Shown: one piece after another, positions 1 to 64,000 of the stretch
Layout: every line of letters begins with the position of its first letter
Position numbering within the stretch: the first letter of the stretch is position 1
Source of the DNA: Hyaloraphidium curvatum SAG 235-1
Lineage: Eukaryota > Fungi > Monoblepharomycota
Assembly: GCA_025558095.1 (NCBI GenBank)
Contig: JAIVFI010000037.1
Location: 62,001 to 126,000 of the forward strand
DNA length: 64,000 bases
Direction: 5' to 3'
Translations under genes and position numbers: made by a program
Notes under the pieces: generated by a model
Told to the model about the DNA's origin: nothing
The model's database searches: none
What the model saw: the letters and a program-made list of their open reading frames with translations, nothing else

Positions 1-293
1 GCGCGTGCTTCCCCGCGAACAGCACCCGCGGCCTGGGGCCGGCCCCCCCCCCGGCCACGGACCCGGGGGAAGCATCGCGTGGTTCGAGCGACCTGGACAG
101 GTCCGCGGGATCGGAGCGGGACGGACCGCAGAGTGGGTCGGCCAAAACGGCCGGACAAAGCTCTTGATCTAGTACACGAATGCAAAGCTGGCGGGGCGGC
201 GCGCAAGGCCGCGGGTATCGCACCCCTCGAACGGGGGAGGTATGTACGGGTCCGAACGGTCCGACTGACGCGCCCCGTGCACGCTGCCACCGG

Positions 294-1097
294 TCACCAC
301 ACGCCGTAGTCCAGCATCTCCAGCATCTCCCTCTCTGCGGTCCTCACCGCCTCGACGGGGAACCCCCCCGCCTCGGCAAACACCCGCAGCGGCGGCCCCC
401 GCCCGTCCTCGGCAAACTTCCTCGCGAGCATGCACGAGACCACCATGACGAGGTAGTGCGTGCCCCACGAGGTGGAGGAGCGGCGCAGGCGGTCCGTCGA
501 TGCGGGTGCGCTCGTTCCCCGGGGGTAGGCGGTGCCGGATTCGAGCTTTGCCCGCAGCCTGCGGACCAGCCCGCACGCGCGCCGCAGCACGCCGTCGTCC
601 AGGCCCGCGGCGGCGGCCACCCTGTCCAGATAGCGGGCCAGCTTGTCCGCGTCGGCGTGTGCCCGCGCGAGGTGCAGCGCCAGGTCGTTTCCAGAAAGCA
701 GCCGCGGACAGCCCGGGTGCGCGCAGGCGCCGAACCAGCAGAAGTGTGCCGCCTCGAGGCACTCTGCTAGTGCGTCCGCGGGGTCCGGCTGGCGGGCGAC
801 GAGCGTGGCATCGGGGTCGTTGTCCGTTTCCGGCCACGCCGGCGGGCCCTTCCCGCCCGGCCACTCTGCCGGCTCCCCGCCCGGCGACGACGCCGCCGAG
901 TCCGCGCAGTCCGCCGCGCCGCACGCGCCGCACTCGCCGCCGCAGCTCCCCCCCGACCCGTGGGTCCGGTGCAGCCCCGAGGTGCCCCCCTGCCCCGCCC
1001 ACTCCTCCTCCTCCCCCACGGCGGGCGCAGACAGCGCGCGTATCATCGCGCGCAGCTTCTCCGCCGTCGCCGCGGGCGGCGGGTACGCGGCGTCCAT
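294..1097 (-). CDS. Cyclin-like protein (Pho80/Pcl-type cyclin box) with an upstream C2H2-like finger
   Basis: C-terminal YLVMVVSCMLARKFAED...FAEAGGFPVEAVRTAEREMLEMLDY matches a cyclin box. CAHPGC-x11-H-x4-H lies upstream. Start uncertain (ATG at 1097 or 1349). Confidence 0.65.
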   Translation of the reverse strand: MDAAYPPPAATAEKLRAMIRALSAPAVGEEEEWAGQGGTSGLHRTHGSGGSCGGECGACGAADCADSAASSPGGEPAEWPGGKGPPAWPETDNDPDATLVARQPDPADALAECLEAAHFCWFGACAHPGCPRLLSGNDLALHLARAHADADKLARYLDRVAAAAGLDDGVLRRACGLVRRLRAKLESGTAYPRGTSAPASTDRLRRSSTSWGTHYLVMVVSCMLARKFAEDGRGPPLRVFAEAGGFPVEAVRTAEREMLEMLDYGVW

Positions 1098-1942
1098 CTC
1101 CGACAGCAGGGCGGTCCGGTGCGACGTGCGCCGTTGGTGGGCGATCGGCCGACCGACGACCCAGGCTGGACCCTTGGCGGGGGGCGGCACGTCCGCCCCG
1201 ACCCTGCCTCCGTGCGGCCGCCCCCCAATAGCGCCCATCCCGCGGGAGGATGCGATCCCGACCTGGCTTGCGCCGACGAACCCCGCGGGCACCCCGCTGT
1301 CCGCGACCGTCGGCCGCCGACCGGCCGCCGTTCGGATCTTCCGCGACATGAGCCTAATCCCATCGCGGCGGCATCCCGTCCCCACGCTCCTCCCCGCGCA
1401 TCCTCCACCGCCACGCACCGTCCCCGCCCATCCTTGCATTCACCCCGTTCGCCTCCCGGCTCCGTTTCCGGCCCCCGGTGCCGCCGATCCCGCGGCAGCC
1501 CGATGCGGTTGCTCCGCCCCTCCAGCCAGCACGATCCAACCGCCGTCGCCGCCCCTCCGCACGCCGCAGCCCCCGCCCCAAGCACCCTCCCCCGCGCACG
1601 GAAACGTGCTTCCGAACCCCCGCGGGGGCGCAGCGGGCGGTAGGTGAGGGTGGGGCGAGGGAATGACTAGGCAGCCGCGCCTGGACGGTCGGGCGGCAGC
1701 CGTCGCCTCACCGAACCTCCGCGGCACGGATCGCGACACGATTGTAGATCGCACGCCGGCCCCGCCTCCGCCCGTTCCAACGTGCCCGCGCCCGGACGTC
1801 CGGTCTACGCGGCGGAAGGACGTGCGGCGGATGAAGCCCTGCATCGTCACGAATACCACAGATACCCAGCCCGCACGCCCGTCTATCGCCTCCCGTCCCG
1901 TCCTGCCTCCCTTGCCGCCCCACAACGCTCCCACGCCCCCGC

Positions 1943-4323
1943 TCACGCCAGGACGCACCCCTTCGACCCCGTCAGCCATTGTCCCCCCCGAAAGCGAGCG
2001 GCCCGCCCACCTCGTAGTTCTTCTCCTTGACCTCGGCGCACTTGGCCACGTACGGCGGGAACCCCAGCAGCGGCATGAACACCCTCGGCTTGCCCGGGAT
2101 GTTGGCGCCCAGGTACCACGAGTTGCACCCCGGGAATATCGTGAGCCCTGCGTGCGCCGTGCGGGGTCAGCCGGCGTGCGCGGAAACGCGGCGGGGGGAA
2201 CGGGTACCGGCGACCATGTTCACGTGCCCCACCCACTCCTTCTGCGCCTCCTCCGTCGCCTCGATCGTGCGCACGCCCTTGGCGTCCAGGTCCTTGATCG
2301 CGTCGGCGACCCACTCCGTGTGGTGTTCGCTGCAGCGTCCCGAGGGGGGTCAGCCGCGCGTCCCGGGGGAAACGACGCGAGCGGACCCACATGGAGGTCA
2401 GCATGTTGGTCAGCACGGACGGCGACCCCGGCCCTGCGATGTGGTACACTGCCCCGCCGGCCGCGCGTCAGCCCCCGCACGGCGCGCAAGGGCGCGGACC
2501 CACTGTTGGGGAACCCGTGGATGAACAGGCCGAGGTAGTTCACCGGCCCCGCCTCCCACTCCTGTTTGAGCGTGCGCCCTTCGCGCCCGACGATGTTGAT
2601 CTTGTCCAGGCTCCCCGTCATCGCGTCGAACCCGATCGCGAACACGATCGCGTCGAACGGCCCGTATTCGCTCCCGTCCTTCAGCACGATCTTGCCGTCC
2701 GCGCCGCCGGTTTTGGCGATCGGGTTGTCCTTGATGCTCACGAGGGAGACGTTCGGGCGGTTGTAGGTGATGTAGTAGTCCGTGTCGACGCAGAGGCGTT
2801 TGCAGAAGACGGGGTGCGAGGGGAGGAGCTTCTCGGCGACGGAGGGGTCCTTGACGAGGGACTTGACTGGGTGTGGTCGGCGCGGGTCAGCGGCCTTTCG
2901 GTAGCGACGGAGCGGTGCGGAAACGCACTTTTCCTATGGAAATAACCTTTCACGTACTTGGGAAATCGGTTTGGGAAGGGAGGGAGGACCGGTCAGTTGT
3001 GCGGGAGGCGGTCCGCCGCCCGGCCGCGACCCACGTCGTTGCACACGGGGTTGAACACCAGGTCCGTGAAGCACGTGCCGAAGCTGAGCCCCCCGATGGC
3101 CCAGAACTTGTCCAAATGCGCGTCCAGCTCCTCCTTGGGCACCTCGTCGAACGCCTTCTCGGGCACGGGGAACGACCCGGCGCCGAACCCGGACTCGGCG
3201 GACTTCTTGCACAGCTCGGCGTAGTCCACCTTCTGGTTCCGGACCTCCTCCTCGGTGAGCTTGCGGTTGTACGCGGGGGCGGTGTAGGTCGGGGTGCGCT
3301 GGAAGACCGTGAGGTGCTCGGCCTGCTGCGCGATGATGGGGATCGACTGGACCGCCGACTGCCCCGCCGTCCGGACCGTCAGCGACACCTTCCCACCCGC
3401 AGGCCGCGGTTGGGACCCACCGATCCCGTGCCGATCACCGCCACCTTCTTCCCGGTAAAGTCGACCCCCTCGCGCGGCCACTGCCCCGTGTGGTAGAACT
3501 CGCCCTTGTACTCGTCCAGCCCCTCGAATTTGGGCACCTGCGGCGCGCTGAGGCACCCCGTGGCCAGGACGAGGTGCCGGCCGCGGTGCTCCTCGGGGAC
3601 CTTGTCCTTGCCGCGGAGCAGCTTGATCGTCCACACCTTGTCCTTCTCGTCCCAGATGCAATCGGTAATGTTGGATTCGAACTGCACCAGCGGGGCGAGC
3701 TTCCAGCGCGCCATGAGGTACTCTATGTACTCCATGAGCTCGGGCTGCGGGGCGTAGACCTCCTTGAAGGACCACTCCTTGTACAGCTCGGGGTCGTGCT
3801 TCATGGTGTAGTCGGCGGATATCACGTCGACGCGGGCGCCGGGGTAGCGGTTCCAGTTCCAGGTCTGCCGCGGGGGAAGGCGGGAAGCGCCGGGGGAGCG
3901 GGTCGGGACGGTACGGGGATCAGGAAAACGGATCACGGGGATCGGCGCGGCCTGGGGGCCGCCGCCCGGGGGGAAACCCACCCCGCCCGGCTTGTCCGAC
4001 CGCTCGAAGACGCGGACGTTCTTGCCGTCGATGTTGTGCATGCGGTGGGCCTGCAGCATACCGGAAAAGCCTGCGCCGACGATGAGCTGCGTTGCCGGGG
4101 CCGGGGAGGAGCGGGGAGCGGCGGAAATCGGCGGTCGGGAGCGTCAATCGTCGAGAAAAGGGGTCGAAGGGGCAGACGACGCGTGGATGGGGGCCGATTG
4201 CGGTGCCGGGTGACATCCGATGCCGCGGGTTCGAGCGGTCCGTCAGCACGCCGGCCTTCGCGGAGGGCAGCGGAGGCGACGCACCGCATCGTAGACGGTT
4301 TCCTTCGCGTCCTCCTTGGCCAT
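1943..4323 (-). CDS. Baeyer-Villiger monooxygenase (cyclohexanone/phenylacetone monooxygenase family), multi-exon
   Basis: Spliced DALIVGAGFSG, GGTWNWNRYPGARVD, BVMO fingerprint YKGEFYHTGQWP, VAVIGTG, VFQRTP, FAIGFDA and SWYLGANIPGKPR. GT-AG introns restore the frame. Confidence 0.93.
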
Positions 4324-4851
4324 GGCGGCGGTTCGCCTTCGCTACAGGGGGTGGGAGACTCTGTTGTCGTCGGAGAGTGCGCGGACGTTGCGCCGCGGGC
4401 CGAGGGCGCCGCCGAAGGGACCAAACCCGATCGGTGGGAACTGTCTGCAGCCTAGGTGGCAAGTCGTTCCTTCACTTTTGCCCAACACGCTGACCAGATC
4501 CGATTGTTTGGATGGACTCGAAGTGACCGAGGGCCGATCTCGGTGCAGGGGCGAAGTTGCGGGCGGCATAGGGAGCAGGTGCCGATTGCCTGGGAACAGA
4601 AAACATGGCCATCAAGTATTACTGGAATGCAATCCATCTCTTTTCCAATAATTTGAAGAGCTGAGGCGGTGAAGTGACCCCGCGCAGGCCGGTCGGTCCG
4701 GTCGGTCCGTTCAACCCCTGGATCCATAAACAAACGCCCAATTCCGGACGCATCGCGGACGCCTGCCGCTCCAAGGCCCGAGCACGGCCTTCAGCGGGAA
4801 AAGGCGTCAACCGTCACGCGCTCGGGGGCTAGAACCGGCGGCTGCATCGCC

Positions 4852-7800
4852 ATGGATTCCCCTGCCTCGCTCCCGTGGCCGGGCGGCTCCTCGGCCCTCC
4901 CCCCTTTCGCATCCCACGCCAACCGTGCCCTGGCGGAGGAAATCGACACCAAGCAAGCCGAGCTGGACCGGCTGCTGGGGCTGGTGGAAGACCAGACGGC
5001 CCGCGAGCGGAGGATGGCGGCCTACGCGGCCCGCGTGCGCGCCGAGAACGGCGAGGCGAGGAAGCTCATCGAGGTCCGGAGGAGGGAGGTGGACGAGGAG
5101 ATGGAGAGGACGGGGGAGGCGGCGGCGGAAAGCTCGAGGCTCGAGAGGGAGCTGGCGGACTTGGCGCGCGGGATCTCGAAGGCGGACGCGCAGGTGGGCC
5201 ATTGCAGCCGGAGGTGCTCCCCGGCCCAGTGGACGACAGATTCCCTTTTGCAGGTCAAGGAGCTCCAGGACAAGATTGCCGTTCGCCGACGGCAATCGGA
5301 CGCCCTCGGACAGGCGGCCGAGGCGACAAAGGACGAGCTCGGCGAGGCGCTCGACATCCAGCGCCTTCGCGACGAGCAGGAGGCCGCGTACCGGGAGAAG
5401 CAGAAGCAGATCCCGAAGGAGATGGAGTGCAAGTTCCGAGATATCCAGGACATAGATTCCGAGGTGGCCGAGCTGGAGAACCGGTGCTTCGAGGAGGTGA
5501 GCGGTCCAAGGCAGTCTTGGGATTGGCCGGCTCACATCGCGCTCAGGAATCCACCGCTCAGTCCCTGCGGAACACCCTCGCGGTCCTCGTCTCCCGCCTG
5601 TCCCATCTCCGTGCGCACAAGGCCTCGCTCGTGGAGCAGTGGCAGTCCCAGGTCTCGGCCCTTTCCACGGTCGACTCGCTCATTCACTCGACCGAGGCGT
5701 GGCTGGAAGATGCCCGCGCAGAGGTGCACGGGAGGATGGTCGAGGTCAAGAGGGCGGAGCAGAGGCTGCAGCGGGACGCCCAGGTTCTGGAAAAGGTCGA
5801 GATGCCCGCGCTGTCCCGCAAGGAGCGGGAGCTCCGCGACGCACGGAACAAGCTGGCCACCGTGCTGCGCCTGGTCGGCAGCCAAAAGTCCGAGCTCCAG
5901 ACACTGTCCTCCGCAATGGAAAGGAGCGGCAAGGATCTGAGCAGCGTGCGGGAGCTCAACTCGCGGAAGCGCAGGGGCCTCAACGAACTGGAGCACCACG
6001 TGATCCCGACCTTGGAAGACAAGATCGCTGCCATCGAAGCCGACATCCAGTGCAGCGAGACAAAACGGGCCGAGGAAGCTAAGGTGGTCGAAGGTTTGGA
6101 GGCCCTGGTGTCGAGCGAGGAAGCTCGGCTGGCCGAGCTCGAGGGAGACCTCGCGTCCGCCAAGGAGCAGCACCGCGACTTCTTGCAGGAGGCAGACCGC
6201 TTGAGGCAGGACGAGAAGCGCATTCTGTCCGAGGTTGCTGCCGGCGAAACTGCGATCCAAAAGGTCGACAAGCAGATTTCCAGGTGACCAATCGTCGGTC
6301 AAGCGCTACATGCTGGAGGCTGACATGCCCAATCAGCATCCTCAAGGACATCGAAACCCAGGAAGCGCTGATGTACGGCCACGAACTCGCCTCCCTCGAG
6401 CTACGCCGAAGCATGAGGCAGCTGCGCGGCCTGGATCTCCTGGATGCCGATCTCGAAATCCTCTCTGCCCGCATCAAGGAGCTCGGGCTGACCCTCAATG
6501 ACGACACTGGGAGACTGAAGAAGCTCCGGGACGAGTGCGTGACCATCGCCGGGCAGGTCTCGAAACAGGAAGGCCGGCTGTCGGGCGTCAAGGCCGAGCT
6601 GGAATCGTCAACGTGCAAATCCAAGGAACTCGATCTCGAGTGCTCCGCTCTCTCTCGTGAGCTCGCTCAGAAAGCACGCGAGCGCGAGACGCTGCTGGTG
6701 GAGCTGGCCATGACCAAGCTCCATCTCCGGCGACTTGAGGAGCGAAAGGCACTCGGCGAGGCCGACCTGGGCAGCTTCGCGGAGCGCATGGCACAGGCCC
6801 AGGCGGCTTTCGAAGAGAAGCGGGAGGAGCTCGAAGCTGAACTTAGCCGGCTGCGGAGCGCAGTCGCAAAAGCAGAGGAAGCAAAGTCGGAAACCCAACG
6901 ATTGGTTGCAACCGAAAGGCTGAATATGGACAAGCTGAAAAGGAGATGGGAGCTCCTTACGACGAAGCTTGAAGGCTTCCGCGAGCGTGCTGGAACATCG
7001 GACGGGTACAAATGGGAAGGTGCCACGGATGAGGACATGGCAGCAGAGTCAGAGCGCATCCAAAGGTCTCTCGCCGAAGACGTTGCGAGGCAGAAACAGG
7101 AGCTCCTAGATGCCCAGGCGAACCTCCGCGAGCAAACCGCCGAGGTCGAGGCACAGATCGCCAAGCTTCGAATCACGCTGGCGGAGACCAGGGCGGCCAA
7201 TGTCGTCTGGAAGAAACAGATGGAAATGCGCGGGGTGTCTGAGAAGACGGTTGAAGTCCGAAACGGGCTCGAAAAGCAGCTGCAGGATACCGTTGCTTTC
7301 ATGAACTCGCGCCGGGCCAAACTCAGGGAGCTGGAGGACGAGCTTCGGGAAATCCAGGTGTCCGTGACGGATTGGGAGCTCAAGAGAGAAGAAATCCAGC
7401 GGGATCGTTTGGTGGAAGAGACGAACGTGGCCAAGCTGGAGAGGGAAGCCAGCGATGGTCTCGAAAAGCTCGCCCGCGCAAAGGCAGCAGCGTCTCGCGC
7501 AATGGGCTCTTCCACGACCGCTAGAGTTCGCTTGGGCATTCGCATCCTGCGGGAGGCCAAGAAGGATCTTGGCGAGAGGATGCTGCACGCTCTCTCGCTT
7601 TCGGATGACACTCCGTTCGATCCGGCAAGCACCTCGAGGTGGCTCAACGTGCTTCGCGAGGCCGGGATCGGGCAACCAGAGAGCCGCAGAAGCACTGTAG
7701 CGCCAAGGTCTCAGGGCTTCTCCAAAGGATCGGTGGCACGGAGTAGGGCGAGCGGCTCGGCTGCGCAGGCGCCCCGTCCCGCCAGCCCTTCGGTGGTTCG

Positions 7801-8041
7801 TTTCCCCTCCAATCCAGATCAACTCGTGAAGTCGAGATCACAAGATCGCATTCGCACGCCCCCAAGGCGGCCAAGCACGACGTCCACGGTGCCGGCGCTC
7901 AGAAACTCGCGCGCGGCGACCCCTTCGGGGGCCGCGCTGTCGGTGGTTCCAGCTCAGACAAAGATCCTAGGAAGCACGGATAGCATGACCCTGGCAGGCC
8001 GATCCATCCCTGGATCACGGGGCTCCAAGGCGGAAATGTAG
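4852..8041 (+). CDS. CCDC39: Long coiled-coil protein, probable divergent CCDC39/FAP59 (axonemal 96-nm ruler)
   Basis: About 1000 aa of coiled coil over 4 exons (introns ~5193-5253, ~5497-5547, ~6283-6337). N-terminal LPPFASHANRALAEEI and central LRAHKASLVEQWQ resemble CCDC39. Ser/Pro-rich tail. Confidence 0.6.
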
Positions 8042-8213
8042 AACAAACTGAGCAATCTGAAGCAGACAGCGACTTCTAGTACGTTAAACAGCCCAGACAC
8101 AGTTCCTTGCGTTTGGCCGCCTACCCCAAAACCTACATTCGGTACAAGAGGCAAGAACGTGACGGCATTCTAGGCGGCGGGCGTGTAGCCTTCCTCGATC
8201 TGACGTTCCGCGA

Positions 8214-9570
8214 TCAGTAGCCACTCCACTCAGATCGGCCGCCCTTACCCACCATTTTCGAGATCTCCTCGACCGTCTTCTCGGCATCGGCACCTTCGAA
8301 CTCAAAGGTCTTGACCCCGACGACGGCACCCGTGGAGTCGGTTGTGGTCTGGGTGACGGTTGCCTTGACCCACTCCAGCGTCCGATCCGGGCCGTACTTT
8401 CGCCGCTTCTTCATCGTGTAGTCTGCGCAGATGCGGTTGATCAGACTTGGCCGCAATCAGATACGACTGTACTCACGGTGAACGGAGGGTGCGAAAGTCT
8501 TTTCGAGAACAGCTTTGACGTCCTGCAGGTCATTCGTAAAGTCCACGCGCGATGAAAGCAAGAGACATTTCCCACCGCAGGGATCCCCTTGACGGTCTCG
8601 CCGAGCCTCTCCTTCTCCGCCGGGGTCAGCGACGCGAGTGCGTCCTTGACCATCTTGGAGTCCTTGCCCTTGACGCCCTCCGTCACCTTCTCCAGAACGC
8701 TGGGGGGAAGGGCGTCCTTGATGTCTTGGGCCCAAACCGGAAGGCCGCCGTCCGCTCCGCCGGCAACGTCGCTCCCGACCACGAGCTTTGCCCATCCGGG
8801 AACGTCCTCGTGGTGATCCGATTCGACCTCGCCCCCGGCGGGCCCGAAACCGCCTCCACGAGCCAGCGCCATTCTCTTTTCGCTTTCCGCAGCGGCCGCA
8901 GCGGATTGGGCTTGGACGGTGGCAGGGTCATTGAGGAGGCCCGGAGCAGGCGAGCGTGAGATGTTGACAGGTCCAAGCTTCTTGAAGGCCGCAACGATGG
9001 CAGCGTTGGAGGGGTCCGATGGATTCTCGGCGCGGAACCAGTGATCCAGATCCTTCCTGGAATAGGCAAGAAGGCAAATGAGAGGCGCAATGCCGAACGC
9101 GTGCCGGTGAGCCTTTTGCTGGACAGGGGTCGAGGAAGCCGCGCCAAGCTCACCCTTCGGGCTTGCCCTCGTTCTCCCACTATCATTGTCGATGAAAAGA
9201 GGATGAAACGGGAAGAAAGGACCACGCCAAGGAGCGAATGGAGATAACGCCACTGGTGAGCGTGCGCCCGCAACCGCGCTTTCCATTCCACCCACGAGGA
9301 AGTAAGCTGCCACCTGATGGTCGTACTGTGCGGTGAGGTTGACGATTCGAGGCGATTCCATTGTTCACATCGGCACGGTGTGGTTGCGGTCGTCCGAGCC
9401 CGGCGCGCGTCGGCGACGTTCGGAAGCGAGAATGCAGGCGAACGGGCGTCAAATCTGCCCGCGAAAGCAAAGCATCGCGTTGAACGCACGAAGTCCATGA
9501 CGACCTTGTCGTCGGTGACATCCTTGACGTGCGCAATGAGCGCCTCCTCGGGTGAAAGCGGAGCCGCCAT
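8214..9570 (-). CDS. Uncharacterised multi-exon protein with small 5' exons
   Basis: ATG at 9570 (MAAPLSPEEALIAHVKDVTDDKVVMDF), canonical introns, coding-like ORFs 8441-9361 and 8214-8456. Confidence 0.55.
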
Positions 9571-10264
9571 GGCGTCGTGACAACACGGGCTGCCGCGGCG
9601 TTCAGGACGTTCGTGACGCGTCGGTGAGGGGCTTCGGCAAATGTAGCGTCAGCATTCACCTCCCGATGGGGGACTTTGGAGGGTAACGAGGGCTATCGCG
9701 TCGCCCGAAACTGCTCGGGGTCTTTGCGAGCGCGCCGCACCATCAGGGTGCACCGCCGCTTCCATCCCCGAACTCTGGGATTGTTGGCATGTTGGCTCAG
9801 ACGGCATGAATTTGATCTTCACAAGTCTCCATAGCTGTCTCTTCGCACTTGAAGACGTTTGTCTTGTCCCAGACGATCCGCCGGACAAGGATGGCTCTCC
9901 AATCCAGACAAGCATCAACGAAGAATCAAGGGAAAGAGAAGACTGCTTAATCTAGCTGAAACGGTACAAGTGTCATGGTCCTATTGATGGATGTGGCAAG
10001 GTCAAGCACAGGTGGCGAAAGAGGGCTTGATCGGGACGCCGGCTCGCAAATAATCCCGGGCCCCCCGGAGTCTCGCTTCTGCCTTTCCCCCTCCGCGGCA
10101 GCTCAGTGCTTCTGTTCCTAGTGCTCTTTTTGCCGTCTCGCACAGCTTCTGGAGCGCATTTCTCTCCAGAGCGCCCGTGGTCGCCCCGTGGTCGCCCTCG
10201 CAACGAGCCGGCGCGACGAGTTGGACAAACGCACAGCGACCTTCCTTCTGCCCACCAAATCACA

Positions 10265-11800
10265 ATGTCCGTGGAGGCGGGCGGTGAAGGACAGCGCGTC
10301 ATTGACGAGCTGTTTGTTCCCATCGACCTGGACTCTTTCGCTCGCTGGGCGCGGCCTCGCATCCCCGGCTTCAAAGGCCCTTTGACTGCCAAGCAGTTCT
10401 CCAAGGGGCTCTCAAACCCGAAGTACCTCATCACGGACGAGGGCACAGGAGACCGCTATGTTGTCAAGCGCAAGCCTCCAGGAAAGCTCCTCATCGAGAC
10501 CGCTCACCAAGTCGACCGCGAGTTCCGCGTCTTGGACGCGCTCGGCCGCCACGCTCCCGACGTTCCTATCCCCAAGGTTTACGGCCTGTGGGCTTTCTTA
10601 CGCTGCGGCTGCAGTTGGTGAAGGCACTGACAGCGTTGTCTCCCACGATGTTTCTCAGCTGCGAGGACGACAGCGTCATCGGTGCCACGTTCTTTGTCAT
10701 GGAGTTCTGCCCTGGGCGCGTGTTCCAGGACCGCCCAAGTGCGTTATCCCCGCCGAGCTCTGACCTCGCCGTGTCTCACTCGGGGCTCTCGAAGCGCTCA
10801 CCCACCTTCCCCCGAACGAGCGGCGCGAGTGCATGATGGACTTCATTCGCAGCATGGCCAAGCTTCACAAGGCGGACCCCGTCCAGATCGGGCTCTATGG
10901 CCAGAAGGGCTACACGAAGATGGGAAACGGCTACCGTGAGTCGGTGCTTGTTTTGCATTAGCGCAGCGTCCCTAATGGTCCCCACGTTGGATGACCTTGT
11001 GTTTTCTGCCCTGCTGGTCGACTTCTCGCCGTGTAGCACGCCAGATGGCCACCTGGCTCCGCTCTGAGCAGGCCTACCTTGCGGCCATGAAGCGCTGGAA
11101 CGACCCGACGGCCAAGGACTGGGAGATTCAGGGTCACGATCAACTGATTGACTGGATGAACAAGAACCTGGTCAAGGACGAGATTGCCTGTATGCACGGT
11201 GATCTTGGCCTACACAACGTGGTAAGTACTCCGCGATGCTCGGTGCCGTTGTTTGGCTGACCCGGGCGTTCTCAGATCTTCCACCCGACGCGCCCCAAGC
11301 TCAGGGCAATGCTCGACTGGGAAAACTGCACCATCGCCCATCCTCTCTCGGTTTGTCGTTGAGTCAGCCACATTTTGGCGGAAGCTCATCGCTGGTCTTT
11401 CAGGATCTTGCCACGATCATCGGTTCGTACTACAAGCCTTCGTTCGAGCTGCCCGAAGGTTTCCCGACGACGGACGAGCTGATGAAGGCCTACTGCGCCG
11501 AGGTCGGCAGGCCTTACCCCATTCCTGGTTGGTCTGCTGCGCTGCAGCGTAATGTTTGAGGCCTAATCGCGTTTTCGCCAAGGGTTCAACTTCTGCCTCA
11601 CATGGAACGCCGTCAAGCTCATGATCCAGCTTCAGGGCATCTGGGCACGGTCGCTGGACCCGCAGCAGCGTTCGCCCGAGTCGCAGACCGATGCGAGCAA
11701 GCTGCTGCCCGGGTTCCGGCGTTGGAATGCCCTGGCTCTTGAGTTCTCGGGCCTCGGGCCGGCGTACGACGACAGCAAGGAGATAAAGGTCCGCCTGTAA
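10265..11800 (+). CDS. Aminoglycoside-phosphotransferase-family protein (stand-alone ACAD10/11 N-terminal kinase-like domain)
   Basis: QFSKGLSNPKY, VVKRKPPGKLL..AHQVDREFRVL, FFVMEFCPGRVF, HGDLGLHN, LDWE and HPLSDLA motifs across exons. Ends ...KEIKVRL-TAA. Confidence 0.9.
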
Positions 11801-12064
11801 AGTCGAACAGTGTGAGCAAGGAGAATTGGAGGGTGGCGCTTTCAGATTTCTCCTTGTTTGAACGTCGAGATCTGCGGTTTGGGCGGCGCGAAGGCGGCGC
11901 ACGAAGTACTGTTGTTCCCTGGCTCCTGCTCTTCCGCCTATTCCCTCGTCCGGTGGCGCGTATTGAGGGCCTCCCGCTGCCTTTTGCCTGTTGTTAACGG
12001 CCATTCACGACGCCGTCGGCCGGAGGACGCGCACGACGGCCCTTTGGGGTTCCTGTTGCTGAGG

Positions 12065-13341
12065 ATGGAGAATGGCCATGATTTCGAGGACATGTCGATG
12101 GCAACGGACGCGGAGCTGGATCAGATGCTCGGGGAGGCTCTCGGCTTGCCACCTGGAGGCATTCCGGGGCTCTCGGACGCTCCAGTCCTCATGAAGGGGG
12201 ACGCGTTGCTCGCTGGCCCCGACTCTTCCGTCATGCTCGACGACCTACAGCAGCTTCAGAATCAGTTGCTAGCGCTCCAACCGCAGCCCAATGCACGGAC
12301 GGTCGGATCTTCGCAAATGATCCGCGGCGACCCAAACATAGGAGCGGGGACGCGATTGGGACCGGCAGCACCGATTATGGAACAGAACTTCTTGGCCCCG
12401 CCGAAGCAGACCTACGGGCATCAGTCTGGGACGGGCTTGGCGGGCCAAGCCTCCGCCGGGGGCATTTGGGCCGGGAAACTGGCAACCGCCCAGGGCGCTT
12501 TCGCCAACGTCCTCGCCCGGGTCTTGATTACCAAGGACCGACCGGCTCCTGCTTTGGAAGAGTAGTGGGTAAACATTTGCGGCGTATACTGTCCGACAAG
12601 TTGACGAGAGTCGCCCTCAGTGTCCTCCAGCGCTGGCCAACGTCCAACATTCTGCAGATCACCTCCTTCCACGCGGTCAACTCGAGCGACCTTCAGCTTC
12701 TCATCTCTAGAACTCAGTGTCCTCTGTTAGAGCTTGTTCCTATGTTCTCCAGTGCCGGTGATCTGCCTTCTGACGTGGATCCGGCATCGCCGAGGCAAGC
12801 CTGGGAACAGTTTCAAAACGAGATGATGAACGGACGTCTGGTGAGAACCACTGTGTTGGGCACCTTGTTGCTTCGCTTACTTCTGTCCCGCCAGATCGCG
12901 GTTGTTCCTTTCCCCGGCTCGATGTCGAGGACGCCGGAGGGTCTCGTGCTCTTTGCGCAACCCAACCGGATCTTTGCGGGTTGCTTTGTTGGACCTCGTT
13001 ACGCTCCTTTGCCGCACCTTGTGGGACCGAGCGTTCTTTTGAACTTCCAGCAGGCGCAGCAGCGCCTTCTTTCGCAGATGGGCGGACCGGGTCCGCGGCG
13101 TACCAACTCGCTGCCCGACGAACGGACCATCGGGCCCGCGGAACCGCGGTTCGCACCTCCGAACCCTTCAGCTCTAGCGATTCCGCGTCAGAACACTTCC
13201 CAGAGTGCTGCGGAAGCGACGATCGCGAACGATCTTCTCGCGGACTCGGACCTGGCGGTCGTCATCCGTAGCTGGCCTTCGCTCTCTTATGAGACAAAGG
13301 CCGCGATTCTCGCTGTTGTAAGGGCTGCTGGTGGCCGGTAA
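12065..13341 (+). CDS. Uncharacterised nuclear-type protein with a SPOC/Med25-ACID-like beta-barrel region
   Basis: IWAGKL...WP..LQIT...FQNEMMNGRL-IAVVPFP...LVLF...FAGCF pattern, flanked by Q/P/G-rich disordered regions. Two predicted introns. Confidence 0.45.
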
Positions 13342-13422
13342 TCGGAATGCTTGGACTCGTGGTTCCGTTCGCGGAGGGACCGGGGCTGTGCACTTCAGAC
13401 CGCCACGCAAGCCACTTAGAAG

Positions 13423-13674
13423 ATGTCGTCCTCCGGCGCCGGAGGCTCTTCCGCGTCCTCCGACAAGGAGACCAAACCGCAGAAAGACGGCGGCAAGGAG
13501 CCCTACAACCCAAAGACGGACCCGTCGTCGCCGGAGTTTGATTTGGACGCTGTGCCTCCTCCGCCTCCCGGTGGCCTCCCCATCGACAAGCTGGTCGTGG
13601 AGCCCGCGTTGTTCACCGGCGGCATGCCCGGCATTATGAGCAAAGGCTCGAACGCCAAGAAGGACAAACATTGA
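13423..13674 (+). CDS. Small hypothetical protein (83 aa)
   Basis: ATG-initiated ORF with coding-like composition, located between two genes. Confidence 0.4.
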   Translation: MSSSGAGGSSASSDKETKPQKDGGKEPYNPKTDPSSPEFDLDAVPPPPPGGLPIDKLVVEPALFTGGMPGIMSKGSNAKKDKH

Positions 13675-14015
13675 GAGGGACACTTGCTCTCACGGACCCA
13701 GATAGCGCGCTGTCACGCGGAGCGCCGCAGAGACTTCTTCGGACACGGGCATGCTTGGCTGCCGATAGACATCTTCTCTTTGGTGTACTTTCTCTTGCAT
13801 CTCTAGATCAGACTTGCTCGCGGGAAGTGCTTCGCGGGACGCGCAGTGTAGGTGCGGTCCACAAGCACACAGTACAAGCCGGTCGCGACAGCGCGTCAAT
13901 GGCGGCCAGAGATGGTACAGCGGTCGACGGCCGGTGATAGCATCGTCTGAAGCATCGGCGTATGGTGGACGGCTCGGCCGTTGGAGACCGTGCCGAGGCC
14001 CTTCAGCCTCGGACA

Positions 14016-15166
14016 TGTGCGCGCTTGTTCCCCTGGGAAGAGTCGCTGCCCGGTCCCAACGACTACCGGCAGAGCCATTCCGCCCCTGGTTTCGATGGCG
14101 GCGAACACTTTCCGTCGTGACGAAGGAGCCTGCAGCTGTGCCGGAGGGTCCCAAGCGGCTCTTCGTGGACGGCATGAACTTGGCGTGTTCCTTCTTCCCC
14201 TCCTCACACCATTTCCACCTCCTGACCGCCTTCCGAAAGATCCGACGTTTTTCTCTGGCATGCGCCGCGTCGGGCTACGAACTGACCGTGTTCATCGATT
14301 CCGCACCCAAGGAGCGCGTTGCGGCTGGGAAGTTCGCCCGGAAGACGGCCAAGAGCATCCGAATCGGCGAGAAGAGGAACCCGATGGGGATGCCGTGCCT
14401 GTTGGGCGACATGTTCAGGGACTGCGGGGTCGAGGTTCGGTACGCGCTGGACGAGGAGGCGGACGGGACGCTGCTGGCCAGCGCCGTCGCCGAGGGCGCT
14501 GCCGTCCTGAGCGGGGACAGGGACTTCTACCGATTCGTGCTGGACGGTTCGCAGGTGCTACCCGTGGAAATCTTCCAGAACTATGTTTTCCTGGACGATG
14601 GGTTGGAGCTGGTGCCTTCGAGCCCACCGTCCAGGATGAAGACGCCCAGAACGCTCCGGATGCCTCCTGGTCGGACAGATCCCCTCTATTCCACCGGCTT
14701 CATTGAGTCACTTTTGAACACGAGGCGGTACATTCGCGGGGCGCCGACGCCGCTGCTGCGGCGAATCGGTCGGAATCCGCACTTGTCGGCCCTTCCATTG
14801 CGGCAGGCCGTTTACTCCCGGATCCTCGGTTCCGCAAGTGTGATCACGGAGGTCTTTCCCGAGTGGGATTCTTTGTCTGGCAAGGTCCAGTACCGGAGCC
14901 ACGACGTTGTGCCGGACCCGTCCCTCGACGCCCTCCTCGATCGGCCGAAAGAGGCCCTGGAGCACATCTTCCGGACGGAATCCCTGGCTTCGGAAAAGCC
15001 GGAAGATGTTTCCGAGCTGATGTGGGAGAATCACTTGTATTCCTTGCATGCTATCACGTTCGAACTGTGCAGCGTCGCGACGGGCAAGCCGATGTGGACC
15101 ATCTTCCAGGAGAACTGTGATCTGATGCGTTTCTACGGCGAGAACGGCTTCCTATCTCCGATGTAG
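14016..15166 (+). CDS. PIN-like/XPG-FEN1 superfamily nuclease domain protein (asteroid-like)
   Basis: LFVDGMNL, VFID, DEEADGTL and VLSGDRDF acidic catalytic motifs. Start uncertain. Confidence 0.75.
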
Positions 15167-15504
15167 CACTACTGCGCAATGACAGAGGTGTCCCCAGGCA
15201 ACTGACTCTGGTCAGAAAGGGACCGCTAGGAGGGCCGCCGCCGTCTCCCGACGACAAAAAAAGTCTCGAGACGGAAACCTCAAAAGGCTGCCGGCAGCCG
15301 CTCGTTAGCCCCTCGAGGCGCTTACGACTTGCCCTGCTTTCGGCGTCGCGGGCTCATCCGGTCGCTCTCGGCCTGCGCCACCGCGGGGCCGCCGCGGACG
15401 ACTTGGTCCCTCGCCCCGCGTCACCGCCCGCCGTTTTCTCGCCCCCTCGGACATCCTCTCCGCCTTGATTCCGCTCGACCTCGGCATTTCAAGTTTCGAA
15501 GACG

Positions 15505-17154
15505 ATGGCGTCCGTGGAAGCCGAGCTCGCGCAGCTCCGCGAGATGGTCCACGACCTCCAGCGGCGGCAGAGCCCCACCTACCAACCCGGCGACACGGGC
15601 TTCATCCTGATGAGCACGGCGCTCGTCATGCTCATGCTGCCCGGCCTGGGCTACTTCTATTCGGGCCTGGCGCGCGCCAAGAACGCCCTGTCGCTCATCT
15701 TCATCTGCTACCTCTCGATGGCGGTGACCGCGCTGCAGTGGTGGCTGTTTGGCTACTCGCTGGCCTTCTCGGCGTCGGGCAACCCCATCATCGGCAACTG
15801 CCAGTACTGCCTCCTCCGCGGAGTGTGGGGTGACATCCCCGCCGGCCTCATCTCGGTGAGGCGCACGGCGTCGCGCGAACTCCGGTCGGCCGTGCTGATC
15901 CCGGAGCACACCCGCAGGCCAACACCTTCCAGATCTTCCAGCTCATGTTTGCCAGCCTGACGGTCGCCCTCATCTTCGGGTCGGGAGCCGAACGGATCAG
16001 AGTCGTCCCCTCGGCCATCCTCATCTTCGTCTGGGTCACGGCAGTCTACTGCTTCATCGCCTTCTGGACCTGGAACCCCGACGGGTGGATGAAGAAGCTC
16101 GGCGTGTACGACTTTGCCGGCGGCAACGTGGTCGAGATCGCTTCCGGCTTCTCGGCGCTGGCCTACGCGTTTGTCGTCGGCAAGCGCCACGGCGAGTCAC
16201 ACGAGTTCAAGCCGCATTCGGTCTCCAACGTCGCCCTGGGCACCGCCATGCTCTGGTTCGGATGGTTCGGGTTCAACGGCGGCTCCGCCCTCGGCGCCAA
16301 CGACCGCGCCACCATCTCGATCGCCAACACCCACTTCGCAGCCTGCGCCGGTGGCCTCGTTTGGTGGGCAGGATCGGACGCGGGCTTGCCCCCCGTGATC
16401 TCACTGACGAGTTCGCTTTCCAGGGCCGTCCTCGACTACCGCAAGAACCGCAAGTGGTCCATGATCGGGTTCTGCTCCGGCGCCGTCTCGGGCCTGGTTG
16501 CCATCACCCCCGCCTGCGGCTTTGTGGGCATGCCGGCCGCCTTTGCCGTCGGCGCGCTGGCCGGTCTGGGATGCCACTTCTCCTGCGACCTGAAGCACTA
16601 CCTCGGATACGACGACGCTCTCGACGTCTTTGGCGTCCACGGCGTCGGCGGCCTGATCGGCACCTTCCTCACCGGCGTTTTTGCCGAACAGTCCGTCGCC
16701 GCGCTCGACGGCGCCGTCATCGCAGGCGGCTGGGTAAACCTGCACTGGTGCGTGGCGCTCGGTGGCCTGTCTGGATCGCCTGCCTCATGCGCCACACGAC
16801 CACAGGATCCAAGTCCCCATCCAGCTCGCCGGCATGGCCGCCACCGCCGCCTGGTCGTTCGTCATCACCTTCGGCCTCTGCTGGGTGATGAACAAGATCC
16901 CCGGCCTGCACCTCCGCCTGGACCGGGAGCACGAGGAGCTCGGCATCGACCAGACCGAGATGGGCGAGGTTGCTTTCGATTACATGGAGTCTCTGAGCAA
17001 CACGCAGGAGTTTGGGTGGAGCCCGGCGCCCAAGACGGCAAAGAACCTCAAGGTGCCGAGCGAGGTGGTGGTGCAGGGGATCGAGCTGGCGGGGAGCGAG
17101 TCGGCGGCGAACGACGCGGCGTCGGGGAGCAGCTCGACGAGGCCGGCGATCTGA
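15505..17154 (+). CDS. amt: Ammonium transporter (Amt/MEP)
   Basis: LVMLMLPGLGYFYSG, DFAGG, LWFGWFGFNGGS, GLVAITP, DDALDVFGVHGVGG and LRLDREHEELGID. Three introns. Confidence 0.97.
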
Positions 17155-17831
17155 TCGGGACGGGGGAGCTCTGGGAAGGGAGTGGGGACGGGGAAAACAC
17201 TTTATTGCACGGACACAGCCTGAAAAACGATGATGTATCGATTGTACAGAATCCGGGGAAGCCGATCCACCGCCCGAACCTTTGCTGTCCTCGTCCTCGG
17301 CCTCGTCGTGCATCGGCCTTTTTCGGAGCGGAACAAATCAGGCCGTTCGATGAAGACCAGCAACACAGCGTGCTCTCTCCGCGATTCGGAGACCAGCAAA
17401 TCAACCGTCCCAACGTTTTCCAGAAGATCTGGAGACCAGCAATCAACCGCCACGCTTTTCCAGAATGTGAGGGAGCGGGAGTGGAGCGGCTGCACGAGGC
17501 TCACTCGGCAGCTCCGGATTTACCCACCACTCCCGCGCCGGCTCGAAAGAGGGTCCCTTGCTCGCTCGCCGCGCATCCGGTTGCAACGGTAACCACACGG
17601 CCATTGAGCTGAATGGTTCCCGGCTGACTGGGCAGGATGCCCGACGCTACCGAGGTGAATTGAGTGAGGGGTGTAGGAAAGCCGCGTGAGTGACGTCTTG
17701 CAGGCTGTGCGGGACCGGCAAGCGGCGCGGGAGCGGTACAGCACCCAGCAACCGCTCCATTGCGGAAGAATATAAGAACACCGCGGCAGTCCGCGATCAG
17801 TTCAAGCTCGCAGTCGCGACTGTCGATCGAA

Positions 17832-18950
17832 ATGTCCTCCGCGTCGAGTTCGTGCAGCGCGCCGCCCTCCTCCCCCCCTCCGCCCGCCGTGGGTCCCTGG
17901 CAGCTCGAGGGCCGCCTCGGCTCCGGCAGCTTCGGCCAGGTGTTTTCTGCGCGCCATGCCGCCACCGGCGAGCGCGTCGCGGTCAAGCGCTGCTGCAGAT
18001 TCGCGCCCGAGACGGCCGCGGAGGTCAACGCGCTCCGTGCCCTGAAGGGACACCCCAGCGTGGTCCGGCTGCTGGACGTCGTTCACGTGCGCGAGTCGAC
18101 GTACATCGTCGAGGAGCTCGTCGACGGCCCCGACCTGTTCGACTTTGTTCAGCTGCACGGCGGCGCGGTGCCCGCGGCGGTCGCAAAGGACGTCGCGCGG
18201 CAGCTGCTGGACGCCCTCCGCTTCGTGCACTCGCGCGGCTTCCTGCACCGCGACGTCAAGCTCGAGAACGTCGTCGTCGCCAAGGACGGCCGCGTCAAGC
18301 TCGTGGACTTTGGCCTCGCCGCCCCGTTCGACCGCTCGTCGCGCTTCACCGGCGCCGCGGGCTCGGTGCGCTACGCCGCCCCGACCGTGCTCGAGAGCGC
18401 CGTGCGCGGCGTGCCTTACGGCGCCGACGGCGGATTCGTGGACACCTACTCGACCGGCGTCGTCGTCTTTGGCCTCCTCTGCGGCGTCTGGCCGTTCCTG
18501 TCGTCAACCGTCGAGGGCCTCTGGGACGAGGTCCTGGCCAGCTACTCCCCCACCGGCGAGTTCTCCCTCCCCTTCCCCTCGGGCTGCGCGGTCGACCCCC
18601 TGGCCAAGCACTTCGTCCGCCACCTGATGGACTGCCGCGTGCGGAGCACGGCCGAGGCCGCGCTGCAGCACCCCTGGCTGGCCGATGAGACGGCCTGCGA
18701 TCCCGCGCCGGCAGAGGCGCAGGGCGCGGTGCTCAAGAAGGACGCGTCGGCGGGGGTCGAGGGGCTGCCGAAGCTGAGCTCGCGGCGGAAGGACAAGAGC
18801 CCCGTGGCGTGGTTGAGAAGGGCTTTTGGGAGGGGCAAGCCCCCGGCCGAGGAGGAGGATGCGAGGCCGGACCTGAGCCTGACGCTAGCCGTGCCGCCGG
18901 TGCCGCCGCCGAAGCCGGCGAGGATGAAGGGTGTGGCCGTCGGCGGTTGA
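17832..18950 (+). CDS. Ser/Thr protein kinase (CAMK/AMPK-like, divergent)
   Basis: GSGSFG, VAVK, HRDVKLEN, DFG, GSVRYAAPT and HPWL motifs. Confidence 0.92.
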   Translation: MSSASSSCSAPPSSPPPPAVGPWQLEGRLGSGSFGQVFSARHAATGERVAVKRCCRFAPETAAEVNALRALKGHPSVVRLLDVVHVRESTYIVEELVDGPDLFDFVQLHGGAVPAAVAKDVARQLLDALRFVHSRGFLHRDVKLENVVVAKDGRVKLVDFGLAAPFDRSSRFTGAAGSVRYAAPTVLESAVRGVPYGADGGFVDTYSTGVVVFGLLCGVWPFLSSTVEGLWDEVLASYSPTGEFSLPFPSGCAVDPLAKHFVRHLMDCRVRSTAEAALQHPWLADETACDPAPAEAQGAVLKKDASAGVEGLPKLSSRRKDKSPVAWLRRAFGRGKPPAEEEDARPDLSLTLAVPPVPPPKPARMKGVAVGG

Positions 18951-19104
18951 TCGGAGTGAATTTGGGGGTGAAGAAGCTGAAAAAGCGCAGCAGCGCAAAC
19001 ATTGATAATGTACATTTGATGGATTCCATTCAATTGAATTTGGATGATGCAGCTACGTTCTTCGGAAACGGACGTCGCGCATAGCGAGCAACTACCTTAA
19101 ATCA

Positions 19105-19500
19105 ATGTCGCGGTTCCGCAAGCTCACTCCGCGAATTGCTGTCACGGATCTCGAACGCGCTCTAGGATTCTACTGCCAGGTCCTAGACTTCCGGGCGGTC
19201 ACCCTCTGGCCCAAGGAGTCCCCAATGTTCGCCATCATCGAGCGCGACGGGGTCAGCATTGGGCTCTATGTCCCCGACAGCGGCCACGGCCGGCCCGGCG
19301 TGCCGGGCGCGACGGAGCTGCATTTTGACGTCGAGAACGCAACGGAACTGCACGATGCGCTGGTCGGACGCGTCGCCGTCGAATGGGGGCCGGAGGTTTA
19401 CTTCTACCATCGACGGGAGTTCGCCTGTCGCGATCCTGACGGCCACCTCGTCATCTTCAGCGAGGAGACCGACGACCCAGTGACAAGCCCCGAGCACTGA
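19105..19500 (+). CDS. VOC/glyoxalase-bleomycin resistance family protein
   Basis: LTPRIAVTDLERALGFY..VLDF and YYHRREFACRDPDGHLVIF-type motifs. 131 aa, intronless. Confidence 0.88.
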   Translation: MSRFRKLTPRIAVTDLERALGFYCQVLDFRAVTLWPKESPMFAIIERDGVSIGLYVPDSGHGRPGVPGATELHFDVENATELHDALVGRVAVEWGPEVYFYHRREFACRDPDGHLVIFSEETDDPVTSPEH

Positions 19501-19560
19501 CCCAATGCTAACTCAATGCAAGGCATGGGAACTCGATTCGCTGCCCGGCCTCGCCCGGGC

Positions 19561-20454
19561 ATGTCGGAAGCAGCCTTGCCCTCGCCATGTCTGTGCGCAG
19601 TTGATGACGAGGCCGAGCGGGCGGTGGCAGTACCGGCATGAACAGATGTTAGATGTGGGATTCGATTAGTAGATTGGACGACGGCCAGCAGGTATCCCGG
19701 CCTCGATCGCCTTGAGGGCAACTGGTCGCATGGCACCACGCTTGCCGACGTGATCGCGCGCTGCCTTTCCACCCTGGCTCAGGCGGCACCTGCCGAGACG
19801 TGGGACGCGCAGCACGGCACGGACGCCACGGCGTTCGAGCGCGTCGCGGGGATGCTGTTCTCGCGTCGGTGCAACAGCCAAGGCCACGCCCGCGGAAAGA
19901 CCATCATCGAAGTGCTGGGGCTCGACTCGCTGCGCGAGCCCCCGATCACGGAGCTCTACTCGGTGGGTTGACCTGCAGCTAGTGGTGGCCGCTCTCTGTC
20001 CCCCGTGGGAACGTCTGATCGGCCTTGGCAAGGTTTTTCCCACCAGGTCGTGCAGCGCCAGCAGCTCCAATCTCTCCGCTCCATAGCCGACGCCGCAGGC
20101 GAGCCCGACAAGATCGCTGGGGTGCGGCCGCATGCCACGCGGTACCGGATGGAAGCCGCGGGGGACCAGTTCGGCATGTCGGACCTGATGGATTCCGTAG
20201 AAGACATCAAGGCCCGGCTCTGCACCTCTTGCTCGAAGCCCGATGCCGGGCTGAGGTGCTCGCGTTGCAGGAAGACGAGGTACTGCGATGCGGAGTGGTG
20301 GGTGCTCCCGTTTTGATGTTCCGAATAACGAAACGCGCTGACGGTTCAAATTGCCGTTGCCAGCCAGCGAAAGCACTGGCCCGAGCACAAGAAGCACTGC
20401 GTGAGGGTGGTCGACAGGTCGAAGAAGGTGTTCACGGCGCAGGCGAACAAGTGA
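19561..20454 (+). CDS. MYND zinc-finger protein
   Basis: Spliced C-terminal CTSC...CSRCRKTRYC...C..HWPEHKKHC. 5' exon structure is tentative. Confidence 0.75.
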
Positions 20455-20534
20455 GGAAGCAGGTGGAAAAGTATGTACGATTCGACGAGCGGTATTGACG
20501 ACTCCAAGAGTGTGCCGCTGCAGGGGCTGCTCAT

Positions 20535-20699
20535 CTAGCGTGCGGCCTCTTTGATTCGCAGCAGCTCACGCGCTACCTCGGCCATCGTCGGCCGGTCGCC
20601 CATGTCGTCCATCCAGCACGACTCCACCAGCGACCAAAGGGCATCAGGCACGCCAGAAGGCCTCGGCGGGCGCTTGCCACTGAAGATGGCGTTGCTGAG
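20535..20699 (-). pseudogene. Orphan terminal exon of a TKL-type kinase
   Basis: LSNAIFSGKRPPRPSGVPDALWSLVESCWMDDMGDRPTMAEV (subdomains X-XI) follows a pyrimidine-rich ...TTAG acceptor. No upstream kinase exons are present. Confidence 0.65.
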
Positions 20700-21847
20700 C
20701 TAAGCGGAGACGACGGGCAGTTGGAATGTTGGGTCCGGCGGGGGAAACAGGATGGTTTTCTCCTCCTTGATTCTCGCAGCGCGCTTTCCTTTTCCTTCTC
20801 GGCAAGCAGCCTGGAACAGCTTCTGCTCCTCCTTTGCCGCCACGTAGATGGGCAGCTTGTCGAGGCTCTCCCTGGCCGTGGATCCGGAGGTCGGTTCCTC
20901 GCCAGACGGCGCAGGAGGCTCCCGTGGCGGTCTTGGGACGGCCTGCAATCGAGCTTGATGCTGCTCAAGGATCTGCATGGCCGCTTTGATCGTTGCAGGA
21001 GCAAGATTGTCCGCGTCGGCCGGCGCGGGAGCCTCTCTCGGCAGGTCAACCAAGATGTCGTCGTTCTCCTCAGGATCAAGCAGGGTGGAGAACTGCGCAA
21101 GAATCTCTCCCTCCCCGTTCAGAATGGCTTGATCGAGGTCGTCGTCGAATGGGTACTCCTCAGTTTCGTCCCTCCCGGTCGGGGCGCTGCTGGCGGCCGC
21201 GCTTCTTCACCAACTCCGAGTTCTCCTCCGGTTCCAGGAGCTGGAGCAGATAGTCCGTGGACCTCAGATGTCGCCTGCGCAACAGGCGGCGGCCTGACCG
21301 CTTCTTCAGTCTTCCCGCCAACACCGAGTTGTCCGCCCGCGGCAGGTGCCTCCGCCGTGAGCAAATCGTCCGCGGCGGCCGTCCGCGGACCGACTGGCGC
21401 CGCTGGTTCTTCACGGTGTCCAAGCCCCCCTCCAGCGCCGGATGCCAGCCCCGAAAGCGCGCCGTTCTCGGGCGTTGCCAGCATCCCAAGCGCCGGCGCC
21501 GACTCCACACGAAGTTCGGGTTCCCCGCCGCCGACGGGAGCCGGCGCGGATAGCGCCGCATCTTCCAATGTTGGCTGCGGCTCGTCCTCCTCGGATTCGG
21601 GCTCCTGGTTGCGCGACAGCAACCCGTCCGTCCTCTGCTGCGTCGGATCCCTCTTCGAGCGGCGGTTGCCGCCTCGCGGTGGGCCGTGCCATTTCCCCTC
21701 GGCCTCCAACTGGCGCTGTCGCTCAGTTTTCTTCGGTGCCCCCCTGGTCTTCTTAGGGGATCCCCAGGACGTCGTCCGCGGCGGCGGGGCCGGGTCCGGC
21801 GGCGGCGACGGCTCTCTCTTCTTCCGACCACTCCCTGTCCCGCCCAT
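20700..21847 (-). pseudogene. Frameshifted low-complexity ORF of unknown origin
   Basis: ORF 21119-21847 continues in another frame near 21170-21200 (DETEEYPFDDDLDQAIL...) into ORF 20700-21053. Confidence 0.35.
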
Positions 21848-21937
21848 CCTCGCCAGATAGATCTTCCGGCGAGGCTGACCGAGTTGGAAGCTTCTCCGGC
21901 GTCGCTATGTGGAGGTGGACGAGGAATTCGAAGAGAG

Positions 21938-22004
21938 GTTATCAATATAGCTTTCGGAGTTATCACAATAGCTTTCGGGCCGGGTTATCCCTATAGCTTT
22001 GCGG
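21938..22004. repeat. Three copies of GTTATC-N3-ATAGCTTT followed by CGG/GCGG
   Basis: Copies start at 21938, 21959 and 21984 in an AT-rich patch upstream of the amidohydrolase. Confidence 0.75.
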
Positions 22005-22068
22005 TGCTGGCATAGCATATAGACCCGATTTCGCTGCTCGGTCCCAAAGTGTCCCCACCAACTCGAGA

Positions 22069-23091
22069 ATGGAGGGCCGAATCGACACGCACATCCACGT
22101 GATCCCGCCATCATACCGCGCGGCGCTCGATGTCGCGGGCGGGGACCCTTCGGGCTGGCCGACGCCGGAATGGACGCCCGAGAGCTGCCTCTCGTTCATG
22201 GACAGCGTCGGCATCCATTTCGCCGTGCTTTCGGTCACGTCACCCGGTCCTGCGATTCTGGGACCGACGGCCCTAGGGAGGAAGGTCGCCCGGGCTGCGA
22301 ACGAGGAGGTCGCCGGCTACGTGACGGGTCCCGGCAAAGGGCGCTTCGGGTTCTTTGCCTCCCTTCCCGATTGGAACGACGTCGAGGGCACGCTGGAGGA
22401 GATTGAATTCGTCTACACGCAGCAGAAGGTGGCCAACGGGCTCGTGATCATGACGTCCTACGGGGAACCTTTGCCCGGTGACCCGTCGTTCGCAGCTATC
22501 TGGGAGGCACTGGAGCGGAACAAAGCCCTCGTGTTTGTTCACCCGGGTACGACGGCGCCCTTGCTTCCTCCCGTCGCTGGATTCCTGCCCCGGCCGGTCC
22601 TGGATTACCCATTGGCGACGACCCGCTGCGCCGTCGACCTCATCCTGACGGGCACCATGTCCCGCTGCCCCTCGATCGACGTCATCCTCTCCCACGCCGG
22701 GGGCACCCTGCCCTTCATCGGGCCCCGCGCCCTGGGCGCCCCCGCGAGCCCGCTCATGGCGGACAAGTGCGGCGTCGACGCCGCCGGCGCCATCCGCGAC
22801 GCAAAGCGGCTCTACTACGACATTGCCCTCTCGACCAGCGTGCCGCAGCTCATGGCGCTGCTGACGAACCCGACCGTGGACCACGGCAGGATCCTGTTCG
22901 GCTCGGACTTTCCCTACGCCCCGACGCCCGTGATCAGGCAGGTCCTGCAGCAGTACAAGTCATTTGTCGGCGAGCAGGCGCTCGGCAAGGCGGTGGAACC
23001 GGCGAGGCTGGATGCAAACGGGTTGGCCCTGCTGGCCAGGCACAGACTGGAGCGGAGTGTGGTACCGAGCGTGGGAAAGGCGAAGCATTGA
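22069..23091 (+). CDS. Amidohydrolase-2 family decarboxylase/hydrolase (ACMSD/6-methylsalicylate decarboxylase-like)
   Basis: IDTHIH, VFVHP, ILSHAGGTLP and ILFGSDFPY motifs. Intronless. Confidence 0.92.
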   Translation: MEGRIDTHIHVIPPSYRAALDVAGGDPSGWPTPEWTPESCLSFMDSVGIHFAVLSVTSPGPAILGPTALGRKVARAANEEVAGYVTGPGKGRFGFFASLPDWNDVEGTLEEIEFVYTQQKVANGLVIMTSYGEPLPGDPSFAAIWEALERNKALVFVHPGTTAPLLPPVAGFLPRPVLDYPLATTRCAVDLILTGTMSRCPSIDVILSHAGGTLPFIGPRALGAPASPLMADKCGVDAAGAIRDAKRLYYDIALSTSVPQLMALLTNPTVDHGRILFGSDFPYAPTPVIRQVLQQYKSFVGEQALGKAVEPARLDANGLALLARHRLERSVVPSVGKAKH

Positions 23092-23332
23092 GTTGCTCCC
23101 ATTTTCATCACTAGGTTATGTATTCAGAGAGGTCCTCGCATCCCATGTAGGGGAAGCTAATTGGCCTCCGTTCCAAAAGAATGTCGTCTGTCTTCGGGGC
23201 CTGCGGCGTGCGGCAGGGGCAATTTGCTGCGGCAGTCGAGTTCTGGAGGTTTTCGCGACCACATGTCCCAAAAGCGGGTGCCGCCGTCCTTCGTGTGGCG
23301 GAGTGCAAAAGTCCCCCGACCCCACCCGCACC

Positions 23333-24431
23333 ATGCGACGGCGCATCGCCCTCGCGGCCCTCGCGGCCGCGTGCATCGCGGCGGCCTCTTTCGGCCCCGC
23401 GCCCGCGGCGGCGCAGGGCGTCAAGGCGCTCGGGCGGTTCCCGCCGTCGGCCGGCGGCGGCCTCGCGCCCAACGCGCCCGCCGCGACGACCAAGAAGACG
23501 ACGCCGACGCGGCCGCTCGTCAAGGTGTCGGCGGAGCGCACCAACATGCCCTGCCGGAGCGGCACCTGGCCCATGTCGGCGCCGTACTTGGCTGTTTACG
23601 AGGACGAATACGACCCCGCAAAGACGGCCATGCTGGCCACGGTCAACCAGTTCGGCGCCAACGTGCGGCACGCACCCGGCGGCGCCGCGACCATGCACCT
23701 GCTCCGCAACGCCCCCGGCAAGGCCCCGCGTATCTTCCCGGGGCTCAAGACCAAGACGGGCGGCCCTGTATACATCGGCGGCGGCGCCGTGATCACCTCC
23801 TCCATGCTGCTGAGCCACGGCCGCGTGGGGACGTGGATCCGCGCCGGGCCCCGCGCGGGACCGGGGGTCATCTTTGCCTGGATCACGATGGCGGACAATG
23901 CCGTCTACGGGACGGGCGACGAGATCGACTTCGAGTCGGTGTTTGCCGGCAGTGCTTGCCTTCGTCGCCTGCTGACCCCGTTTCCGTTCCCGCAGATGGG
24001 TCATCGGCTCCGAGGGCCCCAACAAGGTCGAGTACGCCTACTACCTCGGCGGCATCCCGACGGACGCGCCCAACTTCTACAACTACGGCGGCGTCATCTC
24101 CAACCCCACCAAGAAGGACTTCCAGCGCAACTTCCACTACTACGAGATCGAGTGGACTGCGTCCTTCATCAGCTGGTACATCGACAAGATCAAGGTCAAG
24201 ACCGTGCGCAAGGCCGACCTCAAGTACGAGACGCTCAGGAACGGCACGCGGTATAAGCAGTTCCCGGTCAAGTTCCCCAACGTGCAGTGGGGCATCTGGG
24301 ACGCCGGGTCGAGCCCGCTCGAGGGGACGCGGACGTGGGGCGGCGGGCTGACCAACTGGGCCAGGCCGTACAACGACGCGGACGGGTACTCGATGACCAT
24401 CCTGAACTTTACCGTGACGTGCTACACGTAG
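23333..24431 (+). CDS. Secreted GH16 glycoside hydrolase/transglycosylase (Crh-like)
   Basis: Signal peptide, GVIFAWIT, catalytic DEIDFE-W split by one intron, FHYYEIEWT..ISWYID and WGIWDAG. Confidence 0.9.
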
Positions 24432-25509
24432 TGGGGCTGGGGGCGAAGGTCGGACGGCTATTTTTGTCCACGCTGTTGTAGGGCAAGTCATCTCTGTCTC
24501 TGGAAACAACCTAATACACTCCACGCAACACCACGGTGCGGATGGCGGAATGGAAGGACGGGGCGTGGAACGTGGCCGAGGCGGCGGTTACCCGCGGGGG
24601 CAACGGGGCGAGGGATGGCTGGGACGCGGGGGGAGTTGTTGGCTCGGACCGGGAGGGACAGGAGCGAGCGGTGCCGCGGCACGGCACGGAGGCTGTTCGC
24701 TGTCTGAATGCAATGTTTGTACTGCCGGCCGGTCCGACACGGAAAGCGTGGCGGTCGGGAAGACGAACGTCAACTGCTGGCGACTTGCCGCATCACCGGG
24801 CTTCTACAGGCCCCGATCCGCCCCAGGGCACCGCCGATCAACGCCGCGCGCGCAAACTCCTTCCCGACCGCCGGCACCGCCCGCCATGGCGGTGTTCCGC
24901 GCCGGCCATCGGCTCATTCCTTGCCCGCTCTTCCGGCCCGTCGGTCCGACAGGTCCCTTCCGACCGCCCGCCGAAACCTTGGGGAAGGGACCTGCTCGCC
25001 CGGCACCGCCAGCAGGACGCAGATTGCTGCTGACAGGGATCGCGTCAGCGCGCAATGGCACCCGGGCTGTGTCGGCAACCGGGGTGATCGGAAGCGCGCG
25101 GCGGGGCTGCAGGGCAGGGGGAAGGGTACTGGGGATTGAATGAATCCGTTTGCGGTGCCGATTTGTGCTCCGGAGGGCCGGAGGGCGCGGGAGAGGCGGT
25201 TGCTCGCACGGGCTGGTGGAGTGACGTGGGGCGGCGGGTCCTCGGGCCGCCGTGCCAATTTGCCGGTTACTCACCGGCGCCGTCCGCGCCGACCCCGGCC
25301 GCCCGGAACGCGCTGCGCGAGAACGGGGCAAGTTATCGCGCGCGTCTTTTGTGTCGTCGGCCGCGTTGTGGGCGTTCCGCCGGGGATGCCTGGGGTCGGG
25401 ACCGAGTGACGTTTGCAGCACCGCCAGCTGTGGCCCGCCATCCCGACCGGGCAGGCGGGCAATGACGAAAACCGGGTCATTAATTCGATTACCAGCGCGG
25501 GGTGACGGG

Positions 25510-26675
25510 ATGCCCGACGGCGGCTCCGCGATGGCGCCGACGCCCCTGCGGCAGACGCCTCCGCCGTGCGCGCCCGACGCGCGCCCGCCGCCCGCGCGGC
25601 TCGGGCCGTGGCGGCTGACCGGCCGCGCGCTCGGCGCGGGCTCGTTCGGCACGGTGTTCGAGGCGGTCCACCGCCAGACCGGCCAGCGCGCCGCCGTCAA
25701 GCGCGCTCGCCTCGCGTCGCCCGAGGCAAAGGCCGAGCTGGACGCGCTGGCGGCGGTGGCCGGGCACCCCAACGTCGTCGCCCTCCTGGGAGCCTTCGAC
25801 GCCGGCGACCACACGTACATCGTGCTCGAGCACATCGACGGCACCGAGCTGTTCCACGCCGTCGCGCGCGCGGGCGGCAAGCTCCCCGAGCCCGCCGTGC
25901 GCGCCGTGCTGCGGCAGGTGCTCGCGGCCCTCGCGCACGTGCACTCCCGCGGATGGCTGCACCGCGACGTCAAGCTGGACAACATCATGGTGTCCGCCGA
26001 CGGCGGCGTGAAGCTGATCGACTTTGGCCTGGCGTGCCGGTACGGCCCCGGCACCGTGTTCCGCGAGGCCGTGGGCTCGGTGCGCTACGCCGCCCCCACG
26101 GTGCTCGAGTACATGGTCGCCGAGGTGCCCTATACCCCCGACGGTGAGCGCCGCGCCCTCGTTCCCATCCTGTATACGGCCCTGACCTCCCTCCGCCGTT
26201 GCTAGGAGGCTGGATCGACGTCTACGCCGCCGCCGTCTGCCTCTGGGGCGCCCTGCACGGCGTCTTCCCGCACCGCCCCTCGCTCCCCCGCCCCCTCTTC
26301 ATGGACATCCTGGCCGCGCACTCCTCCGGCCCCCTCCGCCTCCCGTCGCCGCCGGGTGCCACCGCCTCCCGCGAGGCATCTGCATGCTGCGCGGCGCTGA
26401 TGGACTGCCGCGCACGGCCGACGGCAGAGGAGGCGCTGGCCCACCCGTGGCTTTCCGGCATCCACCCGGGGAGGACTTCGGACTCGAGTTCGGGCTCGGA
26501 CGGGCGGACGGAAGCCAGGGACAAGCCCCTCCCCGCGCTCCCCCGCGCCGGAACGCCGCTGCGGGGGTGGTTCCGCCGCAAGCGCGAGGACGGGCGGGGG
26601 AGCCAGTCCCCGAGCCCGTCTCCCGGACCGGGGCAGGGGACGCTGGGTAGGGCGGGGGTGGCTGCGGCGTCGTGA
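25510..26675 (+). CDS. Ser/Thr protein kinase, paralogue of 17832-18950
   Basis: GAGSFG, AAVK, HRDVKLDN, DFG, GSVRYAAPTVLE and LMDC..RPTAEEALAHPWL. One intron ~26144-26205. Confidence 0.92.
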
Positions 26676-27655
26676 TGGACGGAGGGGGGCTGGGGATGCA
26701 CGGAACGTAATGCCAGGCGGAAGGTGTCGGGGTGCGGGGGGCCTTTGGATGGGGCGGCGATGGGATGGTATACCTGCTTTATCACGCTGTGGTGCACTAG
26801 ATGGGATGTTCAGATTTCGTCTTCCACGCAGGTGCCAGCCCTCTGCGGGGCACCAACGATCGTCCGGGGCGGTCCCGTGACCCCAAGGCCCTCGCGGCGG
26901 CCATGAACGCCCCCGATCTGCTCGGCGGGCATGCACGCGATGATGTCTCCGGCCCGCGAGGAAACAAGTGGACGCTTGCGGGGGTTTTGTCTCGACCGCA
27001 ACCGGGGACGCGCGCGTGGGGACGGTTTCTCGGGGCCGCCGAGGTGTCCGCGGGCCCCGGACCCCGCAGCCCGATTCTATGTGGTCTCTGCTGCACTGGA
27101 AAGCTTCTGACTGCTGTGCAGATAAGCTTCTACAGCTCGGCATCAGTCAGTATGTGCGCGCGGTCTAGCCAGCAATTGACGAAGTGCGGCTTTGCGGAAA
27201 GGTTCTGATCTCTGGATCGATACTTTCGGCATTTATTGCGCTGGCTGGACTTGCTGTTCGGTCGGCCAGTGGAGACCGTCGATCACGAGGAGGAGTCAGT
27301 CAAGGAGTCCGTCAGTCACGGGAAGTCCGTCAGTCAGTCACGTTCAGGCACGCATCCCTGCCAGGCCGATAGCGCCCTTGCGCTGCGTCCCCCCTGGGCC
27401 AGGTGGGCCTGCGATGGAGTACGCGCAGAAGCGGCGGCGCTGACGCGCGGGCGGCGGCCGCCGCCCGTCAGTCACCGAGACGTCGTCTGGCCCAGTTTAC
27501 TCACCGCGGTCCCGAGAGCCTTTGGCCAGCCCGTCTCGTCCCACGGTGCGTCGGCATTGATTCCGTCGCTCGGGAGTTTCCCGCGCGGCCCGGATCTGCA
27601 CCGGGCTGCCGACCGTTTTGGGGGCACGGGGTGCTGACGCCACCGCCACCCTCAG

Positions 27656-28402
27656 ATGCTCCCCCGCTTCGTGCTCCTCGCCGTTGCCGTCCTGGCCTTC
27701 GCTTCCGGCACCGTGGCCCAGAACACCTGCGGCCCACTGCAAACGGAGTGCGACGACAACGCCCACTGCGAGTACCACTACGGCAGCGCGTACTGCTCCT
27801 GCAACTCGGGCTACGAAGGCACTGGCAGGCCCGGCGAGTGCACCGAGATCTACGACCGGCCGCTGTACGCGCTCTGCCGCTCGGGTGCCCAGTGCTGCGG
27901 CAGCCCGTTCACCACCGCCCCCGCCTCGACCCTGCGCGATTGCGAGATCCGGTGCGACTACGACGGCCGGTGCTCGCACCTCGCCTTCCGGGCCGGCACC
28001 GGCGACTGCTTCCTCTACAGCGCCTGCACGGGCTACAAGACCGGCGGGTCGTGGCAGCTGAGCACGCGGGACGCGGATTACTGCCCCTCCCGCTCGGGAT
28101 GCAAGATCGACCTCCGCATCGCCGTCACCCATGCGCCCGTGCGCAGGGGCCAGCATGTCGTCCTCCGTGCGACCGTCACGCGCTCGGACAATGGCCGGGC
28201 TGTCAAGGACGTCAGGATCAACTTCACGGTGCTCGGCAGGTACGGCGCGGGGAGCTCGGTCACCAACCACCAGGGCGTGGCGACGTACAGGTACAAGTAC
28301 CCGCAGAACTACCCGAAGGGGAGGCAGAGGTACACGGCCAGCCACCCTGGTTCATCGGGCACCAACGCGGTGCACGCGGATGGGACCCTGAACGTCAGCT
28401 GA
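27656..28402 (+). CDS. Secreted Cys-rich protein: EGF-like + PAN/apple-like + Ig-like (Big) domains
   Basis: Signal peptide; C..ECDDNAHC...YCSCNSGYEGTG..C; CEIRC...C....F....GDCFLY; VVLRATVT...V.FTV...TNHQGVATY...YTA. Confidence 0.75.
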   Translation: MLPRFVLLAVAVLAFASGTVAQNTCGPLQTECDDNAHCEYHYGSAYCSCNSGYEGTGRPGECTEIYDRPLYALCRSGAQCCGSPFTTAPASTLRDCEIRCDYDGRCSHLAFRAGTGDCFLYSACTGYKTGGSWQLSTRDADYCPSRSGCKIDLRIAVTHAPVRRGQHVVLRATVTRSDNGRAVKDVRINFTVLGRYGAGSSVTNHQGVATYRYKYPQNYPKGRQRYTASHPGSSGTNAVHADGTLNVS

Positions 28403-28506
28403 GGAGGCGCGGACGATGATTTGGCATTTGGGCAACTCTGGACATGGAACCAGGCATGCATCGTCTCCGGCAGCCCTCATTGTATCGAGAATTTAGAGAG
28501 GGGGGG

Positions 28507-28935
28507 GCAATGGAGGGCGTCTCCGTCCCGTACGCCGTTTTCGACGCCTCGGAGAAAACGTGGCGGCCATTCCGTACGGAGCTCGAAGCGCCGGGCGCCG
28601 CGATCCGCGACGCAGTGGCGCGGGAGCGCCCCGGAGAGGCACTCGGCGACCCGCTGGACCGATTCCTCGCCGATTGCAACGCGCTGCTCGACGAGACGTG
28701 CGCAGGCTGCGGCGGCCCTGGCGGTGACTCGGCGAACAGCATCGGCCTGGCAGCGGTGGCCGAGGGCGAGGCGACGGCGGCGAAGTTTTCGCCTACCTGC
28801 ACTTCCGGGCCTACTACTGCGGCGAGAAGCCCTTCTGCGAGGCCGTGGCGACCAGCACGGCCAAGGATGAACTGGCGGCGTTCTTTGACGGCTCGGGAAA
28901 GGGGCATTCGAAGCAGAAGACCGTGGTCCGCGTGC
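28507..28935 (+). pseudogene. Truncated, frameshifted duplicate of the 5' part of the MYND gene at 31653
   Basis: Near-identical to 31650-32076. Carries a 2-nt insertion (aagttttcgcc vs aagttcgcc). Confidence 0.85.
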
Positions 28936-29112
28936 AAAAATGATGTGCCCCCGGCTGCGGTTCCAGAAGGGGCCGAACTGTGACCGCGAGACACACGGCG
29001 CAGCGCCACCGATCCCCCACAACCTAAACAGCGTACAGTGCCGGGACCGGAGATGCCACGGCTTTCCGCATCCTCCTCGGTCCGCAGGCCTGGCGCTGCC
29101 GGGACGCGCCGG

Positions 29113-31550
29113 ATGGCGGCGCTCTGCTGCCTGGCTGTCCTCACCGCCATCCCCCTCGCCGCCGGCGAGCAAGCGGCGCAGGTCTCCGCCGGCGGCGGCT
29201 TCTCGCTCGCGCTGCTGCGCAACGGCACCGTCCGCGCGTGGGGCTCCAACTCCGTCGGGCAGACGGCGGTGCCCTCCGGCCTCGGGGACGCGGTCGCCGT
29301 GGCGGCGGGCAGCTCGCACTCGCTTGCCCTGCTGCGGGACGGCACCGTGCGGAGCTGGGGATCGCTGACCGACGTGCCCGCCGGGCTCGCGGGCGCGGTG
29401 CAGGTGTCCGCGGGCTTCGGGGCGTCGTACGCGCTGCTCGCCGACGGCAGCGTGCGCGGCTGGGGCCCCGAGATGCGCGCATCGTTGGATGCGCTGGCCC
29501 CGGCCAAGCAGATCTCCGCGGGCGACTTCCATGTGCTATCCGTGCGCACCGACGGCTCGATCGCGGGGGCCGGCGCGGACGACTACGGGCAGGCCACCCC
29601 GCCGGCCGGCCTGGGGCGCGCGGTGCAGGTCGCCGCGGGGAACGACTACAGCCTCGCGCTGCTGGCCAGCGGCTCCGTCGTGGCCTGGGGCAGGCAGATC
29701 GACGGGCGCACCTCGGTCCCGCCCGGGCTGGAGGGCGTGGTGCAGGTCGCGGCGGGGAGGTACCACGGCCTCGCGCTGCTCTCCAACGGGACATGCGTGT
29801 CCTGGGGCGACGCGAGGAACGCACCTCCGCCGCAGAGGTTCGCGCAGGTGTCGGCTTCGATCGGGCAGTCCCTGGGCCTGCGCCTCGACGGAGGCGTCGA
29901 AGCCTGGGGGCCGGACGCGTTCGCGGTGCCGGCGGACGTCGCCACCCCGGCTCCGTCGCCCCCAGCGCCTCCGCCGGCTTCTACCGAAGGCAGCTCGGCC
30001 CCGATCGGCGCGATCGTGGGGGGTGTCGTCGGGGGACTGGCTGCCGTCGCGGGCGTCGCCGGGGCCGTCGTCTACGCGCGCAAAAGGTCGCAGAAACCGG
30101 TTCCTGCACCGGAAAAGGGGGATGCATCGGCAATCGGAGGGGACAAAGGAGCCGGGACTCATGCCAAGGACGACAGCGGCCATCCCGGCGACTTGACTTG
30201 GGGAATCCCGCCCTCCAATGGGGATTCCGCGGCGGCATATGACTCCTACAGGAGCGCCTATCCAGCATCCGACCAGACCTCCCCTCCCCAATTCCAACCC
30301 GCCTTGCCGAAACAAGCAGCGCCGGCTGCGAGAGCGTGGGAGGCTCCGATCGACGCGATCTCGGGCGCTCGTCCTTCCTTTGCCCCCGCCTCATCCAACG
30401 CGGGGTCCAGCACCGCCTTCGGATCTTCCCCGGGGTCGCTGCAAAGCGGACTTGGCGCCGAAACCTTGGCTGTGCCCACGATCGCGAGCAATGGCGGCGG
30501 GCGGTCACCGGCTGTGGCTGCATCATCCACGCCCGCAGTCAGCACTGAACAGCAATCCATCCCATCGGTGCCGGTCGTCACCGAGGTCGCACGGCTCGGA
30601 TCAGACGGCGCGCCCGCGGCGGATGCGCCCCACGCGCAGCAGCAGAGCAAGCTCCTCGTGCCCGCCTCGGACATTGAGATCGACCACTCCAAATCCCTCG
30701 GGCAGGGCACCTTCGGCGCCGTCTACCAGGGCCGGCTCAGGGGCAGCGTCCGCGTGGCGGTCAAGACGCTGAAGGACACGGACGCGGCTGCGGCCGCGGC
30801 GTTCGCCAGGGAGGTGCGCAACTGGGAGGGCCTGGTGCAGCGCAACGGTGGGTCGGTCGCTCGGCTTCGCATCCATCCCGGTGCTGACGGCAGCGCAGTG
30901 ATGCCGCTTATGGCGTACTGCCTCGATCCTCCGATGATGGTCTGCGAGATCGCCGACGGCGGCAACATGCGGCAGTACCTCGGGCGCGCCGGATGGGACC
31001 AGGGCCTGGGCCGCAAGCTCCTGTCCGAGGTGGCCGCGGGCATGACCTACCTGCACTCGGCGCACGTGCTCCACGGGGACCTCAAGTCCGTCAACGTGCT
31101 CGTGGACGGGGGCCGGGCGCTCATCACGGATTTCGGGCTCTCGCGCGTGCGCGCGGACAACGCGGCGAGCGCGACGGTCGGGGGACTGTTCGGCACCCCG
31201 GGGTTCATCGCGCCGGAGCTGATGAACGGAAAGTCGCTGCGGGCCCCCGCGGACGTCTATGCGTTCGGGATGGTCTGCTACGAGGTCGTGAGCAAGGGCC
31301 TGTACCCGTTTCACAACGTCACCAACATCATGGCGCTGATGTACCAGGTGGGTTGTCTCCTCTGCTCTGGTCCGACAGGATGCAATGATGACTGATCCTC
31401 ATGCAGGTTGGCGTGGAGAACAAGAGGCCCGAGAGGCCGGCGGGCGTCCCCGAAGCCATGTGGGCCTTGATGCAAGCGTGCTGGCAGCCGTCGCCCGAAG
31501 AACGACCCAAGATGGAGGCGGTGCGAGACACCCTCGAGGACATGGTCTGA
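29113..31550 (+). CDS. Receptor-like TKL kinase: signal peptide, RCC1-repeat ectodomain, single TM, cytoplasmic kinase
   Basis: About 7 repeats of QVxAGxxHSLALLxxGTVxxWG; TM IGAIVGGVVGGLAAVAGVAGAVVYA-RKR; GQGTFG, VAVK, HGDLKSVNVL, DFG, GTPGFIAPE, DVYAFG and CW...RP. Confidence 0.9.
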
Positions 31551-31652
31551 GCAACGATTTATCTGTCTCTTCGCATACACTTATTACGTGGTTCCGCGGC
31601 TCTGATCCGAGCCCGCGAGTGACGACGTGCACCAACAAATATCGCCGACGCA

Positions 31653-32700
31653 ATGGAGGGCGTCTCGGTCCTGTACGCTGTGTTCGACGCCTCGGGTAAA
31701 ACGTGGCGGCCATTTCGTACGGAGCTCGAAGCGCCGGGCGCCGCGATCCGCGACGCAGTGGCGCGGGAGCGCCCCCGAGAGGCACTCGGCGACCCGCTGG
31801 ACCGATTCCTCGCCGATTGCAACGCGCTGCTCGACGGGACGTGCGCAGGCTGCGGCGGCCCCGGCGGTGACTCGGCGAACAGCATCGGCCTGGCAGCGGT
31901 GGCCGAGGGCGAGGCGACGGCGGCGAAGTTCGCCTACCTGCACTTCCGGGCCTACTACTGCGGCGAGAAGCCCTTCTGCGAGGCCGTGGCGACCCGCACG
32001 GCCAAAGATGAACTCGCGGCGCTCTTTGACGGCTCGGGAAAGGGGCATTCGAAGCAGAAGACCGAGGTCCGTGTGCGGGTGCAGATGCTGGGCCCCCGGA
32101 TGCCCGGGGACGAACACTACCGCATCTTGACCGCGTTCAAGGGCACCGCATTAGTCCCTGTGGATGTGGTGGGAGGCGGGACCCCGACCTCGGCGCCGGC
32201 GCTCAACAGGGCGCGGCAGTGGTGGGCGCCGAAGCCAATAAGTTTTCGGACGAGGCCTTCCGGCGCCGCAGCAACTGGCAGTGCTGCGCTTGCGGACGCG
32301 ATGGGGCGACCACGTATCAGTCGACCATGGGCCTGACGGAGGCGGTGGATGACGAGGGGAAAAGATCCATTTTCGTCGACGCAATGCCGGCTTGCGGCGA
32401 GTTGCCGCACCCCTGCGCGATCGAGATCGAAACCTTTCTCCGGGACGTGACCTCCATCACGAGGGGGCGGACGACGAAGCACCTGGGCGTGGAATGCGCC
32501 TTTTGCTACACGGTTGCGGCGGACAAAACAGACGTTCAAACGGTGCGCGAGGTGCCGGAAGGCCCCGTACTGCAGTACGGTGTGCCAGCGCCAGGACTGG
32601 CCCCGGCACAAGCTCGTTTGCAAGGAGCGATCCGACTCGCCGGCCGAGTCGGCCCTTCCTGGCGGAGCCTCTTAGTCACTCTGATGGATCGGCAAAGCTG
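31653..32700 (+). pseudogene. MYND zinc-finger gene with two apparent frameshifts
   Basis: Frame change near 32210 and again near 32530, between CAFC and KRCARCRKAPYCSTVCQRQDWPRHKLVC. No intron explains either shift. Confidence 0.7.
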
Positions 32701-32918
32701 TGACCTAGTAGCCCCGTCTCGTTACCAGAATTAAATCTCATCCAGATGAAGCTGAAACGGATCGTTGGTTTCTGATCGCTTTCGAGGTCGCCAGTCTTCT
32801 GTTGAAAGCTCGAATCGGTGAACCGCCCCAACCGAGCTTGGCGTCTCTTGCCACGCGCGAGTCAACGCGGGCCTCCTTCAGGACCACACCGACTCTCGGC
32901 GCGCCGGATCCCGCGCAA

Positions 32919-33747
32919 ATGAGGCGCCCGCCGCGGTTACCGAGCTCCGCCGGCCTTTTGGCCGCGCTGCTCGCGCTCCTCCTGGCGCTCGCCCGCGGCG
33001 CGTCCGCGGATAACCTCCTCCACCCCTTCTCGATCTACGTTGAGGGCGGCGCCGAGGAATGTTTCTACCAGGATCTGAAGGAGGGCACCGTGGTTTCGTT
33101 CTTGTTCGAGGCGTCGGAGGGGGAGGACTTTATCGTCCGGGCGTCGGTCAATGGACCGGTGGGGTGGCCGGGCGACGCGTTCCCGCGCGGTCCTGAGCTC
33201 TCCTTTCCCTGACAAATAGGACGGCAAATCAATCTACGACCACGTGGCGCAGGAGGACTTCGTGTCGCACACGGCGACGCAAGCGGGCGAGCACGCGTTC
33301 TGCTTCGGAAACGACATGTCCAACGACCGGAAGAAGGTCAACTTCAACATCCTCGTCGAGGACGACCTGGACGGCGACGGCTCCGACGGCACGCCGGCGC
33401 GGAACCTGACGGGGCTGGCCGAGACGAACCCGGCGCTCGCGGCCACGTTTGCCGCCGTCGGAACGATCACGTCGAGGGTGCAGAACGTGACGCGGCTGCT
33501 GGACGCCCACGCGCTCCGAATGGTGGGTCCCGTCGTCGTCGTGATCCATATTATTGCCCTGATTTCTGCTGTTTAGCACCGACACGCCTACCTAGCCGAA
33601 TCCCTGCTGGAGCGTGTCCAGCGGTACGGCACGGCGCGGGCAGCCGCCGCCGTGGCGTGGGCGGTGGCCTCGGTGCTCGTCATCAGGTCGTTCTTCTCGC
33701 AGCGCGCTTCGTACGTGGGAGGGCGCGCATCCAGGGTTAACATTTGA
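32919..33747 (+). CDS. p24/emp24/gp25L GOLD-domain cargo receptor
   Basis: Signal peptide, EECFYQDL, GEHAFCFGNDMS..KKVNF, coiled coil, TM and cytosolic RSFF tail. Two introns. Confidence 0.85.
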
Positions 33748-33969
33748 GGCGTGCCCGCTGAGCTGGCGGCTAGCCCTCGGGCTGGATCATGCCGGCAGGG
33801 CCGTCGACGTTCGCACAGAGAGCAGTGAGATGCTTGCTGCTGTAGCTTTCGCGACGGATACAAATGGCGACGTCCGAAGATCACCACAACATGATGATCA
33901 GTGTTTGGGCTCGCCGTACCGCACGACCGAAACCGCCGCCAAATTCTCGACAGAGAAAGCTGCACAACC

Positions 33970-35801
33970 ATGCCGCAGCGCACGATCCTCGTGCTTCCAT
34001 TCATTGCCGACTCCGAGGGCGGCAGCTTCGTGCCCGCGGAAGCCGAGACGGTGCGCGGCGACCCCGCGACCGTCTTCCGCCTTGACGGCGTTCGCGGCGG
34101 CGACTACGAGCGGGGCCGCCCGCTGCTCACCAAGCTGATCAACGCCGCTATCCAGTCGGGCCGCACCGCCGTGCGCCAGTTCCGCGGGGGCAGCGTGGCC
34201 TGCGTCGCGTGCGGGAAGCGGTCGCGCGCCGCGACGGCGGACTTCGCCGACGGCCTGCCAATCGAGCTACTACAGCGACCCCACGGCTGGATCCCCCGCG
34301 GCGCCGAGCCCGTGCCTGGCGCGCTGCGGCTGCCCATGATGATGTGGCCATTCTGCCCCGGCAGCGCCGCGTGCTTCGACGCCGCACGGGACGCGATGAA
34401 CGCCCACCGCGTCCTCGTCTTCTTCAGCGATGACACCCCCGACGTGGATCCCACGCAGTACCACCCCACCGAGGCCTCCATCTTCGCCGTGACCCTCGTC
34501 GGCGACGCCGAGTCCCACCTGACCCGGGAACATCCTTACCGCATCCCCACCTCCCTCGCCAGAGGGCGAACTTCCGAGGGGAGTAAGAACAACTCACCCC
34601 TCGTCATGCGCGCCGTCTCCCTGGCTGAAGCACACCTTCGCCAGTCGCTGCTGTCTCTCGGCGCCCCATGCCGCGGATGCGGGGGCCGGCCCGACCCGGG
34701 AGCCACTCTTACCAGTTACTGCGCCGGAAACGGTAAACCTCCAAACCACTGCAGCGTGACCGTACGCGCGGTGCCCAGTTGCACGCAGGCAAAGTGCCGC
34801 GCAGCTGCCGACAGGAAGCTTCGCTCGTGGGCGAAGACCGACGAGTGCCTCTGGGACAATTGCCGAAAGAAAGTGCGATACCCGTGCTCCTACGGGAACT
34901 GCAAGTCGGACGAGCCGGCATCACAGAGGTGCAGCGTATGCAGGATGGCCCGCTATTGTTCTCGGGAGTGCCAGATCGCGGACTACCCGGCCCACAAGTC
35001 GTCCTGCTCGCGCTTGGAGAAGGGCAAGGACGACAAGGAGAACGCTGGTGGAAACCGGGAACGCTCGAGCGGGATGGAGCGCATGGGTGGTCTGCTTGGC
35101 GCGCTGCCTCCTTCCGTCCCGAACCTTAGCGCCGGGAGCCCCGCGCAGGTGCAGGGGATTCGTGCTCCAGCCGCCGTCTCCGCGCTCGTCGGGTCCATGG
35201 CCAGTTCTCCCCTCTTTGCCCAGAGCGGAAGCCGTAAGTTCCTCCTCGGGGGGTCGCAACTTCTTGGCCTCCCCATGGAGGAGCTGCTTGCTTTCGAGGC
35301 TCGGGTTGAGCAGCAGCTTCCGGTGGCAGCGGACGACCTGGCATATCTCGCAGGGTTCGCTCGTTCTGGTCTGCCTGGTCTGCCCGGTGTCTGCCTGATC
35401 GTGGCGTTAGTCAACTCCGCTTGCTCCGGAACCACTTTCAAACACCGTTGGTTGGTCTGGCGTTCGGGACGGACGTGGCACGCAGCAACGCGGACCTCGA
35501 GTTCGCCCCGCGGATGGAGGCGAAGGACATCACCGGCCACATCGCGGCCCTGACCTCGCTGCTCGCACTCCACGACGGGCATTCTGCCGAGGATTGGGCC
35601 CTCGCCTATGCGGACGCGCTGCTGGCGGAGCCCGAGGAGGCGGTGACCGCGCTGCGAATGTTTTCGAGGCTCGAGGAAGGCGGACGCAGTCTGCAGCCCC
35701 TGGTGCTGGTGCACGCGTTCAAAGCCGACGAGGCGGGCTGCGTTGCGCGGGTGGAGAAGTTGGCGAGGGCCTTCGGATTCAATCTCGGTTTGAGGCCGTG
35801 A
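33970..35801 (+). CDS. MYND zinc-finger protein with upstream Cys-rich modules
   Basis: CSYGNC...QRCSVCRMARYCSRECQIADYPAHKSSC. C-terminal exon ends at 35801. Confidence 0.8.
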
Positions 35802-36161
35802 CAGCTCTGGACGTCGAGTAGGCAGCCACGTTCGCCATCTTATGTAGATTCTTGTGTTGTCTTTGGCTTCTTTGCTAAAGCTGATTCGATGGACGTTACC
35901 TTACGCCCATTGAGCTGGACAGGACCGAAGTGAGGGGCGGACGCCAGTAGCAAGACTCCTCGCGGGCGCATACCGCGAAGGCGTTCGTGTCGCGCTGTTT
36001 CTATTTAACGGGGCAACTTTCTCATCTTCAGCCGTTGGGCTGACCGATGCCTTCCGCGTCGGTCCGATTAGGTTGTTGTAGTGGGGCGAGTAGATCAGCT
36101 TGCCTCTGACTCCTCTGAACCAGGACGCGAAACGACCGAACCTGTGCTCGAAGCCTCCGTA

Positions 36162-37327
36162 ATGGACCGCATCCCCGTCACCGTCGTCGGCGCCGGCGTC
36201 TCGGGTCTCACGACAGCGCTGCTGCTGCAGGCGCTGGGCCTTTTCTCCGTCACGGTCGTGTCCGCAGCCTCGCCGGAGCTGCCCGACGGGGACCCCCTCT
36301 ACACCGTGCGTTTCAGCCGCATCCCGCGCGGCGACGCGTCTTAATCATGCTTTTACTTTCAAAACGACAGTCTCCCAAAGCCGGCGCCCACTGGAGAGTC
36401 TCGCTCTCCGATCCCCCGGAAATGCAGAAGTGGCAGGGCGCTGCACTCCGCGACCTCCTCCATCTCGCCTCGCTCGATTCCGGGAAGCGGACCGGCATTT
36501 GGCCCATGACTGACGTGGACTATTGGCGCGTTCGTCCGCCGGCGGACCTCCTTCCGCCGTGGTTCGCCGCGGACGTTTCGGACTACGCCGAAGTCCCCGT
36601 CTCGGAGCTGCCGCCGGACTGCGAGTTCGGGATCGCGTACGTGGGGTTGACCATCAACGTTCACAAGTACCTTTCGTGGTTGCTCGAGTCGTTCAGGAAG
36701 CTGGGAGGCTCCTTGGAGCACCGTCGCGTTGGATCGCTGGCCGAGGCGGTCGGCGATAGGCATTTGGGAAAGGACCTACCAATCGTGGTAAACTGCACCG
36801 GACTCGGCTCGAGGGCGTTTGGCGCGCTTGCGGACAAGGATACCTACCCGACTCGAGGACAGACGGTGGTCGTCCGCGCGCCAAAGGCGTTCAGGACCGT
36901 GACCAAGATCTATGACGAACGGCCTGGGATGCCGTACGATTTTGGCTACGTGATTCCGCGCGACGACGGGACGGCCGTGCTGGGCGGCACCTACCAGGCA
37001 CGCGCGGAAGACCTGGAGCCCTCTGCCGAGACCGCGGACACCATCCTCGCGCGGTGCTTGGAAATCTGCCCCGAATTGCAGGGTTGCGAAGTCTTGGATC
37101 ATCGCGTTGGCCTGCGGCCGACTCGGATCGGCGGGATCCGGATCGACAAGGTTGTCGTGGAGGAGGGTGGGCGTCCGTTCGCGGTTTTCAGCAATTACGG
37201 GCACGGTGGATGCGGCTACCAGACGAGCTACGGCTGTGCGAGGGACGTTTGCGCTCTCGTCCTGGAACACGTCAGGGCCGGCGAGGTCGCGATGGACCTG
37301 GGGGCGTTGCTGAAGGATGTCATCTAG
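36162..37327 (+). CDS. DAO: D-amino acid/D-aspartate oxidase
   Basis: VVGAGVSGLTTA, TSPKAGAHW, VVNCTGLGS, PTRGQ, VGLRP and NYGHGGCGYQTSYG. One intron. Confidence 0.92.
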
Positions 37328-37527
37328 AGAGGAGAACGGCGGATGCGGGGCCCTGGCCATTCGTAACCTCCATGAACCAAGACTGTTTCGAGCTTATCTG
37401 TCCCACCTTCGCACTCGGTGTTCGAGGTCGGACCCCGAAAAATTGCCGCCGGGGCCTCCGAGGATGCAGCGGTCCAGGCCACGATCGCGCAACACCCAAC
37501 AATCAGACCCTCCGTCGTCGCGCTCCG

Positions 37528-38713
37528 ATGCAGCATATTGACCGGAGATTGTGGGTCTCCGCGACCCTCCGCGCGCCGACCTGCGCCGTGTGGGGCCGCC
37601 GCCTCGCCGCGGCGGCCGCCCGCCGGCCGCCGGCACGCGGGGGGACCTCCGACGGCGCCCCGAGCTCACGGCCGACCGCCCGCTCAGGCTATACACGGAC
37701 CGCGCCTACCGTTTCAAATATGTGACGGACTTTATCGAGTTCGGCGAGAAGGACCTGGCCGCCATCCGGGCCATCAGGGAGCCGCTGCTGGACCTTGTCC
37801 CCGCCATTGTCGATGCCGTCTACGATAAGCTTTTCTCGTACGATATCACAAAGGTGGGCACTTCCATGGCCTTTGTGTCGGCGTGTGCCCGCGAGGCTGA
37901 CCCGCGGTGGGCCCCGGAAGGCCCTCTTCATGACCCCCCGCGTGACCGACTACGACGGCGACTACCCGGCCAACCTCGCCGACTTCGGGCTGGACCACCC
38001 ACTCATGAGCAAACGGAAGGACCACCTGGGCCGTTACCTGCGGATGGTCATCTCGGGGGAGCTCAACGAGGCGCTCCCTATGTACATGGAGCTCGTGGGC
38101 AAGGTCCACAATGGTTGGCAACGGGACGGCAACGTCAGGAAGGCCGGGAAGAAGGGAAGAGACAGGCTTCACATCGACTATGTTCATATAAACGGGTTAT
38201 TCGTTGGTTTTGCTTGGGGCATGGGTTGGAGAAGGATCCGCTGACATTGACCCGCCTCGACACCAGGGTTGGCTCAATTCCTTCGTCAGCTCCACGCTGA
38301 TAGACTCTGGGCTGCCCATACGCCAGGTGGAGGGGGCAGTGGCGGCGTTCACGCGGATATTCTGGCTCCAGAACGATTTCTTCGCGCGGCAGTGGGTACC
38401 GGGCGCCGAAGGCACACGCGGCCACATTATCTGACCTCGTCATCCCTTCCTCAGATACGTGACCATGGACTGGACCGAGAACGATGAGGCGGCCGCTGCG
38501 GGCGAAGAACCGGCGGCGCCCTCAAAAGCCTCGTCTCCCCCGGCGCCTGGGCTCTCCGAGGAGGCGGCTTCTTCGGAGCTTCGACCAACTACGAACTCTG
38601 TGGTTGTCGCGCCGAGTCCGGGAGGGCTGCGGACCGACGTCGCCACTCTGGCTGCCGTGGGTATCGGGAGCCTGCTGGTCGGGATCCTGGTGGCGCGCCT
38701 GATAGACCGATGA
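37528..38713 (+). CDS. Protoglobin/globin-sensor domain protein with a C-terminal TM
   Basis: LYTD..YRFKYVTDFIEF...D...VPAIVDAVYDKLFSYDIT, VGKVH and WLQNDFF. Hydrophobic tail LAAVGIGSLLVGILVARL. Confidence 0.85.
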
Positions 38714-39015
38714 CGCGTAGACCGTGTGTATTTCGCCGATTTGTCTCCTGCTAATGATGATGTGTTCTCGATGTTGCTCGCTACAACACTTCGTAGGCGC
38801 GGAAGCGGAGCTAGCGTCCGTGATATCTGCGATGGGGTGGGCTGTTTCAGCTCACGCAGACGTGACGGCGCTTTCCACGATATCTCAGGCCGCCATCAAC
38901 ACTTCCCCTGCGCACAATTCTGGGCTCCGGTGCGGCGCTATAGGCATTGTGCCACCCGCAACACAGTCTTTGCGTCCGACTCGGAGTTTCCGGAGGGCCG
39001 TGGGCCGCGCCTTCC

Positions 39016-40158
39016 ATGTCGTCCGGCGTGGGCGCTTCCAAGCCCGCTGGGATGGCGACCGCACCCGCCGCCCGCATCCAGCTCTACGAGGTGCTCAACG
39101 GCGAGACCGACCCTCCATTCACATTCCCTGCCTTTGTGTCCTACTTGACGAAGCAGCATGCCGAAGGTGGGTGCCGTCGCGAGGCGATGTCGGGCAGGAA
39201 GTGACGCGACGGGCGTTGAAGAGAACATCGAGTTCTACGACGCCGTCGTGCAGTACAGGCAGGTGCCCTTCTCGGCATCGCAATGCATTTTGTGCTGACC
39301 GGTTGAGTAGGAAGGCGGCACGGCAGCTCTCGAACCGCATTGCCCAGCAGATGCAGTCCAAAGAGGGCTCAAAGTCCGCCTCCCCCAATCCCGACGCACC
39401 CGGCGCCCAGCCCTCAGCCCTCCCCTCCGCGATACCTGCCGACTCGGGACGGAACAGCCGGCGTCGTAGATCCTCCGTGTTCATCTCGCTCGCCGAAATG
39501 GAGTCGGCACCGCATCTGCATGCGGCCGGGAGGCGGGGCTCGATCGGGGCCAACACCGCGTTCCCCGTCGACGCATCTACCGCGGCTCTTCCTAACGGAT
39601 CCGAGCTGAAGAACTTGCTTGAGATGCAGGAGGGCGGTGCGGAGGGAGAAGAGGCGAGGATACTGACGGAGCGGCTCGCCAAGCTCCGCGAGAAGCTGGA
39701 CAGGATCGTCGAGATCTTCCTCACCGAGGTGGCGCCTTTGAATGCTCTGCAATCCAGCTTTGATGACCGTTCCGTTCCAGGGGGCCCCGAAAGAGATCAA
39801 CATCCCGGGCAACTTCCGGTCCCAGATCCTGCACGAGATCCGGGTCAACAGGAACTACGACCCCCGTATCTTCAAGGCCGCCATGGAGAACCTGTACAAC
39901 AGCATGAAGGGGAACTTGATGGGCTTCCGGAACGAGGGCGAGAAGCTGCTTAAGGCGGCGAGAAGCAACACGATCGCGCTGGCGGAATCGGAGACGATCG
40001 AGGAGGAGAACGAGGCTATTCCCAGCTTCCTCGCGGGCCCGGACGTGGCCAAAGCGATCGAAGTGAAGCGTGACCAGAAGCGGCGGATGAGCACCGTCCC
40101 GGGCTTTGTGCGGAACGGCCCGACGACTGGTGAAAAGGCAAATCCCCGAGCACAGTAG
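39016..40158 (+). CDS. RGS-domain protein
   Basis: LYEVL...FVSYLTKQHAEENIEFY; IVEIFLTEGAPKEINIP; IFKAA...LYNSM. Confidence 0.85.
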
Positions 40159-40252
40159 ATTGGCACTTTTCCTCTTTCTTGTTTCCTGTGTACACGGTAA
40201 CCTACATGACAAAGTAGGACTACATGTCCCTTCTTCCGGGTATCACCCTTCT

Positions 40253-43200
40253 CTATGTTCGCTCGAGCGTTCTCGCAGCCTTCGGAGCATGCGCCAGCTT
40301 GATGAGCACGTCCGCGCTCTCACCCGTCTCATCCACGAGCCTGCGGAAGAGCCCGTCCTTCTTGTCCACCAGTTCCGCGGGCGTGCCAATCTCGGCTATC
40401 TCTCCCTGCTCAAGCACGCAGATCCGATCGTAGTCGATGATCGTCTGAAGGCGGTGCTGGAGCCAAACGAGGGCATCAGCCGTAAAGTGATTTGAGCATG
40501 GAGGCAGCTTACAGCGATGGTGATGATGGTTTTGTCCCTGAAAGAGGGATGCTCGCGAAGAACGCTCTGCATCAGGGCGTCAGAGTCGTAGTCGAGGCTT
40601 GCAGATGCCTAGTGCCGACAGCCAATCAGGAAAGACGATAGCAGCAGACCGCAGAAAGCGCACCTCGTCCAGGCAGACGATCCGCGAATTGCGGATGATT
40701 GCGCGCGAGAGACACAGGAGCTGCCGTTGGCCCTTCCTTACGCGTTAGCACGACTTCCATGTCGCACACGCCCATCCCCACCTGCGACAAGTTCTCCCCG
40801 CCTTCCGCGATGGGCATGTTTAGGCCCAGCGGGTTGGCCTGGACGACTGTCTTTAAGTCGCCGCACGTCTCCAGCACGGAAAGGATCTCCGCGTCCGAAT
40901 GCTCGCCGAACGGGTCCACATTGTATTGGAGCGTGCCCGAGAAAACCTGTGACAATGCCAGTTAGGGATCTCGCCCGCAGAGACCATGCTGGAACTCCAC
41001 GAACCACCGGGTCTTGCGGAATGACCGAGAGAGCGCGGCGGAGGTGCGCGAGGCCGAGCTTCGAGATGTCGATGCCGTCGATGAGGATCTGTCCGCCGCA
41101 CGGCTCCACCAGGCGGAAGAGGGCCAACGTGATAGACGATTTCCCGGCTCCGGTGCGCCCGACGATGCCGATCCGCTCTCCAGCAGCAATCGTGAGGTTG
41201 ATCCCCTTGATGACAAGCGGCAAGTCCGGCGCGTATCTCATCTCCAGGTTCTTCAGCTCAATCTGCCCTTTGGAAGGCCAGCTGGGTGGCGGCTTCAGCT
41301 CGGTCACTTCGGCGGCTTCCGACGGCAGGTGGTCGATGTAGTACTGAAGGCGTTCGACGCCGTTCAGCTGCAGCTCCATTTCCGTCAGATTGCGCATGAG
41401 CCCGTTTAACGTCCCCGTGATCCCCAGCGCGTACGTGACGGCGAGGCCCAGGACCGCAGGCGAACCCCCGCCCGCGACCGCGCCGACCGCGAACATCGAA
41501 GAAGAGAATACAAGGAGCGCCGACATGACCTCGATCCGCAGTCCGAGCCAACGTCCAACCTGGATGGTAAGCCAGTTGAAACGGTTGTTAAAATCGAGGC
41601 GGTTCTGATTCTGCTTGATGAAGCTGAGCTGCAAGTGATACGACCGCACCGTCGAGAGCCCGGAAAGCGTCTCCGAAAAGTTTGCGTACAAAGGGCTACG
41701 CGAGTTGGAGTCCAGTCTCTTGAGCTCTCGAGCCGTGTTGCGAGCGACGCGCGAAACGAAGTAGTAGACCACCAGCAAGGGAAGGCAGACGGCAAGGAAG
41801 ACCGGCAAGAGTGTGGCAATAAGAACGATGGTGGTGAGGACGATGCTGAACATGAGGAGGAACAGCCTGCAAAGAGCGTGTCAGACGGTCCGCAATGCAA
41901 AAATAGAGGCCCAAACCTGAAGAATTCGACGAGCTGAGTGTCCACGGCATCAACCTGCAAGCCGGCTGTGGTCAAAAGGACAGATGAGGGAGATTACGGG
42001 CGCTCTCACGTCGCGGCTGAACCGGTTTAGAATCCTGCCCGCTGGCGTCCGGTCGAAAAAGGAGACAGGTGCTCGGACGAGCCTGAGCGCAGGTCAGCTC
42101 CCGAAACTCCCTTCTCGAACAGCAACTCACTTTGCGATGGCTTTCTCGTGGATCCCCCGCGAAGCGAGCATGCCCGCAAATGCAAACATCAGGCCGCTGA
42201 TGAGGAGCAGCGCTGCCATGCACGCGCCGAGCGCAAAGTACACCCCCAGGTACTGCGACAACGAGTAGGTCGGGAACCGGTTCTGGGTCCATGCCGTGAG
42301 CCAGAGGTTGATTCCGATCCCGGCCACCTGGCTCAGGACCATGGTCGAGACAATGGCGATCCAGAGGAACCAGCCACCGCCGTTGGAAACGTAAGCGGCA
42401 TAGACACTGAAAGGAATCCGACCCGTGTTGCGCTCCTCCTCCAAGTTGTGCTTCCGGCCAGCAGTTCCGGCGCGGGCAAACGTATCGGCTGCCGGAGCTC
42501 CATCTGCAAGTCCCCGCTGCGGAGCCGAGCTGCGGCGACGTGCTTTGCCCTGATCTGTGGACATCTTGACCACTTCCGTAGCGTCGGAGCCGTCGCCCCC
42601 CGCAGTGCTCGTCCCGTCATCGCCGCCCACGATACCGAGGGTGTGCGTCGCGGGTACAATGCCCTCTTCGACATCTTCAGCGTCCTCGACTTCGCCGAAC
42701 ATGTCCATGTCGTCGCCCGGATCGGTCCTCGCAGTACTCTGCCGGCGTTGGAGTGGAACGCCATCCGCTTCGCGCAGCTTCAAGACCTCGTCAACCGAGC
42801 TCACGTCCGATTCGTCCTCGTCCAGCAGATCGTCCTCATGAGAGGTCGTCGAGTAATCCGCGACGAGCTTCGACAGATAACCGTTCCGCGCCAAGAGCTC
42901 CTCGTAGGTTCCCTGCTCAACGATCTCGCCCCTGTCCAAGCAAACAACGAAATCGGCATGCGGGAGGACGTGGAGTTGATGCTGGTAGAGGCTTCAGCTC
43001 ACGGTTCTTGTGCACCGAAAGAGAAAGACCTACCGTCGCCATCAGGATGGTTTTCCCCTTGAGAACTCCCAAGACGGCCTCGTGAAGGATGTGCTTCCCA
43101 ACGTGCGCGTCCACAGCGGAGAGAGGATCGTCCAGGAAAACGACGTCGTGCTGCGAATAGACAGCCCGGGCCAGAGAGATGCGCTGAACCTGTCCACCGC

Positions 43201-45363
43201 TGCAGTTTATGCCGCGTTCGCCGATCTCGGTCAGGTCACCGTTGGCGAAAATCTCGAGGTCCCTCTGCAAAGCACACGCCCGCACGGTTTCCCAGTAGCG
43301 CTTCTCGTCGTACGCCTGCCGCGTCCCGAGGGTAATGTTCTCCCGAACCGTGGCGTTCATCACGAAAGCACGTTGGGCGCAGTAGGCAATGGTAGGCCGC
43401 GACGACGATCCGGCATAGACGACACTGCCGTCCACTAGCTTCATCTCGCCCGCCAACGCCATGAGGAGGCTCGACTTGCCGCTTCCGACCGGGCCAACAA
43501 TGCACACAAGAGACCCCTTGGGCACGGACAGGTTGATCGAGCGGAGAGACGAAAACTTGTCCTCTTTGGCCTTCTCCAGCTCGGTCTTCGTTGCGGTCGC
43601 CTTGGTGGATTCCAGCGGGACGACGGATGTTCCGGCCTCCAACTGCGCCAACGAGTCTGTCGGGTTCGCCGTGAGCCCTCGGTTGCCGAAAAAGCGCCTT
43701 CGCGGTCCGTTCGAGGCGGTCAGAGTGGCATTGGGCGACGCTCGTGCCGAGAACGTGAGGTCGTTCGGGTCCAGCTTTCCCTTCTTCACGGCCTTCAAAT
43801 CGGGAACGGCCTCCTCCGGAGACTCCCACTTGAATGTGGCATCCGAGACAACGATGGCGACGGGAGAGGAGGCACTCGCGACCGAATCGGTCGTTCCGGT
43901 CGTACCGAGACCCGGGTGCCCGATGGCCTTCTCATCCAGCTCATCGGCCATGAGAAGAGCCTGCAGCCGCTTCAAGGAGACCAGCGCGTCTCCCACGGTC
44001 GAAATCGAGGTAGGCTGATGAGGTGTCAGTCCTCTTCAGGGAACGGCACGCGGACTGCAGCTTACAAGAGACATCAGGGGAAAGCGAAGGACGTTCATAT
44101 ACGCCAGCGAACCCAGGATGGTAGCAGCGTTCATGCTGCCGCCGAGAGCAGCATCTGCGTGGGACAGGGGCTCAGCAAAGCATAATCCGATAGCGCGAAA
44201 ACACCAACACGTGGCAAACATGCCCATGGAAGCGAGAACCGGTTGCAGCACGTAGATGCTCATGACAAAGGCGCGCAGTAGCGAAGCTTTCCTGATGATG
44301 CGCAGCTCCTCCTCGCGGAGTTCCGACAGGTGCTTGAGCATAGCGTCGCCCCAACCGTACAGCTTTATGACCCGAATGCCGCTAACGAGCTCGCCGGTGA
44401 CTTTGACGCGTTGGTCGGTAAGCTTGTTTGCCGCCTTCCTGTACGCCATGGTGAACTTCATCAGGCTCCCACTCAGGGGGATCATCACGACCAGAATCGT
44501 CAAGCCGACGAGCGCAGCAGGGGCGCCGAGGTTGATGATGAGGACGATTGTAATCTCGAGAACCAAGAGTGGAGAAGCCCACAAGGACTGCGCTTCTGCG
44601 AGGGTCCGTTCCATCCGCGAAGTGTCGGTGGAGAGCACGTTGATGGCCCTGCCCGCCGAAAACTGCGTCCGGGCAGCCTGAGAGAGGCGCAAGCACTTCT
44701 GGAACACCGCAGCAATCAGCGACGTCCGAACTTCGAGGCCTGAACGCTGGGAGAACGTCCAGAACTGGTTGGCCGAGAAACTGTTCAGCAGCTGGAGCAA
44801 CAGAATGCCCGTCGCGTAGCCGAATCCCACGGCGGTGGAAGGCGCAGGGGCTCCGGGGGTCGGGGGCCCAATGAACCAGAAGGTCCAGTACGCCGTCAGG
44901 AAGGCAATGAGCCTCTGCAGGAGGATCGGGCTGATCACCTGGTAGACCGGGGTCAGGAAGGCAATGAGGCGCTGCAAGAAGAGCGAGTCACCTGTGAGAA
45001 ATCACCCATGAACCGGAACACCGAGCCGGTCAGCCAAGTCCGGCGGAATGACCTCCAGAGCGCTATGGCGAGCGAAGGCTTCGGGCGACCGAGCTCGGCT
45101 TCCCACTCCCGCAGAAAAGTCTGCTCGCACAGCAGGTTCGACCGCAGCCACCTCGACAACGGAGGCGCATCTTTGGCCTCCACCGTGTTGCGGTAGCCGA
45201 ACCATATCAGGGGATCGAGCCAGGTGTAGGTCAGCAGCTGGAAGATGTTGGCTCCGTCCTCGGGCGATTCCGCGTGCCGGGAGTAGAACGGCGAGAACGG
45301 GTCCGCTTCCGGATTGTCCGAAGCCAATTCGTCGTCGCGATCGAGGCCCGTCCTGGCCGCCAT
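40253..45363 (-). CDS. ABC transporter, ABCC/MRP (YOR1/YCF1-like), multi-exon
   Basis: Two TMD-NBD halves: GPVGSGKSS, CSGGQVQRISLAR, LDDPLSAVD, FFDRTPAGRILNRF, GRTGAGKSS and ENLSQGQRQL. Confidence 0.97.
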
Positions 45364-45750
45364 CGCGATTCGCCGTGGGGGGAGACGAGGTGCGGCAGAA
45401 CTCTTCGCCGTGCTCCCTCGGTTGTTTCTGATCGGTCGGAAACCGAAAGGCAACGCGGCCATACCGCTTTTTAGGGAGAAAGGATACAAATTTCCGACGG
45501 CCGCAGATGCGGCCTAATGTATTGTAGACGTTCACCCGCATTAGATCCGTCAGACATTGAAACCGCTGGCCCTCCGCGCGCCACATGTCTCCGCTCCTGC
45601 TGCAGACCGTCGAGATCGTGCCCGCTCTCGTGCAGCACGCGACTGCACAACCTAGTGGTCCAGATTCCTGCCACTCTCCTGCGAAGGCGTCGCGCGGGCC
45701 TGGAGACTGCGGGCTCGGGGCAGCATGCGGGAGCGCGGCACGGTCGATCT

Positions 45751-47913
45751 CTATTGCTTCCCGGGCACGGCCGCGGCGAGGCTCGCGATCCGCCGCCGGA
45801 GCTTGAGCTCCAGCAGCCTCTCGTACTTGAGCTTCATCAGCTGCTCGGCCTTCCTCAGGAGCAGCTCCTCCAGCTGCAGCATCCGGAGCTCCTCCTGCTC
45901 CAGCGCCAGCAGCTCGTCGAACTCGGCGATCAGCAGCTCCTCGCGCACCTTCCGGAGCGACCGGTGCGCGGAAGCGATGCGCTCGCAGTCCTTTCTCGAG
46001 AGCTCGTGCAGGCAGCCCGCCGGAAGGGGATCGACGTCGTGCAGCCCAGTCTCGCTCTCCAGGCGACGCTTGGGGATGTTAGCCTCCCGATTCGCGCGCG
46101 CGTCCGCACGAATCGTCCTCGGGCTCCGGGGGTCGTTCTCCTGCAGGCCAGCGGCCCAGGCGTCGGCGCCCGAGACGCCTTTGGCGGCACCGCGGGCTTC
46201 GAACGTTTCGAAGACGCGGGGGCCGCCGACTTCACCCCCCCTCGTCCGGTTAGACTGCGCGTCCGCACGAATCGTCCTCGGGCTCCGGGGGTCGCTCTCC
46301 TGCAGGCCAGCGGCCCAGGCGTCGGCGCCCGAGACGCCTTTGGCGGCACCGCGGGCTTCGAACGCTTCGAAGACGCGGGGGCCGCCGACTTCACCCCCCC
46401 TCGTCCGGTTAGACTGCGCGTCCGCACGAATCGTCCTCGGGCTCCGGGGGTCGTTCTCCTGCAGGCCAGCGGCCCAGGCGTCGGCGCCCGAGACGCCTTT
46501 GGCGGCACCGCGGGCCTCGAACGTTTCGAAGGCGCGGGGGCCGCCGATGGGGCCGCCGATCCGGCCCACGAAGGAATGCTCGAGGTAGTTGCACACGGAG
46601 CTGTTCAGGGTCGGCATCTCGGCGGCGGTCGGCTCGCGCTGCTGCTCAAGGCAGCTATCCAGAATGCGCTTCGCCGCGGTGTCCTCCTTGTGACGGAGGC
46701 ACTCCAGCACGTGCCACAGAGGCCGGCCCTCGGCCTCATCGTCTTCCCGAGCGTCCCACAACTCGACTGCCGCGCCATCCCCGCGGCGCAGTAGCGCCTC
46801 CAGAACTGTCCGAGCCGTAAGATCTCGTTCCGCGATGGCGGCGAGGTTCCTCGTGCGGGTGTACGACTCGACGACGGTGCGGAGCTCGCGTCGCGCGTCG
46901 GCATCGTCGCGGAGAAGGCGCGCCACGGGCAAGTCCACACGGGCAATGTAGGCGAAGGTGACGAGAATGGCCGCGGCTTGCAGCGTCGCAGGAGGTCTGG
47001 AGGGGTGGGTGAGTACGTAGAGGAGGCGACCGTGGCGCAGCCGGCGGAGGTGCAGGTCAGCGCCGCCGAAAAAGTCGTCATGGATGCCCAGCGCGTCGGA
47101 TCCGATCCACTCCGCCCCCGCAAGCCAATCCACTGCGAATCGTTCGAAACGATGGCCGATGTGGCGCGAGGCGATGGCAAGATCGCAGTGTTCGCCAACG
47201 GGTCCTTCGACGAGGCATCGAAAGGTGCGCGAGATGAACGGTTCCCAAACCTCGCGGAGGCTCGCCTTGTTCTCCGACCACGCAGACGGCTCGGCAACAA
47301 AAGGAACGGCGTCCACAATGGCCATGCAGACCCGGTGGCCACACGCGTCCGCGATGACGGTCATGATCGGCACCCAGAAAGCCCGTATCCAGAACATGGT
47401 GATGCAGAGCTTCCCGTCAGCGACGGCACTGCCGTGCATAAGCCACGAGATTCGGTGGATAGCGAAGTGCAGAAGCATGACGAAGCGGAGGACGAATGCG
47501 GCATCCTCGGCGGTGATCTTGCCGAACCCGGACCGTCCGCCCGGCTCCACCCAAAGCCCGAAAAGCACTGAGTCAACAACTTCGCCGGCGCCGTTCGACA
47601 GGGCTTCCTCACGAATCTCTGTGCTGTGTGCCGCGAGATCCGCGATCACCTCGGCGCCGAGCGCGGCGCCGAGCAGGGCCGGGTGCATGCCGGGCGCGGA
47701 AGCGTCGGAAGGCGTCGCCGTTCCATCGCTGGCGGGGCGAGCGTCCTCCACGAGACGTAAGGCGCGCCTGATGCTGCGCAAAAGCTTCTGAGACGGTTCG
47801 TCTTTCGAAGGTTCAGGCTCTGCGCCCGGTGCGGTCAGAGGCACGGGAGCGCCCGGCGACGCAGATCCCGAAGAGTGAGGGAGCGAACCCGCGGCAGAGG
47901 TCATGGCTTGCAT
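45751..47913 (-). CDS. Uncharacterised protein with an internal 53-aa tandem repeat and C-terminal coiled coil
   Basis: Uninterrupted ORF of more than 700 aa. Start uncertain. Confidence 0.55.
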   Translation of the reverse strand: MQAMTSAAGSLPHSSGSASPGAPVPLTAPGAEPEPSKDEPSQKLLRSIRRALRLVEDARPASDGTATPSDASAPGMHPALLGAALGAEVIADLAAHSTEIREEALSNGAGEVVDSVLFGLWVEPGGRSGFGKITAEDAAFVLRFVMLLHFAIHRISWLMHGSAVADGKLCITMFWIRAFWVPIMTVIADACGHRVCMAIVDAVPFVAEPSAWSENKASLREVWEPFISRTFRCLVEGPVGEHCDLAIASRHIGHRFERFAVDWLAGAEWIGSDALGIHDDFFGGADLHLRRLRHGRLLYVLTHPSRPPATLQAAAILVTFAYIARVDLPVARLLRDDADARRELRTVVESYTRTRNLAAIAERDLTARTVLEALLRRGDGAAVELWDAREDDEAEGRPLWHVLECLRHKEDTAAKRILDSCLEQQREPTAAEMPTLNSSVCNYLEHSFVGRIGGPIGGPRAFETFEARGAAKGVSGADAWAAGLQENDPRSPRTIRADAQSNRTRGGEVGGPRVFEAFEARGAAKGVSGADAWAAGLQESDPRSPRTIRADAQSNRTRGGEVGGPRVFETFEARGAAKGVSGADAWAAGLQENDPRSPRTIRADARANREANIPKRRLESETGLHDVDPLPAGCLHELSRKDCERIASAHRSLRKVREELLIAEFDELLALEQEELRMLQLEELLLRKAEQLMKLKYERLLELKLRRRIASLAAAVPGKQ
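46097..46547. repeat. 159-bp tandem repeat, about 2.8 near-identical copies
   Basis: gtccgcacgaatcgtcctc recurs at 46102, 46261 and 46420. Confidence 0.95.
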
Positions 47914-48215
47914 TGTACGGGTCAATAATGTGCGGCAGAAGTGCTGGCACGTTCCAAAGTGCCGATCTCGAGGGGGCGCGGAGGGCGACGGTCGGAAACG
48001 CGGGGGGGAAGTGCGAGGCGTAGGAAGGCGAATACACCTTAGGGCCGCCGCAGCACGACAAGCGCGGCGAGTGCTGTCGATTCCAACTACGCGCTCAGGA
48101 CGTCCGATCGGCAGCACGGGGTCCGGATTCGGCGGCGTTTGGGACGCGGGGACCACCACAGGTGAACGAGATGACGTTGATCGATCACGTCGATTCGGAA
48201 TCACGAGGTACATGT

Positions 48216-49960
48216 CTACATCAAATCCACCGCATTTTGCAACTCATTGATCATCTTCTCCAATTTCTGCACCCTCCCCTGGGTGTCGACGATCCTCTGT
48301 CGGATGCCCGCTTTTGCATTACGCGCAGAACGGACCTCCTGGAAAGTCTCCGCGACGTGCCGCCGCGTGACTTCCGATATTTCTCGGGTGGAATGCACCG
48401 GATCCGACTTCTCGGCCTGATGCAACAAAAGATCAGGAGCAGTCCGGGACCCAGATGCCGCAAACCAACCGGGTCTTCCGCACGAGGTCTCTTCGCCTTC
48501 GTCGCCTGCGCCGGTCCCTGATGCAAGCCACCACTCCGTTCCTGTGACGCAGTAGGCTCTCCCAGGGTCCGATCTGTCGCGGATCGATCGTCAGCAAGCT
48601 CCTCATCAGCCCCAGAGCACACGCACCGTTGTTTGAGGGCGCGTTTGGCATGGTGGGGAAGCCGTGAGTCATCAACGAGTCAGGCCAGTTGGCTGGGCAC
48701 AGAGGCGATCAGATCCCTTCAATGCCGGACGATCGGCACTCAACTCACCGGGTGGAGGCAGGCCTTGCGTCGTGGTCGACTTGATGCGTGGTTCCCGGAG
48801 TACTGAGCCGAGGAGATTTATCGCGCCAGAGAGGGGACCTGCCATCATAACGCAATGATCAGACGGGAGCTCGCCAGCAGCGAGCGCCGACGTACTCTCG
48901 GAACGAGAGGCCGCCTGACCAGACGGAGGAGCTTGATTCGGGTTCTCTTGAGGACGACCTACACCGGAATAGGAGTGATCGGGCTTCAGTGGGCGGGTTC
49001 TCGCCGGTTTGCGCGACGGCACGTACCCGCGGGGTAGACTCGTACCGCGGGAGCTCGTTGTACAGCAGTAGGATCCTCCATGAGCGACTTGAGCGTGCAC
49101 AACATCTTCTGCAGCGAGGCGTCGACGTCTGGTTCCCGCGTTAGCGCCGCACGGAGAAAGACGAGCGGCCGCCAGCACCCACGCGGCGCCGGCGACTTGT
49201 CGGTATACACGGATCTAGAGACGATTGACACAAAGCTTCTGCAATGGGAATCGTGAGCTCCAATCGCCAATTTAAGCTCGGTGAGTCCCACGAGCGCCGA
49301 GGGCCGGGTTTGGCGACAGAGCCGCAGCATGATCGAGATCCATAGCGACGGCTGTCCAAGGGCACCAGCATGGGCAGCATGGTGTAGAAATGATGATCGG
49401 GGGGAAGAGCAGCGGCGCGAAGGGTCGTCAGAAACGAGGAGGGCGCGACGGGCCGGGTAGCCGTGCGCGTCGCCTGGGTTCGGCGGCAGTCGGTCCCGCC
49501 CGAGGTGACACCAACCCCGCGTGGTCGCGTATGTGAACTTCATTTTGGTGAGGGGGGCTTGAGAGGCAGTTTCGGCCGGTTTCGGGGCGGGCGAGCGAAA
49601 GGAGGGGAGAGGTGCCTTCGACGCGCCATGCGCGTCGGTCGGCACCGAGAACGCAGTACCGGTCAGAGGCTTTGTCTTCAAGTCCATTCGGAGCGAAGGC
49701 AGCGCCCGGAAAAGGTGCGGAAGGGGCGGCGAGCCCGCAGAAGGAAAGCGCCTCCTTGGCGGTGAAGTCAGAATTCAAAAGCGCTTCGGCGTGCACATCA
49801 CCGAGCGGATCTAGCGTTGAATTCTGCCTCGTGCAAGCACCAACGACTTCATCATGAAATTCTTGTATGCACTCCAAGACCCAAGTCTCGAAACTCGCCA
49901 CGTCATCGACACTTGTGCTGTCAGTCTGTCCCCTCCTGCGCATCCCTCCACTGGAAGCCC
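48216..49960 (-). CDS. Possible multi-exon uncharacterised gene (coiled-coil C-terminus)
   Basis: Coding-like segments (DDVASFETWVLECIQEF...EALLNSDFTAKEAL; IRQRIVDTQGRVQKLEKMINELQ). Exon structure unresolved. Confidence 0.3.
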
Positions 49961-50417
49961 CAGGCGAACGTCATCCGCCACCGGCAAGCGCAATGCGACT
50001 GGTGCGTCCGCAAGAGCCGCTCAACCCCCCCGACCTCCCGATACCCCGCCCTCTCACGCCTAGCGGCCACCGATCTGACTGCAGAACGGCATGCAGATCT
50101 TCCGCCGGGCCCAACTGCGCCCCTGTTCCACCGCTACGGGCGCCCGATGCCGGTTGCGGGTTGGATGGATGCCGGGGAGCTGTCCGGTGGCACGGCAGCC
50201 TTCGAGGAGGGCGCCGGGTTCTCGGGGGCACCCGCCAACAAACCCATCCCTCCGCCGTGCTCTCCAAAACTCCACAGGCTTTCACGCGGAGAGGAGATCA
50301 TCCGCACAGATAATCGCAAAAGACTACAGTTTCTAGGGGGGTTTGGCAATCGCCCCACGGGCCGTCCGAGCCGGACTTGATGCGGCCTCAATTGCTACCT
50401 GCATCGTGCCGCCGGAT

Positions 50418-51511
50418 CTACTTGGACACAGCACCAGCAGCGCTCTGGATCGCCCCTTGGGCGCCGTCAGACGCGGCCTGGATGGCTCCCTGTGCACCCT
50501 CGGATGCCTTGCCGAGGAGCTGGCTCAGGCTGTCCTTCAGCTCGCTACCGGAGCCCTGGAGCTTTTCCGCCAGCGCGTTGAAGTCCGTGCCTTCGGGCAA
50601 GACGCCCTTGAGCTGCTCGCCGAGCTTCGAGATGTCGAAACCGCCTTCACCGCCGGTCAGCTTGGCGCTGAGGGCCTTGAAGTCGAGCTTCGACAGGTCG
50701 GTGCCCTCCGGCAGGACGCCCTTGAGCTGCTCGGTGATCTTGCTAAAGTCCAGCGATCCACCCTCGCCCGAACCCAGGGCGGCCTTGATCTTCTCCCCGA
50801 TCGCGGAGACATCGGTGCCCTCGGGAACCAGCCCCTTAAGCTGCTCGCCAATCTTCGAAAAGTCCAGGCTGCCGCCCTCGCCCGTGAGCTTGCTGAGGTC
50901 GAACTTCGACAGGTCGGTGCCTGGCGTGTCGCGAGTGAGTGATTGCAAGGAGGGCCGAAGCGCGAGAAAGTCCACCTTCAGGCAGGTGAGAGCTGATCGA
51001 CGACTTGATCTTCTCGAGGTCGAGGTTACCCGCGAGCTTCTGCAGCGACTAGAGGCACGCTGTCAGCATTTGGTTCCGAGACGCGCCGGAGAACGGACCT
51101 CCTGGATGTTGCCGCCACCCTCGCCAAGGCTGTCCTTCAGCGACGACACGATGCCGCCGAGACCCTCCTTTCCGTCGCCGACGGCATCCGTCAGCTTGCC
51201 GAGTAGGCTCTGGAGGCCCTGCTGGCCCTCGCCGACGGCGCCCTCGGCCGAGTTGGAGATGGCACCAAGGAGGCCCTGGAGGGCGTCGCCGACGCTCTGC
51301 TGCTCGACGAGAACGAAGCGTTAGCGCAAATCGATGCCGGGACCAATAGCTGCGCGGCATGGGCGCGCGCCGGGTGGCCGCGAGTTCTGAATAGCTGGCC
51401 GACGGGTGGCGGTCCCGCTCGACGACCGAGGCACCCGCGGCTCGAGAGGCCGTCGCCGCCGCGGCCATCGCATCGCAGCACGCATGCCCTCGTGCTCACC
51501 TGCTCAGCCAT
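50418..51511 (-). CDS. Small Gly/Leu/Lys-rich amphipathic repeat protein
   Basis: Four exons starting MAEQ. Repeated DFSKI.EQLKGVLPEGTD units. Confidence 0.7.
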
Positions 51512-51762
51512 TGCTAACGGGTTTCGGTGGGTTCGGACGAAGCAGATGGTGCTATTCGCGGGGTCCCTTCCGGCGGCGGTCGAGGACCCCGCGGCGTCGC
51601 CAGGACCCTGACCTGAAGCAGACCGAGTCGTTGGTGCTGAGCGCAATCACCATATAATCATAGAAATAGACAGCAAACGAAGCTCAATAGCTAGCTACGA
51701 CCCGTACCATGCACCCAGCTTGTCACTTCCGCCAGCCAAACCACCCTGGATCGTCAGTTCCG

Positions 51763-53097
51763 TCAGTCAAACCATCCGGGATCGTGCGCCTCGCCAGCGC
51801 CCGGTGGAGCATTGCCCTTCGAAATTTCCCAGACGTTGGGGCACATGTCGGCGAGCCGGCTCCTGTTCCGCCCCACGATCGTCACAGAGCCCCTCCACCA
51901 GGGTGAGCCAGCTGACTTTGCCGCGGCGACGTCCTCGAACGTCGAACTCCACCACCAGAGGCCGGCCTGAAGGCGGGGCAGCCTCCGCGGATCCTTGGCG
52001 AAGCCGTTTAGGTGAACGATCGCGGGCACCGATCCAGTGATGTTGTGGCGCCAGAAACGCGTCGGCGCGGCGGGCTCGGGGGTCCCCGCGAGCTCCATTT
52101 CCCGATCGTGGGACCAGTGAGATGAGTAGGATAGCCGAGAAGCATAGTCCAGCTTCACTCCGAGGCCATAGAGGCTCGCGTTCAGGACCAACCAGCTGGC
52201 CAGCGCTTGGTCATCAAGTGGATCGCTGCGCGAATTGCCCATCCAATGACGATAAGGAACCAGATAAAGCAGCATAGAATAGAAGGACAGGAGTGTAGAG
52301 CGGGTTCCAGCAAAGACACCCGTGTTGAGGTACCGCTGCCACAGCTTGTGAGGCTTCGGAGAAGCCAATGGCGGAGGCAGTTCTGGATAACCCGTTCCGG
52401 CGCCTCGTTTGGCGTCCTCTGCCTCTCGCTCCACGTCGGAAGGCCAGGTCTTGGTCGGAAAAGAGGCACAAAAGTCGTACGCTTTCGATCGGGAATCCAG
52501 TGTCGCGTTCCACGCTCCCCAGACGAACCACGGGGAGCACCAAGCCTCTGCGCTCATGACCATGGTCCTTTCCCTGCCACCCTCCGCCGCCAGGACCTCG
52601 AAGCGGCGCAGAATCTCTTCCGGGCCAACCTGTGCGAGCGCGTCGAACGCGTCGACGAAAAGGAGCACGTCGTCCGGCGCCTGCCGCGCGACCCAGGAGA
52701 GGGTGTGCACCCACTTGCCCATCGTGGGGTGGAAAAAGGCAGGGTGCGGAATACTCATCTCGATCCTCGCCCTGGCCTCCGGCGCAGGGTCGGGGATGTG
52801 GGGACCTTCGCCCCAGAGCAGCGTGCCGTGGATGTTGTTCGCGACCCAGCCCTTGGCGACGTGGCAGATGCTCACGTTCCCGTGGCTGACGCGATCCGCC
52901 CACGAGAACACGCGGAGAGCTCGAGGGGATGACCGTGCTGGCCGGTCCGTTGTCCGTGGCGGAAGGGGCACGTCCGCAGCCGCATCTGGGCACACGGGAC
53001 ACGTGGCAACGGGTGATCCGGTCCTCGAATAGCTCCATACAAGAAGGAAGCATGCCGTAACGAGCGCTGCCGTCGAGAGGGAACCGAACCGGATCAT
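51763..53097 (-). CDS. Type II membrane glycosyltransferase, PLOD GT-domain-like
   Basis: N-terminal TM; LLFVDAFD, SAEAWCSP, RYLNTGVFAG, DDQ, LDY and PAIVHLNG motifs. Confidence 0.82.
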   Translation of the reverse strand: MIRFGSLSTAALVTACFLLVWSYSRTGSPVATCPVCPDAAADVPLPPRTTDRPARSSPRALRVFSWADRVSHGNVSICHVAKGWVANNIHGTLLWGEGPHIPDPAPEARARIEMSIPHPAFFHPTMGKWVHTLSWVARQAPDDVLLFVDAFDALAQVGPEEILRRFEVLAAEGGRERTMVMSAEAWCSPWFVWGAWNATLDSRSKAYDFCASFPTKTWPSDVEREAEDAKRGAGTGYPELPPPLASPKPHKLWQRYLNTGVFAGTRSTLLSFYSMLLYLVPYRHWMGNSRSDPLDDQALASWLVLNASLYGLGVKLDYASRLSYSSHWSHDREMELAGTPEPAAPTRFWRHNITGSVPAIVHLNGFAKDPRRLPRLQAGLWWWSSTFEDVAAAKSAGSPWWRGSVTIVGRNRSRLADMCPNVWEISKGNAPPGAGEAHDPGWFD

Positions 53098-53276
53098 GGA
53101 GGGCGCGGTGCGCGATCAAACGAGACAATCGAATCGGCGTCGCCTCCGACTTCATATTATAGTAGGCACGACGCCCAAAGAAAACAGCGAGAATGGGTAG
53201 ATTTAGTCGAATCAGTACATGCAGAGCGTGCCGATCAATCCTTGATAGCTCTTGAGCTCCAGCCGCGTCTCCAGTC

Positions 53277-53409
53277 CCTCCACGATCACTTCCGACTCTT
53301 CCAGGATCGCTCCTCACTTCTCCTCCAGCTTAGCCTTGAGGTCCTCCACGATCGCCTCCGACTCTTCCAGGATGGCCCATCACTTCTTCTCCAGCTTGGC
53401 CTTGAGGTC
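53277..53409. repeat. 66-bp tandem repeat spanning the SRPBCC stop codon
   Basis: Two copies of cctccacgatc.c.tccgactcttccaggat...tcacttct.ctccagctt.gccttgaggtc. Confidence 0.85.
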
Positions 53410-54143
53410 GCCGAGAGCCTCCTTCTTCTTGTACTTCGAATCCTCGACGACGGCAAGGGCCTGATCTCCGGCCGACGAGAATTCGGTCGTCCACGAGACG
53501 AAGGTCGAGTTGTCGGCGGTGACGCGGTGGAGAGTGATCGTGTGGTTCGCGCCGAGGTACGAAGGAGCCGGCGTGGCCGTCACGAGCTCCCAGCTGAGCG
53601 AGGGCGTCAGATCTGGGGGAGGAACACGTCGCAGGGGATAGAACAGGAGGAATCGAGGGACCAGAGGTAATCCGCGACACATGCAATGCCATCGACACGA
53701 AAGATGAGAGGCAGGATGGCGGAAACGCGTCTGGGAATGCCCACCGCTGAGTTCAACCAGGCGAATGACCTGGTTGGAGCCGTCCTTGTATTCGACCGTT
53801 CGGGTGCTCCCGCCGACCTGATCCGGGGCACCGCCCTCGACCTTGGAGCTTTTGACGGCCGACCAGAACGACGAGAGGTCGAGGGGCCGGATCTGGGATG
53901 CGTCGCGACGTCAGCAACGAGGGAAGAGGCGCGCCCTCGGCATCCCGCCGATGCGCCCTCGCAACGACTCGATGGAGATGCCAACGAGCCGAACAAGACG
54001 CCTTGGGAGGGGAACGCACCGTTGCCCAAACGTCTTCCAGGGGGGCTCCAATGACGACCGACTCGACCTTCAAGACGCGTCGTCAGCCATACTCCGGCGG
54101 CCCATCGCGGCGACGCTCTCACGCTGCGGGTTGCGGACTGCAT
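53380..54143 (-). CDS. Bet v1/SRPBCC (polyketide cyclase-like) protein
   Basis: Spliced VESVVIGAPLEDVWAT-IRPLDLSFW...TITLHRVTADNSTFVSWTTEFS...DSKYKKKEALGDL. Confidence 0.8.
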
Positions 54144-54345
54144 TTTTGACGTTTCGATGAGGGGATTCGACCGGGTGTCTCGGCTGAATGGAATGCGGTA
54201 GAAGCTTGACGCTGCACCTCCAGCCGTGTGCGCTGAGTTCGAATCACGGAGCACAACCCCCGGTCCAAGGCTATATGGAGCGTCTCCTACATACGCAAGC
54301 CCATGAATCCAATAGATAGACAACTTACGTCGCGCCCTCGGGGGC

Positions 54346-56401
54346 TCACACCTTGACCGCCGCGTCCTGCAACTTCGCGGTCTCCTTGGCCACCTCGGCC
54401 CCCTCCGACGCGGCCTCCGAGTCGACCTCCCCGCCGAGCGCCCTCATCTCCGCCTCGAGCTGCTTGATCTCCTCGTCAGACACGGTCTTGAGCGGCCCCT
54501 TGTACCGCGTCCGTGCCCAGAGCAGCCAGAAGAGCTCAACGCCGATAAGGAAGGCAGCCATTACCAGGGGAGCAAAATTGAAGTTACTGAGGTCGCTGGC
54601 GATGGGCATCTCGGTCTGCGGTGCCGGAGGGGTCAGGCAAAGATCAGCGGAAGGTTGGCGCCCGGACGAACCGGCAGCATGAAGATCACGAAGAGGAAGG
54701 CGACAAAGATCACGGCGATCCATCCGCTGGCAAACGTGTAGCGTCCGAGGTTGAACGGCCCCGGAACGAAAGTGTTTCTTGCAACCTGATGATCGGTGGT
54801 CCGATGAGAAGAGCTCAGCGATCGCCGCAGCCCGACTCACCGTGATGCGGAAGAAGGTCGGAATGACGCATGACACGAAGAAGCACGCGGTGCTGATCGA
54901 GGTCATGGCCGGAAAAACGAGGTCCGAGAAGAGCGTGAACATGCCCAGGACGAGGGTGATGAAGGTCGTGAGGAGGATGGCCCTGACGGGGCTTTTGAAG
55001 CGGGGGTTGATGTGGTACCAGAACCCGCTGTACGGGAGCGCCTTGTCCCGAACCAGGGAGAAGAACATCCTCGATGTGACGACCACGGAGGCGCACGAGG
55101 TCATGAGGAACGAGATCATCATGATGGCGAGGAACGCAGTGGTCGGGCCCAGGCCGACCGTGTCGAGCCACATCTGCACGAAGGCGTCGTAGTCGCTGTT
55201 GAGTGTGGCTTCGAGGTCCTGCACGATGAAGAACTGGCAGCACCAGAGGAAGAATCCGCCGACGAATCCGAAGACGCAGGTCCAGACGAGCGACCAGCTT
55301 GCGCTGGTGCTCGAGGCGGTCGTTTCCTCGGCGATGTGCGACGATGCGTCGAAGCCAACGATGTTCCACGCCGCGGGGAGCAGTCCGATGAGTGCAACGA
55401 GCACGTTAGAGTCCCACCCGGTGTAATTCTGAAACTCCAAGAAGACGAACGATCCAGATTGGAGCGTGGGTGCCGTGCACAACGGCCAGATGGCGATTAT
55501 GATGGTACCTGGCAAGAACGAGTAAGCCTGAGAGGTCTCCCACGACCTCTCTCGACAGTACCGATCATCACAAAGTACGAAGTCCATTGCGAGATCATCG
55601 GGAGCCAGTGCTCGCCGAAAATGTTGATACCTGGCGATCCGGACGTCAGAAACGGCGTGCGGCGACCCCCAGGCCAGTCAACTCACATGCGACGAGGACG
55701 AGGAACAGCACGTAGAAGCCGTACTCGACGTTCCTGAACTCTTGGATCTCGGGAGACCATTCCGAGTTGATCTCCCACATCAGGAGCACAAGGTACGCCG
55801 ACCCCTGACAGGCGTTCGCCAGGCCAGCCACGTTCGCGAAGTAGTTCATCCAGGCCGTGTTCCAGGCAGCAAACGGCCCCCACTTCTCGCCTCCCAGCTT
55901 GTAGGCGAACAGGTAGAGCCCGCCCATGGACGGGAACGCGGAGCAGAGCTCGGCCATGGAGAGCGCGACGCAGCCGACGAGCAGCGAGACGGGGAGGAAG
56001 GACCACATGACCGTGGCAGGGCCACCGGTGGTCAGGGCGTAGTTCTGGTTTGTGGGCAAGGAGTGGTTGATCACGAAGGGGTGGGTGGGGCAGGTCAGCT
56101 TGAATCTCCGGGATTCCGCCCCATTCCGAGGTACCCACCATGAGCGGAACATTGAGCAGCACGCAGACGTTGACGTACTGCCGGAATGCGCCCGGGGGAA
56201 CGGCGGAATCAGCATCCTCCCGGATACGCTCGACGCGCGAGGACCGGAACGCACGTTGAGCGCGAACGTCGTGATCCGGTTGAACGGCCGGTCGGTCTCC
56301 TGCTTGTACCCGAGGTTCGCGAGCACCATGCGGTCCTCGATGGGTATCTCCTTCTCGGCGAGGCCAAAGAGCTTCCGCAGAAAACCCTGACTCTCGAACA
56401 T
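54346..56401 (-). CDS. Amino acid permease (APC superfamily, GABA/choline/polyamine permease type)
   Basis: LANLGYKQE, TGGPATVMW, SMAELCSAFPSMGGLY, GFDASSHIAEET, SRMFFSLVRDKALP and P.RA motifs. Confidence 0.93.
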
Positions 56402-57084
56402 CTCGGCGGGGGCGCGGCGGCGCGGGGGCGGGAGCGGCGGGGGCGGGGAGAGGGACTTATGGGGAGCCGGCGCGGCCGCTGTGCCCGGCGGGGGGGGGGA
56501 CGGCGCGGGAAGCGCGGGGGGAGGGGAGATACGGCCGCGGGTTTCGCGCCTGAAGGCTGGCTGATCGGGGCGGTGCGATGCCGCCCAGTTGACTCGCCGG
56601 CCGCAGCTCAGCACGGCCGGACCGACTCCATCCGTTGTACAACGCCGTCGTATCCTTCCGAAGCTAATGGGGATGCGATCGGTGGGCTGGGATCGGCGGG
56701 ATTCCAGGCCCCGGGCGGTGATGGGAGGGGGTGGCGCGGGACCCATCATCGGCGCCCGATGGTGTTGCGCTCCGGGGCGCCGAGACGCGGGGAATCATCC
56801 GACATTCGTGGAAAATGAATCATGACTTATATGCTGCGGGGATGCTGGCTGCTTGGAATGATCGCAGGCGGCTACGGGGGTGGAATATGCGGGCCGCCTT
56901 GCGTACACGTGAGAACGATCGGCCCCGAGGCGCTTCCGGCCGAACACCTCGAACGGGACCGAGCGCCGGCCGTAATCCGGCTTCCCTTAGTCCATCCGAT
57001 ACGCGGATCCATCTAGTCCGCTAGCTCCAATACACCCGCCCATGGCGTCTCGCCAACCGTGCCAAAGCTCCCTCCTTGCCGTCG

Positions 57085-58395
57085 TCACACCTTCGCCTCC
57101 GCACCCTCCCCTCCGCTACGTTCCCCAACCACTTCCCCCTCTCCCTCCCCCAGATCCGCCTCCTCCTCCTGCGCCGCGGCCACCAACCCCCTCTCCACCT
57201 CGACGCTCGCCACCTCCCTGATCGATATCCCCCCTTCCCCACCGGGCACCGCGACGAACCCCTCCGCGGCCGGCGGCGCGCCGCACAGCGCCCTCGTCAG
57301 CCCCTTTCCCACGTTCACGCCGACGAAGCCGAGGACGACCAAGGCGCCGCCGGCGACGTGGAAGGGCGTCGGCACGCTCCCCTTGAGGAGAAAGTCGCCC
57401 AGCACCGCGAGGGGGATGGTCAGCGAGAGGCCGACGGTGACGACGAGCGGCGTGACGAGGACGACGGCGAGCAGCCAGAGGAGGTCCGAGAGCGCGGTGC
57501 CCACGCAGGCGTTGAGCGCCAGCGCGCCGGCCGTCCGCGCGGGCAGGGAAGAGGGGAAGGGTTCCAGACCGAAGAGGTGGAGCGGGATGAAGGCGGGCCA
57601 GAGGAGGGCGACGTTCCACAGGCCTACGAAGCCGAGGAAGAGGACGGGGGAGGTGCGCGGGGGGAGGCGGTGCAGGAGGACGGAGTAGCCGGCGTACAGG
57701 GCGGCCGAGAGCAGCGCAGCGGCGTCCCCCGGCAGGGTGCGGGGGCGGGCGGCGGCGCCGTCGTCGAGCGAGACGGCGACGACGCCCAGCAGCGAGAGGA
57801 GCACCGAGGCCAGCTGCACGGGGTCGACGGGGGTGCCCTCGGCGAGGTACGAGAGCGCGAGGGTCCAGAGGCCCGAGGTGGAGGCGAGGATGGTGGCGGA
57901 GGAGACCGAGGTGAGAGAGAGGGCGAGGTTGGAGCAGTAGTTTGCGGCGAACCACAGCAGGCAGAATGCCAGCGAGAGGGCCGCGGTGTTGCGTGCCGGG
58001 ACCGGCTCCGAGACCGAGTCGGGGACGTCCTCCTCGATGTCGGACGGCGGGGCGACTCCGCCGTCCGCGGCCTCCGCCTTGCGCGCCCTGCCGACCCAGG
58101 TCGCCCACCAGTCCGCCCACCGCACGCCGGCGCGGTCGGAGCGCGCCACGGCGGCGCCGAACCCGAACGCCAGCGCGGCGGCGCGCGCCCCGGCGGGCAG
58201 CAGGTACACGGCGAACGACGCCGTGTTGACGAACGTGACGAAAAAGGGCGCGTCGATGTCCGCGTAGATGTCCTGCGTGAGGAACGACGACGCCGTCCAA
58301 ATCAGCACGACGGCGCCGACCAGCAGCAGCCCGAGGGCGCGGGGCCCCAGCCGGGCCGGCGGCGGCGGGCCCAGCGCGGCGTCGATGTCCGCCAT
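57085..58395 (-). CDS. DMT-superfamily transporter (SLC35F/Thi74-like)
   Basis: PFFVTFVNTASF, LWFAANY..NLALSLTSVSSATILASTSGLWTL and TPLVVTVGLSLTIPLA. Confidence 0.9.
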   Translation of the reverse strand: MADIDAALGPPPPARLGPRALGLLLVGAVVLIWTASSFLTQDIYADIDAPFFVTFVNTASFAVYLLPAGARAAALAFGFGAAVARSDRAGVRWADWWATWVGRARKAEAADGGVAPPSDIEEDVPDSVSEPVPARNTAALSLAFCLLWFAANYCSNLALSLTSVSSATILASTSGLWTLALSYLAEGTPVDPVQLASVLLSLLGVVAVSLDDGAAARPRTLPGDAAALLSAALYAGYSVLLHRLPPRTSPVLFLGFVGLWNVALLWPAFIPLHLFGLEPFPSSLPARTAGALALNACVGTALSDLLWLLAVVLVTPLVVTVGLSLTIPLAVLGDFLLKGSVPTPFHVAGGALVVLGFVGVNVGKGLTRALCGAPPAAEGFVAVPGGEGGISIREVASVEVERGLVAAAQEEEADLGEGEGEVVGERSGGEGAEAKV

Positions 58396-58904
58396 GCCTC
58401 CCGCGGGGTGCCGCTGCGGCTCCGGTCGGTGCCGGCTCGCCCCGAGATTGGCCCGGGGGCCTCAATGGGTGCCGGTCTCCAGGCGGCTGCCCCGGCACGC
58501 TATGCGGCTCTGCGGCGCGGGTGGCGCGCCGCGCTCTGCCGGGCCGCGGCCATCTATCTGCCGCTGTGCGTTTGCAATGCCGGGAGACTGGGGCGTTTGG
58601 GGCTCTCCGGCCGCTGCGATTGCGTCGGGTAGGCAAACCCCTTATTTACAACCTGCGAGGTCAGACGCTTTTGTTACTGGCCACTCACGCTGACCGCGGC
58701 TCGCTTGGCACGATGTCGTGAGTAGCGCCGGCCGGCACGGGGACGGGGGACGGGAGGGGATTGCGGGCGACGTGGCGGAGGGAGGCGGAGGCCCGGCGGG
58801 CTCGAACGGCGCGGCAGACGGCGCGCACGGACGACGTCCGGTTCCTCCTCCTCCCGGCGACCCCCTCCCACTCCTTCCCCCATTTCCCCCCCAACTCTTC
58901 CAGC

Positions 58905-59840
58905 ATGCTGACGACCGCCCCCTCCAGGCGCTCCAAAATCGTGAAGCCCGCGGGCCAGAACCCGGACGAGCTGGAGAACCAGGTCGCGGCCAACCTCGCC
59001 GACCTGGAGAACGTGGCGGAGCTCAAGGCGGACCTGCGGCCGCTGCAGATCACCGCCGCGAAGGAGGTGCGCTCGGTTGCGCGCGGGATGGCGGGACGGA
59101 GGGCTGACGACGGGTTCCCCTGCGTGCGCATCTTCGCCTTTGCCGACGTGCCTCGACGACCGCGACCTGCCTTCTCTCGCCGTGCTTCCCCGCCGTGCTT
59201 CCCCGCGCGTGCCGCTCTTTCCCCTCCTCCCCGCCTTCTGCCCATCGTCGCTCGTCTCCTTCTCCGCACACGCTCCCTCGGCTCCCTTAGCTCGACGTCG
59301 GCCACGGCAAGAAGGCCATCCTCATCTACGTCCCCCCTCCCCTCCTCAAGTCCTTCCACAAGATCCAGCCGAGGCTGGTCCGCGAGCTCGAGAAGAAGTT
59401 CTCGGAGCGGCACGTCCTTTTCGCGGCGCAGCGCCGGATCCTGGGCAAGCCCGGCAAGGGCACGCGGTCCAAGCAGAAGCGGCCGCGGAGCCGCACGCTC
59501 ACGTCGGTGCACGAGAAGCTGCTGGAGGACCTGGTGTACCCGACCGAGATTGTCGGGAAGAGGACCAAGGTGCGGACGGACGGGAGCAAGGTCACGAAAG
59601 TGTGGGTGTCTCTCTCCCTGCCGCCGTGCCTGCGCGGCCGTGCTGACCTCCACGGCCCCCCTCGCGAACGATTCCGTCGACCTCCTTCGCCGGCCCCTTG
59701 AAAACAGCTTCCTCGACCGCAAGGACCACACCTCGCTCGAGTACAAGCTCGACACCTTCTCGGCCGTGTACAAGAAGCTCACGGGCAAGGACGTGGTCTT
59801 CGAGTTCCCCAAAGAAGGGACCTACGTGGGCCAGGACTAG
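58905..59840 (+). CDS. RPS7: 40S ribosomal protein S7 (eS7)
   Basis: Exons 58905-59066, 59291-59601 and 59708-59840. [36 protein letters not shown] and [14 protein letters not shown]. Confidence 0.97.
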
Positions 59841-60424
59841 GCTTGTACAGCAGCTGGGGCAATTGATGGCTTCGGAATGAGCTCGTGCGTGGTGGGAAGG
59901 GGGTGGGGAGTCCGGTTGGGTGGTGGTGCGGGGCGTCCGAGACGAGGGCCACCGTTCGGATCGCGCTGCCTCCCAGGGGAACCCTGATCGAAGTCGCACG
60001 CAACGCGGGTTCATCGTTGTCCGCTGTGGCACTTCGGTGCGGCGCGCGGTGTGGTTGAGTCCGATCAGATCTCTATCACAGGCTCTGAGTCCGATCACCG
60101 CCCGCCGCGCGTCGAATCCTACCGTCCGCCGCGGGACACCCGCCTTCCACCGGGCAAGATCGGATCCCGCTAGGCATTGTCGGAATTGTTCCGTGCGTTT
60201 ACGGGGGTTAGGACGCCGATGATTGACACCTGGATGAGCGCGGGCGTGTCCCGTCCAGTCCGGGACTTGGCACCTGCTCGTTCGGCCGCAGGAAACGGAT
60301 AGCGGGGCAAAAGGCATTCTGATGTCTATGGCTTTAGTGGCAAGGCGATACTCGCCCTACTGCAACGAACGAACGAACGAATAGGAATGGGGATCTCGCC
60401 TTTTTCAATGCGCGGTCGGGTGCA

Positions 60425-63400
60425 CTACAGCGGCCAAGATCCGGCCACCGAAGAGCACGTCGAGCACATTCCCGAGGAAGCAGCAACTGCGGAGCGGTAC
60501 GCGGGCCTGAGCCGCCCGTAGGCCCACATCTCCACCTGGACGCCCCACACCCCGCGCCAGTCCCACCCGGGCACCGAGTAGGCCGACTCTCGCACGGTGA
60601 ACCTCGCCAGGGGGGTAGGCACGTAGAACTTGGCCGCGTCCTTGTCCGCGAGGCTCCCGGGCACGACGACCTTCCACGACGCCGAGGGCTGCAGGGAGAT
60701 GCCCCAGCGGTACGGGGTGGCGAGGAAGGCTGCGAGCCAGGGCTGCCCGTTCCCGTCGGTGAAGATGTTGAGGTACTCCCCCGACGGGGCGACGTCGAGG
60801 TGCAGCACGGGGGTGGTGCCGGGGACCGCGGTGCCGTTGAAAGTTATGCCGTACGGCTTAAGCACGAGCTGGAACAAATGCAGGTTCTCGTAGGGGCCGA
60901 AGATATTGGCCAGGGCGGGGAGCGTGGGGTCGGTGAGGTCCAGGACCGCGGATCCGGTGGAGGAAAGGTTTCCGATGAATGCGGGATCGGTGACGACGAA
61001 GGAACCGTTGCAAATGCTTGGAAGGGGTGAGGGTCAGGCTTCGTCAAAGTCACCACCGCGCTGCTCTCGCCCACCATTGGCTTTGGAGCGAGGCCTGGTC
61101 GAGGCCCTGCAGGGCCTCGAGGGCGGCGATCTTGAAGGTGGCGGCGGGCGACGACGGATCCGGCATCTCTCCCTTGACCTTTGCCGGGCACGGCGCCGTG
61201 AACGCGTACTCGAATGCGAGGCACGCCTCGGTCACCAGCTGCATCGCGCGGACCTTTGCGTCCACCGAATCCAGCCCGAGCTCCAGGATCGCGCGGTTCA
61301 CGTCCACCAGCCTGTCCTCGACCCCGGCGCGCGCCGCCGCGACCCTGTCCCGGGCGGCCTGCGCGGCCTGCAGCCTGGCGGCGGCCGACACGACGTCGTT
61401 GTTGGCGCCGAGGAGGGCGATGTTGGCGGCGATCATGTCGCCGCCGGCGTTGGCGGTCTCGGCGAGCGCGATGGCGAAGTCGGCGGCGGTCGAGATGCCC
61501 TGCTGGATGGCCGGGAGTAGGGATAGGTGGGCCTGCGCGGAGAGGTCCTTGAATGCGAGAGCGGATACGGTGAGGTCGGCCAGGGCGTTGGGGTCCGCCG
61601 TGTCGACGCCGGGGAAGGCGATCTGGGGCTTCTTGGGGTTGAGGCGGGCCGCGGTCACCAGAGGATACGTGCCCTGCAAGTTTGGACAAAGCTGATCAGA
61701 ATGCGAGGCGGACAGGATCGTCTCTCGAACCCACCTTGAGGAAATCCGACACGCCCTTGACGGTCTTCTGTATGGTCTCGAAAATCTTGGACATCTTGTC
61801 CAGGTTCGACGTCACGTCCTTGAGCTTGGCCACGTCCTTGAGCAGGTTCTTCATGCCCGAGCCCCCGTAAACCCCGCCGGCGATCATCGCCACGGCGTCT
61901 GTGAAGAACGACACCACCGTCATCGCGATCTGCTCCCCGATCTTCTCCCTGATCTGCCGCGCCATGGCCTCCCTCTCCACCTCGACGCCCGCGATCCGCT
62001 CCACGTACGTCGCATTGAGCCGCGACGCCGCCGCTGCGAGCCCCTCGGCGTGCGACAGGGCCCCGCGCAGCTCCGCCTGCGCCGCCGCGATCTCGGCATC
62101 CATCGCCGCCAATCCCCCCTCCAGCGCCGCCGCGGCCGCCTCGTGCGACAAACCCTTGGCCACCGCCGCGCGGATCAGATCCTCGACCGTCTCGAGGGCA
62201 ACGAGCTGGAGCTCCGCCTGGGCGGTGATGGTCTCGACCGAGAGGTAGGGCACGCGGCGGACGTTCCGCGCGCGGGAGACGGCGAGGTCCCGGGAGAGTG
62301 CGAGCAGCGCGCCGCGGGCGGCGGTGGAGCCGGCGTCCGGGGTGGCGGTCGAGCGTGCGCCGAGGGCGGGCGACGATGCGGTGCCTTCGTCGCCGGGGAA
62401 GGAGGAGAAGATGTCCAGGATGAAGGCGGTGGCCTCGGTCCTCGCGAACCCGGCCATCTCGGATGCGCATCCGGCTGCCATGCGCATGACGAGCGGGTCC
62501 GAGTCGAACGGAGATGCGACGGCCGAGTCCAGCGCGATGGTTCCTTGCGGGAGGCGCACGGGGGTGCGGCTGCGCACGTGGCAGATCCCGTCGTACAACC
62601 CCGATGCGTCGGCGTCCAGGGGGGCCGCTGGGGAAGACGTGGCGTGCTTGGCCGAGAAGGATAGGAGGCCGAGGTAGGACAGGTCGGGCTTGGGCGCCCT
62701 GCGTGCATCCTGCAGGGCCAGGTAGTCGGCGGCGGGGTGCTGGGCGAGCTCCACGGTGTAGTCCGAGGTCGAGAATAGGCCGATGCGGCGGGCGCGGTCG
62801 GCGACGGTGCCTGCGGGGCTGCCGTCGAGGGCGTGGAACGCGCCGATCTGCGACGTCGTTCGGCCGTAGGTGGTCGTCCTCGACGACGCGTTGAGGCCGT
62901 TCCAGGTGCCGCTAAAAGCCGGCCACGTGAACCGGTCGACGCCCAAGGCAAGCCAAGGCCCGCCCCCTTGCGAGGGCACGGAGAAGGCGGCGCCGCCGTA
63001 GTCCTGCATGGTCAGCTCGACGGTGGCGTTGATGCAGGTCCGCGTGGGGTCGTCCCATTGGTTGCAGCTCCCGGATCGGAAGCAAAGGGGCGCGTAGGTG
63101 GTTTCGTTGACAGTCGAGCAGTTGGGCACCGAGAGGGCGGCGAGGGTGTCGAACAGTCCAGTGTTTGCGCACATATCGATGGCGTTGTCCCCCGTCTGGG
63201 GGCGCAGCGCGGCTGAGAGGCAGAGCCTGGTTAGTTCTCTGCGTACGCATGCTGAGCGAAAGCAACTTGCCGTTCACGGTGATGTCCTTCTTGGCAGCCA
63301 CGGGGTGGTAAGCCGGGAGCCCGTTGTGCGAGACTCCGAGGGATCCGAACACCTTTGCGGCACGGATGTGCACATCTGGCCCGTAGGCACCCTCCGCGTT

Positions 63401-64000
63401 GGGGCCGTGGGACCACACTTCGAGCGTCCCGTTGTCAGACACCACGTTGATTGCCTCGATGCGGACCTTGGTGTATCCCGCGGTGTCCTTGCCGATGGAG
63501 ACGGTCGTGTCCCGGGGAAAGACTACGTTGACCGCGGTCAGGTTCAGCTCGGTGATCTGCGAGAGCTCGACGCCCTTGGCGGCCCCGCGCACGAAATCGG
63601 CGAGGTGCGACATGTCGAGGTCGACAAAGGCCAGGGCGAGGCGGACGTCCGTGATGTCGGGGACGATCGCTGCGGTCTCGGTTGCGGCCAGGACGCCGGC
63701 GGCCAGCTTGGGGCACTTGCTTGCCGCGAGCAACGAAGGCCGGCGGATCGAGAGCGGGTCGGGGTCCGACTGCATTGCTGCCGACTGCGTGCCGAGCCAA
63801 CCGTCGATGCGGCAGTCGTACTCCACGCGCCAGAACTTGGAGGTATCAGGGCACGAGTCCCCGAAGAGGGCGACTGCGTCGACGGCCGGCACACAGCTCT
63901 GCTGCCCGTCGCAGAGCCTAGCGACGTGGGCCGCCAAGGCCGCGCGGATTGCGGGGCTGTACCCGCATTCATCGTCGGCACCGTTTCCGAGCACGGGACA
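60425..64000 (-). CDS. Large multi-exon protein (5' end outside window): SUEL/galactose-binding lectin domain, long helical region with hydrophobic hairpin, beta-rich C-terminus
   Basis: LCDGQQSC...LFGDSCPDTSKFWRVEYDC is a SUEL signature. Consecutive ORFs 62912-63994, 61696-63174, 61050-61679 and 60425-60877 can be joined by GT-AG introns. Confidence 0.7.

Follow-up and report, generated by a model that had tools for sequence, protein, structure and literature searches.

Early branch motifs followed by AG-free tails in many longer introns of Hyaloraphidium curvatum

How the 3' splice site is found after the first catalytic step of splicing is still debated, with linear scanning, diffusion and RNA structure all under discussion; natural test cases are few and, in mammals, entangled with regulation. 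A stretch of 64,000 nt from the freshwater fungus Hyaloraphidium curvatum (hereafter, the window) raises this question anew. An earlier note on this DNA had observed that several longer introns carry their best branch motif at a near-constant distance from the donor, with no AG from there to the acceptor. Is this layout genuine, and what does it say about how branch and acceptor are chosen?

Introns of the window were validated with assembled RNA contigs and by synteny with two relatives, L022 and L023. The 29 validated introns comprise 17 short and 12 long ones, where long means at least 85 nt; the junctions of 11 introns are seen in RNA contigs, and 3 of these 11 introns are long-tailed. Pfam and protein searches took each exon separately, and junction peptides were aligned locally to the relatives' loci. 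Two gene finders, one based on codon usage and the other demanding a branch motif and the first AG, both call too many long introns when judged by RNA and Pfam. For this reason, their output served two purposes only, short-intron statistics and the supply of candidates. RNA and Pfam evidence resolved the "long, late-branch" calls at 55509-55686, 40457-40663 and 43990-44208 into two short introns flanking a small exon. All introns of the earlier note that could be located proved correct in coordinates and motif positions. RNA contigs confirm the RPS7 introns of 224 and 106 nt together with introns having motifs at +44 and +46, which are probably its "permease" introns; synteny bears out the APH intron and the intron at 9489-9326 and lends support to that of BVMO (Table 1).

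Table 1. Introns of the window considered here. Offsets of the candidate branch adenosine (A) are counted from the donor; lengths are in nt.
Intron	Positions	Strand	Length	Donor	Motif, position of A (offset)	Tail from A to 3' end	Evidence
BVMO, ambiguous 3' end	2895..3034	-	140 by coordinates	GTGGGT	(+42)		alignment scoring against L022 and L023
BVMO intron 2	3865..3981	-	117	GTGGGT	CTGAT, 3920 (+62)	55	homology with L023; in frame, stop-free
BVMO intron 1	4087..4284	-	198	GTGCGT	TGCTGACG, 4243 (+42)	156	synteny; restored FAD-binding motif
Gene P intron 3	9057..9153	-	97	GTGAGC	GGCTCACC, 9108 (+46)	51	synteny with L022 and L023
Gene P intron 2	9180..9295	-	116	GTGGGT	CGCTCACC, 9257 (+39)	77	spliced in NCBI model P0001; flanking micro-exons conserved
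Gene P intron 1	9326..9489	-	164	GTGCGT	TTTGAC, 9449 (+41)		conserved flanking exons in L022 and L023
APH intron	10936..11036	+	101	GTGAGT	CCCTAATG (CCTAAT), 10975 (+40)	61, AG-free	synteny
Protoglobin intron 1	37551-37687						gene-finder call only
Candidate long-tail intron	53613..53744	-	132	GTGGGC	CTCTCATC, 53705 (+40)	92, AG-free	gene-finder call and frame consistency only
SRPBCC-like gene intron	53893..54019	-	127	GTGCGT	TGCTGACG, 53911 (+109)	18	RNA-verified
94-nt intron	56045..56138	-	94	GTGGGT	AGCTGACC, 56095 (+44)	50, AG-free	RNA contig junction
77-nt intron	56178..56254	-	77		TGCTGATT, 56209 (+46)	31	RNA contig junction
RPS7 intron 1	58718..58927	+	210		TGCTGACG, 58911 (+194)	16	RNA contig junction 58717/58928
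RPS7 intron 2	59067..59290	+	224	GTGCGC (acceptor TTAG)	GGCTGACG, 59107 (+41)	183, AG-free	RNA contig junction
RPS7 intron 3	59602..59707	+	106	GTGGGT	TGCTGACC (CTGAC), 59646 (+45)	61	junction in two independent RNA runs, X1 and X2

The default intron of this organism is 53-62 nt long and has the branch motif (G)CT[G/C/A]A[C/T], with distances of about 39 nt to the donor and about 19 nt to the acceptor in the 17 validated short introns. Among roughly 100 short introns, the donor distance has a median of 40 nt (IQR 38-42) and the acceptor distance a median of 17 nt, the latter never falling below about 11 nt. Nearly all short introns have a donor distance of 36-47 nt, and their AG-free zones span 13-59 nt.

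The longer introns frequently keep the first of these distances. Of the 12 validated long introns, 9 show the motif early or keep a zone of 52-187 nt free of AG, two are RNA-verified introns with a late motif (+109 and +194), and one is odd. In eight long introns the motif is located 39-46 nt from the donor. RPS7 intron 2 has a single internal AG, at +34, and its tail is 74% C+T and 5% A; genome-wide, the probability of meeting no AG over the next 183 nt is about 0.001. Its site at +41 scores 5.6, and all other branch-like sites score 1.4 or less. The RPS7 introns are spliced efficiently: the junction of intron 2 has a depth of 17839, compared with 70 for the unspliced contig. RPS7 intron 3 contains no internal AG at all. 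Its orthologue in L024 is about 63 nt long, with CTAAC at +38 and an acceptor distance of 25 nt, and the early-branch layout is absent from the RPS7 orthologues of the more distant organisms (L024-L030).

The layout is conserved in closer relatives. Removal of BVMO intron 1 gives the junction YDA/LIVGAGFSG and restores the FAD-binding motif, and L023 has an intron at the same position (YDA/LIVG). This orthologue (L023 15063-15244; 182 nt) carries GCTAAC and an AG-free zone of 150 nt, and that of L022 (15343-15489; 147 nt) carries TTCTGACC. In H. curvatum, L023 and L022, respectively, the motif sits at +42, +42 and +45 and is followed by AG-free tails of 156 (65% C+T), 140 and 102 nt, while the intron sequences themselves are not alignable. 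A layout of this kind, present in H. curvatum and two relatives, is unusual for a fungus.

The remaining early-motif introns are supported mostly by comparison with the same two relatives. In gene P, the end of exon 1 (..VVMDF) and a 30-nt micro-exon, YDHQVAAYFL (9325-9296), are conserved in both; the intron between them has a weak motif (PWM score 3.2) and an AG-free zone of 127 nt. Gene P intron 2, in which an AG 3 nt past the branch motif is bypassed, has orthologues of 55 nt in L023 and 78 nt in L022. At the position of intron 3, L023 is intronless (WENAGMPPERDWEYWF is contiguous) and L022 has a 77-nt intron. The APH intron, whose motif is also weak (score 3.1), is absent from L022, where the alignment runs ungapped over the splice junction at 89% identity; L023 shows a gap of about 68 nt at this position, which we read as a short intron, and the exons on either side match colinear positions of the Pfam APH profile. 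Exon-by-exon Pfam searches found no match for the exons of gene P or of the SRPBCC-like gene. In the 94-nt intron, the branch adenosine follows the last internal AG at a distance of 5 nt. The 77-nt intron is an intermediate in a continuum of tail lengths. The candidate intron 53744-53613 falls outside the RNA-covered stretch.

Could the layout be an artefact, arising from wrong intron models or from chance combinations of a GT, a CTRAY and a long AG-free run? Such chance modules are indeed frequent, at about 75 per 17-nt offset window in 264 kb, and the over-calling of long introns by the gene finder points the same way, as does a frame-consistent candidate (44472-44582) that was rejected because it falls in a membrane helix of an ABC transporter. 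However, the junctions are backed by RNA contigs and by ungapped cross-species alignments, and the frame test was passed in 66 of 66 cases, so that we give this explanation almost no credence.

The exclusion of AG from the tails goes beyond their composition. The pooled validated tails (598 nt) contain 23 GA and not one AG, where their own composition predicts 10.3 AG. The donor-to-branch segments contain 8 AG and 13 GA in 263 nt. It should be noted that the depletion is significant only in the pooled test and in the 156-nt tail. In an annotation-free control, the first AG lies at 90 nt or more in 5 cases, compared with about 0.8 expected; the excess found by the annotation-free motif scan is only modest, since chance alone gives 8-22% of control modules an AG-free run of 40-60 nt. 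The last internal AG precedes the motif by 3-14 nt or follows it by no more than 4 nt, which indicates that the AG-free zone begins at the motif. Tails are 62-75% C+T and 4-21% A. Branch motif scores are 4.8-7.3 in most long-tail introns and 3.1-3.2 in two, and long-tail introns score as high as short ones at both donor and branch.

These data bear on a second explanation, namely that branching in the long-tail introns takes place close to the 3' end, as in conventional introns, at cryptic non-consensus adenosines; the +40 motif would then be a leftover or serve early recognition, and the missing AGs would simply mirror a long polypyrimidine tract. Weaker branch-like sites do occur nearer the acceptor in some tails (a GGCTCA-type site scoring 4.7 at +75 in 9153-9057, in L022 a TTTAC located 29 nt before the intron end, and in L023 TTAAT/CTGAT), and single tails, being poor in A and G, are mostly not significantly AG-poor for their own composition (P 0.1-0.8). 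Nevertheless, GA, identical to AG in composition, occurs 23 times where AG never does, the AG-free zone starts at the +40 motif and not closer to the acceptor, and the consensus motif has held its place in three species while the remainder of BVMO intron 1 diverged. Moreover, the final 50 nt of the 224-nt RPS7 intron contain three A's and no usable motif. We therefore regard cryptic 3' branching as unlikely.

The earlier note went further and suggested that this lineage measures lariat size from the 5' splice site, which would place the branch always about 40-46 nt from the donor. The narrow range of donor distances in short introns, and its recurrence in eight long ones, is what such a ruler would produce, and most validated long introns do have their sole good motif at 39-46 nt, as short introns do. 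The measurement itself does not survive comparison with the exceptions. RPS7 intron 1, which interrupts the gene after ATGTC, has its sole branch motif near the 3' end, with eight internal AGs, all upstream of it. The SRPBCC intron, verified by an RNA contig whose loose end at 54020 matches window positions 53863-53892 exactly, has a similarly late motif. These two RNA-verified introns contradict a ruler unless non-consensus early branches are used. The earlier note had itself listed two counter-examples, and both are real by our account: the SRPBCC intron through RNA, and protoglobin intron 1 as a gene-finder call. BVMO intron 2, the removal of which joins PGG/TWNWNRYPG over a junction that is contiguous in L023, has its motif farther from the donor, a GTGAT at +49 being weaker, and its AG-free zone measures 85 nt; in the relatives, orthologous introns carry motifs at +54 to +61. 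Finally, the acceptor distance of short introns is as tightly constrained as the donor distance (SD 4.3 versus 4.5). A fixed lariat size is thus highly improbable, and the combination of early motif and long AG-free tail, common as it is among longer introns, is a tendency rather than a rule.

The other half of that proposal, a scan to the first AG, fares better. In all three RNA-verified long-tail introns, and in the synteny-verified ones, the acceptor is the first AG downstream, provided that AGs within about 11 nt of the motif are disregarded. A possible exception is BVMO intron 3034-2895, in which AGs at +77, +87, +100 and +106 lie before the acceptor favoured by homology, so that the intron seems to skip four AGs. 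For the same interval, a gene finder offers two introns around a 10-nt exon.

A stem between branch and acceptor, as in yeasts, might shorten the effective distance and hide decoy AGs. The GC-rich tails can fold, and in minimum-energy structures the predicted path from branch to AG measures 1-28 nt; however, folding energies and path lengths are the same as those of dinucleotide shuffles (z from -0.7 to +1.7, no extra stability), and there are no AGs here to hide, whereas yeast introns of this type carry masked AGs (PMC3239191). Structural shortening therefore appears very unlikely. A search of the tails against Rfam found no snoRNA and no other RNA.

In our opinion, the long-tail introns are probably ordinary U2-type spliceosomal introns of H. 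curvatum, best read as combining distant branch points of the human type, AG exclusion zones and choice of the first AG, with +40 as a default spacing. Many longer introns would then be a short-intron module with extra sequence inserted downstream of the branch. U2 and SF1 would choose the consensus site near the 5' splice site, the adenosine at about +40 would be the branch used, and the first step would yield a lariat loop of about 40 nt. In the second step, a linear search would set out from the branch, pass over any AG within about 11 nt and splice the exon to the first one beyond, here 50-183 nt away. Since the acceptor is the first AG past the branch, selection would be expected to keep the whole interval free of AG; the interval is pyrimidine-rich, A-poor and without special structure. 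The +40 spacing would not be measured; it would be inherited from short introns and retained as the intron grows on its 3' side; there are also introns that grew on the 5' side of the branch. Growth of the tails is probably due to local duplication of C/T-rich sequence. The two longest contain short tandem duplications, among them a 13-nt unit repeated 2.6 times at 59178-59212 in RPS7 intron 2. Genes for SF1, a U2AF65-like protein, Slu7, Prp18 and Cactin are present in H. curvatum; Sde2 gave no match with the yeast-type Pfam model. A broader proposition concerns the spliceosome of H. curvatum and of its close relatives: as a matter of routine, it would settle on a branch about 40 nt past the donor, and an efficient search for an acceptor over 100-300 nt of C-rich RNA would follow. 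Introns of this lineage would accordingly gain length mostly on the 3' side of the branch, opposite to what other fungi and animals show. We offer it tentatively and consider it rather doubtful.

Human introns with distant branch points and AG exclusion zones, about 1 in 160-400, are long and tied to regulated exons (Gooding et al. 2006; PMC1431707). As in H. curvatum, the motif there lies at the 5' edge of a long, pyrimidine-rich, unstructured AG-free zone with a normal AG frequency upstream, and splicing uses the first downstream AG, skipping any that lie within about 12 nt of the branch. Unlike in human, such introns make up about 2-7% of gene-finder introns in H. curvatum (about 2% have an AG-free tail of at least 100 nt and about 7% one of at least 40 nt), the tract is C-rich rather than U-rich, the cases include an efficiently spliced ribosomal protein gene, and the small size of the whole intron puts the motif at about 40 nt from the donor. 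The share is far higher in the window, where 7 of 34 gene-finder introns (21%) are long-tailed, compared with 2 of 92 (2%) in 200 kb of contig C1. In alpha-tropomyosin and OGDH, distant branch points beside the upstream 5' splice site, followed by a long AG-free stretch up to the acceptor, enforce mutual exclusion of exons (PMC7969005); the layout is alike, but nothing in H. curvatum hints at alternative exons.

Among fungi, Saccharomycotina introns reach branch-to-acceptor distances of 166-471 nt, a stem shortening the distance and masking internal AGs, and are said not to scan (Gahura et al. 2011; PMC3239191). The H. curvatum tails share the long distance but have neither internal AGs nor excess structure. 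In S. pombe, another intron-rich fungus with short introns in which branch-acceptor spacing matters, branchpoint-distant 3' splice sites need Cactin, Tls1 and Sde2, reporters with spacings of at least 30 nt are poorly spliced, and a longer spacing is seen in only about 40 of 5250 introns (PMC9508853). H. curvatum has a Cactin orthologue but appears to tolerate 50-183 nt.

H. curvatum combines tiny default introns with a considerable number of constitutive introns that are spliced efficiently and in which 50-180 nt or more separate the likely branch from the acceptor; it would offer many simple substrates for studying 3' splice site choice. That a single intron position has an early branch in H. 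curvatum but a late branch in more distant organisms indicates that the side of intron growth can itself evolve. There are practical consequences for annotation as well. Branch-point predictors limited to the last 50 nt would miss such branches, and in-frame, stop-free tails can pass for low-complexity coding sequence. The public gene model P0001 reads through two long-tail introns, one of which is gene P intron 1 (9326-9489).

Both features that the earlier note ascribed to certain introns of the window (G000:C37:62001-126000, nuclear, GC 60-71%), an early branch motif and a long AG-free tail running to the acceptor, are present as claimed when the sequence is read (see table), and the observation is confirmed. 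Here, d1 is the donor-to-branch-A distance, d2 the distance from branch to acceptor (the tail), and positions with a plus sign are counted from the donor.

The first line of evidence comes from assembled contigs of two RNA runs, X1 (H. curvatum) and X2 (a freshwater metatranscriptome), mapped to 53900-59899. These contigs skip GT..AG intervals and are therefore RNA-derived. Eleven introns are verified in this way, counting one loose contig end that matches 53863-53892 exactly. Seven short introns (53-77 nt) are among the verified ones, as are three long introns (224, 106 and 94 nt) that combine an early motif with an AG-free tail (d1 41, 45 and 44; d2 183, 61 and 50) and two long introns whose only motif is near the 3' end. 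The SRPBCC intron, which had been offered as a counter-example, is thus real. Junction depth for the 224-nt RPS7 intron is 17839, compared with 70 for the unspliced contig, which indicates efficient removal.

The RPS7 start codon is the ATG at 58713-58715; exon 1 holds only ATGTC and is followed by an RNA-verified 210-nt intron. That intron contains an in-frame ATG (58905), a decoy start where gene models are built from ORFs. It should also be mentioned that X2, dated 2025, contains spliced transcripts of RPS7 and of the neighbouring gene that are 95-99% identical and share the same junctions; therefore, H. curvatum or a very close relative is active in that water body.

Selected introns of the window
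Intron	Coordinates	Strand	Features
BVMO	4284-4087	-	GTGCGT donor; TGCTGACG with A at +42; sole internal AG at +28; C/T-rich tail of 156 nt; sequence reading
BVMO, hidden, in frame	3981-3865	-	117 nt; motif at +62; tail 55 nt
Gene P	9489-9326	-	flanking exons conserved in relatives
Gene P	9295-9180	-	long tail; beside conserved micro-exons
Gene P	9153-9057	-	long tail; beside conserved micro-exon
APH	10936-11036	+	absent from L022, 89% identity across the junction
SRPBCC	54019-53893	-	late branch; d1 109, d2 18; RNA
RPS7, 5'	58718-58927	+	late branch; d1 194, d2 16; RNA junction
RPS7	59067-59290	+	GGCTGACG at +41; AG-free tail 183 nt
RPS7	59602-59707	+	CTGAC at +45; no internal AG

The second line of evidence is comparative. 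An unexplained ORF, used as the query of a protein search, led to two homologues on genomic Logan contigs of relatives, L022 (GC 54%) and L023 (GC 57%), both syntenic with window positions 1-13 kb (cyclin, BVMO, CCDC39, gene P, APH). Ungapped alignment over splice junctions, or conserved flanking exons, validated 18 further introns, including the gene P intron 9489-9326 and the APH intron, both named in the earlier note. The structure of gene P is established by the conservation of its 30-nt (9325-9296) and 26-nt (9179-9154) micro-exons, and the NCBI model, P0001, translates through two of the three long-tail introns. A protein encoded in the window matches NCBI 'hypothetical protein DFJ74DRAFT_692134 [Hyaloraphidium curvatum]' at 99% identity, and the public model of that name (8170-9570, minus strand) translates two real introns. 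The protein family is conserved from KDLDHWFRAE onward and has no match in Pfam, database searches having taken one exon at a time. Intron positions vary between these close relatives: four H. curvatum APH introns are absent from L022, and L023 lacks BVMO intron 2 yet has two other introns nearby.

The tails are 62-75% pyrimidine and A-poor, and the AG-free tracts were tested against composition. Eight clear tails, taken from 11 nt past the branch to the acceptor (598 nt pooled), contain no AG and 23 GA, whereas shuffling of each tail predicts 10.3 AG, the single probabilities multiplying to about 10^-5. The donor-to-branch segments (263 nt) hold 8 AG and 13 GA. Genome-wide, the chance that AG is absent from the next 156 nt is about 0.0025, and from the next 183 nt about 0.001; the annotation-free excess is modest, with the first AG at least 90 nt away in 5 cases against about 0.8 expected. 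Weaker branch-like sites are present in some tails.

The earlier note had proposed that lariat size is measured from the 5' splice site and that the first AG is then taken. We reject the measuring part; sequence, RNA junctions and species comparison give good support to the scanning part, with AG exclusion and predicted branches. About 100 short introns, called by a self-trained gene finder in the window and 200 kb of another contig, C1, share the branch consensus (G)CT[G>C>A]A[C>T], with median d1 of 40 (IQR 38-42) and median d2 of 17 (IQR 15-20); d1 and d2 vary to the same small extent (SD 4.5 and 4.3), and no usable d2 is under about 11. In a reading-frame test, the rule of a donor, a motif at +34 to +50 and the first AG was consistent in 66/66 cases; late-motif candidates were consistent at chance level only.

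BVMO intron 1 occupies an identical position in L023 and one displaced by 4 nt in L022. Its motif lies at +42, +42 and +45, and its AG-free tail spans 156, 140 and 102 nt, in H. curvatum, L023 and L022, respectively; MAFFT found no alignable sequence beyond the ends among the three species. At other orthologous positions, introns measure 164 versus 81, 116 versus 55 and 101 versus about 68 nt in H. curvatum and L023, with the longer tail in H. curvatum each time, so the tails are labile. Short tandem duplications within the two longest tails suggest growth by slippage. Among RPS7 loci of more distant organisms, L024 lacks the AKE|LDV intron, and elsewhere this intron is not donor-anchored: in L029 it has 205 nt, AGs throughout and a CTAAA some 25 nt before its end, and in L026 it has 491 nt with AGs over most of its length.

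In human distant branch points, an AG exclusion zone has the branch at its 5' edge and the first AG is used, AGs up to about 12 nt from the branch being bypassed (PMC1431707). This scheme fits our data, bypassed AGs occurring in 9295-9180 and in L023. The yeast scheme, in which a stem is required and AGs are masked (PMC3239191), does not fit; shuffled sequences were matched but not surpassed by the tails in folding. In S. pombe, spacing of at least 30 nt is already poorly spliced (PMC9508853); tolerance of 50-183 nt is therefore unusual for a fungus. Genes for SF1, a U2AF65-like protein, Slu7, Prp18 and Cactin were found. We found no paper on Hyaloraphidium nuclear introns.

Validated introns number 29 (17 short, 12 long). 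An early motif or long AG-free zone (52-187 nt) characterizes 9 of the 12 long ones and a late branch 2, in a sample that is not unbiased; the early-to-late ratio is 3:2 in the sole stretch covered blind by RNA. The BVMO intron 3034-2895 (minus strand) has its only good motif at +42 and four AGs before the homology-favoured acceptor; either it departs from first-AG choice, or it has a weak late branch or includes a 10-nt micro-exon. Within the 264 kb of genome covered, long tails make up 7/34 gene-finder introns in the window versus 2/92 in C1:100001-300000, a tenfold higher share.

Repeats were also noted: a 159-nt unit (2.8 copies, 97% matches) at 46098-46547, within a long ORF (45751-47688, minus strand), and a 66-nt unit (two copies) that occupies 53277-53409, where the SRPBCC-like gene has its 3' end. 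On C1, an intron-like module of 90 nt, with GTTAGT, CTCTGACA at +36 and an AG-free tail of 54 nt, occurs in three copies (L003:3823-3912, L010:1781-1870 and L018:1021-1110, i.e., C1 113823, 181781 and 261021), which are identical in every feature compared and are part of a repeated element, probably a transposon family.
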